Source: an uncultured Flavobacteriales bacterium (lineage in GTDB: Bacteria > Bacteroidota > Bacteroidia > AKYH767-A > 2013-40CM-41-45). Taken from it: a stretch of 54,543 nucleotides of DNA. The DNA lies in assembly GCA_964356415.1 (NCBI GenBank), contig CAYHHK010000009.1:1-54543 (forward strand). The letters are read 5' to 3'. Positions 1-54,543 of this stretch are shown here, piece after piece (position 1 is the first letter of the stretch; every line of letters begins with the position of its first letter). The position numbers and the translations under genes were made by a program. The notes beneath the pieces were generated by a model. That model saw only the letters and a program-made list of their open reading frames with translations, had not been told where the DNA came from and searched no databases.

Positions 1-1
1 T

Positions 2-151
2 GATTATTTTCAGATTGTATCCACCGGTAGAATCTCATGTTCCAAACCAAATCTGTTAAATATACCTTCACACGGTATTTTAGCAACTCAAATTCGTGCA
101 GCATTTGTTGCAAAACCCGGTTACAAATATGTAGGCGGAGATTACAGTGGT
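2..151 (+). CDS. Family A DNA polymerase, exon 1 (5' end truncated by window edge)
   Basis: Frame 2 translates to DYFQIVSTGRISCSKPNLLNIPSHGILATQIRAAFVAKPGYKYVGGDYSG. This matches the PolA TGRLSSxxPNLQNIP block and the first half of motif A (DYS). The frame then runs into a stop at 209-211. Confidence 0.85.
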
Positions 152-173
152 AGAAGAAAAATTGGCATGACTA

Positions 174-204
174 TTGGATTTTACAATGAAATGTTGTATC
201 TTTG
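174..204 (+). promoter_or_regulatory. Candidate promoter inside intron 1, upstream of the homing endonuclease ORF
   Basis: TTGGAT (174-179), a 17-nt spacer, then TATCTTTG (197-204), followed by TAA. The -7 box TATCTTTGTAA is identical to the one in the minus-strand promoter at 45167-45174. Confidence 0.3.
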
Positions 205-222
205 TAATTAAATATCAATAAC

Positions 223-1188
223 ATGCGTAAAGTAGACACACAACAAGTTTTAGACGATTACAGTAAAATTAAAAATTACGATAAGGTGGCAGTATTACAC
301 AACGTATCTCCAGGTGTTATAAAACGTCTTTTAAATAGTAGAGGAATTCAATTACAAGACTGCTATAAAAAACGTTATGACTGGGATTATATTCTTCAAG
401 AATATACCAAAGGCCGTACTATAAAAAGTATAGCATTGGAGTTGGGTACATTTAATACATCGATTCGTAGATATTTTTTAAGACATGGTATTATACCAAG
501 AGATTCTTCAGAAGCAACAGCAGTAGTGAAATTACCTATATTTTCGAATTTGACAGAAGAAGCCCAGTATTGGTTGGGTTTTATTATGGCAGATGGTAAT
601 ATATCTACTATTAATAATGCAATTGCAGTTACTACTGCTGAAAAGGATTTAGAACATCTTAAAAAATACGCTGCATTTGTAGGTGTAAAAGTCATGTCAG
701 TTTATAATAAACGATTTGATTTAACGGAATATAGAGTACAATTTGCTAACAAACGTATAAAAGAATGGATGATTTCTATTGGTATTACACCAAAAAAATC
801 TCATACTCTTAAATTAACTATTCCATTAACAACTCACATGTTTCGTGGAGTGCTTGATGGAGATGGTTACGTAAGCAAAAAAGGCCTTATAGAAATTGCA
901 ACAGCATCTCCGCATTTTCGATTACAGCTTCTAAATTTCTTAGCAGATCGCGGTATTCATACAACTGATAGTATTTATCCTGCAAAAAATCAGAGTTTAC
1001 TATTTATGATTCGTGTAAGTACGCGATCAGAATGTTTAAAATTATATAATTTACTTTACAAAGATGCCTCTATTTTTCTTGAAAGAAAGAAAAACAGATT
1101 ATGCCCCAAACCTGCGAAAACAGGTGTGTGCAACATCGTCAAAGTCGGTGAAACCTGGCACGGTAATACCGAACTAAGCCTTAGTTAA
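223..1188 (+). CDS. LAGLIDADG homing endonuclease (double-motif), intron-encoded
   Basis: Two LAGLIDADG motifs are present: WLGFIMADGNIS and FRGVLDGDGYVS. The N-terminal part has HTH-like repeats. The ORF is AT-rich compared with the flanking polymerase exons. Confidence 0.85.
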   Translation: MRKVDTQQVLDDYSKIKNYDKVAVLHNVSPGVIKRLLNSRGIQLQDCYKKRYDWDYILQEYTKGRTIKSIALELGTFNTSIRRYFLRHGIIPRDSSEATAVVKLPIFSNLTEEAQYWLGFIMADGNISTINNAIAVTTAEKDLEHLKKYAAFVGVKVMSVYNKRFDLTEYRVQFANKRIKEWMISIGITPKKSHTLKLTIPLTTHMFRGVLDGDGYVSKKGLIEIATASPHFRLQLLNFLADRGIHTTDSIYPAKNQSLLFMIRVSTRSECLKLYNLLYKDASIFLERKKNRLCPKPAKTGVCNIVKVGETWHGNTELSLS

Positions 1189-1278
1189 ATTTAAGGAAAG
1201 CGTAGAGACTGGACGGCGATGCCCTAAGTTCAATTTGAATATGGGTAAGGTACAGTCCAAAAGGAAGAAAACCTTTTG

Positions 1279-1980
1279 ATGGAACTTAGAATAATAGCAG
1301 AATTTGCTAATGATCCCCTTTGGGATCAGGTGTTTTTAGAAGATGGTGATTTACATTCAGTGCTTTGTTGTAAAGTTTTCAACATTGGGCTGGATCAGGT
1401 AAAAGATCCCTTTCCACTTAAACCTGATCTTAAATACAGAGACGTTCAGAAAACTTTAAATTTTGGCATAAGTTACGGAATGTCAAGGTTTAAGCTTGCA
1501 GACACTTTAGATATTACCGATAATGCGGCTCAAGTTATTATTGATGATTTCTTTGCGGTGGTTCCTAGAGTAAAGGGGTTTTTAACTCTACTCGGTAACA
1601 TGGGGAAAAGTCGCGGATTTATTAGAAGTGCGCCGCCTTATAGGCGTGTAAGATGGTTTCCAAAATGGGATCCGGATTATATGGATGATATCGTTTTAGG
1701 CGAAATTGAGCGCGCATCGAAAAATATGCCAATTCAGGGTTCAAATGCGGATGTAATCAAGTTGGCACTCTGCACGGTTCAGGATTACATCGAAAAGCAT
1801 AACTGCCCGGTTCAAATCAAACTTAGCATTTATGACGAGATTCAGACTGAATGCCGGGAAGATTTTGCTGAAGAGTGGAAGATTACCCTGGAAAGGTTAA
1901 TGATTGAATGCGCTGAAACGATTATTAAACGCATCCCGATTAAGGTGGATGTGAGTATTAACGATTTTTGGTGTAAATAA
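1279..1980 (+). CDS. Family A DNA polymerase, exon 2 (C-terminal palm and fingers)
   Basis: MELRIIAEFANDP completes motif A. RDVQKTLNFGISYGMS is motif B (K..NFG.iYG). PIQGSNADVIK and YDEIQTEC correspond to motif C (HDE). Confidence 0.9.
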   Translation: MELRIIAEFANDPLWDQVFLEDGDLHSVLCCKVFNIGLDQVKDPFPLKPDLKYRDVQKTLNFGISYGMSRFKLADTLDITDNAAQVIIDDFFAVVPRVKGFLTLLGNMGKSRGFIRSAPPYRRVRWFPKWDPDYMDDIVLGEIERASKNMPIQGSNADVIKLALCTVQDYIEKHNCPVQIKLSIYDEIQTECREDFAEEWKITLERLMIECAETIIKRIPIKVDVSINDFWCK

Positions 1981-1989
1981 ATTTGAAGT

Positions 1990-2472
1990 ATGAAAAAAAT
2001 TATATTAACGCAAAATAAAGTTGCTCTTATAGATGACGATATGTTTGATAGAGTAAACTATTTTAAATGGTGCGTAGATAAAACTAGAAATACTTTTTAT
2101 GCTAAATCTTCATTACCTGGGTATGTTTCATTGCGTATGCATCAATTAGTTATGGGAATGCCATCTTCTGATGTAGATATAGACCACGCTGATGGTAATG
2201 GTTTAAATAATCAAAAGTTTAATTTACGTCAAACTACTCGTCAACAAAATCAACGTAATCAAAATAAAGCAAAAGGTTGTTCTAGCCAGTATAAAGGTGT
2301 GTGTTGGCATAAACCTAATCAGTTATGGGTAGCACACATTAATATAAATTACAAGAGCAAACATTTAGGTTGTTTTGCACTTGAGGAAGAAGCGGCTTTG
2401 GCATATAATGAAGCCGCTTTAAAATTATTTGGAGAGCATGCTAAACTTAATACTCTTATAAACATAAACTAA
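1990..2472 (+). CDS. HNH-AP2 homing endonuclease (free-standing)
   Basis: An HNH_3-like block DHADGNGLNNQKFNLRQTTRQQNQRN is followed by an AP2 domain, YKGVCWHKPNQLWVAHININYKSKHLGCFALEEEAALAYNEAA. The ORF is AT-rich. Confidence 0.8.
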   Translation: MKKIILTQNKVALIDDDMFDRVNYFKWCVDKTRNTFYAKSSLPGYVSLRMHQLVMGMPSSDVDIDHADGNGLNNQKFNLRQTTRQQNQRNQNKAKGCSSQYKGVCWHKPNQLWVAHININYKSKHLGCFALEEEAALAYNEAALKLFGEHAKLNTLININ

Positions 2473-2676
2473 ATGAAAGCAGTAGCAATTTTAAGAAAAA
2501 TAGATAACGGAATAATTGTCGAAAATAAAGGCAAGTCAAATTATTACCCAACTATCCACGAGGCGATAAAAGGATTATTTGCTGTAACTGAAGAAATTGT
2601 ATTTCAGTTTGGTAATAAAACAGAGACTCTTATCGAAGTCGAATTATCGGAAGTTGTTCATAGCGAATCAAACTAA
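2473..2676 (+). CDS. Hypothetical protein (67 aa)
   Basis: The ORF abuts the upstream stop (TAAATG) and fits the tight plus-strand gene packing. No motif was recognised. Confidence 0.55.
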   Translation: MKAVAILRKIDNGIIVENKGKSNYYPTIHEAIKGLFAVTEEIVFQFGNKTETLIEVELSEVVHSESN

Positions 2677-2685
2677 AATTTAGTA

Positions 2686-3288
2686 ATGGAAACTCCAAAA
2701 ACTCTAATCGAAGAACACTTTACCTGGTATTTGGATGAATTGCAAGCTGGCGGATTTATTTCTGGCTATTTGTTTCACCCGGAAACCTTTGAACTAAACG
2801 ACGCACATTATTATAATGTGTCAACACCGAGGAAGCGGGGTGACGGGGTTATTACCAAATCATATTCGTTAATTCCAATCTTTCACTATACTCCGGATTT
2901 TAAAGTTTTTTGGACACCGCTGGGAGTTAACCGGTTTTGCAAGGATCTTTTTAATCCATCCATGGACAGAACCAAACCATTCTTTGCGCAAGGTTCGTTG
3001 TTAGACCTCACGGATCAGGTTTCCTGGATTGACACCAAAAGTGTTGTCTGTGCAAAATTTGCCAAGCAGGAAGGCATCTACAAATTTCCCATGAAGCAAA
3101 TGCTGATGTGGGATAGGCATCAAATCTTTATCAACAAAACGATTGTTCCTACTATTTTCAAGAACACGTTTACTCCGCAGCGGTATTTATTTACCGATGT
3201 TTCAATGAAGCCCCGTAAGGGCAAAGCCGTCGATTACGACATTCGTTCACTATTTCAATACACAACACCAATTACTACCAATGGATAA
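2686..3288 (+). CDS. Putative PD-(D/E)XK-fold nuclease
   Basis: HYTPDFKVFW (compare YTPDF of T7 endonuclease I-type nucleases) is followed about 50 aa later by WIDTKS, a (D/E)xK motif. The call rests on these motifs only. Confidence 0.4.
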   Translation: METPKTLIEEHFTWYLDELQAGGFISGYLFHPETFELNDAHYYNVSTPRKRGDGVITKSYSLIPIFHYTPDFKVFWTPLGVNRFCKDLFNPSMDRTKPFFAQGSLLDLTDQVSWIDTKSVVCAKFAKQEGIYKFPMKQMLMWDRHQIFINKTIVPTIFKNTFTPQRYLFTDVSMKPRKGKAVDYDIRSLFQYTTPITTNG

Positions 3289-3460
3289 CCTGATTATACA
3301 GTTCCCGGACAGTGAGCCTTGCCTGGAATGCATTCACGGCTTGAATATCGTTGAAGCTGAAGAACAGAAAGCCGGAATGAGATTCCCGGCCATCGTGTGT
3401 CGTAAAGATCAACGCGTATCATTTACCTGTAATTTATCTGAACCCCGGTTTAATGAATGA
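3281..3460 (+). CDS. Small Cys-containing hypothetical protein (59 aa)
   Basis: The ATG at 3281 overlaps the upstream stop, and the stop overlaps the next start. The sequence has CLEC...C...C spacing. It is below the ORF-track size cutoff and was translated by hand. Confidence 0.3.
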   Translation: MDNLIIQFPDSEPCLECIHGLNIVEAEEQKAGMRFPAIVCRKDQRVSFTCNLSEPRFNE

Positions 3461-3893
3461 AAGTGCGATACCCTGTAGTGTCTGGGTAGCATTGGGGCTG
3501 ACCCCTTATTGGAAGGGTGTATTTAGCAACAAAATCAAGATGATAAAAGTCATGGAGGATTTATGCCAGCTTTACAAGGTCGACACTACATTTATTTTAA
3601 ACACCAAGGCCAGGTCTGGCCAGGATGTTTCGGTTAGATACCTTATTATTTTTTTGCTCTTTATTACCACGGATGTAACATACGAAGAAACGGCAGCGTT
3701 GTTTAATTATACGACAATGGCGGGTGCTTATGGCGCAGTGCAGGCTGGCGCATCACGATTCAAATTCGCGAAGCAGAAGGCTGCCATTGCTAAACAGTAT
3801 GCTTACTACAATGGTATGAAGGTACATAACAGTAAAAGAGCGTTGAAAATAGGTAAGTTATTTATAACGGAAATGGATAACTATATAATATAA
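3453..3893 (+). CDS. Hypothetical protein, possible DnaA C-terminal-like HTH
   Basis: ARSGQDVSVRYLIIFLLFITTDVTYEETAALFNYTTMAGAYGAVQAG loosely resembles the DnaA domain IV pattern (R..a.yL.r.....s...ig..f....h..v). Confidence 0.5.
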   Translation: MNESAIPCSVWVALGLTPYWKGVFSNKIKMIKVMEDLCQLYKVDTTFILNTKARSGQDVSVRYLIIFLLFITTDVTYEETAALFNYTTMAGAYGAVQAGASRFKFAKQKAAIAKQYAYYNGMKVHNSKRALKIGKLFITEMDNYII

Positions 3894-3979
3894 AAAATTA
3901 CACTTTGTTTCGGATTTTATTCGTAAATTTGTTCTACGAATTACAAATAACATCCGTCACATTACAAACCACTTTTTCG

Positions 3980-4261
3980 ATGGATGATAACTCAAAAGAA
4001 ATATTGCTGGAAATCGCTGACCCCAAAGTTGCCAAAAGACAACCCGGGGATAACCGTCGCCAGAAAAGTATCCCGGAGCATATCCTTCGATTAGGGGATG
4101 TTTCCAAAAAGATACCAATCAGGCTGAATTCGAATACAATTGTCAGTGTCACCAGGTTTACCAGTACGACGCTTGCAGAATTGGCGCACAAATATAAGAA
4201 TCGTGTTTATAATCTCAAACCAGAACTCCTCGATGCAAAATTCACAGTTAAGCCTAATTGA
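3980..4261 (+). CDS. Hypothetical protein
   Basis: This ORF lies within track ORF 3905..4261. The first ATG (MDDNSKEILLE) is at 3980. No motif was recognised. Confidence 0.45.
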   Translation: MDDNSKEILLEIADPKVAKRQPGDNRRQKSIPEHILRLGDVSKKIPIRLNSNTIVSVTRFTSTTLAELAHKYKNRVYNLKPELLDAKFTVKPN

Positions 4262-5537
4262 TCTGCGCCAACAGGTTCATTCGGATGCGGCTTTTGCATT
4301 GGAAAAGAATTTTGGGATTGGCACCCTGAATATAGACACCGGTGTTGGAAAGAGTAAGATTGCTATTGACTTTATCAATCGGCATCCTGAAGTTAAACGT
4401 GTTCTGATCACATCCCCCAGGGAAAATCTGAAGGCTAATTGGGCAACAGAATTATCCAAATGGCTTGACGATATCCGGGAAGTGGTGATTGTGGTCGAAA
4501 ATATCCAAACCTGCTATCGGTGGGAAAATGAGAAGTTTGACTTGATCATCATGGATGAAGTTCACATGATTATGACACCGGAATACATTAAGATTCTGGC
4601 GAATAACACGTTTACTTACATCATCGGTTTAACTGCCACCCTGGATATTAAGGGTAAACTTGAAAAACGCCTGCTTTACTCTGCGCATTGTCCTATTATA
4701 TATAGGTATAATACCGCTGAAGAAGATGGTGTAGTCAATAAGGTGCGTGTGGTGATCATTGAACATACGCTGGATGATAATTTCAAGGTGCTTACCGGCG
4801 GCAAAACGAAGAAATGGTTAGCCGGAGAAGCAAAAACCTATGCCTACATCTCTGAAATGTACGACAGTGCCTTTCAGGGTATGCGCCAGGAAATGCAGCT
4901 TGCCGAATACATCGCCAGTGTAACCAGCGATGACCTTACCCCGGAATTGCAGAATCTTCGGAACCTTTCTGACAATGTTTATGAGATGGCAAATCAGTGG
5001 GGATACAAGGCGCTGGGCAATGTTGCACAAAAAGCTGCAGCAATGAAGTATATGCAGGCAATGATGATTCGCAAAAACTTCTTGCTTAATCTTTCTTCCA
5101 CGCAGGCAATTGCAACAAAGATTTGCCAACGCCTTTTGAAGAACCCGGCAAATAAAATTCTGGTTTTTAGTGAACTCACTGCGCAGGCTGATAAAATCTC
5201 GGCACACACAGTTCACAGTAAAAACCATCCACGAGTAAACACGAAGAACATCCAGGATTTTAATGATGGAGATATTCGCCAACTCGGATCCTGCTACTCA
5301 CTCACTCTCGGATTAAATCTCTCTGCTGCCAATATTGGGATTTTCGAAAGTTTTATGAGTAGTGACACCAAATCTATGCAACGCATAGGCAGACTACACC
5401 GATTACCAAACAGCGATGAAGCTATTTTATATGTCATCAAAGTCATGAATACCCAATCGGAATCGTGGTTCAGCCAATTGTTAAGCACGTATAGCGTCGA
5501 TAAAACTATTGATTCACTCTTAATTCTTAACGCATGA
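4233..5537 (+). CDS. Superfamily 2 (DEAD/DEAH-like) helicase
   Basis: Motifs seen are Walker A DTGVGKS, motif II IIMDEVH, motif III GLTATL and motif VI QRIGRLHR. The likely start is the ATG at 4233 (MQNSQLS) rather than the 4140 start given in the ORF track. Confidence 0.85.
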   Translation: MQNSQLSLIDLRQQVHSDAAFALEKNFGIGTLNIDTGVGKSKIAIDFINRHPEVKRVLITSPRENLKANWATELSKWLDDIREVVIVVENIQTCYRWENEKFDLIIMDEVHMIMTPEYIKILANNTFTYIIGLTATLDIKGKLEKRLLYSAHCPIIYRYNTAEEDGVVNKVRVVIIEHTLDDNFKVLTGGKTKKWLAGEAKTYAYISEMYDSAFQGMRQEMQLAEYIASVTSDDLTPELQNLRNLSDNVYEMANQWGYKALGNVAQKAAAMKYMQAMMIRKNFLLNLSSTQAIATKICQRLLKNPANKILVFSELTAQADKISAHTVHSKNHPRVNTKNIQDFNDGDIRQLGSCYSLTLGLNLSAANIGIFESFMSSDTKSMQRIGRLHRLPNSDEAILYVIKVMNTQSESWFSQLLSTYSVDKTIDSLLILNA

Positions 5538-5761
5538 GTAATGCCGACAGATTATCTCAACTTGACCTGATAATAGGCTTGGTTGAAGAGCAATTCGGAA
5601 AGCAGAATTCTTACGAGATTCTTTTGGAAAGAATTAATGAAGAATTCCCCCAGTACGAATTCACCATGGATGACATGACGGATTTGTTTTACTACAGCAT
5701 GGAAGTGGATGAAATAATTCGCATGAACGCAAACTCAAACATCTACCATGGAGAGCAATAA
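5534..5761 (+). CDS. Hypothetical protein (75 aa)
   Basis: It has an ATGA start/stop overlap with the helicase gene. The sequence is acidic. Confidence 0.6.
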   Translation: MSNADRLSQLDLIIGLVEEQFGKQNSYEILLERINEEFPQYEFTMDDMTDLFYYSMEVDEIIRMNANSNIYHGEQ

Positions 5762-6377
5762 AACACAGATCACCATCATACCTTTTCAAAAGGTAGTTGC
5801 AGCACGCTTAACCGTCACTGATTTTGTACTTCTTAACCTTATTTATGAGAAAAATTATGCCCTGCTGAAAGCGTATGTTGAATATGCCTATGCAGATACC
5901 CAGAGTGCCATTACTGATCTTCAGCAATTGGAACGCGATGGGTGGTGTAAAATCACCGGCAACAGCCCTCTGGAAACTGTACACATTCGCCAACCCTTCA
6001 TCGAATTGATCACTGAGCCTCTGGAAACAGTAAGCTGGATTGAAGCATATCGAAGATTGTTTGGAAAAGCACGTACTGGTTCCATGGGAGATTCCAAGGG
6101 TGTTACGCAGAAGATGCGCAAGTTCATGGCATCAAACCCGCAATATTCGCCGGATGAGATCATGACTGCAGCGCGTCTCTACATTCAGAAATGCAGCATC
6201 GACAATTACAAGTACATGCAACAGGCGGATTATTTTATCTCGAAGGAAGCTTCGGATAATACCACCAAAAGTAATTTGCTTTCGTATTTGGAACAACTCG
6301 ATGTCCATATTTCTGAAGCGGTAAATCCCGGCGATACAGTCACAAGCATTAACTCTTCCGGCGATGGGGCTTTTTGA
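5748..6377 (+). CDS. Hypothetical protein (209 aa)
   Basis: It overlaps both neighbouring genes within the replication block. No motif was recognised. Confidence 0.6.
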   Translation: MESNKTQITIIPFQKVVAARLTVTDFVLLNLIYEKNYALLKAYVEYAYADTQSAITDLQQLERDGWCKITGNSPLETVHIRQPFIELITEPLETVSWIEAYRRLFGKARTGSMGDSKGVTQKMRKFMASNPQYSPDEIMTAARLYIQKCSIDNYKYMQQADYFISKEASDNTTKSNLLSYLEQLDVHISEAVNPGDTVTSINSSGDGAF

Positions 6378-7539
6378 TGAAGTCATAGCCTCGGTGGACA
6401 GGGGCAGATCAGGACTGAATGAAGGACTTTCCCATGGATTACCCAGGCTGGTTCCGTATATCCCCAACATTCAGATGGGGAGTATCAATTTGATTGCGGG
6501 AATGCCGGGTAGCGGGAAGAGTGCGCTGGCCACATCATCTTTTGTCAATGCGCCTTATGAAGATTTCTTGGTAAATAAGTCCGAGACTTACAAGCTGAAG
6601 ATCATCATCTGGTCAATTGAGATTAACAAGGTGATGTTGTTCACCAAACTGATTTGCAGATATTTATTCTACAAGTACCGGATACTGGTGGACATTAACT
6701 ATGTTCTTTCCCGGGGTGAAAACCGAATCTCGCAGGAGATTTACGACAAGGTTATCGAGGCTCACGATTATTTTGAAGCCTTTGAAGATGTTGTCACGGT
6801 TCTTGGCCCGGATAATCCTACGGGAATCCGTAACACACTGCTAAATTACCTGCGTGAAAATGGGCGTGAAGAATACATTGAAGCCCACGTAGCGCGTAAA
6901 GATGCATTTGGTAATGTGATTCTTGTTGATGGAGAGCCGGTAACTGACGTCAGAATGGTTCACGATAAATTTACTCCTACTCATCCCAATCACTACGTCA
7001 TAGCAATGGTTGACCATGTGGGTATTCTCAAACGTGAACGAGGGTTCAATAAAAAGCAATCCATTGACAAGCTTACCGAATACATGGTAGAAATGGCCAA
7101 CATTCACCGGATCATCCCGGTTCTGGTTCAACAGGTGAACCGTAACAATGAAAACTGGGATCGCCAGAAAGCCGGTGGCACCGACATTCAACTCGGAGAC
7201 TTAAAGGAATCCGGGGATACTGTCGATGCTGCTCATAATGTGATTGCGCTCAACTATCCGCAACGCTTTAATTTACACGAATATCGTGGTTATAATCTGG
7301 ATCGTCTTGCTGACAGAGCCAGGTTTTTATCGGTACTGAAAAACCGCGATGGTAATGCCAACATTCAACTTGGTGCAAAATTTCTCGGTGAAATTGGCGC
7401 ATTTACTGAACTGCCAGATGCTTCGCACATGACAGAACAGGTGTATGCACAACTCGCCTCATATCAAAAATACATTGACCTAAACCAAACCATAAATGAT
7501 AACATTACCAACAGTACCAATAGCGCCAACCAGTTGTAA
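6364..7539 (+). CDS. DnaB-like replicative helicase (RecA-type C-terminal domain)
   Basis: Motifs seen are Walker A GMPGSGKSALA, Walker B VIAMVDHVG, and the blocks ESGDTVDAAHNVIAL and LKNRDGNAN, which are typical of DnaB/gp4-type helicases. Confidence 0.85.
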   Translation: MGLFDEVIASVDRGRSGLNEGLSHGLPRLVPYIPNIQMGSINLIAGMPGSGKSALATSSFVNAPYEDFLVNKSETYKLKIIIWSIEINKVMLFTKLICRYLFYKYRILVDINYVLSRGENRISQEIYDKVIEAHDYFEAFEDVVTVLGPDNPTGIRNTLLNYLRENGREEYIEAHVARKDAFGNVILVDGEPVTDVRMVHDKFTPTHPNHYVIAMVDHVGILKRERGFNKKQSIDKLTEYMVEMANIHRIIPVLVQQVNRNNENWDRQKAGGTDIQLGDLKESGDTVDAAHNVIALNYPQRFNLHEYRGYNLDRLADRARFLSVLKNRDGNANIQLGAKFLGEIGAFTELPDASHMTEQVYAQLASYQKYIDLNQTINDNITNSTNSANQL

Positions 7540-8014
7540 CCCAGCCAGGGTGGTGCTTTATTCTCCACCAAAAATGGGGAAAACAACTTTTGCTTCGCAG
7601 CTTGAGAACAATTTGATTCTTGACCTTGAGGATGGTAGCAACTTCGTTACCGCCCTGAAAGTTAAAATCACTTCTCTCGCTGAACTTGATGATACATGCA
7701 GAGCAATTCTCGCCGCCGGTAAACCATATAAGTATGGAACCGTTGATACCATTTCTCGTCTCGAGTTGTGGTGTGAAGGCGAAGCTACGCAGGATTATAT
7801 GAACAGCGGCATTGGCAAAAGTTTCAACAGAGTTAAATCAACAGGAGCGATTCTACCCAGGCACGAGTGGGAATCAGTACTGACTTTGCCAAATGGTGCC
7901 GGCTACTTTTGGCTTCGTAAATCGTTCAAAATGCGGATAGCACGCCTCCAAACTTGTTTCGAACATCTTATCCTCATCGGGCACATGAAGGATAAGACCA
8001 TTGAAAAACAGGGT
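7496..8014 (+). CDS. Sak4/AAA_24-like RecA-family ATPase, exon 1
   Basis: VVLYSPPKMGKTTFA (P-loop), LILDLEDG, GTVDTISRLE and HLILIGHMKDK match the AAA_24 pattern. Past 8014 the frame continues into intron-derived sequence and reaches a stop at 8054-8056. Confidence 0.75.
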
Positions 8015-9001
8015 GAACTTTTTGCCCTTACCTATCTAATTGCTGGAATATCCTAAAGACAATAAACTACAACGTAATTTGAAAAGATCAGCGTGAATGT
8101 TAAAAATTATTGTATGAAACAATGGACAATCAGCAGCCAAGACCCTAAAACGAAAGTAATGGGTAAGGTTCAGAGACTATCTCGTAAGAGAGTACACAAT
8201 TTAAAACTGTGGAAATGGTAGGAGTAACAATAAAAACAGTAAAAATATACACACTTGAGCATCCTATAACACAGGAAATTCGGTATGTAGGTAAAACAAC
8301 ACAGACTTTAAATCGTAGGTGTAACGGGCATATTAGTAAAAGATCAAATGCACACGTTACTTGCTGGGTTAAAAGTTTAAAAAAGCAAAATTTGTTTCCG
8401 AAAATACAATTACTTGATGAAGTAGATTATCAAATCTGGGCTGAAACTGAAAAATATTGGATTTCACAGTTACGCACTTGGGGATTTAATTTATGTAACC
8501 ATAGTGATGGCGGAGAAAGTGGAAGAGAAGGTGTTTCTTTGACTCAAGCACAGAAAGATTATTTATCTGTATTGAATACAGGACGCACCATGTCTGAACA
8601 ATCAAAACTAATTATTGCTCAAAAAGTTAGTGCTGCATGGCGACGTAAGCAACTGGCACAAGTGTTTAAATACCAACAACCAAAAATTGCAAAAGAACAG
8701 TATGTTTTTACACAAGACCATAAAACCAATATTAAAAACAGATTAGTAGGCAGGAAATTACCGCAATCAGTAATTGATAAAATGGTAGAAACTCGCAAAA
8801 AATCTATTCAACAGTGTGATAATAACGGATCTATTATAAAATCTTGGGATTCTGCAAAAACAGCATCTGAAGTTTTAAACATTAATAGTTCGACAATACG
8901 ACATTGTTTACGTGGCAGTAAGAAAACTGCCGGAGGTTTTAAATGGTCTTTTTGTTACTAAGATATAGTCCAGCCCCTTTAGAAATTTTGGGGAACAACT
9001 G
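8015..9001 (+). mobile_element. Group I intron (td-like) interrupting the Sak4-like ATPase gene, carrying a GIY-YIG endonuclease ORF
   Basis: - P1: exon AGGGT (8010-8014) pairs with GCCCT (8024-8028), with a U.G pair at the splice site.
- P10: TTTTT (8019-8023) pairs with exon 2 AAAGA (9002-9006).
- P7: GACTAT (8175-8180) pairs with ATAGTC (8965-8970), as in the T4 td intron.
- P9: hairpin CCCC 8974-8977 / GGGG 8990-8993.
- The terminal G is g9001.
- The junction is in frame and gives ...IEKQG|KEVNAVELDL. Confidence 0.7.
8215..8961 (+). CDS. GIY-YIG homing endonuclease (I-TevI-like), intron-encoded
   Basis: KIYTLEHPITQEIRYVGKTTQTLNRRCNGH is the GIY-YIG core, followed by EKYWISQLRTWGFNLCNHSDGG. 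The C-terminal NUMOD1-like HTH is IIKSWDSAKTASEVLNINSSTIRHCLRGSKKTAGGFKWSF. The ATG is at 8215; the ORF track starts at a GTG at 8209. Confidence 0.85.
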   Translation: MVGVTIKTVKIYTLEHPITQEIRYVGKTTQTLNRRCNGHISKRSNAHVTCWVKSLKKQNLFPKIQLLDEVDYQIWAETEKYWISQLRTWGFNLCNHSDGGESGREGVSLTQAQKDYLSVLNTGRTMSEQSKLIIAQKVSAAWRRKQLAQVFKYQQPKIAKEQYVFTQDHKTNIKNRLVGRKLPQSVIDKMVETRKKSIQQCDNNGSIIKSWDSAKTASEVLNINSSTIRHCLRGSKKTAGGFKWSFCY

Positions 9002-9214
9002 AAAGAAGTGAACGCTGTCGAGTTGGACTTAACCGGCAGACTAAAATCTATCACCTGCGCTGATGCTGATGCTGTCGGATACCTTTACCGGGACAGTGAA
9101 AGTAAACTGCGCATCAATTTTGCCGCCTCTGACAATGTACTTTGCGGAAGCAGGCCGGCACATTTAGCGGGTGCTGATGTCGAGGCCTTATGGTCAAACA
9201 TCTTCATAGATTAA
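9002..9214 (+). CDS. Sak4/AAA_24-like ATPase, exon 2
   Basis: KEVNAVELDLTGRLKSITCADADAVGYLYRDSESKLRINF matches the C-terminal AAA_24 pattern (l.gk....  .D.vg.l). It is in frame with exon 1 once 8015-9001 is removed. The spliced product would be 243 aa. Confidence 0.65.
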   Translation, partial: KEVNAVELDLTGRLKSITCADADAVGYLYRDSESKLRINFAASDNVLCGSRPAHLAGADVEALWSNIFID

Positions 9215-9256
9215 TTTTCAATTCAATTAATTATCAATCCTTTAAATTTTAATAGC

Positions 9257-9655
9257 ATGTCAACAGAAACAACAACAACCCCAGGCGTAGAAAAGAAAAT
9301 GGTTATTTTAAGCGTAGCCGGTCTTCGTAAAGACATCATGGAACTCGGACTTACCCGTGCAGAAATGGCAACCAAATACGATCTCGCCGCGCCTAAAATT
9401 CTTCAGGCACTGAAACAGGCTGGCCTTGACAAGATCAAAGCTGAACCTTTCCGTTTAGTGTTTGACGAAGCCACCGAAGCACCTGCAGTTGTTGCAGTAG
9501 CATCAGCACCGGCCCCAGTAATTGCTGCGGCACCAGCAGTTCGGATTGCATCACCAGCAGTACCGGTGACTGAAACAGCAGTGTTTGACACTGTTGCTGA
9601 TAACCCATGGCCAGTGATTGCTGCACCAGTAGCAGTTGAAGAAGCCATCGTTTAA
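9257..9655 (+). CDS. Hypothetical protein with Ala/Pro/Val-rich C-terminal half
   Basis: The ORF is preceded by an AT-rich spacer. The sequence has a low-complexity APAVVAVASAPAPVIAAAPAV tract. Confidence 0.6.
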   Translation: MSTETTTTPGVEKKMVILSVAGLRKDIMELGLTRAEMATKYDLAAPKILQALKQAGLDKIKAEPFRLVFDEATEAPAVVAVASAPAPVIAAAPAVRIASPAVPVTETAVFDTVADNPWPVIAAPVAVEEAIV

Positions 9656-9711
9656 TCGTCGGCGTTTTCAGTGCTGAAATTTCAATTTTTATTCATTTTT
9701 AAATTCTTATC

Positions 9712-10530
9712 ATGGCAAATGTAAAAGGTAATGTCGGCGAAGCCACAGTAGTAGGCGACAGGAAATTGTTTACCGGAATTGTACCGGTTCAGGTGATGAA
9801 ATTTAATCCTACCAAGGCGGAATTAGTTGCTGACGGGATTGATTTTCAGAACGAGATCGTGTACACCACGGATAAACAACTCGAAGGTGGCCTCGTTGTA
9901 AAGGCTACCCGTTTGGATATCTGGGTTGCAAACCCGAATTACGGGGTAAGCACCAAGATTTCCATCTTCCTGGAAGACAGGGCACGCACAAATAAGGATA
10001 ACACCAAGATGCAGTGGATCAATTCATTTGGTCAATGTACCTGGGGTTCCCTCACTGCCCCTCCTTCAGATCCTACGGTTCTGAAATGGTTCAGCTTGAA
10101 AGATGTTCGTCCTGCCTTCGTTGGCGAGGAAGAACTGATCAAGTTCCTGTCCAAATGGGCCAACGCTTCCCCGAAAGAGGAGTTGTTCCTTGACGCCTTA
10201 CCAGCGTTGATTCGCACCGGTAATGTATCGGAGTTGCGCAGTTTACTCCCGGTGTTCGGTGAGAAAAACCGTGTTCGCGTATTGCTTACCGTTACCCCAC
10301 AGGAAAAAGACGGCGTGACCAAGTATTACCAGAACGTGTTTCCACGCCATTTTGAGCGTTGGAACATCACCAGCAACACCAGTTGGGATAAGCAGTTTGC
10401 CAACCCGCTGGGAGAACCAAAAGGTGTGTGGACACTGGAACTGAAGGAATTCAAGGCTCCGGAAACACACCCTGATGCTGATCCTGCACAGACTGCAATG
10501 GCAGTGAACACTGAAGATGCACCCTGGTAA
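9712..10530 (+). CDS. Candidate single-stranded DNA-binding protein
   Basis: It lies between the Sak4-like ATPase and the primase. The C-terminus is acidic and aromatic (AVNTEDAPW), like the tails of T7 gp2.5 and bacterial SSBs. No direct fold evidence is available. Confidence 0.35.
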   Translation: MANVKGNVGEATVVGDRKLFTGIVPVQVMKFNPTKAELVADGIDFQNEIVYTTDKQLEGGLVVKATRLDIWVANPNYGVSTKISIFLEDRARTNKDNTKMQWINSFGQCTWGSLTAPPSDPTVLKWFSLKDVRPAFVGEEELIKFLSKWANASPKEELFLDALPALIRTGNVSELRSLLPVFGEKNRVRVLLTVTPQEKDGVTKYYQNVFPRHFERWNITSNTSWDKQFANPLGEPKGVWTLELKEFKAPETHPDADPAQTAMAVNTEDAPW

Positions 10531-10544
10531 ATAAACAGTAGCCC

Positions 10545-11549
10545 ATGATTACAGGTCATTTAGGCGTTTCAAAAGAAGATGTTCTTACGCGGGTAAGTGA
10601 GCGAGAGTTATTCTCTGCTTACTGCCCCGGGTTTGAACGCGTTGGTGAGTTTTTCCCCGGTAATTTAAGATCGTCGGATAGTTTAGCCAGTGCACATGTT
10701 GAAATGCTTAGTGGCAAACTTCGTTACAAGGATTTCGGCGATTCGAATAACGGGAGCATGGATATTTGGGCTTATGTAGGTGCAAGATACGGATTGAATT
10801 TCCTGGGAGTAGTTGATAAAATCTCCCAGGATTTCAATCTGAATCATAGTACTGTACCTTACCCGTCTTTACCGACACATTTTACCGGTGAACAGTTGCC
10901 AAAAAAGCAACGAATGATTAAACGTCTGCAAATCAAGCAGCGTCAGTGGCAGCAATGCGACAAAGAATATTGGAGTGACAGGTATTTCATCACCCGCAAT
11001 GAACTTGAATTGTTTAACGTGGCACCAATATCGGATTTCTGGATCGATTACAGGCATATTCGTGCAGAAAAACAATCATACTGCTATAATTACTACTACT
11101 TTGAAAACTACCTGTTAAGAAAAATCTATCAACCCCTGTCGGAAACATACAAATGGTACTCGAATATCAACAGTACTGTTGTTCAGGGAATTGATAACAT
11201 TCCAAAAACACATCCTTTGCTGATCATCACCAAATCAATGAAGGATTTAATCATCCTGCACAAACTTGGCTATCCGGCTATTGCCCCGAACAACGAAATG
11301 GGGTGGATACCGGATGCTGTTTGGGCAAAGTTTCTTCAGCGTTACCCAAAAATGGTAATACTGTTTGATACTGATCCCGCCGGCATTGCCAGTGCGCAGA
11401 AATTTTCACAAATCTACAATCTTCCTTACATCAATATCCCGGCGGCACCCGGGGTAAAAGATATAAGTGATTTTGTTTATCAATCCCGCAGCCTTGGTGA
11501 GACTGCACAATTAATGGAAGGATTATTGCGCGATGTTACAATCCGATGA
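10545..11549 (+). CDS. Toprim-domain DNA primase
   Basis: LLIITKSMKDLIILHKLGYPAIAP...MVILFDTDPAGIASAQKF matches the Toprim pattern (E/K..D...L...G........DxDxAG). Confidence 0.75.
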   Translation: MITGHLGVSKEDVLTRVSERELFSAYCPGFERVGEFFPGNLRSSDSLASAHVEMLSGKLRYKDFGDSNNGSMDIWAYVGARYGLNFLGVVDKISQDFNLNHSTVPYPSLPTHFTGEQLPKKQRMIKRLQIKQRQWQQCDKEYWSDRYFITRNELELFNVAPISDFWIDYRHIRAEKQSYCYNYYYFENYLLRKIYQPLSETYKWYSNINSTVVQGIDNIPKTHPLLIITKSMKDLIILHKLGYPAIAPNNEMGWIPDAVWAKFLQRYPKMVILFDTDPAGIASAQKFSQIYNLPYINIPAAPGVKDISDFVYQSRSLGETAQLMEGLLRDVTIR

Positions 11550-11719
11550 GTATTGCAGGGCCACTGTAACCGTGGTGGCCAATTGCATCAAGCGCAAATG
11601 TGTAGTGTCTGTAATCAAACCTGCAGACCAATCAGCGCAAGATTACATTCAAACACATTTGACAGGCAACGGTTTACGAGTTATTTCTATTTCTAATTTG
11701 ATTACTAAATCTTTGAATA

Positions 11720-12223
11720 ATGAGAACAATCATAATTGTATCAGCGAAAACAGGCGGCAGGTCAACAATCAACAGTGCAGCCTTGAATTGGTCTGAATTA
11801 CAGGCAGATTTAACCGCCGCAGGCATCGAGTTTGCCGGCATGACAGTCTTGGAAAAGGTTAATTACAGTTCACTGGAGCATGGCGAAGCCCGTATTCCTG
11901 AAGGAGAATTCACGCTTTATCTGATGCCAAAGAAAATCAAGGGTGGCAGCTTGATTTCCCTCGAAACCCTGGATGCTATGGTATCCAGCCTGGAGAGTAT
12001 CGTGGAAGATGCCCGTGGCCTCATCTCCGATGGTGATGGGGGTACTGATGAGAATGACGAACCATTGCCTTTCGACGAAGAAGAAGTCTTAACCGACGCC
12101 GGCTTCGATTTCAAGGCACGCGTTCAGATCATCAATGCCCAGTTGGAAGAGTTGCTGATCAACCCTACCAATGACCCTGAAGTTGCAGAAGCACTTGCAA
12201 TTCAGAAAATGATCAACGGATAA
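11720..12223 (+). CDS. Ubiquitin-like (beta-grasp) protein with an internal Gly-Gly at residues 75-76 and a 91-aa acidic C-terminal extension
   Basis: Residues 1-76 are MRTIIIVSAKTGGRSTINSAALNWSELQADLTAAGIEFAGMTVLEKVNYSSLEHGEARIPEGEFTLYLMPKKIKGG. This segment shows a ubiquitin-like strand/helix periodicity and ends in GG at exactly residue 76 (nt 11942-11947). It lies in the same gene block as the JAB and E1-like genes. Confidence 0.55.
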   Translation: MRTIIIVSAKTGGRSTINSAALNWSELQADLTAAGIEFAGMTVLEKVNYSSLEHGEARIPEGEFTLYLMPKKIKGGSLISLETLDAMVSSLESIVEDARGLISDGDGGTDENDEPLPFDEEEVLTDAGFDFKARVQIINAQLEELLINPTNDPEVAEALAIQKMING

Positions 12224-12245
12224 TTCCCGTAGTGTAGTTATTCAG

Positions 12246-12279
12246 ATTCCCGGCAGGTGGCAGCTTGTCGGGAATTTTT
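12246..12279 (+). terminator. Rho-independent terminator
   Basis: ATTCCCGGCA (12246-12255) pairs with TGTCGGGAAT (12266-12275), a 10-bp stem with one G.U pair, followed by TTTT. Confidence 0.6.
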
Positions 12280-12302
12280 ACTCACCTTAAATTTAATTTG
12301 TG

Positions 12303-14429
12303 ATGGAAGCAATGACCCCTGAAGACAGGGCTTTTATTGAAAGCTGGAGAGCAGGGGAGAGTTTACCACCAACCCCCACTGTTTGGCAAGATCCGGTAAC
12401 GCATAGCGAGGCCACTGAACCCGACGTAATTTTACTTGAAAATAATATTGATCCTGTTTCCTTAATCGATGCAGTGCGTCCTTTACAGGATGCTTATAAT
12501 GAAATGTCTTTTCGTACTGCTGTTTCAGCAGCGCGATTGGGTAGAGAATCAGAACGTATAGTAGTGGGAAGCGGTGGTGTAGAGTCTCCTATTGATACTC
12601 GCGAAAGACAGATACAGGAAGATGCTGCTGAATTAGCACGAATTCGTGGTAACATGCTTGACGGTCAAAGTACCCCGCCACCAGGATCAGTTTATCGCCC
12701 ACCGGCAGCACAAGTTGCTGATCCAGTTCAACATCCTTCAAGATTAGCTGCAAGGCGTGCTGAACAATTAGCAAGGAATCGTGAGCGAATTGACATGTCT
12801 CGAGAATTTCAGGAAAGACCGCCACTTGGCCCGACACCCAGTAGGCCAGGAATGAGTGGAGAACCTTTTACAGTAGAAATTCGCGCAAGACAATCAGGAT
12901 TAACAGATCGTTTAGCGCATTCTGGGCATATTGACAATGTTCCAGCGGACACCACATGGCAACCCGCTGTTTTATTTCAAACCCGGGATGACGCCAATGA
13001 TTTCTTTGATGCTTTATCGGCAGTTGTACAAGGTCAAGTGATTGATTTGACTCATGCTACTTTAATTTCGCGACTCACAGAGTACCTAAATTCCCCGGAA
13101 AATGTAACTGTCAGGCGTTTTGCATTGACTGCTGCAGATCGCGCAATGTTGGAAAGAGAAGGTGTTCGCCAATTATGGGATGCAGCAAGAGTTGCAAGAT
13201 TATCCCGGGAACGTACAATTCGCAATACTCCTCCTGTACCGCAAATTGACGACAGATCAATTGTAGTTCATCCAAATGGCAGGATGCAAATGATGTCTGC
13301 TGCTGAACTTGAAGTATTTTTATCACGCCCTGCACTGGCACCTGATGGGTTGGATTTTGTTTACCTTAACGGTATCACTAAAGAGCAACTTACACGCGAT
13401 GAACAGATGGTGGTTGAAGCACTGGGAGAAGTTTATCCTGGTAGGAGTGAGTATAGAAAATCGGGAACATCGCGACAGATTTTATTTCACATTCCTTCTG
13501 TAACTATTACTGATGGTAACGATGATCATGAATTGCTTTTACGCGATCTCTATACTGAAATTCACCTGGAGATGGATACGACAACCGGTAAACTGCTGAA
13601 TTTCAACAATTGTTTTCTGAAGCGCGCAACTTTCTCCTATGCCGAAGCTGTTGCTGATTATTCTTATTCACACGCTGCGAATGGTTCTTTATTATATAGC
13701 GAGGATTTTGGTAGCTTGTGTTTGGGAAATTCCATTATGTCTGCAAAGGCAGTAGAATTAAACAGACGCGTTACCAAAGATAATGTGGAAGCCTTTCTGA
13801 TTTTATTTTACTCTTACTATAGTTGGGAAAGTCTCGAAGGTGGGCCATATAAGCACATGACTGATGTTCAGGCCAGTGTACTGCTTAATGGTCACGCAAC
13901 ACTTAATAATGTTGAAATTCTCAACACCACCAAATCTATAATAAATTCTGAATCAATGATTCCGGGGCTTACTACAGACAAAATTGGTGATATATCGACA
14001 CTTTACATTGACAGTACACATCCCGGATTCCATCAATTACTTATAGACAGCGGCATACCCACCTGTTTTTATGAAGGTTCTACAGGTTCGTATAAAATAC
14101 TGTCAAGAGTCGGTAATGGTAATCCACAAACTTTTCCGGAAGGAAGCACTCTTCTGCGGTTTCGTAACCGAAATATTCGTTTGCATGTTGATTCGTCAGA
14201 TGTAGCAGACACATCTGTTTTAAAGACAGTTGTATATCCTGAACATGCTGATATGGTTGCCTCCAAACTTACACAAATTTTTAATAATCTGCTTTATAAA
14301 CATGTCCCTAATTCGGGATTTGATGCGCAAACAGTTATCAATCAGATTCCTCCAATTCAATTGCCTGTAGGAATTCCGGTACTCAATGTTGCAGAAACAG
14401 TTGAACAGTTCGAACTTCAATTTTCATAA
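12303..14429 (+). CDS. Large hypothetical protein with a candidate E2 (UBC)-like region
   Basis: The ORF encodes about 709 aa. See the domain feature at 13478-13860. It sits directly upstream of the JAB and E1-like genes. Confidence 0.75.
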   Translation: MEAMTPEDRAFIESWRAGESLPPTPTVWQDPVTHSEATEPDVILLENNIDPVSLIDAVRPLQDAYNEMSFRTAVSAARLGRESERIVVGSGGVESPIDTRERQIQEDAAELARIRGNMLDGQSTPPPGSVYRPPAAQVADPVQHPSRLAARRAEQLARNRERIDMSREFQERPPLGPTPSRPGMSGEPFTVEIRARQSGLTDRLAHSGHIDNVPADTTWQPAVLFQTRDDANDFFDALSAVVQGQVIDLTHATLISRLTEYLNSPENVTVRRFALTAADRAMLEREGVRQLWDAARVARLSRERTIRNTPPVPQIDDRSIVVHPNGRMQMMSAAELEVFLSRPALAPDGLDFVYLNGITKEQLTRDEQMVVEALGEVYPGRSEYRKSGTSRQILFHIPSVTITDGNDDHELLLRDLYTEIHLEMDTTTGKLLNFNNCFLKRATFSYAEAVADYSYSHAANGSLLYSEDFGSLCLGNSIMSAKAVELNRRVTKDNVEAFLILFYSYYSWESLEGGPYKHMTDVQASVLLNGHATLNNVEILNTTKSIINSESMIPGLTTDKIGDISTLYIDSTHPGFHQLLIDSGIPTCFYEGSTGSYKILSRVGNGNPQTFPEGSTLLRFRNRNIRLHVDSSDVADTSVLKTVVYPEHADMVASKLTQIFNNLLYKHVPNSGFDAQTVINQIPPIQLPVGIPVLNVAETVEQFELQFS
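13478..13860 (+). other. Candidate E2/UBC-like catalytic region (tentative)
   Basis: A beta-meander-like stretch ILFHIPSVTITDG...LYTEIHLEMDTTTGKLLNF is followed by YSHAANGSLLYSEDFGSLCLGNS. That second block compares with the E2 pattern HPN-x(6-10)-G-x-I-C-L; the Cys codon is at 13719-13721. Next comes VEAFLILFYSYYSWESLEGGPY, comparable to the E2 helix ending in a Pro-containing loop. Confidence 0.3.
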
Positions 14430-14444
14430 CCTTAAACCAAATTT

Positions 14445-15671
14445 ATGTCACATACAAAGCGTTTTTTAGAAGACCACCCGAATGCCAAATCATTTTCAGA
14501 TGTTGGCCACTGGCCCACAGGGTTATTTGATCAGGGGTCTTCACCAGAAGAACCAAGAACATACCCACGGCGCTTATCGGAAGTGCAGATTCCCGGAGTA
14601 CCGGAACTGGTTATATCCCATAAACTACAGGCACAAATCGATTATCTTCATTCCAATGTAGGCACAATGGAATGGTCTGGTATTCTTTTGTACAAAATAT
14701 TCTCCGGCACCCTGGCTGATCCTGCCAACATGAAAATTGTTGCAAAACAACTGTTTCTGATGAACATTGGTAGCAGCACTTACACAGAATTCTTTACCGG
14801 CGTAGGTGTTCTGAAGATGTACGACATGATTCCTGATGCAGAATATTGCAGAATGGGATTGATTCACTCACATCACAACATGGGTGCATTTTTCAGCGGT
14901 ACTGACATCCAGGAACTGCACGACAATTCACCATATCACGCGTTTTATCTTTCGCTTATCGTTGATTTTCAGGGTACTTACAAAGCCCGGATTGCAATCG
15001 AAGCTGAAGCTGCTGAAACAATTAAAATTAAAGATGTGGATTCACAACCTATCCAGGTTGCTCTTGAAACAAAATCAATGGCTTCCGGTAAAGTTCTCGG
15101 AATGATTGATATCAAAGTCATTAATCCGCCTTTGATTGATAATTTGTTCAAGGATCATTACCATAGTGTTGCGAATTTACTCAAGAAACCTGTTGCACCA
15201 ACACGGGTTTTATGGGGTGAGCAGACTATGTTACCTGCTCCGATTATTCCTGTTGCGCCGATAGTTGTGGGAAGTATTCCAATCGGTGTAAGCAAGCGCA
15301 TGGTCAACAAGATGACAGCGCTGTTGTTATCTAAAGGCGATTACCCTACATTACCGGAAGCATTCGCAAAGCATTCCCAGGCCATTGATCGCACTTCAGC
15401 ATCACAGGTTTGTCACGCTTTAAATGATAACTGGAGTTTCGATTTCATAATGCGTTGTTTAACCGATGTCTTTGGACTTCCTTGGGTTGAAAAATTCATA
15501 GATGGTGGCGCATCAACGCCTGATGGTATTGAAATGAATATGATGGTAACTGAACTGCTTCAACAATGTTCGGAGAAAGTTGCCAATCTTCTCAAACCCA
15601 CCAGCGGTAGTGTGCTTTTATCCAAAATGATTAGCGAATTAGACCTCGCTGAATTAGTAACACTCTCATGA
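14445..15671 (+). CDS. JAB/MPN (JAMM) metallopeptidase domain protein
   Basis: The sequence has a perfect JAMM signature, HSHHNMGAFFSGTD (H-x-H-x7-S-x-x-D, nt 14865-14906). The upstream Glu is present in MEWSGILLY. The C-terminal roughly 200 aa are unassigned. Confidence 0.85.
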   Translation: MSHTKRFLEDHPNAKSFSDVGHWPTGLFDQGSSPEEPRTYPRRLSEVQIPGVPELVISHKLQAQIDYLHSNVGTMEWSGILLYKIFSGTLADPANMKIVAKQLFLMNIGSSTYTEFFTGVGVLKMYDMIPDAEYCRMGLIHSHHNMGAFFSGTDIQELHDNSPYHAFYLSLIVDFQGTYKARIAIEAEAAETIKIKDVDSQPIQVALETKSMASGKVLGMIDIKVINPPLIDNLFKDHYHSVANLLKKPVAPTRVLWGEQTMLPAPIIPVAPIVVGSIPIGVSKRMVNKMTALLLSKGDYPTLPEAFAKHSQAIDRTSASQVCHALNDNWSFDFIMRCLTDVFGLPWVEKFIDGGASTPDGIEMNMMVTELLQQCSEKVANLLKPTSGSVLLSKMISELDLAELVTLS

Positions 15672-16396
15672 GCGTAGGTGTTGATGAAGCCCGATTGAGG
15701 TTTAGTAACCTTGATTGGGCACAACACGCCTCGGAGCATGTTGTTACTCTTGGTGGTGCAGGTGGAATCGGATCCTGGTTTGCACTACCCCTGGCACGGA
15801 TTGGTTATCAGGTTAGAATCTTTGATTTTGACAGAATTGATACAACCAATCTGGGTGGCCAGCTTTTTCGCACCACGGATGTCGGCAAATTTAAAGTCGA
15901 TGCCGTGAAAACCAACGTGATGATGTTCACCAGTGCCGGAACTGTGGTTGCTCTTAACCAGCGCATCAATTCCCGACTTGATACCGGTAACATCGTAGCC
16001 AGTTGTTTCGACAACATGGAAGCACGTAAAACTGTATACGAGTCCTGGAAAACGGGCTGGGCAATTCCCTGGTTAAATTTACCGGAAGCACAGCGTAAAG
16101 CAACATTCACACCACTGTTAATAGATGGACGTCTCATGGCAGAACAACTTCAGGTATTCTTTGTAACACCTGAACGCTTGTCGGAATATGAACCATATTT
16201 ATTTGCTGACAGTGATGTTGAAGATATGATCTGTACCAACAAAGCTACTTCGCACTTCGCGATGGGTATTGCTTATCAGATGACCCGGGGATTGAACAAC
16301 CATGTTCATAATCAACATTTGGGACACGATGACCGCGCAGTACCATTTCTGATTGAAGACGAAGGTTTCATGTTTACTCAAACTATTACACGATGA
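15668..16396 (+). CDS. ThiF/MoeB/E1-like adenylyltransferase (ubiquitin-activating-like)
   Basis: VVTLGGAGGIGSWFALPLARIGYQVRIFDFDRIDTTNLGGQLF matches the GxGGxG Rossmann motif plus D.D.v..sNL.RQ. Also present are GKFKVDA, FDNMEARK (DN..tR) and MICTNKATSHF (compare the E1 P-x-C-T motif). It has an ATGA overlap with the JAB gene. Confidence 0.85.
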   Translation: MSVGVDEARLRFSNLDWAQHASEHVVTLGGAGGIGSWFALPLARIGYQVRIFDFDRIDTTNLGGQLFRTTDVGKFKVDAVKTNVMMFTSAGTVVALNQRINSRLDTGNIVASCFDNMEARKTVYESWKTGWAIPWLNLPEAQRKATFTPLLIDGRLMAEQLQVFFVTPERLSEYEPYLFADSDVEDMICTNKATSHFAMGIAYQMTRGLNNHVHNQHLGHDDRAVPFLIEDEGFMFTQTITR

Positions 16397-17301
16397 TTTC
16401 CAGTAGTGTCACACACATAAATAATACACCAGGCAAAGTTGTTACAGTGCAAATGAATCCTACGCTTGATGTTATGTATGCTGGTGAATTATTTCATCCG
16501 AAATGGGGTTCAAACACTATGATGCTGGGGCCAGTACAGGGGCTTATTGTTGATCTTGTTCGTGAATTGCGTTATACTGAGCAGCAAAAAATTCTTATTC
16601 TGGATTTATGCGAAAACATGTCAGTAGTCAACAGATGTGCAGATTATATGACACGTTCAGCAGATGCGGCGAAACGATTCTTAAAGGAATACATTAAGCA
16701 AACGCTGGTATCCTGGATGAAGAATCCAAGTAGTAATTCGTTATCATTTTTGACATCAAATACTAACGAGATTCCAATTTTGACCAATCTAACCATACTT
16801 GAAAATAATCGCAAATTACGCCCATGCCTTCAACATGTACAGCTTCGATTACCAGGTATGTCGGCACAGCACGTAATGGTAAATTATTACACCGCATTTA
16901 CAATTAAAACAACTTTAGTCCCAATGGGTGTTTCGCGTGGTATTCAGGCTTGTTTCATGCTGATGGTCAAAAAAGAGGCTGTTAATCGTGTAAGACTGCG
17001 GCTTTTCTTTGAACAGGCGCAGGATTCAGATGATTTTGTATTGTATGTTGATAAGTTTTTCTTCGAAGAACGGCAAACACAATCCTTGCACGCGTTTTAC
17101 ACTTCAGTTCAACGGGAATGTTTTGATAAAGAAGTTCCTATTGCAGTTGTTGAAAATCTTTACGATCACTTATTTATCAATCCCCTTCAACCAGCGATAG
17201 AATTTCCTTCTGTTGCTGAAGTATCCAGGCACCAGGACACGGTGCTTACAAATCTCAAACGGCAACTACGCTTATCCACTAATGCACACTTAATTGTATA
17301 G
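16393..17301 (+). CDS. Hypothetical protein (302 aa), translationally coupled to the E1-like gene
   Basis: It has an ATGA start/stop overlap with the E1-like gene. No motif was recognised. Confidence 0.7.
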   Translation: MISSSVTHINNTPGKVVTVQMNPTLDVMYAGELFHPKWGSNTMMLGPVQGLIVDLVRELRYTEQQKILILDLCENMSVVNRCADYMTRSADAAKRFLKEYIKQTLVSWMKNPSSNSLSFLTSNTNEIPILTNLTILENNRKLRPCLQHVQLRLPGMSAQHVMVNYYTAFTIKTTLVPMGVSRGIQACFMLMVKKEAVNRVRLRLFFEQAQDSDDFVLYVDKFFFEERQTQSLHAFYTSVQRECFDKEVPIAVVENLYDHLFINPLQPAIEFPSVAEVSRHQDTVLTNLKRQLRLSTNAHLIV

Positions 17302-17303
17302 TT

Positions 17304-18329
17304 ATGACTATAGAAGAATATCGCAAAGTGCCTGCGATTCATTACAGCGCACTATCACAAATGGCAGATGACCCCCGTGGGTTGTTTGCCGAGAGGGAAG
17401 AGAAAGAATATTTCAACCTGGGAAGCCTTGTTGACTGTATGCTTTTCACTCCTGACAGGGTTGACTCGCAGTTTTTCATTCTCGACACTGTAAAGCCATC
17501 AGAGGGCATGGGGAACCTGCTGGATCAGTATCTGCTTATGGGTGGTAGCCAAGATGAGTTATCGAAAGATGTGCTCATAGCAGCCCGCGCAGTGACCGGA
17601 TATCAATCGGGATGGAAAGAAGAGACTGTTGCAACGAAATTCTGGGAAGCCTGCTCAACATACATGGCTTTGCTGATGGCTGCCGGAGATCGCACAGTTA
17701 TTGGTAGCCCAATGAAGGAGAAGGCTGACAGGCTTGTTAACCTGATTCTTACACACGATTTCACCGCTGCAATCTTTGATCCCTTGAGTACCCGGTATAA
17801 AATCTACCCGCAAGAGCCTATTTTCTGGGAAGACGAAATTCAACCCAGGTTCAAGGCGCAGTACAAGCTGGATGCTGTCGGGAAAGTTCCCTGTAAATCA
17901 TTGCCGGATGTCATTGTACACGATCTGAAGTACGATATCATTTTCAATATCGATCTCAAGGTCATTGGACAAAATCCAAAGTACTTCCCGTTCTCACATT
18001 TCATCAAATTCAAGTATTATTTGCAGGATTCTTTCTACCAAAAGGGGCTTGAAGCCTTCGTCAAACGTGAGAATATCACAGCACAACTCGGGTTACCGGC
18101 ATTTTTGGTTGTCAGCGAAGGTTATGCTCCCTACATCTGGAATGTTACAAGCAAATGGCTTGAAACAGGAAGACTTGGCGGCATGGGTACATCCGGTGTT
18201 TACCACAAAGGATACGAAGAACTCATGGCTGAATTCCTGTTCCACGAGAAAACCAACGAATACGGTGCACCTGCAGATTTGCAGATTAACAGTGGTCGTG
18301 TTGCAATTCCTGACGAACTGTTACGATGA
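17304..18329 (+). CDS. PD-(D/E)XK exonuclease (RecE/DUF3799-like)
   Basis: The N-terminal EEYRKVPAIHYSALSQM matches the Y....a.S.S.L pattern. KLDAV...NIDLKV gives D...(D/E)xK. YYLQDSFYQKG gives the QxxxY block. Confidence 0.55.
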   Translation: MTIEEYRKVPAIHYSALSQMADDPRGLFAEREEKEYFNLGSLVDCMLFTPDRVDSQFFILDTVKPSEGMGNLLDQYLLMGGSQDELSKDVLIAARAVTGYQSGWKEETVATKFWEACSTYMALLMAAGDRTVIGSPMKEKADRLVNLILTHDFTAAIFDPLSTRYKIYPQEPIFWEDEIQPRFKAQYKLDAVGKVPCKSLPDVIVHDLKYDIIFNIDLKVIGQNPKYFPFSHFIKFKYYLQDSFYQKGLEAFVKRENITAQLGLPAFLVVSEGYAPYIWNVTSKWLETGRLGGMGTSGVYHKGYEELMAEFLFHEKTNEYGAPADLQINSGRVAIPDELLR

Positions 18330-19105
18330 TAGCACGCCAGCACTACCCGCTACCCGACGGCAAGTTTCTTCTGATGGAAGCGACGAATGCCAGAACTGTT
18401 AAAATCACCACGGACTCTCTGCAAATTGTGGAGACTCCTGGTGATTCCAAGAAGCTTGCAGCACTTGAAATTGCAGACTTTCTCTTTCTTGATACCAAGG
18501 ATGATTCGTCCCAAATCACTTTTAACATCAAGGAAGGACATGCTTTAACCTACTCCACCAAATTTATTACCAAACAGTACGATGGTGTGTACCTGGTTGA
18601 TGCCTGCAAATTTCATAACTGCAACTATTTCATTCTTCCGATGTTAGGACTCACGCGTGAAGAATTTGCGTGGGATCACTACTTCATCAATTCTTTTTTA
18701 GTCGAAAGTTTCAGCGCACAGTTGAATCTTGTAGCCCTTAAATACAGATTCTATAGTTTTAATGGTTACCCCGAACTCGAAAAGCGTTTGTTGGAGAACG
18801 ATAATTTTCTCAAACGTATTGAAACTGACCCGCAAACTGTCACGTTTGTCTTCAAAGTTCCAGAGGAACATGAAACAGATTATGAACTATTGGGTCACAG
18901 CAAATACAGTCAGTTCAGCAAAGATTTTAAAGCTAAAATCATGCGGTTCCACCATTTTAACACCGACGGCGAAATGGATTGCATTTTGAATAAGCATCCG
19001 CGTCTTCAGGCTAAACTTGAACTGGAATTTGGTGTAGCAATTCCGGATCATGTTGAACTGTTTGAAAAAATCGGCGTTAACCAGTATCTTTTATTGGAAG
19101 ACTAA
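18326..19105 (+). CDS. Hypothetical protein (259 aa)
   Basis: It overlaps the exonuclease stop by 4 nt (ATGA) and is followed by a terminator. Confidence 0.7.
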   Translation: MIARQHYPLPDGKFLLMEATNARTVKITTDSLQIVETPGDSKKLAALEIADFLFLDTKDDSSQITFNIKEGHALTYSTKFITKQYDGVYLVDACKFHNCNYFILPMLGLTREEFAWDHYFINSFLVESFSAQLNLVALKYRFYSFNGYPELEKRLLENDNFLKRIETDPQTVTFVFKVPEEHETDYELLGHSKYSQFSKDFKAKIMRFHHFNTDGEMDCILNKHPRLQAKLELEFGVAIPDHVELFEKIGVNQYLLLED

Positions 19106-19112
19106 TTCACTA

Positions 19113-19140
19113 CCCGGAGGCATTCAGCTTCCGGGATTTT
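19113..19140 (+). terminator. Rho-independent terminator
   Basis: CCCGGA (19113-19118) pairs with TCCGGG (19130-19135), followed by ATTTT. Confidence 0.55.
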
Positions 19141-19160
19141 CACTCACTTAAACTATTTGT

Positions 19161-19529
19161 ATGCAAGATGAACTTGAAATCGCAGCAGAAACTATTCCGA
19201 TTGAGGAAACTACGGAGATCGTTGCTGACCAGCAATCCCCGCAGGTTGAAAGCCTGGAGGAAGGCCATATTCTTAAACCGTGCTACATCGTGGACAAAAC
19301 GATGACTGATTTGGTGTTAAGTATCTGGAAGCAGAAGAAGACCACAGCGTATCATAAACGCCAGCGTGAGAAATATGCAGCTTTTGAAGCGGCGGTTTTC
19401 GCTATCACCAACGCCAGCCCAATTATGAACGTGGAATTCGAACTCACTCCGGAAGAAATTGCACGCCAGCAAGAGGCTGTTGCCAATCTTACTGATGAGC
19501 ATAAAGCTAATTTAATCTCAAAACTTTAA
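19161..19529 (+). CDS. Hypothetical protein (122 aa)
   Basis: This is the first ORF after the terminator/ACTCAC motif unit. The N-terminus is acidic. Confidence 0.65.
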   Translation: MQDELEIAAETIPIEETTEIVADQQSPQVESLEEGHILKPCYIVDKTMTDLVLSIWKQKKTTAYHKRQREKYAAFEAAVFAITNASPIMNVEFELTPEEIARQQEAVANLTDEHKANLISKL

Positions 19530-19531
19530 CC

Positions 19532-19897
19532 ATGGAACTACAACAACTTGAAAAACTATTTGATTCCTTTTCCCAGCACCAAAAGGAGGTCATCTTCAGC
19601 AAAACCCAGGATTATGCCAACAGCGATTGTTTGTCGAATTTCAAACTCGCCGGCGGGATTACCGGATCAAATGCGCATCTGAACTGCCTGTCTCTGATTG
19701 GCACCAAAGTTGCAAGACTCGGTGTACTGTTGAACAAAAACGGGTTGCCAAACAACGAGTCCATTTCGGACACGCTTACTGATCTGGCCAACTACACCTT
19801 TTTGCTAACAGCCATCCTGGAAGACGAGATAAAACTTATGCAAACACCTGTTGAATGGCGGGGTAGAGAAGCGGTAAATACGCCTATCCGTGGCTAA
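19532..19897 (+). CDS. DUF1599/MazG-like all-alpha NTP-pyrophosphohydrolase-fold protein (tentative)
   Basis: SKTQDYANSDCLSNFKLAG...IGTKVARLGVLL...ESISDTLTDLANYTFLL matches the remembered pattern K..DYg...nF......KisRl..l...E...D...Dl.NY. Confidence 0.4.
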   Translation: MELQQLEKLFDSFSQHQKEVIFSKTQDYANSDCLSNFKLAGGITGSNAHLNCLSLIGTKVARLGVLLNKNGLPNNESISDTLTDLANYTFLLTAILEDEIKLMQTPVEWRGREAVNTPIRG

Positions 19898-20168
19898 GAT
19901 AAAACCTGTTGCTCCGGCGGCAGTGTTTACCGGTGCACAGAGTAGGTTGGATGCGATAATTTTAAGGATGCGCACCCGTAAACCAGAGCCTGAACAACTC
20001 GCCGGAGACGGTGAAATGTTGTTGAGTTTCAACGATGTAAAGCGAATTGTAGATCATCACCTGATGCCCAGTGATATTCTGCGACAAGCGATTCTAATCG
20101 ATTTGAAAGCCCTGGTACAATTAAATGTTAAACTTCGAACAGTTCACAATGAGAAAAACAAAAGTTGA
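19890..20168 (+). CDS. Hypothetical protein (92 aa)
   Basis: It overlaps the upstream stop by 8 nt. No motif was recognised. Confidence 0.55.
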   Translation: MAKIKPVAPAAVFTGAQSRLDAIILRMRTRKPEPEQLAGDGEMLLSFNDVKRIVDHHLMPSDILRQAILIDLKALVQLNVKLRTVHNEKNKS

Positions 20169-20313
20169 ATTTTGGGCATTGATTCCTGATGAGTGGAATT
20201 TTCTCCTTGGAATTGAAAAGACATCCGGCGAGGATGAAGATGGTGTATACGAAGCATTCAGTATGGGATGCTTGTTGTTTGGTTTCAGTATCATTAAATA
20301 CATGTCCCCATGA
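20149..20313 (+). CDS. Hypothetical small protein
   Basis: An internal ATG (MRKTKVEFWALIP) within track ORF 20125..20313 is used as the start. The stop overlaps the next start (ATGA). Confidence 0.45.
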   Translation: MRKTKVEFWALIPDEWNFLLGIEKTSGEDEDGVYEAFSMGCLLFGFSIIKYMSP

Positions 20314-20579
20314 TACTACCTCCATATCAAGATATACCTATCAAGCCGCGTGTCTCGGAAACTTGTGGAAAAGTAGCCTACACTTCACAACGGGAAGCGC
20401 AACGTGTGTTAAACACTGTGCGCACCAAAGTCTGGAGTAAGGGAATCGAGAGAAAGCGAAGAGGGAAAGATGATAAATTACCCAAACGCGCTTATAAATG
20501 TGAATGCGGAATGTGGCATTTAACAAGTCACCACGAACATCCTAATGATGAAGTTATTTTACACCGCAGGAAACATTAA
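20310..20579 (+). CDS. Small basic Cys/His protein, possible zinc-ribbon DNA-binding protein
   Basis: SETCGKVAY...YKCECGMWHLTSHHEH provides C...CxC...H ligand candidates. The central region is Lys/Arg-rich. Confidence 0.5.
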   Translation: MILPPYQDIPIKPRVSETCGKVAYTSQREAQRVLNTVRTKVWSKGIERKRRGKDDKLPKRAYKCECGMWHLTSHHEHPNDEVILHRRKH

Positions 20580-20584
20580 AAAGA

Positions 20585-20616
20585 AAAAGGGGTAGTCGTA
20601 ATGATTGCCCCTTTTT
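20585..20616. terminator. Bidirectional terminator between the convergent gene blocks
   Basis: AAAAGGGG (20585-20592) pairs with CCCCTTTT (20608-20615). An A-run lies 5' and a T-run 3', so the hairpin can work on both strands. It sits between the last plus-strand stop (20579) and the last minus-strand stop (20635). Confidence 0.65.
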
Positions 20617-20634
20617 GCTGTTACTGTGTCTTAC

Positions 20635-23600
20635 TTAGTTGTTCGATGGTTCTGGTTCAGGATCATCCTTGAGCATATCATCCAACCATTCATACTGACC
20701 CTGGCGATACTGTTTCGACGTAACGGTTTTTGCACGATTCCACATCTTCAATCCCGGGATCAGTGGCCTGGATTTAACCCAAACTCTGTTCTCTCCTTTG
20801 AAGGGGCCACTGTGCATTTTTGTATCACCACCCCAGGCTTTTGTAATAGCGTCAGCTAATGTAGCGATATCATTTACAATTGCAACGGCGGGTATAAAAT
20901 TTTTGTTCAATGACTGCAATTCTTGCGGGTTCGAGTAGAAGAAGACGTCAGTTTGAAGCCTGCTGTAAAGATTCAACATGAAATTCATCGACATAAACAT
21001 CGACGTTTTCTTTTTCTTTTCATCGTCTGGTAACATTTTCAATCCACGCAGTAACAGTACAGCCATGATGTTAATGGCAATCAATCCCATCATTTCGGTC
21101 ATATTCTTTCGCAAGTTGGCAGAATCTACATCCGAGTAACCTGCTTCGTTAAAGTGCGTTTTGCCTGTAAATACACGCAATGCTACTTGTTTCAGCATAA
21201 AGAACGATTCCTGCAACACATTCATGTCAGGTGAAACATCTTCTTTTGCCATCTTTTTTGATACAATTTTAGCAGCATATCCTGCGCCTAATCCTACGAT
21301 GCCTCCAATAACTGTCCCAACTCCCGGCAACATCGCGGTTCCTGCCAGCCCCAACGTCACTGCCAGTGTCCCGGGAGTGTAGCTGCGGTATCTTCCTTTG
21401 CGGGTTAATCCGGTGGTGTGGTAATCCTGCGTTCCACCAAATCGAGTATAGAATCCCATCAATGCCCAAGTACGAAACTGCAGGAATAGTTTACCAAGTA
21501 AATAACGACTTACCCGAGTCCGGGAATTTAATCGGTCATAGTTACCGTGACAAATCTGAATTAATTCATCAACAGCAGTGCCGGCATCCAGTAAAGTTTT
21601 ATTGGTACTATGGTTTTCAATGTCGGCAATGTTCTTTTCTGTGCGGTACTCTTCTTTTAAATGACCGTCTTTGCCCATGGCATCCCACAAACTGATTTCT
21701 CCGCCGTGGCCATCTTCCACTTTCGTGTTGCGAAGGATACAGATCATCAATGGCGCCTGGTTTAAATACTCAGTAGATGACTGCAATTTATACGGTGAAA
21801 TTTTATCTACCACTGGCATGAGTTTTTCTTTGAAACTACTCATTGTACCATCGCCTTTAGTTTTGTCGCTGATTTCGTATTGGGTTTCTTTCAAAATATC
21901 CATACGTTGCATCAAATTTCTGATCTTGATTGCATCATGGCTAAACTGATTTACACCGCCCATGGTTTTCCAGAGAATAGAATAAGCATAGGACATATCC
22001 CGGGTGGTGAAAAGTCTTCCATCAGACGCTTCAGTAAAATTTGAAATCAATCCAAATCCAAAGTTTGAGGCTCCTGATGTGAAATTATACCCCATATTCA
22101 GGAGTTGTACAAATCCAAGTAATCCGGTAACTGCAGCTTGCCCGGAGACACCATATTTCAGTTCATCCAATTGATTGGTAAGTACTTCGAAATTCTTTGC
22201 ATACTCTTCAGCGGTAATCTTTCCTTCACTGCGAGCCTGTTCATTGTCCTCGATGATCTGCTCCAATTCTTCAGCTTTCTTTCTTTCATCCTTGCTGGCC
22301 AGCTTTGTGGATTTAGCAACGGCTTTTTCAAAGGATGCCTTTTCTACTTTATATCCGTAGTAAATTTCCATCCAACTATCAGCACTTGCCAAAACGTGTG
22401 CAATTTTCGAAGACTTTTCGATAGCTTTCCTGTTACCCTGATTTCCTTTGGCTTCATCATCATTGGGATGCGTTGCGTACAGTAAATTTCTGCCAATACG
22501 CATGATCATATCAGTCTCCGCCTTGTGCTTGTAAATAACAGCCATGGATGTAAACCCCTTGATTACTTTGCCAACATCAAAAGACTTGCGCATTGCAATA
22601 TCATTGATGATATCCCTGCGCCAATTCTTTAATGTCTCAGTATCCGGATTTTCTTTTTCGTTGTCAATTCGATACTGAATTGTTTTGTACTCCAGGTAAG
22701 CTTTGATTTCCGGATTGTGATTAGCAATGAACTGGGTTTGCAATTTAAAATCCGCCTTTCCAGTGTAAACATCTTTGTGCTGGTAGCCTTCCGGATCCTT
22801 GTTGTCTTCTTTCATCCCGGCACGTACATTTTCCATCATCGAGGAAAACCCTCCGGAAATTCCACCGTCAATAAACTGCTCTGTCAAGTCTTTGTACATG
22901 AAAGGTAGTGTATTGGCGTGCAGTAAATTTGCTTTTTCCGCAGGCAATACTGATTTTAAATCATACATCAAGTCCATGATGTGGTCATACAACGCGCTTT
23001 GGTGAACATTCTGCCGCATTGCTTTGTATTTCTCGTCATAGAAACCGGTTTCCTTGCCATCAACAGATTTCCTGGCCACGGTGATTGAGTATTCTTTCGT
23101 AGGTACGATAAAAGAATCGTTAGTGGCCGCTGTTTGGGCACCATAAAAGATTCGAGCCTCGATGTACGGAGAGTTTTCATTCAGCCATGTATTGTAGGCC
23201 AGTGCAGATTCTGCTACATTATTATATTTCGCATCGAAGAAAACCTTCATGGCGCCAACACCCTCACGGAATCTTTCGATCTGCTCTTCAGCCTGTTCCA
23301 TGACCTTGGCATATTCCTCATCTCCAAGCGTGTTACGAAGCAAATCGTGATGTGCCTGGATTTCTTCCTGGGAAAACGAGATAGGATTCCCGTCTTTATC
23401 CAGTTCAGAATACAACGACGAATCCATAAACAACTTACGATAATCGAGCATCAGGGAGATTTTCTTAATCTTCTTGAAATACTCCTTATTAATTTTAGCC
23501 TTTTGTGACCGTCGTGTTGCGGGATTGGCATACGTTCTTTCCGCATGATCCAGTTTACTTTCACGTTCATTTTCCCATTCATTGAGCAAGTCATGGTAAT

Positions 23601-25056
23601 CTGAAGTGTACCGGGAAATCATGTTACCGGTTTTCCTGTTGTCGGTATTGCTGAATTCCTGCTGCATGAAACTGTACTCGGTGATGTGGCCTTCCTTGAT
23701 TAACTTGTCCAGGTCTTCATTCATCGCATCGAATTCGGCTTTTGCCCGCCGGTTTGCATCCTGGCCCTTTTTGTAAATCAGTTCAGTGATTCGATTATCA
23801 ATGTGGCTGATATCCAACATCAATGATTTTGTTACGCCAATATCTTTGAGCATACTACGCAAGTCTCCGATAATTGTATCCTTACCATACTGCTCTTTCA
23901 TTTCAGTTTTAAGGTAATGTTCTCCGGCCTGCAATAAATCATTCGTATAGTTGTCGCTGATTGTGCGCCAACTTGCAAACTTTGCCAACAAATCTGCGGC
24001 AGCCTGGGAAAATTCCTGGTTGGTATTCTTGGTTGCAGCAAGTTCTGTTGCAGTCCAGAATAATGATGCGCCGTCGTTGCCAACATCGGTTATAGTTTTC
24101 CACAAATTTGTGGTCTTGATCGCCCAGCGCATGTCTTCTTCAGAAATTTCATGGTGGCCTTCAGCATTCGGTGTGGTAAACAATTTCTGTAACCTGGTCA
24201 TGTCTGCTTCAGCAAAAGGAATGATTCCTTCCAGGGATGTGATCATGTTAATGGCGCCAACATCTGCACGAAGATCAGCAATGGTGGTTTTTAATGCGCC
24301 TACCTTACTAAGCATTGTTTCCCGGGCTGTGGCACTTAAATCTTTCTTGCGAAGTTGCAATTCCAGTGTATTCAATGCTGTCTTTAACCGGCTTACTTCC
24401 TGCATCTTCAGGTTGATAACTTCCTGGAATTTCGGTGTACCATTTCTGGGCATGTTCTCGGTCATCGGGGTATCCCAATCAACGACTTCCGAAAAGGTAA
24501 GAAACTCTTCATCGAGAAATTCTTCTTCATTGAAGTCCGGGGTGATGTCATAACTCCGACTTGTGGGATATGCCTGGATTTTATCGTATGGTAGGAAGTC
24601 CCCTTCTTCATTAAAATATCCAAGTGCAGATTCCGTTTCAAACCCCTTGTTTCTTTGACCTTCCGGTAAGCTATAATCGTCCATGGTCTGATACCACCGG
24701 TTTGTACCCGTAGGTGGTCTGGTTTGACTCTGACTTTTTGGAAGATAGTTCCAAGTAATCGTAGGGGTGTAGTTGTCACTCTCACCCACCTGCGCGAATT
24801 CGACTTTGTGATCAGTTCCCTGCGCTTTATTCAATGCAGTGACACGATCCTTTATCAGTCTGGTGTTGTACCCGGAGAATCTATTACCTGTCATTTTTAT
24901 TGCACGCCTGTATTCAAGTTCCGACATCACCGGTGGAATTGTGTACCCATGTGCAATGAAAGCGCGGTAAGCCTCCGTTTGGCTACCATTTAATTGCTTT
25001 ACCATCACACTCCATTGCGGCATCCGGCTATTTGGACAAACTCTCATGTTTCCCAT
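20635..25056 (-). CDS. Large virion/ejection-type protein (1473 aa) with C-terminal membrane segments
   Basis: It starts 5 nt after the stop of the giant ORF. The middle is a long helical or coiled-coil region. The C-terminal hydrophobic, Gly-zipper segments are LAVTLGLAGTAMLPGVGTVIGGIVGLGAGYAAKIV and MGLIAINIMAVLLLRGL. Confidence 0.75.
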   Translation of the reverse strand: MGNMRVCPNSRMPQWSVMVKQLNGSQTEAYRAFIAHGYTIPPVMSELEYRRAIKMTGNRFSGYNTRLIKDRVTALNKAQGTDHKVEFAQVGESDNYTPTITWNYLPKSQSQTRPPTGTNRWYQTMDDYSLPEGQRNKGFETESALGYFNEEGDFLPYDKIQAYPTSRSYDITPDFNEEEFLDEEFLTFSEVVDWDTPMTENMPRNGTPKFQEVINLKMQEVSRLKTALNTLELQLRKKDLSATARETMLSKVGALKTTIADLRADVGAINMITSLEGIIPFAEADMTRLQKLFTTPNAEGHHEISEEDMRWAIKTTNLWKTITDVGNDGASLFWTATELAATKNTNQEFSQAAADLLAKFASWRTISDNYTNDLLQAGEHYLKTEMKEQYGKDTIIGDLRSMLKDIGVTKSLMLDISHIDNRITELIYKKGQDANRRAKAEFDAMNEDLDKLIKEGHITEYSFMQQEFSNTDNRKTGNMISRYTSDYHDLLNEWENERESKLDHAERTYANPATRRSQKAKINKEYFKKIKKISLMLDYRKLFMDSSLYSELDKDGNPISFSQEEIQAHHDLLRNTLGDEEYAKVMEQAEEQIERFREGVGAMKVFFDAKYNNVAESALAYNTWLNENSPYIEARIFYGAQTAATNDSFIVPTKEYSITVARKSVDGKETGFYDEKYKAMRQNVHQSALYDHIMDLMYDLKSVLPAEKANLLHANTLPFMYKDLTEQFIDGGISGGFSSMMENVRAGMKEDNKDPEGYQHKDVYTGKADFKLQTQFIANHNPEIKAYLEYKTIQYRIDNEKENPDTETLKNWRRDIINDIAMRKSFDVGKVIKGFTSMAVIYKHKAETDMIMRIGRNLLYATHPNDDEAKGNQGNRKAIEKSSKIAHVLASADSWMEIYYGYKVEKASFEKAVAKSTKLASKDERKKAEELEQIIEDNEQARSEGKITAEEYAKNFEVLTNQLDELKYGVSGQAAVTGLLGFVQLLNMGYNFTSGASNFGFGLISNFTEASDGRLFTTRDMSYAYSILWKTMGGVNQFSHDAIKIRNLMQRMDILKETQYEISDKTKGDGTMSSFKEKLMPVVDKISPYKLQSSTEYLNQAPLMICILRNTKVEDGHGGEISLWDAMGKDGHLKEEYRTEKNIADIENHSTNKTLLDAGTAVDELIQICHGNYDRLNSRTRVSRYLLGKLFLQFRTWALMGFYTRFGGTQDYHTTGLTRKGRYRSYTPGTLAVTLGLAGTAMLPGVGTVIGGIVGLGAGYAAKIVSKKMAKEDVSPDMNVLQESFFMLKQVALRVFTGKTHFNEAGYSDVDSANLRKNMTEMMGLIAINIMAVLLLRGLKMLPDDEKKKKTSMFMSMNFMLNLYSRLQTDVFFYSNPQELQSLNKNFIPAVAIVNDIATLADAITKAWGGDTKMHSGPFKGENRVWVKSRPLIPGLKMWNRAKTVTSKQYRQGQYEWLDDMLKDDPEPEPSNN

Positions 25057-25061
25057 ACTTA

Positions 25062-28000
25062 TTATCGTTTACAATGTTTCATTAATTCTTCAACTGCTGA
25101 ATCGGAAATATCATACTGCACTGTAGGCCCACCTTCCGGTACCCATCCTGCTTTTTCGATATCGGCATCACTCCAATCAACGGCTACATCATTGGGGCCA
25201 TTCTCCATTCCGCTGGACATGTAGGAGTTTTCTTCTGTCACCCTGGCTCCGCCGGAGTAAAGAATCGCAACTTTCCTTGCCCGGGAAATGGCGGTGTACT
25301 TTAGATTTTGCCTTTCGTAAGACCAATCAGCACCTTTCCACTTTTTCATTTTCAGGTTGTTCTTGCTTTCCATATCCTTCCAATCAACCAAAGCATACTG
25401 AAATTCGGATCCTTGCGCCTTGTGTGAAGTGACGGCGTATCCGTAATCAATATTTTTCTTCGTTTCAGTAGCAGCACCGCTGAAAATAAGACGATCAAAT
25501 TCTGTTTCGCCATTGGCATCAGCTTTGAATAATTCAGCATTTGAAACTCTCCAGGCAGACATTGGTTTGACTTCATTCTTATAACCATAGATACTTTCCG
25601 GCAATTGAAGCACTCGCAAAGTATCGTCCAGAGTGTTTTTAAATGATTCGCGTAATCTCCAATCAACCTTTTTATCGTAGGCTTTCAGGGATAATTCATG
25701 AATCGCTTTAAACAATTCTGTATTCACCCCCGGAGAAGTTGTTGGTATAAACACTCTGAATTCTTCAACATTGTCGCCGGCCTCCATATCGGTTTCAATC
25801 ATACGAAGACTGTAACCAACTGCTTTGAAAACCTGCCCTGCTACTTTAACCGGTCTTTCTGTTTCAAATGTAGATTCAACAACCTGGTAATCTTGCCCAT
25901 TGGAAATTTGAGACTGATCAGTTACCTGATCATAACCCATGATAGTTTCACCAACCTGATACGGGATGCGGCCTTTGTCTTCCAAAAGCATTGCACGCAC
26001 CTGTGAATTGTAGTCTTGCACAGCCCTATTGGTATAGGCAATAATTTTAGCATAAGATTTATTTTCTGCATACTCTTTTGAAGTAAACAATTCACGGATT
26101 CTGTCGATGAATTTAACCTGGGTATTCAAGAATTCGACGCCTTCTCCTTTACTGTTAATAGTCGTGGTGTGTGCGAACTGATCAGCAATCTTTAACAGGT
26201 TCTGGCGAATTGTTGTTGCAATCTCCAAAATCGGATTACCATCTGTCTGCCGTTCAATTTTGGTTAGGTTCGCTGATTGTGATTGACTTAATGCACTGCT
26301 CAACGAATTGTCAAATTTACCCGGAGGTGGAATCTGTGCCGGGTCACCCATGAAGATAACCTGACAACCTTTTTGTGCGGCAGTTCTGATGATGGTATCG
26401 GCATCCTCGGTGTTAACCATGGAACCTTCATCAACAATAATCAATGAACCTGAAACGAATTTCTTGCTCCCGCCGGATATCCATTGTTTGTCAACCAATT
26501 GTTTACTTAACAGACTCGCAACTGTATTGACATCTTTCCCGGCCATGAATCCAATACCTTTTGCACGACGAATCATTCTACGCAAAACTTTTGCTGCGCG
26601 ATGTGTTGGTGCTGCAAGGATGATACTGGGCACACCCCGTTTGGCTTCATACAGTTTGACATACTGCAGTAAAAATTTCACAATAGTTGACTTACCTGTG
26701 CCGGCATAACCGGTTAAAGAGAATCCAACTTGTTTGTGATTTGTGTAAAAGTCTGCCATTGCTTGCAATGCGACTTTTTGTTCAGGATTCAGCGCGATGT
26801 TTTCAGTATCAATCTTGATTCCATCAGCAAACTCGAAGGAATTGGCAATGGGATTGTCCAGATTCTTTATACCCTCGTGGGTCATTGGCCCCAGTTCAGC
26901 ACTGGCTATTGCAAGAATCGCTTTACGATCACCATTGTTTTCATCCCAAGCCATAAGACGGTCAGTTTTTGAACTGAAAATTTTAATCCCGTTTTCTCTC
27001 GATGCAACAACTGTGTAACTACTACCACGATAATCAACAACAGTACTTTGATGATCGTTTGCAAATGACAAATCAGAACCTTTTACCCAATCTTTCTTCT
27101 CGCTGTTATTGTCGAGACTCATTAAAAAGTAATCACCATTGACGTCACTTCTTCCAGAAACCACATAAGGTTTACCCTGGTATGTTACTACTGATCCTTT
27201 TGGGTAAATATCTTTTTTCGCTTTTTCAGCAGCAAACGGTTTGATGGTTTTTATTGGATTACCGACAAGTTCAAATTGAAATTGTGTGTACCCGTCTCCT
27301 TTTATGCGATTATAACCTTCTGCATCCCACCCTTCCAGTTTGCTCCACTCTTCAGCAGTTACATTCTCTACGGGATATGAGTCTGAAGTAGCGCGAACCA
27401 TTGCTACTCTTCCATATTGATCTTCAAATTTGATCAATTCGCCAACCCGCACATCTTTTTGTGCTTGCCGGCTTCTGGAAGTTGCTGTTCTGTCTCCGGA
27501 TAAAATTAAATCCATTGTAGATGCTCCTGCAAATTCTGGACGCATTTTTCTACCACCGGTACCATCCGTAAAATTCATCGGCATGTGGTGCGCAATTTCG
27601 TTAGATGGTGCAACTTTCTTCTGAGCAAACTCACTTCTCAACTCCATGAGTATCCTGGAAAACTCTCTTGACCAGAAAGCGTCGTTACCACCGTGGGTAA
27701 TTTTCTTGTCACCGGTTTCCAGAAGTTCCTCAATCGCTGAAGAATTCGCTTCGAAGGACATCCTCATGGCCTCTTTCATCATCTTGATGTTGTAGCCATC
27801 AGCTTTGTTTACAGTCTTGCCGCTGATCTTTGTACCGGCTTTGCTCCAATCACCCTTGTAAGTTGTTTCGTCAAAGGCGCCGGATTTCCATGTCTGATAA
27901 TAATGCTCGACAGAGAAATATTTCTTTCCGTCTTTTCCAAAGAAAGGTCTGATTGCCAGATTGCTGAGATTTGCATTCTTCCCGGATGAGTGCCACACAT

Positions 28001-31000
28001 GGACTGCATCATCGTTGTTTACTGAATAGGTTCCGAACAGATTAATCGAATGTGTAAGTCCTTCCGCCAGTGCAGAATTGTGTCGGATATTCATTCCGAA
28101 TGATTCCATCAGGTCTGTGAACGCTTCTTTAACTTTTTCCCAGAGTGTTGTAGTAGTGCCGGGGATTGTAATCGTATTGAGAAATTCTCTGAACGTCGGG
28201 TCTGTCAACACCATTGTTGCAAACTCTTGAATATTTTGTATTCCGTAGAATTTCTTTACTGATTCCGGATCCATTTGTGCAATCAATTCTTTAGCGGCCT
28301 GGGTGTCAGTTTCTTTAATTACAGAGTATTCGTTCAATGTTTGCGCAAACTTTGCAAATGCTTTGGATAATTCAGCATCATTTGATATAACATTTCTTGC
28401 CTGATTCATTACATTGATAATACCCTGTACCGCCGTTGCTTGCGTTTCAGTCAAGTTGAACTGCTCAAGGGTTTTTCCTGGGGCCTTAGATTCAAGAAAG
28501 GCCATGTAATTCACAATACTTGTTTTGGTAAGTGCGTGAATTACTTCGTGTAACAGTGTTTTCTGAACGTCTCTTACTGATTTGGTTTCACCGAGTTTAG
28601 TCGTGTTGATAACCATTTGGTGATTATCTGAATGGTAACTTCCTGAAGACCGATAATCCTTAACAATTTCCAGCTTTAATCCTGGTTTGAGGCTGGATAA
28701 ATTCGGTAAAATCTTAATAGCAAGTGCTTTAAGTGAAGCATCTGAAGATGATGTTGCAATTTCCTGTACAATTTTAATCAACTGTGCATTGCCATCGATG
28801 GAGTTTACGAACCCGGCTTCAGCCAGGTACTCTTCTTTGGAGATAGGAATCTTTTCGGCGGATGGATTTACTTTCGGAGCCTCGAAGGTTGTCTTCGCCG
28901 GGGCTGTCGAGTATGTCATTCCAACCTTATTCTGCGCAATGTTCGAGACTGCAGGTACAGTTGCAGGAAGCGCGCTGTTGTATTCCTTCATTCCGAATGC
29001 ACCAAGAGTTTCAAGTCTGACGTATTCTTCACCATTGTATTTGAACAACAGGGCTTTGTTTCCTTTTACTCCTTGCGGATTGTAAAGTGTAACGAAGATT
29101 GGGTAAACAGTTTCGCTTACCTTGTGGTCTTTCAATGCCTGGACACTCAATTTAAAGCGGGTCATCAGCATTGGATTTGCATTATCTACATCATACAGGT
29201 TTGAGCGTTTCACAGAATTGCCATACGAATCTTTTTCAGTGCGTGATACGTCATGATCCGATAATTTGAACTTTACATCGGTGGCGTTGTGCTGAATGTA
29301 CTGGGTCACGAACTGGGAAACTTCCCAGTATTTTGAACCTTCTGCCGGCATTTTGAATATTCCCAAACTGTCTATGGTACTTTTATTCTGAAACAGGCTG
29401 TTGAGATTACTCAAGAATCCCATGGACATCAAATAGCTTTGTGGGATGTATTTTACAAACTGAACGGCCTCTTGTATTCCACCAGACAGATAAATACCGG
29501 CTATGAGTTCCTGTGCAAGTCTGCGGGTATCATAGGCTACACCGTTAAACTCCACACCCAGGTCAACGGGATTCAGAATCATGTCGGTAAAGGCGTTGAA
29601 AGTATCGTTGCTGAAGGCGGCATCTTTTGGAGCAGCCTGCGTTTTAATCATGGTTGGATAACCCTGGTTGCCATCCTTTACTTCAAGCATGGAGATAAAT
29701 GGATTGTTTTTGCCGTATTCGGTTTTCTTCAAAGCCATCACCAATTGTCCAAGCGGTTTGTGCAGATAGACATCCGGGGCCGGGGTAATAGTAAATCTAT
29801 CTTCGGCAACACCGTTTTCTGACATCTGCTGTTCCTTGCGGGTAATATTAAATATTTTACCATCCACAACAAATACACCGGATGCACCTTCAACTTTTAA
29901 TCCAATCCAATCAGTACCCTGTTTGTTTTTCCATACCTCGATAGAATTCCCGTTGGCTACCATTGCTTTTTGCTCCGGGGTTAAATTCACATTGGAGACA
30001 ATTGGTGCGCCATTGGAAGAGTATCTGAAGAATAACCTGCGACGTTCTGCGCCAGCATCGTCAGTGAACAGATGCATACTTGAAGATGCGAAAAGATAGG
30101 ACTTCATCGAGTTCCATAATTCAGTTCTTTGTTCAAGTTCCGCTGTGGTGGACTCGTTATCGATTCCAATTACTCTGGAAAACTCGGTAAAAATCTGCTG
30201 GATTGCAGGATGTTTGTAAGGAAACAAATCACTCCACAATCTGTTGTTGGTAGTGAGTGCGTAGGCAATAGCCTGACCATTCAGGGTTTCAGGTTTAAAT
30301 CTGATTCCGGTGGTATTCATTTCATCAACCTCACTCAAGTCTACAAAAGAATTTTGCTCATCTGGTGTCAACGCGTTGTAAGCATCTCTCTGTTCCTGAA
30401 TGGCAAGATTGTATGCGGTGCCAAGAAGTTTGCCGGCATTCTCTACTGTGGTCGAACCAAACAGACTCTCTGCTTTTTCTTGTTTCAGTATCGATTCAAT
30501 GATACTTTTACCCATTCCTTTTGAGTCAACATTAACAGCAACCTGCACATGTTGCAGTTGTTTACCGTACTCGTCAAGCATCTGAAACTTTTCCAGGATA
30601 GCAATTTGTGTAAGCACGTAGTCGGCGGATGCCTCACCGTTGGTGATCATGTCGATCATCCTGGTGTTGGAAAGTTCGCCTTCTGCTTTTCCCTGAAGCA
30701 TTAATGTACGCTGAAGGAAATCTGCTTCAACATATTCTTTGTTGTAATATTTACTTTTCGGATCCTCAATCAAATCTCGCATGGCCTGACCAACCTTATC
30801 TGGTGTGAACCCGGAGACTGTTGAACTCAACTGGGCAAGTCGTTTAACATAATCAATCAGGATATCCTGCTGGATAAAATTCAGCGTCTCTTCACCAAAC
30901 CCTAGCTGATTCATCAGCTTGACGGTTTTAAAAGTGTACTGATTGATATGGAGCAATCCGAGAATCTGCAATTTCTCGTTGTCAACAGATGCGGATTGGT

Positions 31001-34000
31001 ATCCGGCGATGACGTCGGAAATATAATACTCGCCATCAGCATGTTCCGAAGCGCCGAGTGTTCTTTCGCGGTTTAGAAACCCTTTGGAAGAAACTGAACC
31101 GAATGAAGTGTGCAGATAACGCAGCTTGTCAATGGTTTCTTTCGGGTCAACAATAACTCGTAATCCATCAACTCTCTGGGCCAACGCGTTGAACACGTTG
31201 TCGAGACTAAAAACAGAGATACCATCCTTGCCGGCTACAGCGTTTAAGAATTTAGTACGCTGGTAAGAATCTGAAAGCCCGCTGAAGAAAGGAACTTCTG
31301 CAACAGTCCCTGGTTCGGTGCCACGCGCACCACGTAAAGTTTGAAACTGCCCCGCCTTGTCAACAAGAATCCATTCCCCAAGAGGGTTGGCTACCTGGTT
31401 TTGCACAGCGGGATCAGAATTCTGCATGATGGCCATGTGGACATCCATGATATTGTTCTGCAAAGTTTCTTTCCCTGGTTTGGTTGACCTGGTGAAACTA
31501 TGCTGACCAGTTTCAGAATCGAAATTATGTGTACGATTGTACATGTAAGCGTACAATTTATCAATGTCGAAGTCCATCCCGGTTTGTGTAACCAAATCTG
31601 ATGGGCCTATGATTGTATTTCCGGATTGATTTGGAAGGAATCCGACGATTTCTGCCCAGACATGTGAATTCAATCCCTGGTTCGGGATACGCATCATCAG
31701 CGCCGTGAGAATATCTGACGGTAATTTTGCAGGATCAATTTTTCCATTGCTCATGAAGTTTTTAACATCGAGCAAATTCCCTTCTTTGTCATGGAAATTC
31801 CATGATACCAGAATCTGTGCCGGTAAAATTTTTCCAGTAGCGGGGTCTTGACGTTGTGGTTGTAGCACACCGCCTTTATAATTCTGTGTGTGGATTATTC
31901 CGGTGATTTTCGCAAGTTCTGCAGCACCGTCAGTAGTATCGGAAGCAATAATCTTTGTGGTATATCCGGCATCCGTGGTTGTAACCCAGGAATCTCCGAA
32001 CATTTTACTTTTACGAATCCTGTTATCCACGATGGAATTAAGCAGGGATTCGAATTTATCAGCAGAAGGTGAGAAAGCAATGGTGTCGATGTATTCGTTC
32101 AAACCAAGCATTTCAAGTTCCGGCAACGGATATCCCCGCATCTCGGCCTCGTCCTGGATAATCGTTTTGATTTTGTTTACATCAGGCTGGCCATCGGCGT
32201 CCAGGATTTCTGCAAGGAATTCCCTCTGATGCAGCTTGAAGAGTTCATCGTAATACTTAAAGTACTCGTTCTCGAGTTCTTCACCGGTATATTCTTTTGT
32301 CTGCCCCGGGATTTTAAATCCTTTGACGCGAAGAAGATTGACGAACAGGTTTTTCGAAGCCTGGGTTACACGATTGATTTCGTGCTCAAGCGCGTGGTAA
32401 GGTACTTCCTGCTGAATTCCAAAATACTTTCTCGGAAGAGTCATCACGGTGCCGGAGAAATCAATCTCTTTTGGATTCTTGATTGATCCATTTGCATTAA
32501 AAATCGTGGTAGGATTACGTGGCCCGCCAACCTTGATGGCTGACATAAAGGCTACGCGCTGTACACCCTGGTTCTTCATCGCTATGCGAAGGTTGTCCAG
32601 TTCAAGACCCTGCACCAGTTTAGGTAACAATGCCGTGGCTGAACTCTTGATATAGAATCTTTTGTAGATTCCATTGCTGAATATGTTCCCGGCGGATACC
32701 GGTTTCGATGGCTGGAAAATTATGTGCTGTAATTCTGCCGATAAATCTTCAGCATTTTCATTCACAAATCCCTGCTTGTCAAGCTGACGTTCCTGCTCGG
32801 TGAGGATTCTTGTAGCGGATGCAAATTCTGCATCGCTAAGTTTACCCTGTTTACGCATGATGTGCAACGCTTCCTGCCAGGAAACAAACTCCTGACCATC
32901 AGTGCTGGTAATACCCGCATATTTTTTAGCGAGTCCCGGGCTTAGTCTGGCTTTGTAAGCAGCAAGTTGTGAAGAATCAACACTGTAGTCTTCAACAATC
33001 GCCTGCGTGTAGGTTTCTTTCTGGCTATCTGCGATTTCATTGCGCGGGGCAATGTCTGCAGCAAGACGTTTACCTACGTTGGTAAACAAATCCTGCATTT
33101 CAGTGATCCGGTCTGTAGGTGTAAAGTGCTGACGATACAACTCCTCGGATGTCATCTGTGCAATTTCGACAGCATCAAATCTTTTACTTTCAATCAGGCG
33201 TTTAATAACAGCGTGTTCAGTTGCAGTACGCCCACCTTTTACCTTTGCGTAAGTCGCCGGGTCACCAATGTACATCATGTACGCGTTGGCATTGCCCACC
33301 AGATACTGAACAACCATATCCTGTGCTGCCATGCGAATCTTTTTGGATTCTTCCACGGATGCAACAGTCTTATTATCTTCAAGGAATTCCTTATCGATGA
33401 AAGCGTTCTTTGTTTTCTTGTCAGATTTGCCGATGCCAAAAGTATCCCATTCTGCAGATTTCTGATCAACCAGGGTATTGATGTGTCTGGCCAGAACCTC
33501 TTTGATTTTGGTTTTCATTTCGGTACTCTGCGCTTCGTCACTCAACATGCCATCTTCGGTGAACAACTCATTCATGTTGTTTAACTCCGGGATGAAATGG
33601 AACTTCGAGGCCATGGCTGCATACCCGTCAATATTGTAAGTTTGGTTTGCGTGGCCAGCCTTCAGTGCAGCCTGGTACTGAACTATGCGTTCAATTTCCG
33701 GAAGCACCATCACTTTGTAAAGATTCTCAAGAGCATTTTCAGTCAATGCTCCTTCAGGAGTAACATCAAACATGAATGCTGGCACCTGTAATCCCACGAC
33801 AGTTTTCTTGTCTGACGTCGTGGGGAAAAACAAACGGATAACCCTGTTGTTATTTCCGGACTGATCCGCACTCGGGGACTGCAGATAAGCAATTTTGATG
33901 AATTCGATATCAGCTTCCGGGAGTGTAGGCAGATCATTGTCCTTTTTATTGGGCATGTCGATATTCTTAACCGGTTCAATACTGTTGACCCAGTAATAAA

Positions 34001-37000
34001 AATTCGAAAATCCTGTTCCCTTGGTGGCGATGATGTACTCACCGTTCTCTGCTTTGATTGGTTTCCCGTCGGCGTCTTTCAGGAACATATCCTGGAGCCA
34101 GGTAGAGTGACGATTGAACATCGTCTTATCATATAGATTGGTAGTCAACGTGTTTGTGAATACTTCCTCTTTTGTTTTGACGTTTCTGGACTTATTCAGT
34201 CTGCGAAATTCCTGGGTTTGTGTGGAGATTAACCGGTTCCGGCTAAAAGTTTGAATCGTTTTGCCACGAACTCTGTGCGAATTACTTGCAACCTGATCAG
34301 TAAAACGTGAAGCAAACAAAGCCAGATCTCCGACAACCTTTTCTTTGGTGATTGGGTTGTTGTCTTCCAGGGTGCTTGCTGATCTGTTCTTTACGTTTTG
34401 GTTTAAGATGAAGAACAATCCGTTATTGTTGGTCAGCATGAAACTCAAACTCTGCGGTTGATTACCACGAATGAATCTGCCATCCATTAAGGCATCCAGG
34501 GTATTTGGCGAAAGTTCAATCCCAAACAGGTTTAAATATTCTGACACATCTTCCCTGCTCGGTAATTTCTTGTCTGTACCCTTATAGGCGTCCACCATGC
34601 GCTGATATGTTGCTTCGATGGCTACTCTGCCATCAGCAGAATAAACTGCGCTACCGGGGTTGTCAAGTGGTTCTATTACGAATTCTTTTGACATCAAATT
34701 GTCAGTCCAGTTGCTTTTCAGTGCAGCACCTTCGGCAAACGCATTGCTTGCAGTATCCCGAAGAACATACTTACCGGATTTATCAGTACTCCACATGATG
34801 AACCGAAGAGACATAAAGTGCCCGGTCATGGCATGAACAAACTGATTGCGCAATTGCGTGTCACCGCTTTCAAGCAACGCTACTACATCAGCAGCCCACG
34901 GGTGATGTACTGCCATTTCGTTTTTCAGGAAATCCCGCATGACGATATAATCCGAAGGCAATCCTTCAAGTACCTTTTGCAGTGTATTGAACACTTCATC
35001 AAAAGGTTTGAGTTCCTGGATTCCCAGATAGTTCAGTTTGGGTGAACCATCTTCTTTATACGCCTTGACGGTGGTAAGCATTCGCTTTACCAACACGCCG
35101 GCACTATCCTTTGCATCGTAGGAGAATTCACTGTATTCACTCCAATCATTTTGTTCAGTGCGTTGTGATTCTGCCTTCTCTTCCGAATCTTCAGAATTCA
35201 ATTCCGCAAGTTTCTGACGTTTCGTGGTCAGTTTGAAGTTGTGCGCTTCTTCTGATGGTTTGGAATCAAGATGCGCATTACCGAGTTTGCTTAATGATCC
35301 TTCAGTAAGCGTGACAAGTTGTGCCCAGTTGTCAAGTAATTCTTTATAAGTGGCAGCTTTCAATGTAAATTTATCCACTGAACCCCAATCCTCATTTTTA
35401 GTTGCAGCTTCAATATTGCGAAGCATCTTTGCATGAAGTTCAGTAAACTTTGCTTTGTATTCATCAAAGATTGCTGTAGCATTGATTGCTTTCTTTCCGC
35501 TTTTGAATAATCTGTTCAAGACTTCATTCATCATCATCCCGGTAACAGCCATCTGCTTACGTGCCCCTAATGCTTTAATCAGGTAGGTTCCAGTATTCTG
35601 GGCCATTTCCTGGCTATTCTGGTCAGTGTAATCAGGAATATCTTCCGTGATTGTCGCAGAATTATTGTCGGATCCGGCGTTAAATTCGCCTTCATCTTCG
35701 TATTCTATTTGGGTAGTAGCGGGTTCAGATGACTGTTCAGTTTCTTTGCCAACGACATTCACTTCCGTCAATGATTGCCCAGCAACGGGCTTTGCTGAAC
35801 TGGGAACAACAGTAGTTGCTGCTTCCGCAGGGTCTTCAAATGTGATAACTGGTTGCAGTGTGTATGACCAGACTTTCTTTTCTTCAGTACCCACGTTTGA
35901 CCCTACAACATTCGTTGTCGTCATCCTGGTTGCAAGTTCCCGGTATGGCATCATAGTCGGTTTATCCTCAAGAGTCATCAACACTACCGGAGTATTTTCA
36001 GAAACATGCGCAGTATTCATTGCAAAACGAACTCCTACGTGACTTTCGCTAACCAAGAAGCCTTCAGGTACAGAGGTAGTTACACCATTGGTAACTTTAT
36101 TAACCTTGACAAACAGTGCGTCAAGTGTTTTTTCATTATGCTCATCAGATGTATTGTGTGATGCAAATTTATGATCAAATCCCATACCTCGGGAGAATTC
36201 CAGATTACCATTCTTCATTACAACGACAGGAATATCACTTCCAATAGAGGCTCCACCACCATCTGTATTCAGATACCCAATTTTAGAAGCCTGTCCTAAT
36301 CCATTGGAACGCATCAACACATCGGAATTGCCGATGTTGTAATTGTTGATGAACATTTCCATGTACTGTGCAATACCTTTCTGGGTTAAGATATCGATCT
36401 TTGACTTTTCTCGTATGGCTTTTGCGAATCCGTTGATATCAGTCTTCGAAAGATAGCAGGCCATTGCTGCACGAATTGAATACGCGATAGTACGACCCAA
36501 TTTAGAATCTGCAAGTTTCGTGTTGGTGATTGCAATTGCAGCGTAGATGGGTTGTTTTGTTTCATCATTGAATCCAACAGGAACAACAACGTAACTCCAA
36601 CCATTTTTAATTTCGGTGTTCAACAATTGCCCATCAAAAAATTTATCCTGGCCACTACCCAGCGCAAGCCTGTCACCTTTACCTACGGCAAGAATTAAAT
36701 TCTCGTCTGGCATCAGATCGAATACTGATTTCTTTTCGCCACCAACGGTTTTGAAAAGGTATCCAATGGATTTTGATGTGACTTTGGTTTTAACCGTGTT
36801 GCCTTTGGATTTTTCTGCAAGGATATGACTGCGAAGATTTAAATTTTTCGCCCTGTCTTCTTTTACCTGATCTGTAGTGCCGGCAACATTCTCTGCTTTT
36901 ATCCAGCTTGACGCGTGAACTGCAGCTACTGCATTACCTTCCGGGCCAAGAATCTGTATGGGAACATTCTCTTTATACTCACGCAGTTGCGTGATGTCCT

Positions 37001-40000
37001 GTCCTTTGTAGGTATCGCGTAACCGATTTTTGTACTCTCCCCACTTGATAGTAACTTTACCATCAGTGCCAGGATCGTAAATATCTGCGGTATCGTCGTC
37101 CTTTACATTGAAGGAAATTTCAGTACCGGGTCTGAATTTGCTGATATCCATCAGTTCCCGGCTAATACTGTTACGCATTTCATTGGTATGCTCTTCACGT
37201 TTGAAGGAGAACCCTTCTTTGATTGTAGCGTAAGTACGTGCAAGGTAAGCCATGATGACAGAACCTTTCGAGACTCTTTTGTAGTCATAAGCTACGGTAC
37301 TGTTTTCGCTTTGGGGATCACCGGAATCCGCTGCTTCAATTACTGAACGCAAGTTTGCTTCCTGCTCAAGTAACGCGCCTTCATACTCTGGCCCCATTAC
37401 CTGACCATTGACGATGCCAGCAGCTAATCTTTCCTGGGTTTCAAGTTCCTGCTCTTCATCTTTGGTAGCAGTGAGAATTTCTGAATATTGTTTCCACCCA
37501 AGTTCCCCAAGCTGCTGCGAAGTTTCTTTAATCGCTGCACGATCTTTGTCGACAGTTTTCGCCAGGTAAGATGACTTGAATGACGGGAATAATTCCTGGG
37601 CTATTTCAACACCACGTTGTTCACCGTATTTGCTTTTATAATATGTTTCAGCCTGAATCATAATATCTGACAGCGAAACTGATCCATCACGTTTGATTAA
37701 ATGATCCATGATGGCAGACATCATTTTCCATGCAGCAAGCTGACGATCTTCTGCAGATGGTGGGACAGGTTGTGCAACAGTTTCACCTGGGTCAATGTCT
37801 TCGGTTATACCAGAGATTTCAGCAAACCCGTCAAACATCGTATTCAATTCTGCATCTGCTGCAAACATTGCGTGGATATCTCCGGCAGCTTCATCAGGTG
37901 TCACTGGTTCAACAACAGGATTAACAACTGGTGCCACTGGCGCCGCAGTCCCCGCTGGTGTTTGTGTCCCGGGAGTAGTTTGAGTGTTGACGGCTCTTGG
38001 TGCTGGTTGTCCAGTTTGTGCTGGTTGTGCAGCAGAAAATGGTGTGGATGCTTTAGTTACGGTAGATGCCGGAGTTGCTGTCGCTGCAGGTGTCGCTGTA
38101 TTATTCTTAGAATTCTTTTTGGCTTTGGTTGCAGCAGTACGTTGTGCTTTTTTATTTATAGTTCCGCTTTTAACACCTGCTAAACGAGTTTCAAGTTTAG
38201 TTTGTGCTTGCGAGATCATGCTTTTTAAATCTTCAAACGCTCTATAATCGTACCTTTCTTTATTCCCAAGTTTGGATAATTTTGCAATTTGTTTTTTAAT
38301 CGCAGATTCAGAAGTTGCTTTTTCTCCAGCTTCTAAAATTGTCTGCATTTGAAGTACTCCGTTTTGATACGCGTGACTGGATTTTTTACGCAATGTGTAC
38401 TTTAACTCGCTGGCTTGTTCACGAATTTCGTCAAAGTTTTGATTCGCCTGCAAGAACTCCTGGTATTCCTGTGACTGTTCAACCAAGTCTCCGGAAGTAT
38501 CTGGTAACCAGCTTAAAATTTCTTCAACCCGTGTTGATAAATCTTTCCACCCATAATGAACAGAGTTTTCAAGTTTACCCTTTTCCGCCATAATATCTTC
38601 GTGAAGTTCCACGAAAAGATTATTTACAGTTACCTTTTTGTCATCAGTGAGTAAACTACCTTCAAGCGTAGAATTCACAACGTCTGAAAGTTTAGAAACA
38701 GCTTGCTTCAGTTTAATAGACGACGGTTCCGCGTACTTTTTAATGATATGGATGGTTTCATCCAACAAGAACAACTCCTGGCTATTGGGTCTGCCAGAAT
38801 TGGCTACCCAGGCTTTCTTCATTCTCTGAACTTCTTTCGAAATTTCCCTGGCTTGCGCCGCTTTCTCACCACTTCCCGAACTCACATCTGCTAACAGGTT
38901 TTCAAAATTCTCGATGGTTCCTTTTTGCAAATTTTCTGCAATCAATGGAAGCAATGTCATGTGCTGTACCACTGTTTCCATATCGGAGTTACCTGAAGCA
39001 ACAGCTTCCTTCAGCATATCCTGGGACTGCTGATAAGAATCCATTTTATTCTCAAAGTAATCCTTGTTGATTTTAATCAAATCCTGTTGGGAATCGTAAG
39101 CTTCCTGTTCACGTTGTTTTGCTTTAGCTCCATATCCTTTACCAATAATTTTGGATACAACATGCTGCGGGTAACCTCCAAGTGCACCCATCAATCCTTC
39201 AGTCAATGCCTGTGGGGATGTCGCATATTTTGACATTCTGCCAAGTAAACTTTTACTATAGGTTCTGGGGTTAAGCAAATCAGATGATTCCCCTGATTGA
39301 GCAACACCATTTACCACGGGATGTTCAACTCCTGACCAACGCTGGCCCATAAATTCACCTTCATTCTGCATTACGTTTTGCGTGATTTCTTCTACACCCT
39401 CTTTACCAGCTTGAAGAAGAGCATTGTCTGCACTTAATTTTGTGAGATTCCTGCCAATTTTTTGAGCACCTTCGTAAAACCCTTTGGTTGGTTTTTCAAT
39501 CATCCCTGCCAACATATTCTTCCCGGAAAATACTCCGCGAACCTGGATCATGTCTGCCCACAGATTACTGGCATTTGCCAAACGAAAAGTAGTCGCGGCT
39601 TTCGCAGCATTGTCAGATACTTCCCGAAACCGCTTTTGTAAGGCTTCGTCTGCATCTTTGTTTATATCTTTAATCATACTCTGTAATTCTTCGGGAGTAT
39701 AATTATCAGCTACTTTCATTAACTCATCAACTCTTGCGCCAGCCTCCATCTTCATTTGCTCATCATAAGCTTTCAACTCCGGAGTCATTTCACGCATCAC
39801 GTTGTTGTACAATCCGTGAGCCATTGTACCGCCTTCTATGAAATTCATGGTAACACCGGCACCGACTTCTTTCGCTACTTGCTGGAACGCTGGACGCAAT
39901 GAATTAAAAGCCATTGCTCCTGCATTGCCTGTAAGCGCATTGATTCCTTTTCCTACAAGACCCGCTGCACCGGTCATCAAAGCCATTTGACCCATTACTC

Positions 40001-40607
40001 CACCAACGGATTCAAGCGTACCTTCTGCTGCTGTAAACATAAAGCCGGCACTAAACTCTGGCCCGCCATCAGAACCGGGTTTTTGACGTTGGGGTAAACC
40101 AGCATCAATATTTTCCCGCATTTTTCCCAATGCATTCATAGTAACTGTGCGAAGCCCGTTATTGTACGCCTCTTCTAACGCGCCTATTTTCAGTAGAGAG
40201 TTTACTTCATCATCACTTTTTGTTGCAAAATTTGGTACTATTTGCATCACACCTTCAGCAATAAAAATTGGTATTTTTAAGGCAAGCTGTCCAAACATGT
40301 TTCCAGTGCGATCCCACAATCCCTGCTTATCATACAATTCCTGTTGGTAGTCTTCTTCGGTTTTATCAGCAGACATTTTAATCCCATGCCCGGCTAAAAT
40401 TTCCGATTCCCAACTTCCACCAAACATTCCCGGTTTCCAATGGTCTGTGAAACTGCGTGTACCTTCACCGAGAGTTTGTACAAACTGATCACCGTTTGGC
40501 GCAACAGGTTGTGATGCTTGTCTTCTTGATACTTTAGGGTCTGCTTGAAAAGGGGCGGGGCCTGTTAAGCCGGTCATTGGGTCTATTTCCTGATATTCGT
40601 CAGCCAT
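25062..40607 (-). CDS. Giant multidomain protein (5181 aa): putative virion-packaged RNA polymerase-like core fused to polyvalent-protein-type domains
   Basis: This is an uninterrupted 15,546-nt ORF. Individual domains are listed as separate features. Its position after the tail and cargo genes parallels the ejected giant proteins of podoviruses and crAss-like phages. Confidence 0.9.
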   Translation of the reverse strand: MADEYQEIDPMTGLTGPAPFQADPKVSRRQASQPVAPNGDQFVQTLGEGTRSFTDHWKPGMFGGSWESEILAGHGIKMSADKTEEDYQQELYDKQGLWDRTGNMFGQLALKIPIFIAEGVMQIVPNFATKSDDEVNSLLKIGALEEAYNNGLRTVTMNALGKMRENIDAGLPQRQKPGSDGGPEFSAGFMFTAAEGTLESVGGVMGQMALMTGAAGLVGKGINALTGNAGAMAFNSLRPAFQQVAKEVGAGVTMNFIEGGTMAHGLYNNVMREMTPELKAYDEQMKMEAGARVDELMKVADNYTPEELQSMIKDINKDADEALQKRFREVSDNAAKAATTFRLANASNLWADMIQVRGVFSGKNMLAGMIEKPTKGFYEGAQKIGRNLTKLSADNALLQAGKEGVEEITQNVMQNEGEFMGQRWSGVEHPVVNGVAQSGESSDLLNPRTYSKSLLGRMSKYATSPQALTEGLMGALGGYPQHVVSKIIGKGYGAKAKQREQEAYDSQQDLIKINKDYFENKMDSYQQSQDMLKEAVASGNSDMETVVQHMTLLPLIAENLQKGTIENFENLLADVSSGSGEKAAQAREISKEVQRMKKAWVANSGRPNSQELFLLDETIHIIKKYAEPSSIKLKQAVSKLSDVVNSTLEGSLLTDDKKVTVNNLFVELHEDIMAEKGKLENSVHYGWKDLSTRVEEILSWLPDTSGDLVEQSQEYQEFLQANQNFDEIREQASELKYTLRKKSSHAYQNGVLQMQTILEAGEKATSESAIKKQIAKLSKLGNKERYDYRAFEDLKSMISQAQTKLETRLAGVKSGTINKKAQRTAATKAKKNSKNNTATPAATATPASTVTKASTPFSAAQPAQTGQPAPRAVNTQTTPGTQTPAGTAAPVAPVVNPVVEPVTPDEAAGDIHAMFAADAELNTMFDGFAEISGITEDIDPGETVAQPVPPSAEDRQLAAWKMMSAIMDHLIKRDGSVSLSDIMIQAETYYKSKYGEQRGVEIAQELFPSFKSSYLAKTVDKDRAAIKETSQQLGELGWKQYSEILTATKDEEQELETQERLAAGIVNGQVMGPEYEGALLEQEANLRSVIEAADSGDPQSENSTVAYDYKRVSKGSVIMAYLARTYATIKEGFSFKREEHTNEMRNSISRELMDISKFRPGTEISFNVKDDDTADIYDPGTDGKVTIKWGEYKNRLRDTYKGQDITQLREYKENVPIQILGPEGNAVAAVHASSWIKAENVAGTTDQVKEDRAKNLNLRSHILAEKSKGNTVKTKVTSKSIGYLFKTVGGEKKSVFDLMPDENLILAVGKGDRLALGSGQDKFFDGQLLNTEIKNGWSYVVVPVGFNDETKQPIYAAIAITNTKLADSKLGRTIAYSIRAAMACYLSKTDINGFAKAIREKSKIDILTQKGIAQYMEMFINNYNIGNSDVLMRSNGLGQASKIGYLNTDGGGASIGSDIPVVVMKNGNLEFSRGMGFDHKFASHNTSDEHNEKTLDALFVKVNKVTNGVTTSVPEGFLVSESHVGVRFAMNTAHVSENTPVVLMTLEDKPTMMPYRELATRMTTTNVVGSNVGTEEKKVWSYTLQPVITFEDPAEAATTVVPSSAKPVAGQSLTEVNVVGKETEQSSEPATTQIEYEDEGEFNAGSDNNSATITEDIPDYTDQNSQEMAQNTGTYLIKALGARKQMAVTGMMMNEVLNRLFKSGKKAINATAIFDEYKAKFTELHAKMLRNIEAATKNEDWGSVDKFTLKAATYKELLDNWAQLVTLTEGSLSKLGNAHLDSKPSEEAHNFKLTTKRQKLAELNSEDSEEKAESQRTEQNDWSEYSEFSYDAKDSAGVLVKRMLTTVKAYKEDGSPKLNYLGIQELKPFDEVFNTLQKVLEGLPSDYIVMRDFLKNEMAVHHPWAADVVALLESGDTQLRNQFVHAMTGHFMSLRFIMWSTDKSGKYVLRDTASNAFAEGAALKSNWTDNLMSKEFVIEPLDNPGSAVYSADGRVAIEATYQRMVDAYKGTDKKLPSREDVSEYLNLFGIELSPNTLDALMDGRFIRGNQPQSLSFMLTNNNGLFFILNQNVKNRSASTLEDNNPITKEKVVGDLALFASRFTDQVASNSHRVRGKTIQTFSRNRLISTQTQEFRRLNKSRNVKTKEEVFTNTLTTNLYDKTMFNRHSTWLQDMFLKDADGKPIKAENGEYIIATKGTGFSNFYYWVNSIEPVKNIDMPNKKDNDLPTLPEADIEFIKIAYLQSPSADQSGNNNRVIRLFFPTTSDKKTVVGLQVPAFMFDVTPEGALTENALENLYKVMVLPEIERIVQYQAALKAGHANQTYNIDGYAAMASKFHFIPELNNMNELFTEDGMLSDEAQSTEMKTKIKEVLARHINTLVDQKSAEWDTFGIGKSDKKTKNAFIDKEFLEDNKTVASVEESKKIRMAAQDMVVQYLVGNANAYMMYIGDPATYAKVKGGRTATEHAVIKRLIESKRFDAVEIAQMTSEELYRQHFTPTDRITEMQDLFTNVGKRLAADIAPRNEIADSQKETYTQAIVEDYSVDSSQLAAYKARLSPGLAKKYAGITSTDGQEFVSWQEALHIMRKQGKLSDAEFASATRILTEQERQLDKQGFVNENAEDLSAELQHIIFQPSKPVSAGNIFSNGIYKRFYIKSSATALLPKLVQGLELDNLRIAMKNQGVQRVAFMSAIKVGGPRNPTTIFNANGSIKNPKEIDFSGTVMTLPRKYFGIQQEVPYHALEHEINRVTQASKNLFVNLLRVKGFKIPGQTKEYTGEELENEYFKYYDELFKLHQREFLAEILDADGQPDVNKIKTIIQDEAEMRGYPLPELEMLGLNEYIDTIAFSPSADKFESLLNSIVDNRIRKSKMFGDSWVTTTDAGYTTKIIASDTTDGAAELAKITGIIHTQNYKGGVLQPQRQDPATGKILPAQILVSWNFHDKEGNLLDVKNFMSNGKIDPAKLPSDILTALMMRIPNQGLNSHVWAEIVGFLPNQSGNTIIGPSDLVTQTGMDFDIDKLYAYMYNRTHNFDSETGQHSFTRSTKPGKETLQNNIMDVHMAIMQNSDPAVQNQVANPLGEWILVDKAGQFQTLRGARGTEPGTVAEVPFFSGLSDSYQRTKFLNAVAGKDGISVFSLDNVFNALAQRVDGLRVIVDPKETIDKLRYLHTSFGSVSSKGFLNRERTLGASEHADGEYYISDVIAGYQSASVDNEKLQILGLLHINQYTFKTVKLMNQLGFGEETLNFIQQDILIDYVKRLAQLSSTVSGFTPDKVGQAMRDLIEDPKSKYYNKEYVEADFLQRTLMLQGKAEGELSNTRMIDMITNGEASADYVLTQIAILEKFQMLDEYGKQLQHVQVAVNVDSKGMGKSIIESILKQEKAESLFGSTTVENAGKLLGTAYNLAIQEQRDAYNALTPDEQNSFVDLSEVDEMNTTGIRFKPETLNGQAIAYALTTNNRLWSDLFPYKHPAIQQIFTEFSRVIGIDNESTTAELEQRTELWNSMKSYLFASSSMHLFTDDAGAERRRLFFRYSSNGAPIVSNVNLTPEQKAMVANGNSIEVWKNKQGTDWIGLKVEGASGVFVVDGKIFNITRKEQQMSENGVAEDRFTITPAPDVYLHKPLGQLVMALKKTEYGKNNPFISMLEVKDGNQGYPTMIKTQAAPKDAAFSNDTFNAFTDMILNPVDLGVEFNGVAYDTRRLAQELIAGIYLSGGIQEAVQFVKYIPQSYLMSMGFLSNLNSLFQNKSTIDSLGIFKMPAEGSKYWEVSQFVTQYIQHNATDVKFKLSDHDVSRTEKDSYGNSVKRSNLYDVDNANPMLMTRFKLSVQALKDHKVSETVYPIFVTLYNPQGVKGNKALLFKYNGEEYVRLETLGAFGMKEYNSALPATVPAVSNIAQNKVGMTYSTAPAKTTFEAPKVNPSAEKIPISKEEYLAEAGFVNSIDGNAQLIKIVQEIATSSSDASLKALAIKILPNLSSLKPGLKLEIVKDYRSSGSYHSDNHQMVINTTKLGETKSVRDVQKTLLHEVIHALTKTSIVNYMAFLESKAPGKTLEQFNLTETQATAVQGIINVMNQARNVISNDAELSKAFAKFAQTLNEYSVIKETDTQAAKELIAQMDPESVKKFYGIQNIQEFATMVLTDPTFREFLNTITIPGTTTTLWEKVKEAFTDLMESFGMNIRHNSALAEGLTHSINLFGTYSVNNDDAVHVWHSSGKNANLSNLAIRPFFGKDGKKYFSVEHYYQTWKSGAFDETTYKGDWSKAGTKISGKTVNKADGYNIKMMKEAMRMSFEANSSAIEELLETGDKKITHGGNDAFWSREFSRILMELRSEFAQKKVAPSNEIAHHMPMNFTDGTGGRKMRPEFAGASTMDLILSGDRTATSRSRQAQKDVRVGELIKFEDQYGRVAMVRATSDSYPVENVTAEEWSKLEGWDAEGYNRIKGDGYTQFQFELVGNPIKTIKPFAAEKAKKDIYPKGSVVTYQGKPYVVSGRSDVNGDYFLMSLDNNSEKKDWVKGSDLSFANDHQSTVVDYRGSSYTVVASRENGIKIFSSKTDRLMAWDENNGDRKAILAIASAELGPMTHEGIKNLDNPIANSFEFADGIKIDTENIALNPEQKVALQAMADFYTNHKQVGFSLTGYAGTGKSTIVKFLLQYVKLYEAKRGVPSIILAAPTHRAAKVLRRMIRRAKGIGFMAGKDVNTVASLLSKQLVDKQWISGGSKKFVSGSLIIVDEGSMVNTEDADTIIRTAAQKGCQVIFMGDPAQIPPPGKFDNSLSSALSQSQSANLTKIERQTDGNPILEIATTIRQNLLKIADQFAHTTTINSKGEGVEFLNTQVKFIDRIRELFTSKEYAENKSYAKIIAYTNRAVQDYNSQVRAMLLEDKGRIPYQVGETIMGYDQVTDQSQISNGQDYQVVESTFETERPVKVAGQVFKAVGYSLRMIETDMEAGDNVEEFRVFIPTTSPGVNTELFKAIHELSLKAYDKKVDWRLRESFKNTLDDTLRVLQLPESIYGYKNEVKPMSAWRVSNAELFKADANGETEFDRLIFSGAATETKKNIDYGYAVTSHKAQGSEFQYALVDWKDMESKNNLKMKKWKGADWSYERQNLKYTAISRARKVAILYSGGARVTEENSYMSSGMENGPNDVAVDWSDADIEKAGWVPEGGPTVQYDISDSAVEELMKHCKR
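25260..26800 (-). other. RecD/Dda-like SF1 helicase domain (C-terminus of the giant protein)
   Basis: Motifs seen are LNPEQKVALQ, Walker A GYAGTGKST, AAPTHRAAKVL, IIVDEGSMV, IFMGDPAQIPP, YAVTSHKAQGSEF and YTAISRARK. Confidence 0.85.
27265..27560 (-). other. ASCH/PUA-like beta-barrel domain (tentative)
   Basis: RPEFAGASTMDLILSGDRTATSRS...VGELIKFEDQYGRVAMVRATSD...EEWSKLEGW resembles the ASCH pattern (il.G.KT.E.R...... Gd.i.f). Confidence 0.35.
27625..28015 (-). other. NADAR (DUF1768/YbiA-like) domain
   Basis: VHVWHSSGKNANLSNLAIRPFFGKDGKKYFSVEHYYQTWK...LLETGDKKITHGGNDAFWS...SRILMELRSEF matches the NADAR pattern (fSNf...pF..dG..y.svEhyfQa.K ... Ll.Tg...l.E....D.yWG ... LmevR). Confidence 0.6.
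28400..28700 (-). other. Zincin-type metallopeptidase motif region (HExxH)
   Basis: The sequence is SYHSDNHQMVINTTKLGETKSVRDVQKTLLHEVIHALTK, with HEVIH at nt 28536-28550. It resembles the metallopeptidase modules of phage polyvalent proteins. Confidence 0.5.
31560..31697 (-). other. RNA polymerase beta-prime-like double-psi beta-barrel segment with a DxDxD metal motif
   Basis: MMRIPNQGLNSHVWAEIVGFLPNQSGNTIIGPSDLVTQTGMDFDIDKLYAYM aligns by eye with bacterial beta-prime [47 protein letters not shown]. The R-x-P to DFDxD spacing is 39 versus 35 residues. Confidence 0.45.
37885..38155 (-). other. Low-complexity Thr/Ala/Pro/Gln/Val-rich linker in the giant protein
   Basis: The tract is KKAQRTAATKAKKNSKNNTATPAATATPASTVTKASTPFSAAQPAQTGQPAPRAVNTQTTPGTQTPAGTAAPVAPVVNPVVEPVTPDE. 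It is locally GC-rich and produces several spurious antisense ORFs. Confidence 0.8.
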
Positions 40608-40617
40608 GTAAAATTAT

Positions 40618-42744
40618 TTATTGTTCTGATGAGTAAGCATTCATTCCGGTATTTGCACTAAACTCTGCTGCGCGTTTTGCTGTTAAAGCCTGCGCGCTTT
40701 CTGTGATAAACTGATCCGCTGACATGATAAGCGGTGCCTTACCAATTCTGTGTACAATGGCGCGGAAATTAGAAGGTGTGTTTACAGTACCGTTGTAATC
40801 GATTTCAACATTCGAGATATCCTCGTATCCTGGCCAGGTGCGCATATTTGCGAGTAACGTTGGGTCAAAGGTGTTCATGTCGAATTTTGTGGCACCGTAA
40901 TCAATTCCGGTTCCAACAAACGCGTTCATCTTGTTCACTGGAGAGTTTCTTAGAATTCCCAGAGTACGATTGTTACCCGCTGCTGCATCCATTGGAATTC
41001 TTAGATGTGCGCGTATGCCATTTTTATCACTAATCGTTACAATAAAAGTTTGCTGGCGTTTGCCATCATTACCCTTATCTGATGCAGTGGTAGTTAATCG
41101 GGAAGATACTTTATAGTTCATTGAACTGTTGTCTGTTTTTCCATCACCGATCTGCAATTTCTTTAGCATGTCAGCAACGCTCTGCGGTTTCCCTTCAGTA
41201 CCATCACCAGGGTCAGTGTTTTGTAGTTTTTTATCCGCATCATAAACGTATCCACGGATATCAGCACCGCCAGTTAAATTGGCCAGGCTAAGTGTCTGCG
41301 TTACAATTTCTGTTTGCGCATCTTCTTCAGCAGTTGTAGGACGTCCATTGGAATTGATAGCTGGTTCAATTGCCCAGGAATTAGTTTCCGTTGTAATTTT
41401 TCCCAGATCACGCAATTGTTTATTGATCTTAGTGCGTTCAGTGTCACTCCTACCATCGGTAGTTGATAAATCTCTGACCTTACTCCAATCTGATCCGGCA
41501 GCAGTAGCAACTTCTTTCATACCATCATCAATACGCTTCACATCATTCAGTGCTTCCACTGCAGAGCGCATCTTGGTATCGAACAATTGTTCTGACTCAT
41601 TATATCCTTGAGCGCGTAAAGTAGCGTAAAGCCCTGCTCTATCCGTTTTGTACTTCTCAACTAATTTATTTGAAGCCTGGAGATTTGCCTGTCGTGTTGC
41701 AATTTGTTCTTTGGTAGGCGAAGTTCCCCACGCTGTCTCTGGTACGATAAGTCCCGGAACATACTTTCCAAGATTTGCAGTAACATCCGCAACTACTTTA
41801 TTGTTATTCGAAATCTGCTTTTTGGCAGCATCCACATCCTTGTACATAACCGAAGTAGTTGCTACTGTACCATCTTTATTTGTGGCGTTAGGTGGAACTA
41901 CCGGTGTTGGTGGTGGTGTTCCTAAACCCGCTGACCAATTTGGGATACCTTGAAAATTCTGATCAATTAATTTATACTCATGTGCTTTTGCAATTTTTTC
42001 AAACTGGGATTTAATTAAACTTTCAGCATCCGTCTTACTCATTTTTTCACCGGTGGGTGTGTACTGTCCAAGTTCGGTGTAAGTGCGTAATTGCTGTTTG
42101 TAAGAACTTGATTTTTGGTAATCCTCAAAAGCCGCTTCCTTATTGACTTTTACACCACTGTATTCAGTTGTGGTGAATAATCCCGGAACCGGAGAACCGC
42201 TAACAGATTTACCAGTTTTTGTTGGAGTCATGTGCGCTTTTACATTGTCAAGCATACTCCCGTCCCAATTATCTTTCTTCTGAACTTCAGGGGTAAACGT
42301 ATCAATTCCGTTGTACTGCCCCTGATCATTCAGCAATTGCTGACTCCGGGCAGATTTAAAGTTCAAAGCATCTGCACCAAATTGTGAAACCAATTGGTCT
42401 TCCTGGGCAATAGCTTTCATCTTCGCTTCATTCAATTTCCAGAAAGGATCGCTCCGTGACTGTTGAATAAAATTGATGGCATCGTTATATCCGGCGGATA
42501 AATCCCCGTTGTGCTTTGTGTAAATCTGATCAAAACCTTGTCTGAGATTTTGCATCACAGCGTTGTAATGTTGTGGGTCAGCGGTTTCGACTTCGTTTAA
42601 TTTGGCCATCTGCGCGCCAAATCCTTGTACGGCAGCATCATTGCGCTGTTGCTTATCAGCTAAAGACTTCTGAATGACTCCCATATCGTAGGGAACAAAC
42701 ATGCTCTCGTATTTCGATGGTTGGTATTGTACGTAGTTTGGCAT
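40618..42744 (-). CDS. Virion/cargo-type hypothetical protein (708 aa)
   Basis: It is tightly packed upstream of the giant ORF, and its start overlaps the upstream stop by 1 nt. No enzymatic motif was recognised. Confidence 0.75.
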   Translation of the reverse strand: MPNYVQYQPSKYESMFVPYDMGVIQKSLADKQQRNDAAVQGFGAQMAKLNEVETADPQHYNAVMQNLRQGFDQIYTKHNGDLSAGYNDAINFIQQSRSDPFWKLNEAKMKAIAQEDQLVSQFGADALNFKSARSQQLLNDQGQYNGIDTFTPEVQKKDNWDGSMLDNVKAHMTPTKTGKSVSGSPVPGLFTTTEYSGVKVNKEAAFEDYQKSSSYKQQLRTYTELGQYTPTGEKMSKTDAESLIKSQFEKIAKAHEYKLIDQNFQGIPNWSAGLGTPPPTPVVPPNATNKDGTVATTSVMYKDVDAAKKQISNNNKVVADVTANLGKYVPGLIVPETAWGTSPTKEQIATRQANLQASNKLVEKYKTDRAGLYATLRAQGYNESEQLFDTKMRSAVEALNDVKRIDDGMKEVATAAGSDWSKVRDLSTTDGRSDTERTKINKQLRDLGKITTETNSWAIEPAINSNGRPTTAEEDAQTEIVTQTLSLANLTGGADIRGYVYDADKKLQNTDPGDGTEGKPQSVADMLKKLQIGDGKTDNSSMNYKVSSRLTTTASDKGNDGKRQQTFIVTISDKNGIRAHLRIPMDAAAGNNRTLGILRNSPVNKMNAFVGTGIDYGATKFDMNTFDPTLLANMRTWPGYEDISNVEIDYNGTVNTPSNFRAIVHRIGKAPLIMSADQFITESAQALTAKRAAEFSANTGMNAYSSEQ

Positions 42745-44243
42745 TATGGCGTTGTTTTTTCTGTTCCTATATGTTTTGCATCCTGATACTTACCGCGTTT
42801 CTGAAGAATCTTTTCAAACTTATCCGGGGTAACAGGTTTGTTGTCCACTTCCATTACTGTTTTACCTTTGACCTGATAAACAAGCATTCCGTAAGCTGGA
42901 GATTGTGCATTGATCATTCTGTTTCCAACACGTTTAGCAACATACCCTGGCTGGGAAGTAAATCCCATCGTGTCCATTTGCTGATTGTACGCCATCGTGT
43001 CTTTCATGGCACCCATTGCTGTGTCACCAAGTCCACCCATGTAATTGACAAGTGCTTGGGTTTTACCGGTTCTTGCGTTGGCATTGAGTTCGTCAATCTG
43101 CATTTTGCGTGCAGCTTCCTGTTGGAGTAATGCAGCATTGCGCTGATTGAACTCATTTGGATTGTTCATTTTATTCTCTTCCTGGGCAAGTTTGGCAACA
43201 CCTTGGGTGTAACCTAAACCGGCTTGTGCCGCATACGCTGCATAATTTGCAGGATCATTGCCACGAGCATTGCGCAGATAATTATTGGTTTGTTCACGCA
43301 GATCGCGTTTGTCACCGGTTAAATCAGTAGTCTGAAATTTCGGCATCTGAGTCTGATCATACGCAATCTGTTCCGGCTTCTGTAAAAGGAAAGGAAGTTG
43401 TGCGAGTGCACTTACACCTTTGCCAACCATTCCTGCGATCATTTCAGGAGGTAATGAATTATTTTCAGGAACCTGTTGCTGCTGCCCCGCTGAAGGTTTA
43501 TATAAAGTCGGTTTATTGTATGTTAATCCGGCAGGAGTTGCAGTGGTGCCGGGTTGTAATGATGTCCCCGGTAAAAATTTGGTGGACGTTGCTCCATTGC
43601 TAACCATGTTTACAGTCTGCGGAGCAACTCCATAAGCATTCGGCATTTGTCCATACATTTCGGATCCTGGTAAATAATCTCCCCAACCAAGTTGTGGAAG
43701 ACCGCCACCCATTGCTTTAACAGGAACCATTAAAGGATTAGTCTGAACATACTGTAATCCACCAACTTTTGTTTGGCCAGTGTCTGTACGAATAGTAGGA
43801 GCCGTTTTAAATTCAATTCCGGTATTGTTTAAATTCCCGGCAACTTGCCCAACGGCTTGCAGTACAGTGTTGTTGGTAGTTTTTGTAGTTACTCCATTGT
43901 CTGCAAGTAACTTACTGTTCAATACAGGATTGGAATATCTGCCCCATTTATTACGCTGATCGAGACTATAGTTTGCAGAATCTGCATTGGCAAAACGAAC
44001 TCTTGCTGTGGGATTTGCTGCATCAAACGGATCAACTGGGCCACCAAAGGCCATCTGTTGTCCAACCATCTGCTGTTGCATCTGTTGTTTTACCGCTTCC
44101 TGTTCTGCCTGGAGTTCTTGTAGTTCACGATCTTGTGATTTTTTGGACATGGCGTCGTATTTACCGTCACCTAATCTGGAAGAGTACCTTTTTATGATCT
44201 GGTTTGCTCTATCGGCAAACGTAAGTTGTTTATTTTTAGACAT
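42744..44243 (-). CDS. Gln/Gly/Pro-rich virion-type hypothetical protein (499 aa)
   Basis: It abuts both neighbouring genes. The N-terminus is coiled-coil-like and the middle has Q/G/P-rich low complexity. Confidence 0.75.
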   Translation of the reverse strand: MSKNKQLTFADRANQIIKRYSSRLGDGKYDAMSKKSQDRELQELQAEQEAVKQQMQQQMVGQQMAFGGPVDPFDAANPTARVRFANADSANYSLDQRNKWGRYSNPVLNSKLLADNGVTTKTTNNTVLQAVGQVAGNLNNTGIEFKTAPTIRTDTGQTKVGGLQYVQTNPLMVPVKAMGGGLPQLGWGDYLPGSEMYGQMPNAYGVAPQTVNMVSNGATSTKFLPGTSLQPGTTATPAGLTYNKPTLYKPSAGQQQQVPENNSLPPEMIAGMVGKGVSALAQLPFLLQKPEQIAYDQTQMPKFQTTDLTGDKRDLREQTNNYLRNARGNDPANYAAYAAQAGLGYTQGVAKLAQEENKMNNPNEFNQRNAALLQQEAARKMQIDELNANARTGKTQALVNYMGGLGDTAMGAMKDTMAYNQQMDTMGFTSQPGYVAKRVGNRMINAQSPAYGMLVYQVKGKTVMEVDNKPVTPDKFEKILQKRGKYQDAKHIGTEKTTP

Positions 44244-45113
44244 TTAGAAACGATTTGAGAAGACGTATGCTGATTTAGTTGTTGGATTTACCCAACTTAC
44301 CTCACCCTGTTCAACAGTAGCTACAGATTCTTTACTACTGATAGCTGAAGGATTTCCCAACGCATCGACTGGAATACCTTCATACCCTGAAGTGTTCTGT
44401 TCATGTGTTCCGCCCCCGGTATATTGATTGATCATTGGCATGATTCCGCCACCCGCATAGCGTGGTAACTTTCCACCCATCGCTGCCTGCGGTGTTTGAA
44501 AATTCCCGGCATCTGTCAGGCGAGAAGCGTTGATTGCATTTTGACTTTGGATTGCACTATCGCGACCCTTAGATTGGCGTGCCATTTCTTTAGCTTCAGC
44601 GGCTCTTGTAAGTCCGCCATAAACCGGAACCATCGAACCTAATCCTTTTCCCCACTGTCCTTGAGATATTTCACCAATGCCGCGTGTAAATCCATCCAAA
44701 GGATTTACAACATCATTTAGTAATTGTACGCCGATACTTGATTCATTGTTATTTGCAATGGCACCGATAGTTTCATCGACGATTGTATCTGCTATTGCAA
44801 TAGCAGTACCTACAACTGGGATGGCATTCAATCCTACACGGATAGTATTCCGTGCCAGGTTTTGCACACTTTCCCCACTGGAAAAATCTGTTGACATTGC
44901 ATCTGATAAAATGCCTACTCCGGCAGAAGCTACGCCGGCACCACTTATTCCCCCGGAAGATTTAACTGCACCTGATGTTGATGTCGCTGATCCATTGGGA
45001 TTTTGGAAAGTCAGTGTAGGTTCCAGCAAGGGATTGCCACCAGCAGCGAGTTTGTTTAATCCAGAATATTTGGTAAGAAGATGATTGAGGTATGGAGACT
45101 TATATTTTGTCAT
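44244..45113 (-). CDS. Gly/Ala-rich virion-type hypothetical protein (289 aa)
   Basis: This is the first gene downstream of the candidate promoter at 45167-45197. The composition is glycine- and alanine-rich. Confidence 0.7.
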   Translation of the reverse strand: MTKYKSPYLNHLLTKYSGLNKLAAGGNPLLEPTLTFQNPNGSATSTSGAVKSSGGISGAGVASAGVGILSDAMSTDFSSGESVQNLARNTIRVGLNAIPVVGTAIAIADTIVDETIGAIANNNESSIGVQLLNDVVNPLDGFTRGIGEISQGQWGKGLGSMVPVYGGLTRAAEAKEMARQSKGRDSAIQSQNAINASRLTDAGNFQTPQAAMGGKLPRYAGGGIMPMINQYTGGGTHEQNTSGYEGIPVDALGNPSAISSKESVATVEQGEVSWVNPTTKSAYVFSNRF

Positions 45114-45166
45114 TGCAGATATTACAAGTTTGAACTTCTGTGATTACACAACTAATCCCCACTTTA

Positions 45167-45197
45167 CAAAGATACTACAACTGACAACACTTGTCAA
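45167..45197 (-). promoter_or_regulatory. Candidate promoter (TTGACA-N17-TATCTTTG) on the minus strand
   Basis: The minus strand reads TTGACAagtgttgtcagttgtagTATCTTTGTAAAG. The -7 box fits the Bacteroidota TAnnTTTG consensus. The palindrome TGACAAcacTTGTCA (45182-45196) overlaps the -35 box. The element lies in the 119-nt gap between two structural genes. Confidence 0.45.
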
Positions 45198-45232
45198 GAA
45201 ATACTTGATTTATTTTGTCACACCGGATATTA

Positions 45233-48200
45233 CTAAATCTTACTACCTACGAAATGCGTGGTGATATCCTCAAGTCTGAATGTATCAGCATTCTCGGAAT
45301 TGATAAATTCCATGGTTATAAGCAATGCAGCACTACGCATTTTGTCGGTGCCGTTGATATTCCTGGGAATGTCATTGTGCCAAATTCTGAATCTTCTGCG
45401 AGTGTTAACAGGTTCAACCAGAGTTACTCTACCGGAATTCTGATACTCGTTCTCGACCTTGATGGTATCGAAGTTTCTCTGCACATCTTCATAAGCTGTG
45501 TTTTCTACCGTAAAGTTGTATTCGTTGGTAGCGTAAACTAACACGGTTTTGGAACCGCTGTTGACGATGTAGGTAAGACTTGAAGGGAAGAATTTATTGT
45601 AAAACCATCCCGGCTTACCAAATCCGTGTGCAGAAACTTCCGTGGATTTATCCAGTGCAGATAGAATGCACTGATCAATCTTATGATAAATGCCCGGAGT
45701 GAAGTCAAAGAAGGTTTCAAATGACTGCATTAATTCGTTGAAGGCAATCGTGAAGGATTGAGCATCGATGGCAACAGGAGGGCCAGGCTGGTCTGTGACG
45801 ATACCTGTAGCCAGGAAAGTAAACAACACCCTGCCATTTTTCGCATCTACTATCAAATGAACTCCGTTTCCGTTCAATGTATCATCCTGCTGAATACAAT
45901 CTACGTCCAAGGCGTTTAAGTCGCTTTGAATACTCTTCATGAAACTTAATGGGACAGTCTCGTTTTTTGCATAGGTTTTGCCGGAGATCGTGTACATCCC
46001 AATCTTGTTATTCAGGGCATCATAGTAATACAATGAATCTTTCGTCACCCCGGCAAGTACCATTGCAAACCGGTGCATACATCCACTCTTAGTGGTAATG
46101 TATTTGAAATCATCCAGTAATCCGCCCTTGCCAATGGTCATTGCGACCCCGAGTTCATCAGGAATTGTCAGCACTTTCTCGTTTACGGATACAACTCCCA
46201 GTGCCCTATCCTGGGCAAAGATCAGGGCATCTTCGAAAATCTGCAGATTGTTGATTGGGCCATGTGCACCATTGACGTCGATTTTTGTTCCCGCCAGAAA
46301 GTGTGTCCATGAATCAATTTCTTCATTCGCGCTTTTCACCAGGCTGGCCATGATCCGGCAATCAAAAACTCTATTGTCAGAAAATAACAACGGTTTTGGA
46401 AAATATTTTGTGAGATCAGCTTGTTTTGAATACACGGTGTTGTACAAATACAAATCCGTGGATTGCGTAAAATAGGTGGGGCCAGAACCCTGTATCCAAC
46501 TACCTGCAGTTTCCCGCATACAATCCCACCCAAGCCCGGAGGCGACTAAGCGGTGAGGAGATTTATCGTGGCGAAGAGCGAGATTGATTGTTGTCTCCAC
46601 TGGAATATTAACCACGCTGGCATTCAACGCAGAACCATCCGGGAATAATCTCAAATTCTCAAAGTAATCAATGAAGGTATCGCCACCAAAAACATTGATG
46701 TAGTTATGCAAAACTGTAGATGGCTGCATACAGGTTTGGTACATGCTGAATGTTCGAGCCTCACTGGTTTGTCCACCATAAGGGATGATTGCACGTTCAT
46801 AGTTTACAATCCTACTTTGCCGAAGTTCTGTTATTTCAGAAGTAAATGTGATCCAGGCTTTGTCCAGATTCGTCACAAGATTTGTGCAAAAATAGGCACG
46901 AGGATGCACATCATTATTTGTCAATGCGCCGTTCCATTCCCAACAGTAATTTATGTAGGGGATATTCGGGCCAACAATAATCTTTGTTTCACTGGATGGG
47001 GGAACAATCTTTGCGTCAATAACGGCAATCTTCTCCCAATTAGGTGAAGGTGTTAGTGTGTAAGCTTTATGATTATACTGTTGCGCATTACTTTCGGGAT
47101 AGTCTGAATGACATTGTGCCGTACCCTGAATTCTTAATGAGTCTCCGCCAACTGGTTTAAGATTCTTGAAAAAGCTGATCTCCGGGGATATAAAGTTTCC
47201 GAGTTTATTATTTTCCAGTTCGGTTATTCTGGGAACCCAGCAGTTCTTCGCAGAAGCTGTTGCATCATAGGCAGACTTCCAGTACCCTTGCGCAAGAATA
47301 GTTTTATCCCACTCCTCACGTTTACACCGTACTACCTGATAACTAACAGCATCCGGCGGCATGTTCTTTACTTTCACCTGAAGCGAAAGAATGTTAGCGT
47401 ACACATTATTATTAACCGCAGAGTTGCCATAAAAAGTAGAAAAGTCAGTGTAGTTTACACCATTAAATGAATATGTTGTGCGGGTATCGTTTTCATAAAT
47501 TGCCGGGAATTTGATATCACCAATCCATTTAACAAATGATGCACGTCCTTTTGTGTCTTTAAAAATGAGGCCTACTCTGTAAATCTCATCACGCATCCAT
47601 CCCATTTTATTCATCACATTAAATGGGCTGGCGTAGCTGGTGTAAGAAGGGTTGTCCACGGTATTTTCCCGTGGTACGCCAAGTCTGGTTAAATTTGATG
47701 TGTTTGCTACAATTCCTGTATTGTCAATTAGCATCGGAGTCAGCTTGAATCGATAAGATGTATTGGGGCCTTCTCCTCCCAGTTCATTCGCCAGGTTATA
47801 GGCGAATCCCGGGTCAAGAATTTCTGAAGGACGTTGAAGTTCTTTCGACAATCCGCAGTCATGATTCTCCGGTATTACTTGCCCGGTGATTTTGAAATCA
47901 GTTGTAACCGTGTCAGAAACGCCTGAAGAATTAAGTACACGCGCATATTGTCCAGCGCCTTTGTTTCTTGTAAACCGGTATGCCCTGGCATCGAAGATCG
48001 GGTCATAAAAATCCTGGGTAATGTTTGCAGGAAACAGCATATTGTCCTTAATCTCAAATGTCTTACAAGTGAAATCCGTTAATCCAAGACTTACAAATTC
48101 AGCAGAAGTAATCGATCCCAAGGAATCCCCGGTGTCGTTAAATCGAATTGTACCCATTGGCGGAATGGCACACTCCTTTACAATATTGATTGTCGGAGTA

Positions 48201-49327
48201 CCTTCAAAGGCATTATACCAAATCGAAACAACTCTGATAAAATCAAAAGTGCGATCTAGGTTGTTAATCTCCACCGTGATAAACTTTCCGCTTAACTGGT
48301 CAATGGCGCGTCCTGTGTAAAGCTGCGAGTCTGTGAGTTTATCGTTATCTGCAGTGATGTGTACGAATCCGGTAGGAGTGCTGTATGAAGATTGATTGCC
48401 GTGCAAATTGAACATGGAGTATGCATATTGCACAACACCGGTTTGATATCTTCCGCCAGCGCCAATGTCAATTGGTTTTATTGTGGCAAAATTACTGTTG
48501 GGTACAATCTCCAGTTTACACATCGGATACCCCAGTAACCGGGAATCAAAAATGTTTACGTGACGGAATGTGTTTATGGTATCTGTAAAATATACTTTAC
48601 CAATTTCCGGTGATTCGTAATTAGTTTTTGCCAATACACGGTGAGACATGGAAAAGTTAAACGCATTGTGGCTGGCCAAATGCGCTCCCGGAACCAAAAA
48701 GTTCTCAACAGTGTCCAGGGCTTTTCCGGTTTTCTTGCTGATCTTCATCTTCCAAATCTGACCATATTCACCGGTGGTTGAAAAGATTATCAACCAATCA
48801 CGTAGATTGGCACTTCCCACAATCTGTGGATTGGTTTGCGTGGGAACTGTTTTTGAAATACTGGTGCGTGGGCTGGGGCCGGTTTCTGTCAAATTGGTTA
48901 CAGTAACCGTAAGCGTTTCACCTAATCCTACGATTTTTATGAAGTCCTGGCAGTTGAAAATTCGGAACTCATTGTTTACAATATGGCTATTGTATGAACT
49001 AATCAGTTGATTGTACAAAGCACCTACGCTGGTATCGACATTAATCGGCCCTGATGCAAACCCATTGATGCGAATCATGGTAGAAATTCCAGAAGGATGA
49101 TTCGGGTCTTCAGGTGTTACACGCAACTCATACATGCCGGCGATAGAGGAAGGTAGTTTAAAACTAAGATTCATGCCATTCTCATTCATCACATTCCCGG
49201 TAGATAAACCGTGGTTAGTGAGGATCCGAATATTCTTTGCATGATAATACTTAGTGTTCGAGTATTTATTTCGAGCAGTGTCCCTGTCCATCCCACCCAT
49301 GTAGGTGTTAACCGTTGAGTTTGTCAT
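45233..49327 (-). CDS. Large tail-associated structural protein (1364 aa)
   Basis: The call rests on its size and its position before the cargo genes and the giant ejected protein. The N-terminus is MTNSTVNTYMGGMDRDTARNKYSNTKYYHAKNIRIL. No enzymatic motif was recognised. Confidence 0.75.
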   Translation of the reverse strand: MTNSTVNTYMGGMDRDTARNKYSNTKYYHAKNIRILTNHGLSTGNVMNENGMNLSFKLPSSIAGMYELRVTPEDPNHPSGISTMIRINGFASGPINVDTSVGALYNQLISSYNSHIVNNEFRIFNCQDFIKIVGLGETLTVTVTNLTETGPSPRTSISKTVPTQTNPQIVGSANLRDWLIIFSTTGEYGQIWKMKISKKTGKALDTVENFLVPGAHLASHNAFNFSMSHRVLAKTNYESPEIGKVYFTDTINTFRHVNIFDSRLLGYPMCKLEIVPNSNFATIKPIDIGAGGRYQTGVVQYAYSMFNLHGNQSSYSTPTGFVHITADNDKLTDSQLYTGRAIDQLSGKFITVEINNLDRTFDFIRVVSIWYNAFEGTPTINIVKECAIPPMGTIRFNDTGDSLGSITSAEFVSLGLTDFTCKTFEIKDNMLFPANITQDFYDPIFDARAYRFTRNKGAGQYARVLNSSGVSDTVTTDFKITGQVIPENHDCGLSKELQRPSEILDPGFAYNLANELGGEGPNTSYRFKLTPMLIDNTGIVANTSNLTRLGVPRENTVDNPSYTSYASPFNVMNKMGWMRDEIYRVGLIFKDTKGRASFVKWIGDIKFPAIYENDTRTTYSFNGVNYTDFSTFYGNSAVNNNVYANILSLQVKVKNMPPDAVSYQVVRCKREEWDKTILAQGYWKSAYDATASAKNCWVPRITELENNKLGNFISPEISFFKNLKPVGGDSLRIQGTAQCHSDYPESNAQQYNHKAYTLTPSPNWEKIAVIDAKIVPPSSETKIIVGPNIPYINYCWEWNGALTNNDVHPRAYFCTNLVTNLDKAWITFTSEITELRQSRIVNYERAIIPYGGQTSEARTFSMYQTCMQPSTVLHNYINVFGGDTFIDYFENLRLFPDGSALNASVVNIPVETTINLALRHDKSPHRLVASGLGWDCMRETAGSWIQGSGPTYFTQSTDLYLYNTVYSKQADLTKYFPKPLLFSDNRVFDCRIMASLVKSANEEIDSWTHFLAGTKIDVNGAHGPINNLQIFEDALIFAQDRALGVVSVNEKVLTIPDELGVAMTIGKGGLLDDFKYITTKSGCMHRFAMVLAGVTKDSLYYYDALNNKIGMYTISGKTYAKNETVPLSFMKSIQSDLNALDVDCIQQDDTLNGNGVHLIVDAKNGRVLFTFLATGIVTDQPGPPVAIDAQSFTIAFNELMQSFETFFDFTPGIYHKIDQCILSALDKSTEVSAHGFGKPGWFYNKFFPSSLTYIVNSGSKTVLVYATNEYNFTVENTAYEDVQRNFDTIKVENEYQNSGRVTLVEPVNTRRRFRIWHNDIPRNINGTDKMRSAALLITMEFINSENADTFRLEDITTHFVGSKI

Positions 49328-49333
49328 CGTAAA

Positions 49334-50089
49334 TTATTTTCTGGTATGCGTGTAGTATCTGGCACGTTGAGTTAATCCTTTGAATCCTGTTGAATGCATT
49401 CCGAGTTTGATGATTGGTGAATTAACCAACCTGGCAATATTCTCCATGCGATCCAAGTCCGGCATCTTTGCGCTGTTGGAGCCTGAAGGAATTCCCCATA
49501 AGGATTCTTTCTCAAAGTATTCTTTCTTTTCCCGGGAAAGCTTGTCTTGAACCCACATTGCGGTGGCGATTGCTGATGCGCAGAATGCCACGACTCCGCG
49601 AAGGACGCGAACATCATCGGGAACCAATGGGCAATTTCTGTTGTCAACTGGAAAACCGTTGTATGCAATTCGTACAGTTCCCTGCTGGAATCCGGTGTTG
49701 ATGAATCCGTTTACAATTTTGTAGGTAGGGTCGCCGCTAAATGGTGTTGAATCAATCAGGGTTGGTGCATCACTTATACCATCTTCAGGGTCTTGATAAG
49801 TTGCGCCGGAAGGAATTTGGTCAGTATAGAGAGCAGTTTGCTCAGTCAGTGTGACACCGTTCTCCAGACAAATTACTCCGCTGGCTTTACCACGAAAGTT
49901 CACCGGGAGTAAACCCTGGAAATCTACAATGTCAATATTTGCTTCGCAGGGAATCATAATTTCTTTGGCTCCCATCAGCGATAATGCATCGAAGATTAAT
50001 TCTTTTGTGTCAACATCGTCGATAAATTGTGGTGCGAGTCCTGTCTTGTACAGTCTCTCCATTACAGTTTCGTAGGCTACGTAGTTCAT
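49334..50089 (-). CDS. Structural-module hypothetical protein (251 aa)
   Basis: It is tightly packed, with 6-nt gaps on both sides. No motif was recognised. Confidence 0.7.
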   Translation of the reverse strand: MNYVAYETVMERLYKTGLAPQFIDDVDTKELIFDALSLMGAKEIMIPCEANIDIVDFQGLLPVNFRGKASGVICLENGVTLTEQTALYTDQIPSGATYQDPEDGISDAPTLIDSTPFSGDPTYKIVNGFINTGFQQGTVRIAYNGFPVDNRNCPLVPDDVRVLRGVVAFCASAIATAMWVQDKLSREKKEYFEKESLWGIPSGSNSAKMPDLDRMENIARLVNSPIIKLGMHSTGFKGLTQRARYYTHTRK

Positions 50090-50095
50090 TGGTAA

Positions 50096-50644
50096 TTAGG
50101 TTGAAGTGCAAAAATCTACAGTGATATCCTCATTTTTTAATACCTCACTCAATTTACGCGAATGAGAGCGTGCAGGAAGAAATGAGTAAACCGTTTGATT
50201 TTGAATATTACTGGTTCGTTTATCCCAATAAAATCTGTAACGGAACCCATCAGTGTGGCTGTTGACCAGCCTGACCACTTTCTTCTCTTCCCGGGTTTTG
50301 GGGTCTTTCAACCAAAGCAGTTTGGTTGCCTTAAAGTCAATGGGCAAATGCGCAGTCTTGAGTGAACCGTCATCCAGAAAGAAAGCATTGCATTTATATT
50401 TGCGAATTCCCAGTGTACCCATGTGTGCCGGTAAGAAGATATCGCATCCTGTTGTAATACTTTCCACCATCAACTGCTCATTGATCTGTTGACAGACTTT
50501 GGCAAAGACACCGTAAGGAACAGCCTTGCCATGCTTTGCCACGTAATACTTGTAAATATTTCTTAAAACAAAATCAGTTCGATGCTTACCCTTGCCCCTG
50601 GTTGGGATCTGCAACTGGTTGTTTACCCGCGTCATCTCTTGCAT
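50096..50644 (-). CDS. Hypothetical protein, possible HU/IHF-like DNA-binding fold
   Basis: VPYGVFAKVCQQINEQLMVESITTGCDIFLPAHMGTLGIRKYK...LPIDFKATKLLW resembles the HU/IHF pattern (G..v.L.g.G.f.v..r......p.F.a.k.L). The start could be 50644 or 50635. Either way it overlaps the upstream gene by 50-59 nt. Confidence 0.6.
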   Translation of the reverse strand: MQEMTRVNNQLQIPTRGKGKHRTDFVLRNIYKYYVAKHGKAVPYGVFAKVCQQINEQLMVESITTGCDIFLPAHMGTLGIRKYKCNAFFLDDGSLKTAHLPIDFKATKLLWLKDPKTREEKKVVRLVNSHTDGFRYRFYWDKRTSNIQNQTVYSFLPARSHSRKLSEVLKNEDITVDFCTST

Positions 50645-51317
50645 TGTTCTGTGTGTCAGATTGTGAGCCGAACATGTAACGTATGTCGGATTGAATTAAA
50701 ATATCTTTCATGTAGGTCACCAGGTTCTCGGTGATAGGATATTCGCTGGCATCAGTATAGCAAGGTGTGCCATCAGCTTTAGTAAATTTCGAGGCTTCTT
50801 CCGGGTTTGCCAGAATCGGTTTGATGTTTAGTTTTCCCAAACCGGCATACTCAAGCGATGTTCCGTGGGTCAGCAAGTAAACTCTTTCATTCCAGAGAAA
50901 TGCAAAGATTGCATTCTGGTTAAACTTACCGTGACCGATGTAAGGGACGCGCTCAAAAGGAATAAATGTGTATTTGGCAGAGTGAATCATTGCCGGGCCA
51001 ATCCGGGTAAATGTGGGTTCGCCATAAACTTCTATTGTTGATGGGATATCCTGCACTGTTCTTTTGATCTTGTAGTCGGTATTCAGACCACACAGGGACG
51101 CATCTACTACTTCAAGGTCAATACACCCCAGGTCTTGTGTAAAACGCGGCGAGAGGGGCTTAAATTTAGCCAACTCGTTTCGAATCCATGTTGCTCTGGA
51201 GTTTTTGATCCAATACTTCATTTGCCGAATATCAATGTTGCTATCATCATGCGTTTGTTTGATGGTAGTCAACAGATCATACGCGATTACATCCAGGGTT
51301 AATACAAGTGGGGCCAT
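50586..51317 (-). CDS. Structural-module hypothetical protein (243 aa)
   Basis: The ORF is packed 3 nt after the upstream stop. No motif was recognised. Confidence 0.7.
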   Translation of the reverse strand: MAPLVLTLDVIAYDLLTTIKQTHDDSNIDIRQMKYWIKNSRATWIRNELAKFKPLSPRFTQDLGCIDLEVVDASLCGLNTDYKIKRTVQDIPSTIEVYGEPTFTRIGPAMIHSAKYTFIPFERVPYIGHGKFNQNAIFAFLWNERVYLLTHGTSLEYAGLGKLNIKPILANPEEASKFTKADGTPCYTDASEYPITENLVTYMKDILIQSDIRYMFGSQSDTQNNARDDAGKQPVADPNQGQG

Positions 51318-51320
51318 TGT

Positions 51321-51983
51321 TTAGAATATAAAGATGAAGTTAACATTTGCCAGTGGTTTCTTATCCACCCATAATGCCCCCGCTTGTAATGCCCACGCCT
51401 GTTTATGTAAATATAATCCCCCAACATTGAAGCCGGTAATAGATTTCAAATCCTGGGAAAGCACACCGCCATAAATTCCGAATTTGCTTTTGAGTTTCAG
51501 TGGTACATCCCGGTAAACAGTGTCGTGAATAGTTTTGGTTTTGGTTACAATCTTTTCAGCACCGATAACTTCAGGGAATCGTATCCAATCAATTACACTG
51601 ACTCCGAATTCCGTGGTGGTTTGCGCTTCCCAGTGAATCTTGTACCCGGCACCGCTGTACATTTCTGAATAATACTGCCCGGTAATTTCCGGTGTTTTAG
51701 CAGTGTCGGGTTTAACAGCAGGTGGTTCATTGTAAACAACGTGTTTTGGAACTGGTTTATACTTGACAGAATCTTTACTGATTACCGGAACATACACGGT
51801 GGTTATCAGTGGTTGAGCATGTTCACAGGCATAATTCCTTTCTACCAAAAGTTTATTCTCCTTCTTGTAGGAATCGATAAATGTCGAAAACATGAAGTGG
51901 GTTCCGGCGATAATGAACAGGAGTAAAATATTTACCCCTATTAGCAATTTGTTTAGTAAACTCATCTGTTGTACTTGCGTCAT
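51321..51983 (-). CDS. Membrane-anchored protein with a beta-rich C-terminus ending in Phe
   Basis: The N-terminal transmembrane segment is LLNKLLIGVNILLLFIIAGTHFMF. The C-terminus has alternating hydrophobic residues, GFNVGGLYLHKQAWALQAGALWVDKKPLANVNFIFIF, and ends in a terminal aromatic residue. Confidence 0.7.
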   Translation of the reverse strand: MTQVQQMSLLNKLLIGVNILLLFIIAGTHFMFSTFIDSYKKENKLLVERNYACEHAQPLITTVYVPVISKDSVKYKPVPKHVVYNEPPAVKPDTAKTPEITGQYYSEMYSGAGYKIHWEAQTTTEFGVSVIDWIRFPEVIGAEKIVTKTKTIHDTVYRDVPLKLKSKFGIYGGVLSQDLKSITGFNVGGLYLHKQAWALQAGALWVDKKPLANVNFIFIF

Positions 51984-51988
51984 ATTAG

Positions 51989-52870
51989 TTATGTTATGAA
52001 AACTGGATTGAATTTTATGATCTCTTTTTTATCGTGGGAAAAAGAGAACATGTAATGACCAACTGGCCTGGGAAACTTGTTAGTTCGGTGCCACCAGTTA
52101 CTGCGTGTGGGGTCTTCCCACTCTGCTTTGTACGATGGTAGCTGAAGAAACCATTTTAATCGCCACGAAATTCTTGCCTGATCCGACAACTGTTCAATGT
52201 TGATTGGAATCATGTAAGCATCGTGGTTGTGTTCGGTGATAATAATGTCTGCATCAGGATATTTCCCGGCAAGAATATCAGCACTTAAAACTCCTTTGGA
52301 GCGTAGCCCCATTGATCCTGAAGAGTGGCTGTGCATGATGTTGTAGGACACATAATTTCCGGGTCTGCCACCAACGGTGTAAACACGCTTAAACAAAATC
52401 TTAATCCAGTTAACATAAGCACCATCCATAATCCGATGGTCACTGGTGATGGAGGAATTCAGTTTATCAATAGCCAGGGCTGTGAGGTCAATTCCCATGC
52501 GTTCAAGCATGGCAGTTTCGTGATTACCACGAAAGATGAATAGAATCCGTTCCTTGTAAGGTTCGAAAAACTCTACAAAATCTTCAATGATCGCGTTAAT
52601 GTAATCATTGCGCTGGCTGTACTGCGCAGCTAAATCGCTTTTATTCGCTCTTGGATCATTTTTAGACTGCATTAAATCGAAACAGTCAGAGCCAAGAACA
52701 ATATAGGCATCCTGTTTCACAGCATCATCAAGATGCTTCTTCAAGATGTCGCGTTTACAGTAAGGGGAGTCGAAATGTAAATCAGAAAACCAGGCAATCT
52801 TAAAGGTGCTGGTCTTGGTATAATCAACTCGAATGATAAAACTTGCGGATGATGTCCGTTCTATTTGCAT
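51989..52870 (-). CDS. Calcineurin-like metallophosphoesterase
   Basis: AWFSDLHFD (DxH), LGSDCFD (GDxxD-like) and FRGNHE (GNHE) are present, together with the downstream His clusters MHSHSS and ITEHNHD. Confidence 0.75.
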   Translation of the reverse strand: MQIERTSSASFIIRVDYTKTSTFKIAWFSDLHFDSPYCKRDILKKHLDDAVKQDAYIVLGSDCFDLMQSKNDPRANKSDLAAQYSQRNDYINAIIEDFVEFFEPYKERILFIFRGNHETAMLERMGIDLTALAIDKLNSSITSDHRIMDGAYVNWIKILFKRVYTVGGRPGNYVSYNIMHSHSSGSMGLRSKGVLSADILAGKYPDADIIITEHNHDAYMIPINIEQLSDQARISWRLKWFLQLPSYKAEWEDPTRSNWWHRTNKFPRPVGHYMFSFSHDKKEIIKFNPVFIT

Positions 52871-52902
52871 CTGGTAGTATTAGTGAGTATCTGGTAGTTA
52901 GG

Positions 52903-53301
52903 TTAGATACATCGGCTAATATGCTGGTGGGTGCTGCATAGTTTGTCAATGGTTGCTTTTAAAACTGCAATGTTTGAGAATGTATCGAGTAAAGGTTTTT
53001 GTACGTAAGCGTCTGCTGGCCCTGAAGCGTAATGACAACAACTCTTTTCGCAGGTGATTGCAATTACCGGAATACCGTACTGGTGTGCTTGCTGAACCAA
53101 ATCTACCCAGATAGGTTCAAGAGATTTTATATCCACAAACAGCAGTGTGATTCCGATTTGACTGACCAATAATTCAGACGCCTTTGAACAGGTGGCGACT
53201 GTTATTGTGGTTGTGTTTAATTTTTTGCATATATCAGATGCTACGCTAATCTGAAAGTCCGGGTCTGAAGAAACAAGTAGGATACGTTGTGGTTGCGCCA
53301 T
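52903..53301 (-). CDS. Stand-alone CheY-like receiver (REC) domain protein
   Basis: RILLVSSDPD...ITLLFVDIKSLEP...IPVIAITCE...AYVQKP aligns by eye with CheY. The acceptor Asp (VD), the Thr (AIT) and the Lys (QKP) are retained. The N-terminal acidic pair is partly degenerate (SSD). Confidence 0.6.
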   Translation of the reverse strand: MAQPQRILLVSSDPDFQISVASDICKKLNTTTITVATCSKASELLVSQIGITLLFVDIKSLEPIWVDLVQQAHQYGIPVIAITCEKSCCHYASGPADAYVQKPLLDTFSNIAVLKATIDKLCSTHQHISRCI

Positions 53302-53303
53302 AT

Positions 53304-53573
53304 TTATTGTGGATAGGTGTCAAGACGCCGTTCAATCCTATCTGTCCGTTTATCAATCTGTTGCAAGTAGGTGTTCATACTTTTCAACGCTTCAATTATA
53401 ACCTCTTTATCCGCCTTCTCTTGTTCAAGTTGTGCTATGCGCGCAGTGTTTTGCGACATTGTTTCCTTTAAACTACCTGCCATGAAAATGAAGGTGATTA
53501 AGATTATCAAACCTTCTGTTGCCAGGAAGGTAAGAACGTTATTTTTGAATTTTTTGAAGTCGAGATCAGACAT
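53304..53573 (-). CDS. Type II membrane protein with coiled coil (Rz/i-spanin-like candidate)
   Basis: The N-terminal transmembrane segment is LTFLATEGLIILITFIFMAG. It is followed by the heptad-like stretch ARIAQLEQEKADKEVIIEALKSMNTYLQQIDKRTDRIERRL. The gene is adjacent to the holin and endolysin genes. Confidence 0.5.
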   Translation of the reverse strand: MSDLDFKKFKNNVLTFLATEGLIILITFIFMAGSLKETMSQNTARIAQLEQEKADKEVIIEALKSMNTYLQQIDKRTDRIERRLDTYPQ

Positions 53574-53602
53574 GGGAGTAGTGTAACGTAGTCAAGTATT
53601 TA

Positions 53603-53634
53603 CAAAGTTACATAATAAACAGTAGGCATGTCAA
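53603..53634 (-). promoter_or_regulatory. Candidate promoter (TTGACA-N18-TAACTTTG) on the minus strand
   Basis: The minus strand reads TTGACAtgcctactgtttattatgTAACTTTGTAAAT. It shares TTGACA and the CTTTGTAAA box with the promoter at 45167-45197. It lies in a 175-nt AT-rich gap. Confidence 0.45.
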
Positions 53635-53748
53635 GGGTATAAACAAATTAATTATATAATCCATCTATATACCACATTATAAACACTATGAATATTTATT
53701 TTACGGAAATCCGCAGTCTAAAATTTTCATTGGTCGTAACACGGAGTG

Positions 53749-54042
53749 TTATGCTGGTGATTGAGGTTTTATTAAACCGTTGTCTGAAAGCGATTTAAAA
53801 AATTCACTTGTGACGTATCCACCAAAAGTGATGATTGCTCCAAGGTTGCCCCAGAACATCATCATGTTCACCTGGTCTGCAGGTCTTCCAAAATACACAA
53901 TGATCTGAAAGTTAAAGAGCATCAGCAGGTTTAACAGCACCACTCGTTTACTCGATGCCTGGTTTCCCTGGTCTGCAAGTATCCCGGACATGTATGCCCA
54001 GAAGTTACACCAGCCTTTTGCGAAAGTTAATTTAGTTTCCAT
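53749..54042 (-). CDS. Holin-like small membrane protein (97 aa)
   Basis: It has two to three hydrophobic segments, including VVLLNLLMLFNFQIIVYF and MMMFWGNLGAIITFGGYV. It lies immediately downstream of the endolysin gene. Confidence 0.55.
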   Translation of the reverse strand: METKLTFAKGWCNFWAYMSGILADQGNQASSKRVVLLNLLMLFNFQIIVYFGRPADQVNMMMFWGNLGAIITFGGYVTSEFFKSLSDNGLIKPQSPA

Positions 54043-54055
54043 GATTTGATTTGTG

Positions 54056-54388
54056 TTAGTATTTCATTTCTAAATGTTGCGCGTCCCAGCCCCAATCATA
54101 TCCGGAGATATTTTTGGGGTGAAGGGACTTCCAATATTCAGACATTTTTCTGTAAGATTCTTTGCCAGTGGCATAAGTACCGTCAACAAAAAGATTGATA
54201 TCAGCAGCAAGTTTTTTCAAATGTCCGCTGTTCATGGTCTTGCTTTTACCGTTCTTCAGATAAATTGCCTGTTGTTCCGTGGTGCGCAACACTTCTCCGA
54301 GTGTACATTCCATTCCCTGCTCATAAATCCAAAGGATTAGTTTGGCAAGATTCAGACTGAAAATTCGTTGAGATTGGGAAAGTGTCAT
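54056..54388 (-). CDS. Peptidase M15 family endolysin (L-alanyl-D-glutamate / D-Ala-D-Ala peptidase type)
   Basis: FSLNLAKLILWIYEQGMECTLGEVLRTTEQQ, NSGHLKKLAADINL (SxHxxxxAxD) and GWDAQHLE (D..H) match the VanY/M15 zinc-ligand pattern. Confidence 0.8.
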   Translation of the reverse strand: MTLSQSQRIFSLNLAKLILWIYEQGMECTLGEVLRTTEQQAIYLKNGKSKTMNSGHLKKLAADINLFVDGTYATGKESYRKMSEYWKSLHPKNISGYDWGWDAQHLEMKY

Positions 54389-54389
54389 G

Positions 54390-54542
54390 TTAGTTCTTTA
54401 TGCATCTAACGGATAACTTACTTGCCTTGGCACCTTCTTTCCAAGCCCCGTATTCACCGAGGTTTACTTTAAAGAAACTTGCCACTCTCATCCATGCACC
54501 TTCACCGTTGTACATTGAGGTGGAAGTCCAGAAATAGCCTGC
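54390..54542 (-). CDS. C-terminal fragment of a protein ending in a DUF1566/FISUMP-like domain (5' end outside the window)
   Basis: The hand translation is AGYFWTSTSMYNGEGAWMRVASFFKVNLGEYGAWKEGAKASKLSVRCIKN*. The pattern yWtSt....aw.v.f..g.......k....svRC(v/i)k is typical of these lectin-like domains. Confidence 0.5.
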   Translation of the reverse strand, partial: AGYFWTSTSMYNGEGAWMRVASFFKVNLGEYGAWKEGAKASKLSVRCIKN

Positions 54543-54543
54543 T

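Follow-up and report, generated by a model that had tools for sequence, protein, structure and literature searches.

The intron of the T4 td gene belongs to subgroup IA2, has a P2 helix and encodes, in the loop of P6a, the GIY-YIG endonuclease I-TevI, whose catalytic domain is N-terminal and whose DNA-binding domain is C-terminal. Introns of subgroup IA2 also occur in phages of Gram-positive bacteria (Staphylococcus Twort/K-like, Bacillus SPO1-like, Enterococcus and Listeria phages), with P7.1 and P7.2 located between P7 and the 3' strand of P3, and some of these introns also carry an ORF in P8. As for crAss-like phages, Yutin et al. 2021 (PMC7886860) listed ATP_43b, a crAss AAA ATPase, among the intron-bearing genes; these introns were found through their endonuclease domains, and splice sites and RNA structures were not given. 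In the GenBank record of the uncultured phage cr50_1 (MT774375, Suoliviridae), the AAA_24 gene is annotated as two CDS that flank an ORF, and it is from this phage that we infer that ATP_43b corresponds to the AAA_24 gene studied here. Introns in the AAA ATPase gene of crAss-like phages have already been reported and the one described below is not the first, so that the view of the initial annotation that introns in Sak4-type genes are not commonly reported has to be revised on the basis of ATP_43b and of the split gene of cr50_1. Our own literature search for Sak4 together with introns returned only incidental co-occurrences.

Here, we analysed a stretch of 54,543 nucleotides (hereafter called the window), in which the AAA_24 (Sak4-like) ATPase gene of a crAss-like phage is interrupted at 8015-9001. 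We estimate with a probability of roughly 0.88 that the insert is a mobile group I intron of the phage IA2 type, which separates the codons for Gly173 and Lys174 in phase 0 (Table 1). Its GC content is 34%, compared to 46% in the flanks. Introns of this family also interrupt AAA_24 genes at two further sites, giving three in all: site C after G136, site B after D166 and site A, that of the window, after G173. The cr50_1 locus resembles that of the window by its phage order, its host gene family and its group I intron with an endonuclease ORF, but it is split after the D166 equivalent (site B), 21 nt upstream of site A, and its intron appears to have extra sequence between P1 and P3.

Table 1. 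Coordinates of the interrupted gene and of the elements of its predicted intron in the window.
Feature	Position	Strand	Details
Exon 1, AAA_24 (Sak4-like) ATPase	7496..8014	+	519 nt, 173 codons
P1 hairpin	8010..8028	+	AGGGU 8010-8014 with guide GCCCU 8024-8028, 5 bp
Group I intron, subgroup IA2-type	8015..9001	+	987 nt; Rfam core match, covariation
P10	UUUUU 8019-8023, adjoins guide	+	can pair with AAAGA 9002-9006 in exon 2
5' catalytic core	8031..8222	+	RF00028, RNAalifold, pair counts
P3	8031-8036 with 8217-8222	+	
P4	8041-8046 with 8130-8135	+	
P5	8051-8053 with 8124-8126, plus P5a/b extension	+	
P6	within 8136-8166	+	
P7 5' strand (GACUAU), after J6/7	8175-8180	+	pairs with 8965-8970
P7.1	8180-8191	+	UCUC-GUAA-GAGA, GUAA loop
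P7.2	8195-8198 with 8208-8211	+	
GIY-YIG homing endonuclease gene	8215..8961	+	248 aa, in P8 loop (L8)
P8 5' strand (AGUAACAA)	8223..8230	+	
P8 3' strand (UUGUUACU)	8952..8959	+	then J8/7 AAGAU
P7 3' strand (AUAGUC)	8965..8970	+	invariant in 15/15 aligned relatives
3' end of intron	8972..9001	+	P9.0, P9, terminal G
P9.0	AG 8972-8973 with CU 8999-9000	+	
P9	8974-8981 with 8986-8993 (hairpin 8974-8993)	+	GAAA loop
Terminal G of intron	9001	+	
Exon 2, AAA_24 gene	9002..9214	+	213 nt, 70 codons + stop

Like td, the insert combines a phage IA2 intron and a GIY-YIG endonuclease in a conserved DNA-metabolism gene. The assignment to IA2 relies on P7.1 and P7.2, which are both found between the 5' strand of P7 and the 3' strand of P3 and which both covary. 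The initial annotation had called the intron td-like, which is correct at the level of this subgroup but not beyond, since the ORF is in L8 instead of the P6a loop and since there is no P2, with only 2 nt linking P1 to P3. Using blastn, the 5' core of the window (8030-8248) was found to be 70-85% identical to sequences in 157 phage records, mostly from Gram-positive phage groups, in which hosts and interrupted genes differ from those of the window. Introns of the same family are also found in phages of Bacteroidota: the 5' core of Flavobacterium phage FPSV-S29 (MK764449) is 84.6% identical and that of the crAss-like Rudgehvirus jaberico (OQ198719) is 71% identical, and both introns have the layout of the window, with the core, a GIY-YIG ORF in L8, AAGAUAUAGUC and then P9. 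They differ from the window intron by the genes that they interrupt (an unannotated gene in FPSV-S29 and a 'DNA helicase' in R. jaberico) and by their endonucleases, which are only distantly related to that of the window.

A local scan with the Rfam model RF00028 matched 8031-8222 (model positions 50-157) with 42.5 bits (E = 3.5e-9, or E = 1.5e-7 across the whole window), while a second piece of the model at 8796-8992 covered AAGAUAUAGUC, the region of the P7 3' strand, together with P9. The insert thus has the conserved catalytic core of group I introns, with the P4-P6 domain, the P3-P8 domain and the P3/P7 pseudoknot. The scan at the gathering score (50 bits) gave no match in the window, the model match being split by the 739-nt loop of P8 with its ORF; members of the same intron family that lack the ORF match the full model with 82-93 bits, above the gathering score. 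Support for the core also came from 15 members of the family, trimmed of their ORFs and aligned with MAFFT without guidance, in which RNAalifold recovered P3, P4, P5, P6, P7.1, P7.2, P8 and P9, with compensatory changes at 35 of the 46 pairs, abundant in each variable helix. Paired cells amounted to 96%, versus 35-47% when partners were slid, and none of 500 shuffles reached the observed pairing values. P8, when defined by its neighbours alone, had on average 5.9 of 6 pairs, versus 3.2 with shuffled partners; one locus (L095) was dropped from this comparison because the automatic search for the 3' strand of P3 chose a doubtful site there. The group I intron proposed in the initial annotation is thus backed by both the core match and covariation, and all the elements that it had read from the sequence were found at their places, namely P1 with its U.G pair, P10, the pairing of GACUAU with AUAGUC in P7, the P9 hairpin and the terminal G.

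The splice sites were further examined in relatives in which homology at the protein level fixes the junctions. The U.G pair at the 5' splice site (U8014.G8024 in the window) and the terminal G also hold in five such relatives, and P1, P10 and P9.0 vary with the exon context across the three insertion sites. At site A, P1 is AGGGU/GCCCU in the window and GGGU/GCCC in the relative L196, where P10 is UCUUU/AAAGA; at site B, it is AAGGAU/GUUCUU, and at site C, GCAGGU/GCCUGU and GGGGGU/GCCCUU. The intron of R. jaberico was excluded from this independent test because its 'DNA helicase' turned out to be unrelated to the DnaB-like protein of the window, so that its junction could not be confirmed by homology. 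In the window, the stem of P1 can also be extended by pairing 8015-8017 with 8021-8023.

One may then wonder whether this ribozyme still works, since the intron could instead be a decayed copy with poor or lost splicing, leaving the ATPase inactivated or made only as a 186-aa N-terminal fragment. The stem of P9 consists of four G-C pairs, one A-U pair and three U.U mismatches at positions that are paired in relatives, which may indicate some loss of ribozyme fitness; the Rfam score below gathering points in the same direction, and decay of the endonuclease is known within the family, where one member (L156) has a deleted endonuclease gene. However, in the window copy the core helices P1, P3-P8, P7.1 and P7.2 as well as the endonuclease ORF are all intact, the frame is still open in both exons, with their conserved residues, and an identical sequence was assembled on 6 contigs. 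The ATPase gene moreover belongs to the core replication genes of crAss-like phages (PMC7886860), and we consider decay clearly improbable.

The reading as an intron that is still spliced also accounts for the organization of the host gene. Exon 1 starts at 7496, a position that aligns with the start (M(I)ELPK...) of homologous proteins, and without splicing its frame stays open up to a TAA at 8054-8056, which accounts for the 186-aa ORF, while the 68-aa ORF at 9008 begins at a GTG that lies in frame within exon 2, after its first two codons. When 8014 is joined to 9002, the result is a 243-aa AAA_24 ORF with the junction ...IEKQG|KEVNAVELDLTG, the predicted nucleotide junction of the ligated exons being ...AAACAGGGU|AAAGAAGUG.... 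An alternative junction, 8013|9001, would give the identical protein, and 8014|9002 is preferred only because of the rule that a U ends the exon and a G ends the intron. Uninterrupted homologues of 232-247 aa (1,794 matches) could be aligned with 100% of the spliced protein, without any gap at G173|K174-E175, where an invariant Gly precedes the junction and a conserved Lys-Glu follows it. The spliced protein also matched PF13479 with 73.1 bits (cut-off 27), the match running through the junction and widening from profile positions 2-139 to 2-173 once the junction is crossed. The protein has a Walker A motif (GKT) and matches PHROG 124, 'Sak4-like ssDNA annealing protein' (E = 3.4e-20). These results agree with the 243-aa product, the junction and the host gene that the initial annotation had deduced; family membership supports the assignment to the AAA_24/Sak4-like ATPases, from which an SSB-dependent annealing activity is predicted only.

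The same alignments bear on a second alternative, already envisaged in the initial annotation, according to which there would be no intron and the 186-aa and 68-aa ORFs would naturally be genes of their own, separated by a free-standing GIY-YIG gene. This is how GenBank annotates comparable loci, such as those of cr50_1 and R. jaberico, but in more than 1,700 homologues both parts belong to one uninterrupted protein that is gapless at the join, the insert contains a complete ribozyme core with covariation support, and the 68-aa ORF merely begins inside exon 2, which together contradict this arrangement and make it highly improbable. Removal at the protein level (an intein), ribosome hopping or frameshifting has nothing specific in its favor beyond the inteins of other crAss-like phage genes (PMC7886860) and can be dismissed, since the host frame hits a stop 14 codons into the insert, such in-frame stops contradicting this reading, since the insert ORF lies in another context and matches a GIY-YIG nuclease and not a Hint domain, and since the insert has the RNA structure of a group I intron.

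The ORF in L8 encodes the GIY-YIG protein that had been recognized from its sequence: residues 13-94 match PF01541 with 28.6 bits (cut-off 22.6), with KIY...RYVG...R...E...N motifs visible, and residues 206-245 match PF22083 with 34.9 bits (cut-off 27), corresponding to a NUMOD/I-HmuI-like domain for DNA binding at the C-terminus; the two domains thus stand in the order found in I-TevI. The NCBIfam model TIGR01453 ('group I intron endonuclease') matched end-to-end (4-205 of 215; E = 1.6e-10) with 41.4 bits, below its cut-off of 56.05. A PDB sequence search with this protein gave no match at E <= 1, I-TevI chains included, and a search of PHROGs gave no family. The ATG of the endonuclease gene overlaps the 3' strand of P3 and its stop overlaps the 3' strand of P8, and the site-A relative L196 has the same start context. 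With such overlaps, translation of the endonuclease and folding of the ribozyme should be mutually exclusive.

Following established group I chemistry, the pre-mRNA would fold into the P3-P9 core, and an external guanosine bound at P7 would then attack the bond after U8014, presented by P1. P10 and P9.0 would position the 3' splice site after G9001 for ligation of the exons, yielding an mRNA for the full 243-aa ATPase. As for mobility, the 248-aa GIY-YIG/NUMOD protein most likely cuts intron-less alleles of co-infecting relatives near a conserved sequence, and repair of the cut allele would copy the intron into it (homing). The intron sits in DNA that is strongly conserved among intron-less alleles, AAGAAAGGT|AAAGARGT, which is a candidate target of the endonuclease.

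If our reading is right, the locus should be annotated with a single spliced CDS of 243 aa, join 7496..8014, 9002..9214, and with an endonuclease encoded in the intron, rather than as two fragments, and GenBank records such as those of cr50_1 and R. jaberico need correcting in the same way. For this intron family, which is widespread among phages of Bacteroidota and crAss-like phages and has invaded a single core replication gene at three sites, the analysis provides a structure and a splice model at the nucleotide level; it leaves the understanding of group I introns and of homing unchanged.

Comparisons between alleles are consistent with mobility. The intron is absent from the nearest homologue, in which gene order is the same, and a diverged intron copy is present at the same site in another AAA_24 gene (one contig), with 67% nucleotide identity and 56% amino acid identity for the endonuclease. 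A scan of metagenomes for further site-A introns with the pattern GCCCNTANCTATCTAATTGCTGG found none; three viral contigs matching this pattern contained an unrelated ORF-less intron in another gene, not at site A. Sites C and A are occupied together in L196, and B was never seen occupied with A among the few lineages available. I-TevI-type GIY-YIG enzymes cut roughly 21 nt upstream of their own insertion site, a distance similar to the spacing between A and B, which are 21 nt apart, so that introns at these two sites could destroy each other's sites. It is conceivable, if rather unlikely, that, in crAss-like phages and related phages of Bacteroidota, the AAA_24 gene is a hot spot for one family of GIY-YIG-bearing IA2 introns at no fewer than three sites (at least A, B and C), with introns at A and B being mutually exclusive through the loss of cleavage or recognition sites. 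If that was the case, selfish introns would be competing for one stretch of gene.

The exon, intron and helix coordinates of the initial annotation proved exact when we re-read the sequence, and they are collected below for the interrupted AAA_24 (PF13479, Sak4-like) recombination ATPase gene.

Features of the split AAA_24 gene and of its intron (window coordinates)
Feature	Position	Remark
Exon 1 of AAA_24 gene	7496-8014	ends ...AAA CAG GGT
Intron insert	8015-9001	987 nt; 34% GC versus 46% in flanking genes
P1	8010-8014 with 8024-8028	extendable by 8015-8017 / 8021-8023
P2		absent; P1 and P3 joined by 2 nt
P3	8031-8036 with 8217-8222	
P4	8041-8046 with 8130-8135	
P5	8051-8053 with 8124-8126	plus P5a/b extension
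P6	within 8136-8166	
P7	8175-8180 with 8965-8970	
P7.1	8180-8191	GUAA loop
P7.2	8195-8198 with 8208-8211	
P8	8223-8230 with 8952-8959	
Endonuclease ORF	8215-8961	248 aa; in P8 loop
P9.0	8972-8973 with 8999-9000	
P9	8974-8981 with 8986-8993	GAAA loop
Terminal G	9001	
Exon 2 of AAA_24 gene	9002-9214	begins AAA GAA GTG

In the unspliced frame, a stop is reached 14 codons into the insert, giving a 186-aa ORF, and the "68-aa ORF" at 9008 simply begins at a GTG that lies in frame within exon 2, after its first two codons. When 8014 is joined to 9002, a 243-aa protein is obtained, for which 1,794 homologues were found. The best 120 of these are uninterrupted and 221-265 aa long (mostly 232-247 aa), except for the window's own truncated 186-aa ORF, and nearly all show 99-100% query coverage; the best 80 IMG/VR loci for the spliced protein are also all uninterrupted. 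A 23-sequence alignment contained no gap at the join, with G173 and E175 invariant and K174 nearly so (...IEKQG|KEVNAVELDLTG in the window versus a homologue consensus of IEKKGKEVxAKDLDLTG), and coverage of the Pfam AAA_24 profile extended from positions 2-139 for exon 1 alone to 2-173 for the spliced product, crossing the junction. The in-frame AAA_24 product initially proposed for the 8014|9002 junction is thus upheld by both homologues and profile. In the closest homologue (64% identity), the AAA_24 gene is uninterrupted and the gene order is the same as in the window: a DnaB-like helicase, AAA_24 and, downstream, three genes whose sizes (117, 265 and 327 aa) match those of their window counterparts (132, 272 and 334 aa). 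Joining 8013 to 9001 would give an identical protein; 8014|9002 was selected by the rule that the last exon base is a U pairing with G and the last intron base a G. From these sequence comparisons, we infer that the window intron is spliced.

A default Rfam scan of the window gave no match. With E-value reporting, the group I intron model RF00028 matched 8031-8222 at 42.5 bits over model positions 50-157 (E-value of 3.5e-9 when the region was scanned, 1.5e-7 when the window was scanned in full), spanning P3, P4, P5, P6, J6/7, the 5' strand of P7 and the 3' strand of P3, while a second, weak piece corresponded to AAGAUAUAGUC and the P9 hairpin. The group I claim was therefore supported by its core, but at a score below the 50-bit gathering score, because the ORF-bearing 739-nt loop separates the two matching pieces. 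The 8031-8222 match was the only one reported in a whole-window RF00028 scan at E <= 0.01, in which a proposed LAGLIDADG-bearing group I intron in PolA (window 2-1980) gave no match. Among deposited phages, blastn matches were confined to the core (8030-8248; 157 records) and included phages of Staphylococcus, Bacillus, Enterococcus, Listeria and Vibrio, as well as the FPSV phages of Flavobacterium (84.6% identical) and crAss-like Rudgehvirus jaberico. The introns of the latter two share the layout of the window intron (core, GIY-YIG ORF, AAGAUAUAGUC, P9), but they interrupt other genes.

Scanning IMG/VR with TAATTGCTGGAANNTCNTAAAGA gave at least 111 loci; some of the matching introns lack an ORF, and three ORF-less ones exceed the Rfam gathering score over the full model (82-93 bits). 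The P3 3' strand was placed by complementarity and P8 was defined purely by adjacency, comparing the six bases that follow the 3' strand of P3 with the six that precede J8/7: across 23 distinct introns, a mean of 5.9 out of 6 paired, versus 3.2 with partners shuffled among introns, and the observed value was reached in none of 5,000 shuffles. Fifteen family members were then aligned using MAFFT, with L8 loops trimmed and no structural guidance. From this alignment, RNAalifold recovered P3, P4, P5, both P6 parts, P7.1, P7.2, P8 and P9, with compensatory changes in 35 of 46 pairs. Once P7 was included as a pseudoknot, 96% of cells were paired, versus 35-47% after sliding partners by 1-3 columns, and none of 500 shuffles reached the observed value of even one of the five measures. 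P4 and P7 are uninformative on covariation since they are invariant. The presence of P7.1 and P7.2 assigns the window intron to subgroup IA (IA2 type). Its structure has a sole blemish, three consecutive U.U mismatches in P9 (8974-8993); in relatives, P9 is a 7-8 bp stem closed by a conserved GAAA loop. A conserved UCCUAAAG ... AAUGGA is found at P5 (window 8049-8056 and 8121-8126), which we take to resemble the 11-nt GAAA-tetraloop receptor (CCUAAG...UAUGG); together with the conserved GAAA loop of L9, this makes an L9-P5 tertiary contact plausible.

Using tblastn with the spliced protein against intron-bearing loci, we found that other AAA_24 genes are split by the same intron family at two sites besides that of the window (site A, after G173): site B, after the D166 equivalent (HIKD|KQVDDKGE; L186, L152, L165, L106 and L156), and site C, after G136 (PNGAG|YLY...; L148, L149, L086, L099 and L103). 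When spliced, the site-B and site-C genes encode full-length AAA_24 proteins. In every case, the final 5-6 bases of the exon are complementary to a guide lying shortly before P3, with a U.G at the splice site; guide-adjacent bases pair with the first bases of exon 2, and the two bases preceding the terminal G pair with J7/9. The P1 and P10 helices first proposed for the window are strongly supported by these guides, which covary with exon context across the three sites.

Pairings at the three insertion sites
Site, locus	P1 (exon / guide)	P10 (guide / exon 2)	P9.0
A, window	AGGGU / GCCCU	UUUUU / AAAGA	AG / CU
A, L196	GGGU / GCCC	UCUUU / AAAGA	AU / AU
B, L165	AAGGAU / GUUCUU	UUGUU / AACAA, one base in from splice site	AU / AU
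C, L149	GCAGGU / GCCUGU	GAAUA / UAUUU	GU / AC
C, L086	GGGGGU / GCCCUU	GUAAUA / UAUUAC	GU / AC

L196, a Logan ERR3569146 contig of 2,531 bp, carries an AAA_24 gene with two introns of the family, at sites C and A, each with its own GIY-YIG ORF. Its site-A junction (...LDKAG|KEVSAKDIDLTG) is exactly that of the window, and the two site-A introns share 67% nucleotide identity over 1,053 nt. Compensatory differences between them, counted within the 15-member alignment, fall in P3, P6, P7.1 and P9.0, and the L196 site-A copy has the intact type of P9.

The window endonuclease contains GIY-YIG (PF01541) and C-terminal I-HmuI/NUMOD-like (PF22083) domains, both above cut-off, and gives an end-to-end match to TIGR01453 ("group I intron endonuclease") that scores under the model's cut-off; among solved structures, no relative was detectable by sequence. 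Its start codon (ATG) overlaps the 3' strand of P3, and its stop codon that of P8. The closest relative is P0122, the endonuclease of the L196 site-A intron (56% identity), where the ATG/P3 overlap is also found. Around the insertion point, alleles that lack the intron show high sequence conservation (AAGAAAGGT|AAAGARGT; 74 loci). In the site-B intron of L156, the endonuclease gene is internally deleted (L8 of 157 nt versus 641 nt), which, together with the ORF-less family members, shows the life cycle typical of homing elements. Family membership and distribution thus suggest that the window ORF encodes an active endonuclease that may promote homing. The window intron occurs once in the assembly, and six contigs carry the window allele in identical form. 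On each of L105 (778-1063 and 1175-1408) and L156 (6615-6842 and 7938-8228), Rfam detected another two full-length group I introns, showing that those phages are intron-dense.

AAA_24 relatives in deposited phages belong almost exclusively to Crassvirales or unclassified gut-metagenome phage contigs and are variously annotated as RecA, Sak4-like, "flagella-related protein H" or ATP-binding protein; the AAA_24 protein matches PHROG 124 ("Sak4-like ssDNA annealing protein"). In the Delta-group (Suoliviridae) phage cr50_1, the AAA_24 gene is annotated as two CDS flanking a hypothetical ORF, with a break after residue 166 followed by a group I-like core. Yutin et al. 2021 (PMC7886860) list ATP_43b, a crAss AAA ATPase, among intron-bearing genes of crAss-like phages, and cr50_1 suggests that ATP_43b is the AAA_24 gene. 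An intron in an AAA_24 gene is therefore an already known kind of event, which corrects the initial suggestion that introns in Sak4-type genes are not commonly reported. A full-text search found no paper devoted to introns in Sak4 genes. The novel points are the insertion at site A, a splice and structure model of the window intron at nucleotide level, and the occupation of three sites in the AAA_24 gene by one intron family. Intron-split genes are annotated as separate CDS in two GenBank records, as a "nucleotide-binding protein" and a "hypothetical protein" in cr50_1 (L195 = MT774375, 54222-55973) and as two "DNA helicase" CDS in Rudgehvirus jaberico (L001 = OQ198719, 69903-72242), both records showing the endonuclease as a free gene without an intron feature.

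Follow-up and report, generated by a model that had tools for sequence, protein, structure and literature searches.

Bil (bacterial ISG15-like) operons, BilABCD, are a bacterial defence against phages and carry genes in the order ubiquitin-like protein (Ubl), E2, JAB peptidase, E1 (PMC11601596). In Bub (6E/DUF6527) systems, a Ubl fusion is turned into the active Ubl by the JAB peptidase, which cleaves it directly behind a conserved Gly; their E1, of the ThiF/UBA5-like kind, is minimal and homodimeric (PMC11601596); Bub systems form oxyesters, have no catalytic Cys in E1 or E2, and include Ubl-E2 and JAB-E1 fusions together with a DUF6527 serine protease. Operon type 6d of Iyer, Burroughs, and Aravind (2006) consists of a small Ubl with a C-terminal Gly, a helical protein, an E2-like protein, a JAB peptidase, and an E1 (PMC1779556). 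The Cap2 protein of CBASS fuses E1 to E2 and conjugates the CD-NTase itself, with no separate Ubl. TAPI of phages lambda and T1 is a Ubl with a conserved C-terminal Gly and a further domain, and TAPK (JAB plus NlpC/P60) is the peptidase predicted to cleave there (PMC1779556).

The module described here shares with Bil the four component kinds and, by description (PMC11601596), their order (Ubl first, then a Cys-bearing partner, the JAB/JAMM peptidase, and the E1); unlike Bil, it is phage-borne, lies in a replication block, and has a long post-Gly Ubl tail and a fifth gene. With type 6d, and with the PRTRC cassette found on plasmids and integrative conjugative elements (ICEs), it has in common a five-gene set on a mobile element, with a stand-alone Ubl, JAB, E1, and one uncharacterised partner (PMC1779556), whereas here ParB is absent and the carrier is a lytic-type crAss-like phage. 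The E1-type adenylation domain and JAB peptidase recall Cap2 and Cap3 of CBASS, but nucleotide-signalling genes are absent. TAPI and TAPK operate with no E1, belong to a tail module rather than a replication module, and are unrelated in sequence. We found no description of this module in the literature searched.

Gene layout and motifs

The window (the whole stretch of 54,543 nucleotides that was analysed) contains five ORFs, here A to E, inside the DNA-replication genes of a crAss-like phage, with DNA and nucleotide-metabolism genes around them:

10545-11549: primase (neighbour)
11720-12223, + strand: gene A, ORF of 167 aa
11720..11947, + strand: gene A residues 1-76, modelled ubiquitin-like beta-grasp domain ending K72-I-K74-G75-G76 (AlphaFold2, Foldseek, family alignment)
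11948..12223, + strand: post-Gly tail of gene A, residues 77-167, acidic and helical with three predicted helices, stop codon included (structure prediction)
12244..12279, + strand: terminator-like hairpin (15 pairs) and T run in the A-B spacer (folding energy, shuffles)
12300-14429, + strand: gene B, 709 aa, GTG start; C474 codon at 13719-13721
14445-15671, + strand: gene C, 408 aa, predicted JAMM/JAB metallopeptidase domain (residues ~40-200) and unassigned C-terminal half
14865-14906, + strand: gene C motif H141-x-H143-x7-S151-x2-D154; catalytic E76 lies upstream of the motif
15668-16396, + strand: gene D, 242 aa, predicted minimal E1-like (ThiF-fold) adenylation domain; invariant Cys189, codon at 16232-16234
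16393-17301, + strand: gene E, 302 aa, fast-evolving partner; start overlaps the D stop
17304-18329: PD-(D/E)XK exonuclease (neighbour)

The C/D and D/E gene pairs each overlap by 4 nt, and the next gene begins 2 nt past the end of E. All five ORFs are present at the positions given by the first-pass annotation, as are the motifs that it quoted: residues 69-76 of A read MPKKIKGG and are followed by an acidic stretch, B contains SHAAN...GSLCLG (which includes C474), C contains HSHHNMGAFFSGTD, and D contains GGAGGIGS, DFDRIDTTNLGGQ, DNMEAR, and ICT.

Conservation of the module

The order A-B-C-D is kept in 78 of 83 loci of crAss-like phages, at 20-45% identity, and four of the five departing loci are truncated by a contig end. 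This arrangement is far beyond chance; the five genes are a real, conserved module of crAss-like phages, and the synteny expected in related phages is borne out. Among 185,579 species genomes, the module was identified on crAss-like contigs only, and it is fixed in the replication block in phages of gut Bacteroides and Flavobacterium as well as on many environmental contigs. Since hardly any copies of the module lie outside phage contigs, recent capture of a host defence system is unlikely. The earlier suggestion of a captured defence system is thus weakened, also because PADLOC recognised only D, and that partially, with no match for A, B, or C.

Gene A and the hairpin that follows it

AlphaFold2 placed residues 1-76 of A in the order strand-strand-helix-strand-strand; residues 1-40 have pLDDT of 80-86, and the segment 73-78 is flexible. 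The top Foldseek matches of this model were ISG15, ubiquitin, SUMO, UBX, and TtuB (probability 0.95-1.0, rmsd 2.7-3.4 Å, ~77 residues); archaeal ubiquitin was also among its neighbours, and ISG15 and ubiquitin were the closest of the known Ubl structures, which is a further likeness to Bil. Sequence-profile searches with A found no Ubl. The N-terminal domain of A is a beta-grasp as modelled, in agreement with the first-pass annotation, on the basis of a shallow alignment (23 sequences), pLDDT of ~80, and Foldseek E-values near 1e-2.

The Gly-Gly ending reported for A is present in the window, but across the family the last Gly alone is invariant: G76 occurs in 72 of 72 sequences, and the preceding residue is Ser in 61, Ala in 6, and Gly in 3. 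Basic residues occupy positions -4 and -2 relative to the terminal Gly, as do R72 and R74 in ubiquitin. Every family member continues beyond the Gly: 9 of 73 unique sequences stop 1-5 residues later, and the others carry tails of 54-217 aa. In the window, helices are predicted in the tail at residues 81-103, 120-145, and 153-166. The tail is fast-evolving. In four loci the tail has an ORF of its own, which begins just past the Gly; a homing-endonuclease ORF splits A two residues after the Gly in two of these (L049 and L053), whereas the other two (L082 and L013) are split without one. These natural splits imply that the two halves work as separate proteins.

The spacer between A and B folds into a hairpin of -25.4 kcal/mol (z = -4.4), and none of 200 shuffled sequences folded equally well. 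Equivalent hairpins were identified in 40 of 54 distinct A-B spacers, compared with 0 of 17 primase-A spacers and 0 of 9 p272-primase spacers. The terminator-like hairpin is therefore specific to the A-B junction and is found in most relatives.

Gene C

The JAMM motif noted in C belongs to a full catalytic set that is invariant family-wide: E76, H141, H143, S151, and D154 are retained in 32 diverse members, 26 of which match Pfam Prok-JAB. The family profile also matches CSN5, P. furiosus JAMM1, and Rpn11, and by sequence C is a complete JAMM peptidase related to isopeptidases. The JAMM gene is present in every locus with sequence at its position.

Gene B

The conserved core of B spans residues ~385-709; the N-terminal ~380 aa form an extension absent from most relatives, which are typically 350-460 aa long. 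The family comprises 3,246 clusters at 50% identity. An alignment of 40 diverse members shows four invariant residues, S457, H458, C474, and G476 (S-H...C-x-G), rather than the H-x-x-N motif proposed earlier, which is not conserved in the family. AlphaFold2 predicted a core of a beta-meander, the SH loop, the Cys, and helices, with pLDDT of 70-83 over ~130 aa within a model that is poor as a whole (mean pLDDT 51).

The first-pass reading of B as an E2 found no support: Foldseek returned no E2 (UBC) match, no sequence match was found in Pfam or PDB, and hhalign against human E2s gave a probability of 0.8%. Overall, B resembled none of the folds or families searched. B occupies the E2 position of Bil operons (PMC11601596), but BilB is recognisable as an E2 and B is not. 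Type 6d/PRTRC sets share with the module a Cys-bearing E2-like protein in which the classical HPN histidine position is lacking (PMC1779556). By its position and its invariant His...Cys, B is a candidate Ubl acceptor, and Cys474 probably accepts A.

Gene D

D matches Pfam ThiF with 68.4 bits (cut-off 28.1). In 74 sequences, at least 99% conservation was found at R11, F12, G30, G32, D53, D55, N61, Q65, K76, D115, N116, R120, and C189, with Cys189 present in all 74; D thus retains the nucleotide-binding and catalytic residues of E1 enzymes. Gly or Ser replaces the Arg of the N-x-x-R-Q motif of ThiF, MoeB, and UBA5. Among solved structures, the best relatives are UBA5 (the best), PaaA, MccB, UBA3, ThiF, and Cap2.

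We rejected D as a ThiF/MoeB orthologue: its best NCBIfam matches are ThiF models, but it misses every equivalog cut-off (64.7 vs 159 bits), and UBA5 outranks ThiF. The call of a minimal E1-like adenylation domain thus holds. GenBank labels homologues of D “thiamine biosynthesis protein ThiF,” which is a fold-level transfer and no evidence of thiamine synthesis. C and D also match PRTRC_A (13 bits vs an NCBIfam cut-off of 101.8) and PRTRC_ThiF (41.9 bits vs 144.75) weakly, far under those cut-offs, and the PRTRC models gave no match for B or E. D differs from the Bil enzyme in being one single 242-aa adenylation domain. Its likeness to Bub is the minimal ThiF/UBA5-like E1, alongside the predicted JAB cleavage of a Ubl fusion at a conserved Gly; in contrast to Bub, C189 of D and C474 of B are both invariant, and neither the Bub fusions nor the DUF6527 protease occurs in the module.

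The relatives of D bear on two other readings. In known ThiS-ThiF and MoaD-MoeB pairs, too, the adenylating enzyme has a ThiF fold and a loop Cys, and its partner is a beta-grasp protein with Gly at the C-terminus. A could be a sulfur carrier: D would adenylate C-trimmed A, which would then become a thiocarboxylate (like ThiS, MoaD, CysO, and TtuB), and B would use the sulfur on a small molecule, nucleotide, tRNA, or phage DNA, with no protein tagged. The sub-cut-off ThiF matches of D, the resemblance of the A model to TtuB (Foldseek rank 14), the DNA and nucleotide-metabolism genes around the module, and the single invariant Cys of B, which could bear a persulfide, are consistent with this, and operons of JAB, E1, and ThiS/MoaD-like genes for sulfur assimilation are documented (Iyer 2006, PMC1779556). 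However, in the scanned ORFs between 223 and 19105, PHROGs and Pfam identified neither a rhodanese domain nor a cysteine desulfurase, nor any further sulfur-mobilising gene, no cofactor-pathway genes lie near the module, and D is far under the ThiF/MoeB thresholds. The module also differs from these pairs in its JAB, its large Cys protein, and its predicted cleavable tails; we know of no sulfur carrier with long cleavable tails or a 350-700 aa Cys partner. We regard a sulfur carrier as rather unlikely.

It is very improbable that neither conjugation nor sulfur is involved and that the beta-grasp serves the tail protein as a cleavable N-terminal chaperone or tag, like ubiquitin in ribosomal-protein fusions, with C merely processing it and D acting as a MccB/PaaA-like modifier of a peptide C-terminus or other carboxylate. 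PaaA (5e-10) and MccB (1.6e-9) are among the top solved relatives of D, A tails can exist as separate genes, and lambda TAPI/TAPK is a phage Ubl and JAB working without conjugation (PMC1779556). Yet the nine A members with 1-5 post-Gly residues have nothing to chaperone and still keep B, C, and D, and the invariant Gly of A and the invariant Cys in both the E1 and B point to acyl transfer. D, at only 242 aa, also lacks the N-terminal peptide-clamp domain of MccB.

Gene E

Sequence continues past D in 80 loci, and in 79 of them an ORF begins at or nearly at the D stop (offsets of -46 to +11 nt). E of the window has 11 relatives in this slot (jackhmmer E 2e-21), and its group aligns with that of crAss001 gp75 (hhalign probability 79%, E 1.6e-5, 136 columns); no match was found in Pfam or PDB. 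E is fast-evolving.

Fast evolution of E and of the A tail is typical of conflict genes. The module might disturb host Ubl immunity of Bil, Bub, or CBASS type, with C stripping host Ubl from phage proteins, a decoy Ubl titrating host enzymes, or host defence proteins being tagged. The defences Bil and CBASS are built from the same kinds of component (PMC11601596), and D matches PADLOC E1-E2 (Cap2-type) models at 8e-10 and solved Cap2 chains at 3e-5. We consider counter-defence improbable nonetheless, as the fixed replication-block position across phages looks like a core rather than an accessory function, and a peptidase alone would suffice to strip host Ubl, making the E1 and Ubl superfluous.

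Proposed pathway

With moderate confidence, we favour a phage-encoded module that processes and activates its own Ubl and is expressed together with the replication (middle) genes. The analysis shows how A folds, that C and D carry catalytic residue sets, that B has invariant residues, and that the genes are syntenic and a hairpin follows A. A would be produced in excess over B-E, since the terminator-like hairpin comes after A. C would cleave A directly after Gly76, as the invariant Gly, the gene splits there, and the Bub precedent suggest; the products would be a beta-grasp Ubl of 76 residues, ending in Gly, and a freed helical acidic tail. Judging from its conserved residues, D, probably a homodimer, would adenylate Gly76 with ATP and may then carry the Ubl on Cys189. 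In the weakest step, the Ubl would move to Cys474 of B, which as an E2-type acceptor or ligase would attach it to proteins of the phage or the host, an attachment that C may also undo. E may be a lineage-specific accessory, perhaps (as a guess) a specificity factor.

A related set in a Xanthomonas jumbo phage comprises a Ubl candidate ending ...SGG-stop, then a large IHPH...GSLCLGS protein and a related E1; no JAMM gene is among the nine annotated ORFs around this E1, which fits a peptidase needed only if an extension is present. Together, these observations suggest that abundant crAss-like phages run their own, previously undescribed ubiquitin-style pathway.

Genomic context and distribution of the module

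The first-pass annotation had reported five consecutive open reading frames (ORFs) on the plus strand at 11720-17301, and their placement proved exact, with 4-nt overlaps at the C/D and D/E junctions:

11720-12223 (+), A, ubiquitin-like (Ubl) candidate
12300-14429 (+), B, 709-aa Cys-bearing partner
14445-15671 (+), C, JAMM peptidase
15668-16396 (+), D, E1-like protein
16393-17301 (+), E, fifth gene

The window belongs to a crAss-like phage; strong GenBank relatives of its D protein are limited to the crAss001-type phages of Bacteroides and the FpV4 group of Flavobacterium phages. On the 5' side of the module lie DNA polymerase fragments with HNH insertions, helicases, a DnaB-like helicase, Sak4, a likely SSB, and the primase, and on the 3' side lies a PD-(D/E)XK exonuclease. 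Because replication genes flank it on both sides, the module sits within the replication block, which in crAss001 is transcribed as middle genes (PMC8375218). Downstream of the primase, both crAss001 (gp79-gp75) and FpV4 (gp53-gp49) carry an equivalent five-gene run, annotated in order as hypothetical, hypothetical, “metalloprotease,” “thiamine biosynthesis protein ThiF,” and hypothetical.

Several other features of the window were recorded. One DNA polymerase fragment of 234 aa (1276-1980) has an endonuclease ORF on one side (223-1188) and an ORF for an HNH endonuclease on the other (1990-2472), and the polymerase gene looks to be split by homing endonucleases. The 272-aa protein encoded directly before the primase (p272; 9712-10530) is a homologue of crAss001 gp81 (BLASTP 1e-16) with no match in Pfam or PHROG; its C-terminus, ...NTEDAPW, has an acidic tip and an aromatic last residue, resembling the tails at the C-termini of single-stranded-DNA-binding proteins. 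On the minus strand (20635-40607), two giant ORFs of 1,473 aa and 5,181 aa stand head to tail, and their size and position recall crAss-like virion RNA polymerase genes.

Querying IMG/VR with an alignment of D yielded 80 loci, and gene families were assigned by iterated searches of all ORFs of 83 loci. The order A-B-C-D was present in 78 of the 83 loci, and a contig end truncates four of the five exceptions, so the expected synteny in related phages was borne out. These relatives share only ~15-45% identity with the window proteins. Alignment-based queries were required because single-sequence and exact-pattern searches were uninformative: single-sequence queries of a 5.8-billion-protein set with A and B returned only the window's own proteins, and exact-pattern scans of IMG/VR with the window's D returned no match. 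DNA-level comparison of the region with GenBank phages likewise gave no match.

Among 185,579 species genomes there were 10 matches; eight are the module with crAss-like neighbours, all on MAG contigs, and the remaining two are unrelated distant E1s. Given that distribution, we rejected the idea that the module is a recently captured bacterial defence island. A whole crAss-like primase-A-B-C-D-exonuclease block also lies at ~286-290 kb of DASYBV010000020.1 (373,651 bp; locus L087), a Puia sp. MAG contig that has been assigned to a Bacteroidota genome; a crAss-like element, integrated or episomal, could account for it, as could chimeric assembly.

Gene A: a beta-grasp domain with a conserved terminal glycine

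AlphaFold2, supplied with a shallow alignment of the window protein and relatives from the databases (23 sequences in all), predicted for A the elements E2-8, E13-19, H24-33, E41-45, and E64-70, an order of strand-strand-helix-strand-strand. The pLDDT was 80-86 across residues 1-40 and fell below 50 (floppy) at residues 73-78; the tail was predicted to be helical. Using Foldseek against the PDB, we identified ISG15, ubiquitin, SUMO, UBX, TtuB, and archaeal ubiquitin as structural neighbours (probability 0.95-1.0, rmsd ~3 Å, E ~1e-2); an E value of this size is expected because the domain is only 76 residues long. Strand order and Ubl neighbours agree with the earlier proposal that residues 1-76 form a beta-grasp. 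Sequence profiles of the A domain gave nothing significant against the PDB or against ubiquitin, and weak Pfam matches of single A members (DIX, DUF348, ThiS, SAP) were scattered and were discounted as evidence.

The conserved part of A comprises the first ~76-95 residues and ends in K-x-K-[S/A/G]-G. The final Gly (G76) is invariant in 72 of 72 aligned sequences; the Gly-Gly end initially described is present in the window, but only 3 of the 72 sequences have Gly-Gly at that column. Residues K72, K74, G75, and G76 of the window protein correspond in position to R72, R74, G75, and G76 of ubiquitin. A stop follows the Gly within 1-5 residues in 9 of 73 distinct proteins, and the others have tails of 54-217 aa. 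In loci L049 (4117-5330) and L053 (3749-4952), an HNH homing-endonuclease ORF is inserted two residues past the Gly and the tail is an ORF of its own; the tail is likewise a separate ORF in loci L082 (4341-5270) and L013 (4992-5452). The split point in all four loci falls 1-5 residues beyond the invariant Gly, and these split genes mark the Gly as a natural boundary, with a part on each side that functions independently of the other. Within the window's tail, residues 112-127 (12053-12100) read DENDEPLPFDEEEV, an acidic patch around P-L-P-F that bears only a resemblance to the acidic-aromatic tips through which SSB proteins contact their partners.

The spacer between A and B contains a GC-rich, terminator-like hairpin of 15 pairs followed by a T run (12244-12279; -25.4 kcal/mol, z = -4.4). 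Similar hairpins were found in 40 of 54 distinct A-B spacers, and terminator-like hairpins in 0 of 17 primase-A spacers and 0 of 9 p272-primase spacers. This arrangement fits expression of A, the putative substrate, above that of the enzymes.

Genes C and D: a JAMM peptidase and an E1-like adenylation domain

The JAMM motif of C had been called perfect; the catalytic set E ... H-x-H-x7-S-x2-D is indeed complete, with E76, H141, H143, S151, and D154 invariant across 32 diverse members. Pfam Prok-JAB was matched by 26 of these 32 members (best, 3e-7), and the window protein alone scored 21.6-22.9 bits, slightly below the cut-off of 25. The family profile matched CSN5 (2e-4), archaeal JAMM1 (1.6e-3), and Rpn11 (4e-3). 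A GNAT match of C was rejected as a His-tag artefact.

The D protein matched Pfam ThiF with 68.4 bits (cut-off 28.1). Across 74 sequences, positions conserved at ≥99% are an N-terminal R-F, G30 and G32 of the Gly motif, D53, D55, N61, Q65, K76, D115-N116, R120, and C189. The R-F is the counterpart of the MoeB R-Y arginine finger, and C189 is the single conserved Cys, present in 74 of 74 sequences and a candidate for the crossover-loop Cys that would carry an acyl intermediate. The window protein has N-L-G-G-Q instead of N-x-x-R-Q, and Gly or Ser replaces the Arg across the D family.

Two rival explanations bear on D. If the module were a sulfur-carrier pathway, A would be the carrier and D a candidate for the kind of enzyme that the ThiF annotation of its homologues names. 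D does have the ThiF fold, as the Pfam score indicates, and it missed the NCBIfam equivalog cut-offs for ThiF and MoeB: the best match was PRK08644 with 64.7 bits (cut-off 159), and MoeB models scored 24-37 bits (cut-offs 266-633). Its neighbours are replication genes rather than those of a cofactor pathway. These results place D outside the ThiF/MoeB orthologues and agree with the original description of D as E1-like. Another rival is a module that performs processing only, or MccB-like chemistry. The best solved relatives of D are UBA5, PaaA, MccB, UBA3, ThiF, SAE2, UBA1, and Cap2; all of these match the Rossmann half only.

Gene B: a family with an invariant cysteine

The B family comprises 3,246 clusters at 50% identity, and most members are 350-460 aa long. 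The window protein has ~380 additional N-terminal residues (12300-13436), partly Pro/Arg/Glu-rich, that are absent from most relatives; other long forms occur in loci L022 (687 aa), L026 (639 aa), L014 (609 aa), and L083 (637 aa). S457, H458, C474, and G476 are invariant, and R442, Y454, E510, S511, G514, and P516 are nearly so. The family therefore has a conserved, HPN-like His on the N-terminal side of a conserved catalytic-type Cys, with 16 residues from H458 to C474; the spacing in classical E2s is ~8 residues, shorter than in B. Of the H-x-x-N...C loop initially noted, H458 and C474 hold throughout the family, but the Asn is not conserved.

AlphaFold2 modelled residues 380-709 with low confidence, and only the first ~130 residues were confident; these run from a beta-meander through the S-H loop and the Cys to two helices, and the family alignment places a conserved helix just upstream of the beta-meander. 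As modelled, this order of elements is compatible with a UBC-like layout. The candidate E2 assignment made from the window sequence gained no support from comparison with known folds, the low confidence of the model applying to the structural search. In a Foldseek search of the PDB with the model, E2s did not rise above noise (rank 41, 3e46, probability 0.04), hhalign against four human E2s gave a probability of 0.8%, and 40 members searched against Pfam gave no Prok-E2 or UQ_con match. The B profile against the PDB, and B against NCBIfam and PADLOC, identified no known family; a search of BFVD returned uncharacterised crAss homologues only. No comparison of B, by structure or by sequence, assigned it to an established fold or family. 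Because none of these tests confirmed a UBC fold, we describe B as the likely acyl acceptor, on the basis of its position and the invariant His...Cys, rather than as a demonstrated E2.

Gene E: a variable fifth gene

In 79 of 80 loci with downstream sequence, the D stop codon adjoins, or comes close to adjoining, an ORF of 150-380 aa, the offset ranging from -46 to +11 nt. The window's E has 11 relatives in the slot after D, and hhalign linked this group to that of crAss001 gp75 (probability 79%, E 1.6e-5). Since the two groups share both the slot and this link, the fifth gene is probably one fast-evolving family. E had no match in Pfam or the PDB; matches to proteasome-beta were rejected as noise (E ~0.8).

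A related gene set in a Xanthomonas jumbo phage

Xanthomonas jumbo phage PhiXhv-15 (locus L093), which is unrelated to crAss phages, carries three relevant genes at 2817-6696, between DNA ligase and topoisomerase genes. The Ubl candidate is 141 aa long and ends ...AIAKASGG-stop, and the E1 is related to D (hmmsearch E 1.5e-30). The third gene encodes an 892-aa protein with RIHPHM-(13)-GSLCLGS, an E2-like HPN...C with a spacing of 14. Its likeness is at the motif level only (hhalign against B, E 0.056; against E2, E 0.013, probability 3%), and the protein is represented by only five near-identical copies, too few to deepen a profile. A Knl1-RWD match of this protein was not significant (E 0.21).

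Within the nine annotated ORFs around the PhiXhv-15 E1, there was no JAMM motif and no match to the C-family profile. Whereas in PhiXhv-15 the Gly is the last residue of the Ubl candidate and no peptidase was found, the crAss-like A is always extended and the peptidase is always there; this pairing, a single case, fits a cleavage model. PhiXhv-15 may carry a second form of the module, one without the peptidase.

Proposed mechanism and comparison with known systems

The best-supported scheme is one of cutting, adenylation, and transfer. C would cleave A after G76, D would adenylate G76 and perhaps then hold it on C189, and C474 of B would accept the Ubl and hand it on to targets, from which C may also remove it again. 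The central biochemical claim of the scheme is a prediction. A close precedent for the cleavage step is found in Bub, in which a JAB domain cleaves a Ubl-E2 fusion just past a conserved Gly (PMC11601596).

Recent work has shown that bacterial Ubl-E1-E2-JAB sets serve as weapons against phages, and here the same logic appears on the phage side. A further rival is a counter-defence device, in which the genes would act against such host systems. Bil operons have the same component order as the module; their BilD-type E1, however, has an inactive and an active adenylation domain in tandem, together with a Cys domain, and their E2 is recognisable (PMC11601596), whereas D is 242 aa long with one adenylation domain and no E2 is recognisable in B. 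Bub combines Ubl-E2 and JAB-E1 fusions with a DUF6527 protease and with a Cys-less E1 and E2; in the module, by contrast, the genes are unfused, DUF6527 gave no match, and both D and B have an invariant Cys. The module also differs from the PRTRC cassette (PRTRC_ThiF, 41.9 bits, cut-off 144.75; PRTRC_A, 13 bits, cut-off 101.8), and A, B, and E did not match the NCBIfam PRTRC_A/B/C/ThiF models.

Significance

The kinds of component in the module are already well known (PMC1779556; PMC11601596; PMC10557695; 10.1101/2023.09.04.556158), but a full-text literature search on crAss phages turned up no account of this module. What is new is that it is located on a phage, that its place in the replication block is fixed, that its Ubl bears a tail or is split, and that it includes the unrecognisable B family and gene E.

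Our broadest reading is a tentative one, to which we give somewhat less than an even chance: a large crAss-like branch (gut Steigviridae-type, Flavobacterium FpV4-type, and many environmental phages) may run its own Ubl protein-conjugation cascade during genome replication, tagging replisome or host proteins and using B (>3,000 clusters, no detectable UBC E2) as a previously unrecognised Cys-dependent conjugating family. If true, this would be the first complete Ubl conjugation system in a virus of bacteria and would add a new class of E2-like enzyme.

The carriers of the module are relatives of some of the most abundant human-gut viruses, and its genes have for years been annotated as “thiamine biosynthesis protein” and “metalloprotease.” If proteins are conjugated, the module would give the phage a further, new means of controlling its own proteins or those of the host, with B as a new enzyme family, and a tractable model would be at hand because crAss001 and FpV4 are cultured. 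If A is instead a sulfur carrier, the module would point to an unknown modification during phage replication. Either outcome would supersede a misleading annotation in hundreds of genomes.

Follow-up and report, generated by a model that had tools for sequence, protein, structure and literature searches.

The locus raises the question of whether a phage gene encoding a protein with a ubiquitin-length N-terminal segment, which ends in Gly-Gly and is followed by a long acidic tail, is the precursor of a ubiquitin-like (Ubl) modifier. The window analysed is the whole stretch of 54,543 nucleotides of contig CAYHHK010000009.1 (GenBank assembly GCA_964356415.1). The ORF at 11720-12223 on the + strand starts with ATG and encodes 167 aa, with Gly-Gly at residues 75-76 preceded by K72-I-K74, and the remaining 91 residues contain 22 Asp/Glu against 4 Lys/Arg, with a pI of 4.05. 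A word-indexed homology search with the single protein found only itself, and blastn of the surrounding genes against phage records found nothing. However, an exhaustive phmmer search found 373 homologous cluster representatives (50% identity) at E<=1e-3, nearly all of which match only residues 1 to about 77, and the feature is far beyond chance. No Pfam or PHROG annotation was found for this family, and PHROG 15560 is annotated as unknown function.

The domain contained between residues 1 and 76 (11720-11947, +) is predicted to adopt a beta-grasp fold, in agreement with the original prediction. Single-sequence AlphaFold2 gave a poor model (mean pLDDT 54) and was replaced by a run with an alignment; a 12-sequence N-domain alignment worked, and the model built on a 149-sequence alignment shows pLDDT 95-98 over residues 1-70, with strands 2-8, 14-19, 41-45 and 64-70 and a helix at 24-33, in beta-beta-alpha-beta-beta order. 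Confidence falls below 50 at residues 76-78. The best Foldseek matches of domain length in the PDB are ubiquitin, NEDD8, SUMO and ISG15 (probability 1.0, rmsd 2.6-3.3 A over 75-78 columns), with a TM of 0.60-0.67 normalised to the target for ubiquitin/NEDD8/SUMO. Sequence identity to ubiquitin in the structural alignment is only 17-20%.

The C-terminal motif of the domain, K72-I-K74-G75-G76 (11933-11947, +), contains the predicted processing and activation site, after G76 and before S77. Among 149 representatives, G76 is kept in 147, K74 in 135 and K72 in 122, and position 75 is Ser in 123, Ala in 19 and Gly in five. The family-wide feature is therefore K-x-K-[S/A/G]-G, and the Gly-Gly emphasised in the original prediction is a minority variant. 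The length of exactly 76 residues, which had been likened to that of ubiquitin, is also partly coincidental, since some homologues carry insertions and in gp79 of ΦcrAss001 the equivalent Gly is near residue 88. The register appears to match the R72-L-R74-G75-G76 of ubiquitin. Of 247 family members, 64 are stand-alone proteins with 1-11 residues after the Gly, and none ends at the Gly. Their stops are genuine TAA codons inside long contigs. Stop-codon readthrough or recoding between the stand-alone Ubl and the following ORF was rejected, since both stops are TAA and, in the related phage locus L003, the next ORF is in another frame. Although the window protein and FpV4 gp53 both end in Gly (ING and MFG, respectively), the C-terminus of the whole protein was rejected as the attachment site because only nine of 149 members end in Gly.

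The tail, named T (residues 77-167; 11948-12220, +), shows predicted helices at 81-103, 131-146 and 153-166 and no Pfam match. Tails are hypervariable, and phmmer and jackhmmer found no hit between the window tail and other tails. In some related phages T is a separate gene, located between the Ubl gene and the next gene of the cassette in loci L002, L003, L010/11, L025/26 and L028/29. An HMM built from fused short tails hits the separate ORFs of L028/L029 at E about 1e-4, but the window's own tail scores only E 0.086. At the C-terminal end of T there is a conserved amphipathic helix motif (12176-12220, +; PEVAEALAIQKMING; family consensus L-x-x-[EQ]-A-x-x-[IL]-x-x-x-[LFM]), found in the last 22 residues of 40% of tails, against 8% of shuffled tails (maximum 14%) and 1-7% elsewhere in the tails. 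Leu at position -3 is present in 49 of 57, although it was not part of the search pattern, but the window's copy is an approximate match with Glu at this position. T is thus not just a disposable pro-peptide. About 40% of tails also show a conserved post-Gly module of the MSYKELR...KNYT type, with weak SAP/HeH similarity in a few members. These conserved features, and the fused tail of 20 residues or more kept by about three quarters of the 247 family members, leave room for an uncleaved adaptor, in which the beta-grasp is a non-conjugated interaction domain, as in UBL-UBA or UBX proteins, docking on the E1, JAMM or X proteins of the cassette while the C-terminal helix of T binds another partner. 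This is unlikely, since stand-alone Ubls with short caps and separately encoded tails show that the two halves function apart, and the near-invariance of a Gly exactly at the domain end, together with an obligatory E1, is hard to explain without a free C-terminus. Equally improbable is that the Ubl is mainly a cis-acting folding or solubility tag, or a timing device, for T, much as ubiquitin is for eukaryotic ribosomal-protein fusions, with a peptidase that only liberates T and an E1 that acts on a different substrate. The fusion architecture with a flexible junction and the conserved, possibly DNA-binding, features of T in many homologues agree with this, but stand-alone Ubl genes persist alongside a separately translated T, with nothing to chaperone in cis, the E1 co-occurs strictly with the Ubl, and no other small protein ending in Gly is conserved in the cassette.

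The Ubl gene is the first of a cassette placed after the primase, in the replication module of crAss-like and FpV-like Bacteroidota phages. The order Ubl, X, JAMM peptidase and E1 is found in every locus with enough downstream DNA, including FpV4 gp53-gp50 and ΦcrAss001 gp79-gp76, and the ORF directly after the E1, Y, completes the same cassette in ΦcrAss001 (gp79-gp75), which has a cultured model in Bacteroides intestinalis. The cassette is conserved across crAss-like gut and marine phages, and no relative turned up in a pattern scan of 185,579 bacterial and archaeal genomes. Protein X (12300-14429, +; 708-709 aa, starting at GTG 12300 or ATG 12303) has a conserved C-terminal core with an invariant His (13671-13673) and an invariant Cys (13719-13721), within the pattern Y..SH..(about 15)..C.G...ES..G.PY across 19 phages. 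X is a candidate E2-like transfer enzyme, although this is unproven: it shows no Pfam, PDB or PADLOC match, and hhalign against UBE2D2 gives a probability of 5%. The JAMM/JAB metallopeptidase (14445-15671, +; 408 aa) is two genes downstream of the Ubl gene, not adjacent to it. It shows a catalytic Glu76 (14670-14672) and H141-x-H143-x7-S151-x-x-D154 (14865-14906); H141, H143, S151 and D154 are invariant in 19 of 19 orthologues and E76 is kept in 18 of 19. Its assignment rests on this motif and a Pfam Prok-JAB hit below the curated cut-off (E 2e-4); 17 of 19 orthologues hit Prok-JAB weakly, and the family profile finds nothing among PDB sequences. The E1-like adenylating enzyme (15668-16396, +) is minimal (242 aa), with a Pfam ThiF match at 6.7e-19, a nucleotide loop G29-S36 (15752-15775) and an invariant Cys189 (16232-16234) that aligns with E. 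coli ThiF Cys184. R11, G30/G32, D53/D55, K76 and D115-N-M-x-x-R120 are also invariant, and the family profile hits UBA5, MccB, ThiF, Uba1, MoeB and Cap2 in the PDB, but no E2-recruiting domain is recognisable. Protein Y (16393-17301, +; 302 aa), of unknown function, has no invariant residues and no Pfam match. Jackhmmer from the window's Y found nothing, but all-against-all comparison showed one family across loci, in which the window's Y links to the L002 Y at E 1.2e-4.

Taken together, the ORF most likely encodes the precursor of a phage Ubl modifier, an 8.2-kDa predicted beta-grasp domain fused to the 9.8-kDa acidic helical protein T, and this reading is somewhat more likely correct than not. 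In the proposed mechanism, the JAMM peptidase cuts after Gly76 to release T and a Ubl with a free Gly carboxylate, or trims 1-11 residues in phages with a stand-alone Ubl, and may also reverse the modification; the ThiF/UBA5-like E1 adenylates Gly76 and takes it onto Cys189; and the Ubl is then passed to a target, possibly through the invariant Cys of X. Cleavage after Gly76, as in the original prediction, is inferred from comparative evidence, namely the end of homology and of model confidence at Gly76, the capped stand-alone forms, the separate T genes and the accompanying peptidase and E1. Adenylation or thioester formation, the E2-like role of X and protein conjugation are also inferred, and no experimental evidence exists for cleavage, adenylation or conjugation in this family. 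Alternatively, the trimmed Ubl might be converted to a C-terminal thiocarboxylate, as in ThiS/MoaD, CysO-Mec+ and QbsE-QbsD-QbsC, and donate sulfur for a phage-directed thio-modification of a nucleotide, tRNA, DNA or cofactor, with X as the acceptor enzyme. The small ThiF/MoeB size of the E1, its Cys189, its ThiF and MoeB hits and the location of the cassette among nucleic-acid metabolism genes agree with this, and JAMM trimming of residues after the C-terminal Gly-Gly appears to be established for QbsD/QbsE and Mec+/CysO (discussed in PMC1779556). However, this alternative is unlikely. No rhodanese, cysteine desulfurase, ThiG/MoaE-like or thiolation enzyme was found by Pfam in the cassette or in the ten other + strand ORFs scanned, with ORFs 4140-5537 and 6364-7539 compared only with PHROGs, and X and Y match no sulfur-transfer family. 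In addition, the E1 lacks the two CxxC zinc motifs of ThiF, the structural neighbours are ubiquitin-type modifiers, and the basic K72/K74 register resembles the E1-recognition tail of ubiquitin.

Ubl conjugation in prokaryotes has so far been described as a bacterial defence against phages (CBASS Cap2/Cap3, Bil, Bub) or as sulfur transfer, and in phages the only described case is a Ubl plus JAB pair in tail assembly. No mention of a ubiquitin-like, ThiF or JAB cassette was found in full-text literature searches or in targeted reads of the ΦcrAss001 genome paper, the persistence and transcriptome paper, the virion atlas and the 2021 crAss-like survey. It is possible, although this remains tentative, that crAss-like phages, including ΦcrAss001, and FpV-like Flavobacterium phages run a complete Ubl protein-conjugation pathway of their own during the replication phase, with a capped precursor, a JAMM maturase and deconjugase, a minimal thioester-forming E1 and X as a new Cys-dependent transfer enzyme unrelated in sequence to known E2s, directed by T and Y to host or phage proteins, possibly DNA-bound ones. 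This would be the first full Ubl conjugation system encoded by a virus of bacteria, and possibly a counterpart or counter-measure to the bacterial Bil, Bub and CBASS systems.

The bacterial Type I Bub pathway (BubAB/BubCD/BubE) also makes its Ubl, of an architecturally variable family, as an N-terminal fusion precursor, and the JAB domain of BubCD has been shown experimentally to cleave BubAB immediately after its conserved Gly, exposing the C-terminus for an E1 (PMC11601596). In Bub, however, the fusion partner is the E2, the JAB is fused to an E1 that lacks a catalytic Cys, the chemistry runs through Ser oxyesters, a DUF6527 serine protease is present and the operons are bacterial and defence-associated, whereas here the partner is the small T, JAB and E1 are separate genes, the E1 keeps an invariant Cys, no DUF6527 hit was found in the cassette and the system is phage-encoded. 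The bacterial BilABCD (ISG15-like) defence operons show the same listed component order, Ubl, (E2, a place taken here by X), JAB and E1, without an E3, but BilD is a multi-domain E1 with inactive and active adenylation domains and a Cys domain, and BilB is a recognisable E2, while X ranges from 320 to 709 aa with no detectable E2 similarity and the E1 of the cassette has a single adenylation domain. No member of the cassette matched a Bil or other Ubl-system model in PADLOC, apart from the E1 hits to Cap2. Eukaryotic ubiquitin precursors probably offer the same arrangement of a 76-residue beta-grasp ending in basic-x-basic-G-G and fused to an unrelated C-terminal protein, with both halves functional after cleavage, which here is only inferred, but position 75 is usually Ser in the family, the predicted processing enzyme is a JAMM metallopeptidase and the E1 is minimal. 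The archaeal SAMP/UbaA/HvJAMM1 system seems to combine a single beta-grasp modifier, a minimal E1 and a JAMM isopeptidase and to conjugate without a canonical E2 or E3, which would mean that X need not be an E2 for conjugation to happen. SAMPs, however, are cellular, appear to double as sulfur carriers and to be translated ending in Gly-Gly or with short extensions, and have no T, X or Y counterpart. Finally, the lambda/T1 tail assembly protein I (TAPI) is a phage-encoded Ubl domain with a conserved terminal Gly, joined by a linker to a small C-terminal domain, with a nearby JAB peptidase (TAPK, JAB + NlpC/P60) predicted to release the Ubl (PMC1779556). TAPI is located in the tail-assembly module and has no E1, whereas the cassette described here follows the primase among the replication genes, includes an E1 and has no NlpC/P60 domain.

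The ORF at 11720-12223 on the + strand is real: it starts with ATG and encodes 167 aa, residues 72-76 read K-I-K-G-G, and the remaining 91 residues, here called T, contain 22 Asp/Glu against 4 Lys/Arg, with a pI of 4.05. A primase gene is located upstream. Downstream, on the same strand, are a 709-aa ORF, here called X (12300-14429), a 408-aa ORF with a weak Prok-JAB hit (14445-15671), a 242-aa ThiF-family E1 (15668-16396, Pfam 6.7e-19) and a 302-aa ORF, here called Y (16393-17301). The JAB gene, described as neighbouring in the original prediction, is therefore two genes away from the ORF and not adjacent to it.

The beta-grasp arrangement that had been proposed from the hydrophobic periodicity was examined by structure prediction. 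A single-sequence AlphaFold2 run was weak (mean pLDDT 54), but already showed a beta-beta-alpha-beta...beta order. With a 149-sequence family alignment, the model shows pLDDT 95-98 for residues 1-70, with strands 2-8, 14-19, 41-45 and 64-70 and a helix 24-33. Confidence falls below 50 exactly at residues 76-78, and the tail is predicted as helical (81-103, 131-146 and 153-166). Foldseek against the PDB returned ubiquitin chains as the best matches of domain length, followed by NEDD8, SUMO and ISG15, with probability 1.0, TM 0.60-0.67 on the target, rmsd 2.6-3.3 A over 75-78 columns and 17-20% identity. Two longer chains containing a ubiquitin-like domain also rank near the top, with poor rmsd. 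Against predicted viral structures, the best hits are uncharacterised proteins of crAss-like phages (cr111_1, cr126_1 and cr106_1) and of Flavobacterium phage Fpv3, followed by giant-virus ubiquitins. No Pfam Ubl family was among those listed for the family members, and the PHROG matched by the protein (15560) has no assigned function.

A word-indexed search found only the protein itself, whereas an exhaustive phmmer search of 1.84 billion cluster representatives found 373 homologues at E<=1e-3, almost all of which match only residues 1 to about 77; a chance ORF is excluded. In 149 of these homologues, position 70 is P in 127, position 72 is K in 122, position 74 is K in 135, position 75 is S in 123, A in 19 and G in 5, and position 76 is G in 147 and A in two, while the positions from 77 onward (S in the window) are unconserved. 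The family signature is therefore K-x-K-[S/A/G]-G, and the Gly-Gly pointed out in the original prediction is a minority variant. The register K72/K74/G75/G76 appears to parallel the R72-L-R74-G-G of ubiquitin. Some homologues carry insertions, such as ΦcrAss001 gp79, so that the exact length of 76 residues, which had been noted as identical to that of ubiquitin, is partly coincidental.

Tail lengths fall into two groups. Among the 247 family members in which the Gly could be located, 64 show only 1-11 residues after it, 35 of them exactly one, and 182 show 20 or more; none ends at the Gly. Two stand-alone genes on long contigs were inspected, and both end in K-S-G-K followed by a TAA stop. In those and other loci, a separate small ORF is located between the Ubl gene and X. 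An HMM built only from fused short tails found the separately encoded ORFs of two phage loci, L028 and L029, at E about 1e-4 among 656 ORFs, and these are the best hits outside the fused proteins, although the window's own tail scores only E 0.086. The two halves are thus joined in some phages and separate in others and, because the Gly is never the translated C-terminus, exposing it requires proteolysis in every member. The possibility that the protein works uncleaved as an adaptor is unlikely, since it is hard to reconcile with stand-alone capped Ubls, separately encoded tails and an obligatory E1. A role of the Ubl as a release tag for T is equally unlikely, since it does not explain why stand-alone Ubl genes persist.

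The tail is a module and not filler. Tails share a C-terminal amphipathic motif, L-x-x-[EQ]-A-x-x-[IL]-x-x-x-[LFM], which occurs in the last 22 residues of 40% of tails, against 8% of shuffled tails, and Leu at -3 is present in 49 of 57 although it was not part of the search pattern. The window protein ends in …PEVAEALAIQKMING, an approximate match. About 40% of tails, including that of FpV4 gp53, begin right after the Gly with a conserved MS[YF]KELR…HFN.GKNYT.KST..LR.LL module; it was noted at 6977-7846 of phage locus L001 and in many family members (P0003, P0009, P0031, P0060 and others). A few of these show weak SAP/HeH similarity (best E 5.4e-6), and a few tails are Lys/Ala-rich and histone-H1-like, which hints that the tail protein may bind DNA in those phages. 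The window's tail belongs to the short acidic subfamily. Both the window protein and FpV4 gp53 end in Gly, but this is not a family trait, since only nine of 149 members do.

FpV4 shows the same arrangement as the window: a primase gene, a uracil-DNA glycosylase gene, gp53 (Ubl-T), gp52 (X), gp51 (JAB) and gp50, the E1, annotated as 'thiamine biosynthesis protein'. Of 29 IMG/VR loci found with the N-domain alignment, every one with enough downstream DNA shows Ubl, X, JAB and E1 in that order, usually after the primase, and the ORF after the E1 (Y) also forms one family. A tblastn search with a typical N-domain hit 64 phage records, comprising 29 Flavobacterium psychrophilum phages, 26 Bacteroides crAss-like isolates including ΦcrAss001, and several 'uncultured phage cr…' genomes. 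In ΦcrAss001, the cassette contains gp79 (Ubl-T), gp78 (X), gp77 ('metalloprotease domain'), gp76 ('ThiF') and gp75, directly after the primase gp80. Profile searches confirmed the first four (E from 3e-14 to 6e-75), but the Y profile did not detect gp75. Replication and nucleotide-metabolism genes of ΦcrAss001 were described as the middle transcription class, switched on 10-30 min after infection (PMC8375218), and from its position the cassette is inferred to belong to this class. A pattern scan of one genome for each of 185,579 bacterial and archaeal species found no relative.

In the JAB protein, E76, H141-x-H143, S151 and D154 form the complete E…HxH-x7-S-x-x-D JAMM motif. H141, H143, S151 and D154 are invariant across 19 phages, and E76 is kept in 18 of 19. 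Seventeen of 19 orthologues hit Prok-JAB weakly, and the family profile finds nothing in the PDB by sequence. In the E1, R11, the GxGxxG loop, D53/D55, K76, D115-N-M-x-x-R120 and C189 are invariant. Its profile hits UBA5 (1e-11), MccB, PaaA, ThiF, Uba1, MoeB and Cap2, and PADLOC matches the Cap2 'E1-E2' models (8e-10). In an alignment with E. coli ThiF, C189 aligns with ThiF Cys184, while the two CxxC zinc motifs of ThiF are absent. The E1 of ΦcrAss001 (gp76, 10251-11402 of locus L035) is 383 aa and shows an N-terminal extension of about 150 residues, which the 222-248-aa E1s of the window and the other loci lack. The ThiF-like E1, together with the JAMM trimming that seems established in the QbsE/QbsD and CysO/Mec+ systems (PMC1779556), would fit a sulfur carrier. 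However, no sulfur donor or acceptor enzyme was found in the cassette or among the other + strand ORFs scanned, and the fold neighbours are ubiquitin-type, so that this alternative is considered unlikely. The conserved core of X reads …Y.HSH…(about 15)…FCLG……WESLEGGPY, with invariant His and Cys, and the His-before-Cys order resembles the HPN…Cys arrangement of E2s, although X shows no detectable similarity to any E2. The window's X also shows an N-terminal extension of about 330 residues (12300-13286, + strand), rich in Pro, Arg and Glu, that is absent from the 320-460-aa X proteins of the related phages. Y has no invariant residues and no Pfam match.

Most likely, the gene encodes a Ubl precursor whose Gly76 would be adenylated by the E1 and probably taken onto Cys189, and the Ubl would then be transferred, perhaps through the Cys of X, to unknown targets. 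The JAMM enzyme may also reverse the modification, and T, and perhaps Y, may act as an adaptor, a substrate or an independent factor. Cleavage, activation and conjugation are inferred, whereas the evidence obtained concerns the predicted fold, the domain boundary, the conservation, the fusion/fission of T, the synteny and the catalytic motifs; the whole scheme is considered more likely than not. The closest experimentally shown precedent is Type I Bub, where the JAB domain of BubCD cleaves the Ubl-E2 fusion BubAB immediately after its conserved Gly (PMC11601596). The listed component order of Bil operons, Ubl, E2, JAB and E1, is the same if X, whose E2-like role is only inferred, corresponds to the E2. 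By predicted fold, terminal Gly and E1 association, the domain appears to be a conjugatable-type Ubl, although it was not assigned to any curated Ubl sequence family. It is not Type I Bub, since it shows neither an E2 fusion nor a JAB-E1 fusion, no DUF6527 was found in the cassette and the E1 keeps its Cys. It is not Bil, since the E1 is single-domain and the system is phage-encoded, and it is not lambda TAPI, since it is located in the replication module and has an E1. Its inferred working is most like the logic of Bub and of eukaryotic precursors. Prokaryotic Ubl/E1/JAB systems are already known, but no description of this cassette was found in the literature searched, including the ΦcrAss001 and crAss-like survey papers, although not all journals were covered and prior mention elsewhere cannot be excluded. 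Database names for family members are 'hypothetical protein' or misleading. The interest of the cassette lies in the phage group involved and in its being directly testable.

On the + strand of the window, the Sak4-like AAA_24 ATPase gene (7496-9214) is split: the exon-1 ORF (7496-8056) is followed by a group I intron match (Rfam Intron_gpI at 8031-8222, 42.5 bits, E 4.5e-9, below the gathering score of 50) and a GIY-YIG/NUMOD homing-endonuclease ORF (8209-8961), and the ORF at 9008-9214 then matches residues 188-246 of the uninterrupted homologue in phage locus L002 (54% identity, E 2e-22). In the region 223-2472, a LAGLIDADG endonuclease ORF (223-1188) directly precedes an ORF covering only the C-terminal part of a family A DNA polymerase (1276-1980, Pfam DNA_pol_A positions 162-379 of 381), and an HNH-AP2 endonuclease ORF follows (1990-2472), so the polymerase gene may also be interrupted by a mobile element. 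The minus strand shows very large ORFs between 20635 and 49327: one of 5181 aa (25062-40607), one of 1473 aa (20635-25056), which had no PHROG match, and one of 1364 aa (45233-49327), which matches PHROG 28748, 'virion structural protein', at 1e-138.

Follow-up and report, generated by a model that had tools for sequence, protein, structure and literature searches.

The 5181-aa protein encoded by a single reading frame on the minus strand of the window (the whole 54,543-nt stretch of DNA analyzed here) carries an RNA polymerase (RNAP), a zincin-like peptidase, a NADAR domain, an ASCH-like domain and an SF1B helicase on one chain, a combination of disparate domains in the manner of polyvalent proteins. 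The explanation that we favor, and that we hold to be reasonably probable on sequence and analogy, is that the frame encodes the full crAss-like "transcription block" as one polypeptide, which would be packaged and injected with a tail that aids the polymerase. The phage is probably a marine, crAss-like phage of Bacteroidota. Among the phages that infect gut and marine Bacteroidota, crAss-like phages rank with the most abundant. A megablast search with 10.6 kb against phage genomes gave no match, and this phage appears to have no close sequenced relative.

An uninterrupted reading frame

A sequence-only reading of this DNA had described a frame of 15.5 kb without interruption. The ORF list and its translation confirmed it, with an ATG start and the sole stop at the end; the product has a predicted pI of 5.6. 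Only 10 nt separate the frame from the upstream 708-aa ORF and 5 nt from the downstream 1473-aa ORF. The same reading had called the product one of the largest phage proteins, which was overstated: crAss RNAP genes reach ~6000 aa according to a review, and our protein searches, carried out segment by segment, returned longer relatives of 5201, 5271, 6099 and 6678 aa.

It is extremely improbable that the frame is an assembly or sequencing artefact fusing separate genes. The sequence does come from an uncultured source, and in relatives the block is divided into two or three genes. Against this, the frame runs for 15.5 kb at 43% G+C without any stop, colinear homologues span almost its full length, and there are independent single-ORF relatives: FpV4 gp32 (4287 aa), which comes from cultured phages with ~29 near-identical records, cr118_1 gp14 (4946 aa) and P0067 (5201 aa). 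An identical 5181-aa protein (P0020) is also present in a public protein collection. An artefact was therefore rejected. Stop-codon reassignment, which occurs in some crAss-like phages, is unneeded, as the standard code yields long ORFs across the whole window.

Table 1. Features of the giant reading frame and its neighbors; residue i of the 5181-aa protein begins at nt 40607-3(i-1).
Feature	Position	Strand	Basis or remark
Whole ORF	25062..40607	-	5181 aa, 575.4 kDa
N-terminal module M1, aa 1-810	38178..40607	-	Similarity to cr108_1 gp_22606 N-terminus; two most hydrophobic stretches
Ala/Thr/Pro-rich low-complexity linker, aa 811-954	37746..38177	-	Composition scan
N-terminal module M2, aa 955-1590	35838..37745	-	Homology to L004 2708-aa protein
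Acidic Ser/Thr-rich linker, aa 1591-1679	35571..35837	-	Composition; coincides with N-termini of stand-alone RNAP homologues
Predicted crAss-like gp66-type virion RNAP region, aa ~1680-3900	28908..35570	-	6vr4_A, phrog_16227, phage tblastn matches
Catalytic DFDID, aa 3012-3016	31560..31574	-	Aligned to gp66 DFDID
Zincin-like metallopeptidase module (predicted), aa 3925-4195	28023..28835	-	Invariant HExxH...E; counterpart of phi14:2 gp65 N-terminal part
HEVIH zinc-binding/catalytic motif (predicted), aa 4020-4024	28536..28550	-	Motif occurrence and alignment
NADAR domain, phage type, aa 4196-4334	27606..28022	-	Pfam NADAR, phrog_1017, YbiA 2b3w, 8bau
Divergent ASCH (PUA-like) domain (predicted), aa 4335-4455	27243..27605	-	Fold, family profile, family members
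Unassigned beta-rich segment, aa 4456-4600	26808..27242	-	Predicted strands
SF1B RecD/Dda-like helicase, aa 4601-5120	25248..26807	-	Pfam, PHROG, PDB matches; intact motifs
Acidic C-terminal tail, aa 5121-5181	25065..25247	-	Ends ...MKHCKR
1473-aa ORF downstream	20635..25056	-	phmmer to L005 1538-aa protein; synteny
708-aa and 499-aa ORFs upstream	40618..44243	-	Synteny only; both Cys-free

The polymerase core and the zincin-like module

The middle of the protein had been read as RNAP-like with a DxDxD segment, and comparison with the crAss-like gp66-type RNAP bore this out. In a phmmer search of the PDB the region matched 6vr4_A, the DNA-dependent RNAP gp66 of phage phi14:2, at E 1.5e-19; the aligned parts extend over gp66 aa 724-1794. 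The sequence GMDFDIDK (aa 3010-3017) aligned to GSDFDIDK of gp66 and contains the sole D.D.D motif of the protein; each of the gp66 DFDID aspartates has previously been mutated to alanine and assayed. The region also matched phrog_16227 (E 1e-69) and, by tblastn, 133 phage records, nearly all of them from Crassvirales/Flavobacterium phages and including phi14:2 g066. Synteny with FpV4, cr118_1, L004/L005 and phi14:2 places it in the late/virion gene block. We conclude from these matches that the region is a crAss-like gp66-type virion RNAP. Two double-psi beta-barrels are predicted in it, from the long colinear alignment to gp66 only.

HEVIH is the one HExxH motif in the protein, and every homologue likewise has a single HExxH at the corresponding position. 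When 11 zincin sequences (14-26% identity) were aligned, the sole invariant columns were H4020, E4021, H4024, E4128 and F4129. A local jackhmmer profile reached phi14:2 gp65 aa 165-342, and a zincin has been ascribed to gp65 in the literature. Pfam gave a weak SprT-like match (E 0.011). With the AF2 model (pLDDT 79), Foldseek found weak matches to the minigluzincins selecase and jannalysin (probability 0.77-0.91, E > 0.3) and nothing at E<0.001. Because the fold match falls short of statistical significance, we base the assignment on the invariant motif and on the literature, and predict on these grounds that aa 3925-4195 is a zincin-like metallopeptidase module, the counterpart of the N-terminal part of gp65.

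The N-terminal third

The domains named in the sequence-only reading were found, but it had overlooked the N-terminal ~1650 aa, the gp67-position module of the same known fusion. This part is the positional counterpart of phi14:2 gp67; the equivalence is positional only, because similarity of the N-terminal modules to gp67, and likewise to the FpV4 gp32 N-terminus, was undetectable. The 1650 aa matched no family in Pfam, PHROG or NCBIfam and nothing in a large word-indexed protein search. Just two homologues were found locally. M1 matched the N-terminus of cr108_1 gp_22606 (aa 159-856 versus 153-708, E 9e-24 to 9e-32 by tblastn/phmmer), and M2 is homologous to aa 858-1365 of the L004 2708-aa protein (E 1e-46 locally).

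M1 contains the two stretches of highest hydrophobicity in the protein, aa 97-132 and aa 183-240, of which the second is rich in Gly, Ala and Met. No clear transmembrane helix was seen in the N-terminal 1650 aa (maximum 19-residue hydropathy 1.34). The linker between M2 and the RNAP region coincides with the N-termini of stand-alone RNAP homologues of 2400-2800 aa.

The accessory tail

The C-terminal order zincin, NADAR, ASCH-like, beta-rich segment and RecD-like helicase had been proposed from the letters alone, and profiles, motifs and fold matches recovered every element in that order. The NADAR domain scored 23-25 bits against Pfam PF08719 (E 2.4e-5 to 1e-4; gathering score 35.1) and matched E. 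coli YbiA 2b3w (E 4e-4), 8bau (E 0.016) and phrog_1017 (E 1e-5). The NADAR domains of relatives P0004 (61 bits) and P0007 (54 bits), 39-45% identical to the window copy, lie above the gathering score. The motifs SVEHYYQTWK (aa 4232-4241) and THGGNDAFW (aa 4304-4312) align to the active site as described in PMC11543638 and keep the Glu of EHY[FY]Q, the Lys and the D..W motif. His4305 falls at the YbiA-family Glu position, opposite E125 of the P. nicotianae enzyme; this subfamily-defining position is Glu, Asp or His, with His found in phage NADARs (PMC11543638). NADAR reverses the guanine ADP-ribosylation catalyzed by DarT1, and orphan phage NADARs neutralize DarTG1 (PMC11825919, PMC11543638).

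PADLOC returned generic SF1-helicase matches only and nothing DarG- or NADAR-like, an outcome that would neither support nor exclude an anti-DarT role. We know of no DarT-like system in the host.

The ASCH-like domain was modeled with AF2 at pLDDT 80-93 (aa 4335-4450). Its top Foldseek matches were 1t62 (DUF984/ASCH, E 2e-4) and seven ZmASCH chains, at probability 0.97-1.0. The window copy alone had no match to Pfam ASCH; matches were obtained for 10 of 29 members of its family (best E 1.7e-4), and the two best PDB matches of the family profile were both YqfB (1te7, E 0.019; 9kyf, E 0.05). Thr4376, Arg4378 and Glu4425, which vary little or not at all within the family, match YqfB Thr24, Arg26 and Glu74 in the alignment, while the YqfB catalytic Lys21 is replaced by the invariant Arg4373. 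Because of this replacement the family may bind rather than hydrolyze its target. The model and alignments together suggest that the segment is a divergent ASCH domain in which the YqfB catalytic positions are aligned. A search with the domain retrieved 219 representative proteins at E<=1e-3; among the 146 best matches, 75 have a length of 1500 aa or more, and an RNAP catalytic region is present in no fewer than 39 of these 75.

For the beta-rich segment that follows, strands were predicted at pLDDT <50, fold matches were weak and limited to Tudor/KOW/SH3-like folds, and no homologues were found.

The helicase matched Pfam AAA_30 (E 4e-26, 92 bits; gathering score 27), AAA_19 (71 bits), PIF1 and UvrD_C_2, as well as phrog_325 (Dda-like helicase, E 1e-71) and, in the PDB, 9kwf_B (5e-20), Dda (4e-11), RecD2 and TraI. 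Motifs I, II, III and V are intact (GTGKS 4636, DEGSM 4726, GDPAQ 4754 and SHKAQG 5061). Its scores are far under the NCBIfam equivalog cut-offs for RecD2 (100.6 versus 500 bits, E 6e-29), RecD (74.7 versus 310) and TraI (50.5 versus 2212), so it is a member of the superfamily and not RecD, RecD2 or TraI.

Variation among relatives

The tails that follow the zincin differ between relatives: ART-PolyVal in P0003 (Pfam E 1.9e-14), NADAR in P0004, P0007 and P0012, NADAR plus helicase in P0001, and in P0013 an ASCH-like segment recognized by eye. In at least eight proteins NADAR directly adjoins the ASCH-like domain, on one side or the other. Some relatives have such domains inserted within the RNAP catalytic region (ASCH-like in P0021, P0025, P0033 and P0039; NADAR in P0067), and because of this location the accessory domains must act there on the same chain as the polymerase. 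P0067 is colinear with aa 1210-5121 at 23-35% identity. In L004 a 2708-aa gene, a 157-aa ferritin-like ORF and the 2441-aa P0001 are together colinear with aa 1099-5149.

Cysteine is depleted along the whole chain, with 3 Cys in 5181 aa. One of these, Cys5179, lies in the C-terminal tail, and nearly all RNAP-block proteins compared have a Cys at the extreme C-terminus. This near-universal Cys, the variation of post-zincin tails (NADAR, ASCH-like, ART-PolyVal, helicase) and the repeated NADAR/ASCH-like adjacency, sometimes inserted in the RNAP core, all appear to be undescribed.

The downstream 1473-aa ORF matched the L005 1538-aa protein (phmmer E 1e-110) and shares its position with that protein, FpV4 gp33 and cr118_1 gp15; we take it from these data to be a conserved, separate partner of the RNAP block. 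Upstream, the 708-aa and 499-aa ORFs occupy the places of FpV4 gp31/gp30 and of the crAss001 cargo proteins gp45/gp46, a correspondence of position only. By tblastn, neither these two nor the 1364-aa ORF matched FpV4 or L004 proteins.

Proposed function and alternative explanations

As we picture it, the chain would comprise a gp67-position part of two modules, a gp66-type two-barrel RNAP, a gp65-type zincin-like peptidase and a lineage-variable tail, in that order. By homology with phi14:2 and crAss001, it would be synthesized late, incorporated into the capsid and then delivered to the host before or together with the DNA; there the RNAP would transcribe the early genes. In phi14:2, g067, g066 and g065 were all called virion proteins by MS/MS, and crAss001 virions contain gp47, gp49 and gp50. 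Delivery at ejection is suggested by this virion mass spectrometry, on homologues at ~25% identity to our protein; cleavage, enzyme activities and substrates are likewise predictions.

The tail domains would most likely serve the polymerase. Gp66 transcribes ssDNA and denatured DNA and not dsDNA, and its structural relative QDE-1 requires the helicase QDE-3 and RPA. Because a gp66-type RNAP uses a single-stranded template, the SF1B helicase could open the incoming duplex. NADAR may strip ADP-ribose off the bases of the exposed single strand, such single-stranded DNA being what DarT-type defence toxins modify. The ASCH domain may be a YqfB-like amidohydrolase that removes N-acyl-type adducts, or a reader that targets the pair to modified bases, and the zincin may cut the chain at low-complexity linkers or activate the RNAP. 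No early promoter motif is known. The sequence-only reading had assigned the tail to counter-defence, which is plausible for NADAR only, through neutralization of DarTG1; the helicase is better explained by template unwinding.

Counting against the favored explanation are the NADAR score below the Pfam gathering score, the lack of a Pfam match for the window ASCH copy, the Arg in place of the YqfB catalytic Lys, the non-significant fold match of the zincin, the lack of DarG- or NADAR-type matches in PADLOC, and the need for a 575-kDa chain to cross the tail channel unfolded or to be cut beforehand. Moreover, a helicase in cis is not required for a gp66-type polymerase, as many blocks (phi14:2, FpV4) are without a fused one.

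We consider it possible, though rather unlikely, that the product is instead a polyprotein in the strict sense, cut by the zincin or by a prohead protease at linkers (aa 811-954, 1591-1679, ~3895-3925 and after 4195). This would free ejection/scaffold modules, the RNAP and independent counter-defence enzymes (NADAR, ASCH and helicase) that would act separately in the host, as proposed for classical polyvalent-protein effectors. It has been proposed in the literature that the fused form is cleaved and that the gp65 zincin has a role, and Iyer et al. 2017 proposed that processing by zincins is widespread among polyvalent proteins (PMC5512222). Two or three genes encode the same parts in relatives, whose gene borders match the module borders (the RNAP N-terminus at aa ~1650-1840 and the gp66/gp65-type borders), and linkers are located there. 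However, excision would destroy the enzyme in those relatives that carry NADAR or ASCH-like domains inside the RNAP catalytic region, a composition scan detected no linker-like sequence between NADAR, ASCH and helicase, and no cleavage-site motif could be defined. The polyprotein explanation is compatible with partial processing, so it overlaps with the favored one.

That the tail domains are never delivered seems to us quite improbable. Their role would then fall late in the cell that produces the phage, with the helicase and de-modifying enzymes taking part in, for example, replication or packaging; alternatively, the C-terminal ~1000 aa would be removed before packaging, and the fusion would serve co-expression only. 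The replication module of the phage does include further helicases, the tail domains are absent from many crAss-like virion RNAP blocks, and packaging of the tail is unproven by sequence. On the other hand, the extreme C-terminal peptide and its conserved Cys are kept downstream of whatever accessory domains are present, which suggests that one and the same constraint acts on the whole chain and on gp66 and gp67 as stand-alone virion proteins. The depletion of Cys includes the tail and fits a chain that unfolds through a channel, and the insertion of accessory domains in the RNAP core of relatives argues in the same direction.

A bolder version of the favored explanation, in which we have low confidence, is that template-preparation enzymes are built into the polymerase, whether attached downstream of the zincin or placed within the catalytic region. 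The helicase would make the ssDNA template, NADAR and an ASCH-amidohydrolase would strip host-inflicted adducts (DarT-type ADP-ribose and N-acyl groups) from the template strand or first transcripts, and the C-terminal Cys of these chains, which are nearly free of Cys elsewhere, would be a packaging, anchoring or ejection signal.

A packaged polymerase has to start transcription on duplex DNA in a defended cell, and the helicase and two predicted base-de-modifying enzymes are domains that can be expressed separately and tested for this. If the favored explanation is true, NADAR-type anti-DarT counter-defence would no longer be limited to small free proteins and would include injected virion enzymes. 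The ASCH-like family, whose 219 representative members are mostly giant, and the C-terminal Cys rule are simple sequence markers that could better annotate divergent "hypothetical" or mis-named genes, such as "exonuclease V".

Comparison with known systems

The protein resembles phi14:2 gp67, gp66 and gp65 in the order of parts, the similarity of the RNAP with its aligned DFDID, and the zincin region reached by profile; gp66 and gp67 also have a C-terminal Cys. Phi14:2 differs in having three genes (g067, 1797 aa; g066, 2180 aa; g065, 1421 aa) in place of one ORF and in showing no NADAR, ASCH-like or helicase match. A passage in Drobysheva et al., drawing on Yutin et al. 2018, states that in some crAss-like phages gp67, gp66 and gp65 form a single fused "huge polyprotein". 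FpV4 gp32 (annotated "virion structural protein", with ~29 Fpv/FPSV relatives) likewise joins an N-terminal ~1800 aa, the RNAP and the zincin in one ORF, is colinear with aa 1798-4190, has a single, C-terminal Cys and shares the flanking order of two mid-size ORFs upstream and a ~1500-aa ORF downstream. It is only ~24% identical, however, and ends ~70 aa past the zincin, without the ~990-aa NADAR/ASCH/beta-rich/helicase tail.

The gp14 protein of cr118_1, an uncultured crAss-like phage (Suoliviridae), combines an RNAP catalytic region (aa 2885-3579) with a C-terminal SF1B helicase (aa 4438-4911, E 8e-34) in one ORF and ends ...KHCKGE. Unlike our protein, it gave no detectable NADAR or ASCH-like match, its HExxH lies elsewhere (aa 1734) and it belongs to a human-gut lineage. 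Its RefSeq product name, "exonuclease V", reflects the helicase alone; the fusion is thus present in databases, uninterpreted.

In layout the protein can be likened to the N4 gp50-type virion RNAP, which is packaged and injected and starts early transcription, and which has a large N-terminal region, RNAP, zincin-like peptidase and variable effectors (ART, lysozyme, RNase) (PMC5512222). The N4 polymerase is a T7-like, single-subunit enzyme with no relation to the two-barrel gp66 type, which makes the resemblance a convergent one. Iyer et al. 2017 classed N4-type virion RNAPs as polyvalent proteins that are almost always fused to a zincin, and mention neither crAss, NADAR nor ASCH (PMC5512222). 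Comparison with polyvalent families gave a mixed result: several disparate domains share the chain, yet no Pfam marker (ART-PolyVal, MPTase-PolyVal, LPD families) was found in our protein at E<=0.1. The tail is tied to that repertoire because P0003 has ART-PolyVal at the same post-zincin position. The sequence-only reading thus had the architecture right in joining an RNAP to a polyvalent array, but the link itself is not new, given the fused polyproteins, Iyer et al. 2017 and cr118_1 gp14.

The NADAR domain shares its active-site motifs, including the phage-typical His, with orphan phage NADARs and DarG1 antitoxins (PMC11825919, PMC11543638), and the ASCH-like domain keeps the Thr24, Arg26 and Glu74 positions of the E. 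coli amidohydrolase YqfB, with Arg for Lys21 (PMC6972931). Those proteins are small and free-standing, whereas here both domains are embedded in a 575-kDa predicted virion RNAP chain. A giant single-chain crAss-like virion RNAP is a known kind of protein, and what appears to be undescribed is its tail with two predicted base-repair-type enzymes and a DNA helicase.

A single reading frame around a virion RNA polymerase core

The ORF listing of the window and our own translation gave a single ORF of 5181 aa with an ATG start and one stop only, at its end (product mass 575.4 kDa); the coordinates and length in the sequence-only reading were exact. G+C is even along the ORF (~0.42-0.45). The gene lies within a dense minus-strand block in which PHROG "virion structural protein" families are present, opposed by a plus-strand replication module (SNF2-type and DnaB-like helicases, primase and exonuclease VIII). 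Upstream of it are three successive ORFs (708, 499 and 289 aa) that contain no cysteine and had no family match; by position, two of the three are counterparts of the cargo proteins that crAss001 ejects.

That reading had also proposed an RNAP-like core, and this was borne out. The middle of the giant protein (residues ~1680-3900) matches the phi14:2 gp66 virion RNA polymerase, for which a structure has been solved (6vr4_A, E 1.5e-19). The aligned stretches span gp66 residues 724-1794, with GMDFDIDK of the giant aligned on GSDFDIDK of gp66. The D.D.D motif occurs once in the whole protein, and a 600-aa query around DFDID returned 133 phage records, almost all from Crassvirales, Flavobacterium psychrophilum phages and phi14:2 (g066).

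Stand-alone RNAP homologues (2400-2800 aa) begin at residues ~1680-1840 of the giant, and the first ~1650 aa are therefore extra. They form two modules, with low-complexity linkers between them and after the second, and neither module matched any family library (Pfam, PHROG, NCBIfam). For module 1 the match is to the N-terminal part of a 2967-aa protein encoded by cr108_1, a gut crAss-like phage; this protein runs on into the RNAP. Module 2 matches a 2708-aa protein of L004, one of the closest two-gene relative loci (L004-L006). By position, the N-terminal modules correspond to gp67 of phi14:2, where the gene order is g067 (1797 aa), g066 (2180 aa) and g065 (1421 aa), all three called from virion MS/MS.

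Features of the giant protein and its surroundings
Feature	Residues (aa)	Window position (nt)
Dense minus-strand gene block		20.6 to 52.9 kb (-)
Three upstream ORFs		40618-45113 (-)
Giant ORF	5181 aa in all	25062..40607 (-)
N-terminal module 1	1-810	
N-terminal module 2	955-1590	
Equivalent of upstream insertion site	~2890-2910	~31880-31940
GMDFDIDK	3010-3017	
Equivalent of downstream insertion site	~3160	~31130
HEVIH	4020-4024	
NADAR	4196-4334	
ASCH-like domain	4335-4455	
Beta-rich segment	4456-4600	
SF1B helicase	4601-5120	
C-terminal end, ...MKHCKR	5176-5181	25065-25082

Relatives of the giant chain

That the single chain is real is shown by its relatives. In the cultured Flavobacterium phage FpV4, gp32 is a single 4287-aa ORF (~29 near-identical records) that is colinear with residues 1798-4190 of the giant and ends just past the zincin. 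The Suoliviridae phage cr118_1 encodes a 4946-aa ORF, gp14, that contains the RNAP and, at its C-terminus, a helicase, and the homologue P0067 (5201 aa) is colinear with residues 1210-5121. At L004-L006 the content of the giant is found as two proteins of 2708 and 2441 aa with a 157-aa ferritin-like ORF between them.

In these three loci the 157-aa ORF (9520-9993), which has Ferritin/Rubrerythrin Pfam matches and is an odd passenger gene for a polymerase block, divides the RNAP at the equivalent of residues ~2795-2812. A different break is seen in cr108_1 (gp_22606/gp_22607, locus L001 28284-28736), where the 2967-aa gene stops just short of the DFDID position and the next gene resumes the RNAP after a 290-nt gap. 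The catalytic site may be split at this junction, or there may be an intron or an annotation fault such as Yutin et al. 2021 describe. Public annotation can also mask the polymerase by naming giant RNAP-block genes for a minor domain or on the strength of a spurious match: "exonuclease V", "DprA-like DNA recombination-mediator protein" and "nuclear pore complex-like protein" are found among cr118_1 gp14 (L007 5349-20189), cr113_1 (H82) and cr271_1 (H74).

Domains downstream of the polymerase

The module that follows the RNAP contains one HExxH motif, HEVIH, and exactly one such motif is present at the equivalent position in nearly every homologue, including FpV4 gp32 and phi14:2 gp65. Of the columns in an alignment of 11 sequences (14-26% identity), only H, E, H and the distal pair E4128/F4129 are invariant, which at the sequence level is the pattern of gluzincins. 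An iterative profile of the module, run locally, extends to gp65 residues 165-342, and Drobysheva et al. (citing Yutin et al. 2018) assign a zincin-like protease to gp65. AF2 gave a decent model (pLDDT 79, pTM 0.77), but its fold matches were not significant (E >0.3), those of top probability being the minimal gluzincins selecase and jannalysin. For this reason we call the module, the zincin peptidase of the sequence-only reading, zincin-like and not a proven zincin.

The NADAR, ASCH-like and RecD-like helicase domains named in the same reading were all supported. The NADAR domain scored under the Pfam gathering score (E 2.4e-5 to 1e-4) in the giant itself, and it matches E. coli YbiA (E 4e-4) and the NADAR crystal structure 8bau, carries the EHY[YF]Q and D..W motifs and is 39-45% identical to the domains of relatives, some of which are above the Pfam threshold. 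At the subfamily-defining position it has His, as phage NADARs do according to Schuller et al.; the YbiA family has Glu there and DarT-linked NADARs have Asp. NADARs strip DarT1-type ADP-ribose off guanines of ssDNA, and those found as orphans in phages overcome DarTG1 (PMC11825919, PMC11543638). Outside this group, a stretch of the Bacillus jumbo-type phage vB_BspM_AgentSmith (H32, MW749006.1 46400-46801) is 40% identical to the window NADAR (E 1e-18) and lies in a gene annotated "toprim domain-containing protein"; thus fusions of NADAR with further DNA enzymes occur in unrelated phages also.

The adjoining ASCH-like domain gave a confident model (pLDDT 80-93) with ASCH structures at the head of its fold matches (1t62, E 2e-4; ZmASCH, probability ~1.0). 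The window's own copy had no Pfam ASCH match, while 10 of the 29 members of its family matched Pfam ASCH individually. The two best PDB matches of the 29-member profile were the ASCH amidohydrolase YqfB (E 0.019 and 0.05). The family-invariant R4373, T4376, (R4378) and E4425 align with K21, T24, R26 and E74 of YqfB, which are catalytic by mutagenesis (PMC6972931); YqfB-type ASCH enzymes hydrolyse N4-acyl-cytosine. Beyond an unassigned beta-rich segment follows a clear SF1B helicase (AAA_30, E 4e-26; Dda-like PHROG, E 1e-71) with all core motifs intact and PDB matches to Dda, RecD2 and TraI. An NCBIfam comparison ruled out that it is a RecD, RecD2 or TraI orthologue.

A variable tail and a conserved C-terminal cysteine

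The tail beyond the zincin varies between relatives. Among homologues in the protein collection it holds ART-PolyVal in P0003, NADAR in P0004, P0007 and P0012, NADAR plus helicase in P0001 (possibly with a SLOG-like segment, by eye only), an ASCH-like domain in P0013 (by eye in sequence) and uncharacterised repeats in P0005, P0006, P0008 and P0009. These repeats are units of ~45 aa (W..VkDL.G.PSH..GGi.l......F......v.A..GL) that had no Pfam match, and they may be another accessory module of RNAP polyproteins.

When the ASCH-like domain was used as query in an exhaustive search, 219 representative proteins were returned. Among the best 146, 75 had a length of 1500 aa or more (the longest 6678 aa), and the RNAP catalytic region was present in at least 39 of these 75. 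At least eight proteins have NADAR and the ASCH-like domain directly side by side, with either of them first. In P0021, P0025, P0033 and P0039 the ASCH-like domain lies inside the RNAP catalytic region, as NADAR does in P0067; the insertions reuse two sites, just upstream and just downstream of DFDID.

Cysteine makes up 0.08% of residues across 62 RNAP-containing proteins (three in the giant), and in 50 of the 62 one falls among the last seven residues, where chance would give ~0.6% per protein. FpV4 gp32, phi14:2 gp67 and the 2708-aa protein of L004 have exactly one, at or beside the C-terminus, and phi14:2 g066 and cr118_1 gp14 also have a C-terminal cysteine. The rule is independent of the identity of the last domain and fails for the conserved ~1500-aa downstream partner. 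Cysteine goes unmentioned in the structure paper on crAss001. The obvious candidate for the role of the C-terminal residue is a signal for packaging or anchoring.

A possible mode of action and comparison with known systems

Phi14:2 gp65, gp66 and gp67 and crAss001 gp47, gp49 and gp50 are found in virions. Early genes are transcribed by gp66, whose template is single-stranded or denatured DNA, not duplex DNA, and its structural relative QDE-1 requires a helicase and RPA. Alongside the domain content, catalytic-residue conservation, colinearity with relatives and recurrent linkage of domains to the RNAP demonstrated here, we propose that the giant chain would be packaged into the virion and then ejected. 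The helicase would open the incoming DNA for the polymerase, and NADAR, perhaps together with ASCH, would remove base adducts from the exposed strand, which would be just what DarT-type toxins act on. The zincin may cleave at the linkers (aa 811-954, 1591-1679 and ~3895-3925) or activate the RNAP; cleavage at the N-terminal linkers is quite possible. Because NADAR and ASCH are inserted inside the RNAP in relatives, we argue that they work as parts of the polymerase chain and not solely as released effectors.

In the searchable literature, of which coverage was partial so that a negative search is weak evidence, we found no report of a variable post-zincin tail on a two-barrel RNAP, of NADAR/ASCH pairing and insertion into a polymerase, or of the C-terminal cysteine of RNAP-block proteins. 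The fusion of an RNAP core to a polyvalent domain array, as first read from the sequence, was right in architecture but overstated in novelty. Drobysheva et al. (citing Yutin et al. 2018) already describe the three block proteins as joined in one very large polyprotein, and a review treats RNAP genes as long as ~6000 aa as a hallmark of the group. Iyer 2017 (PMC5512222), with no mention of crAss, NADAR or ASCH, describes the N4-type virion RNAP as a polyvalent protein that carries a zincin together with variable effectors, and an RNAP-helicase fusion is already in RefSeq, as the "exonuclease V" of cr118_1.
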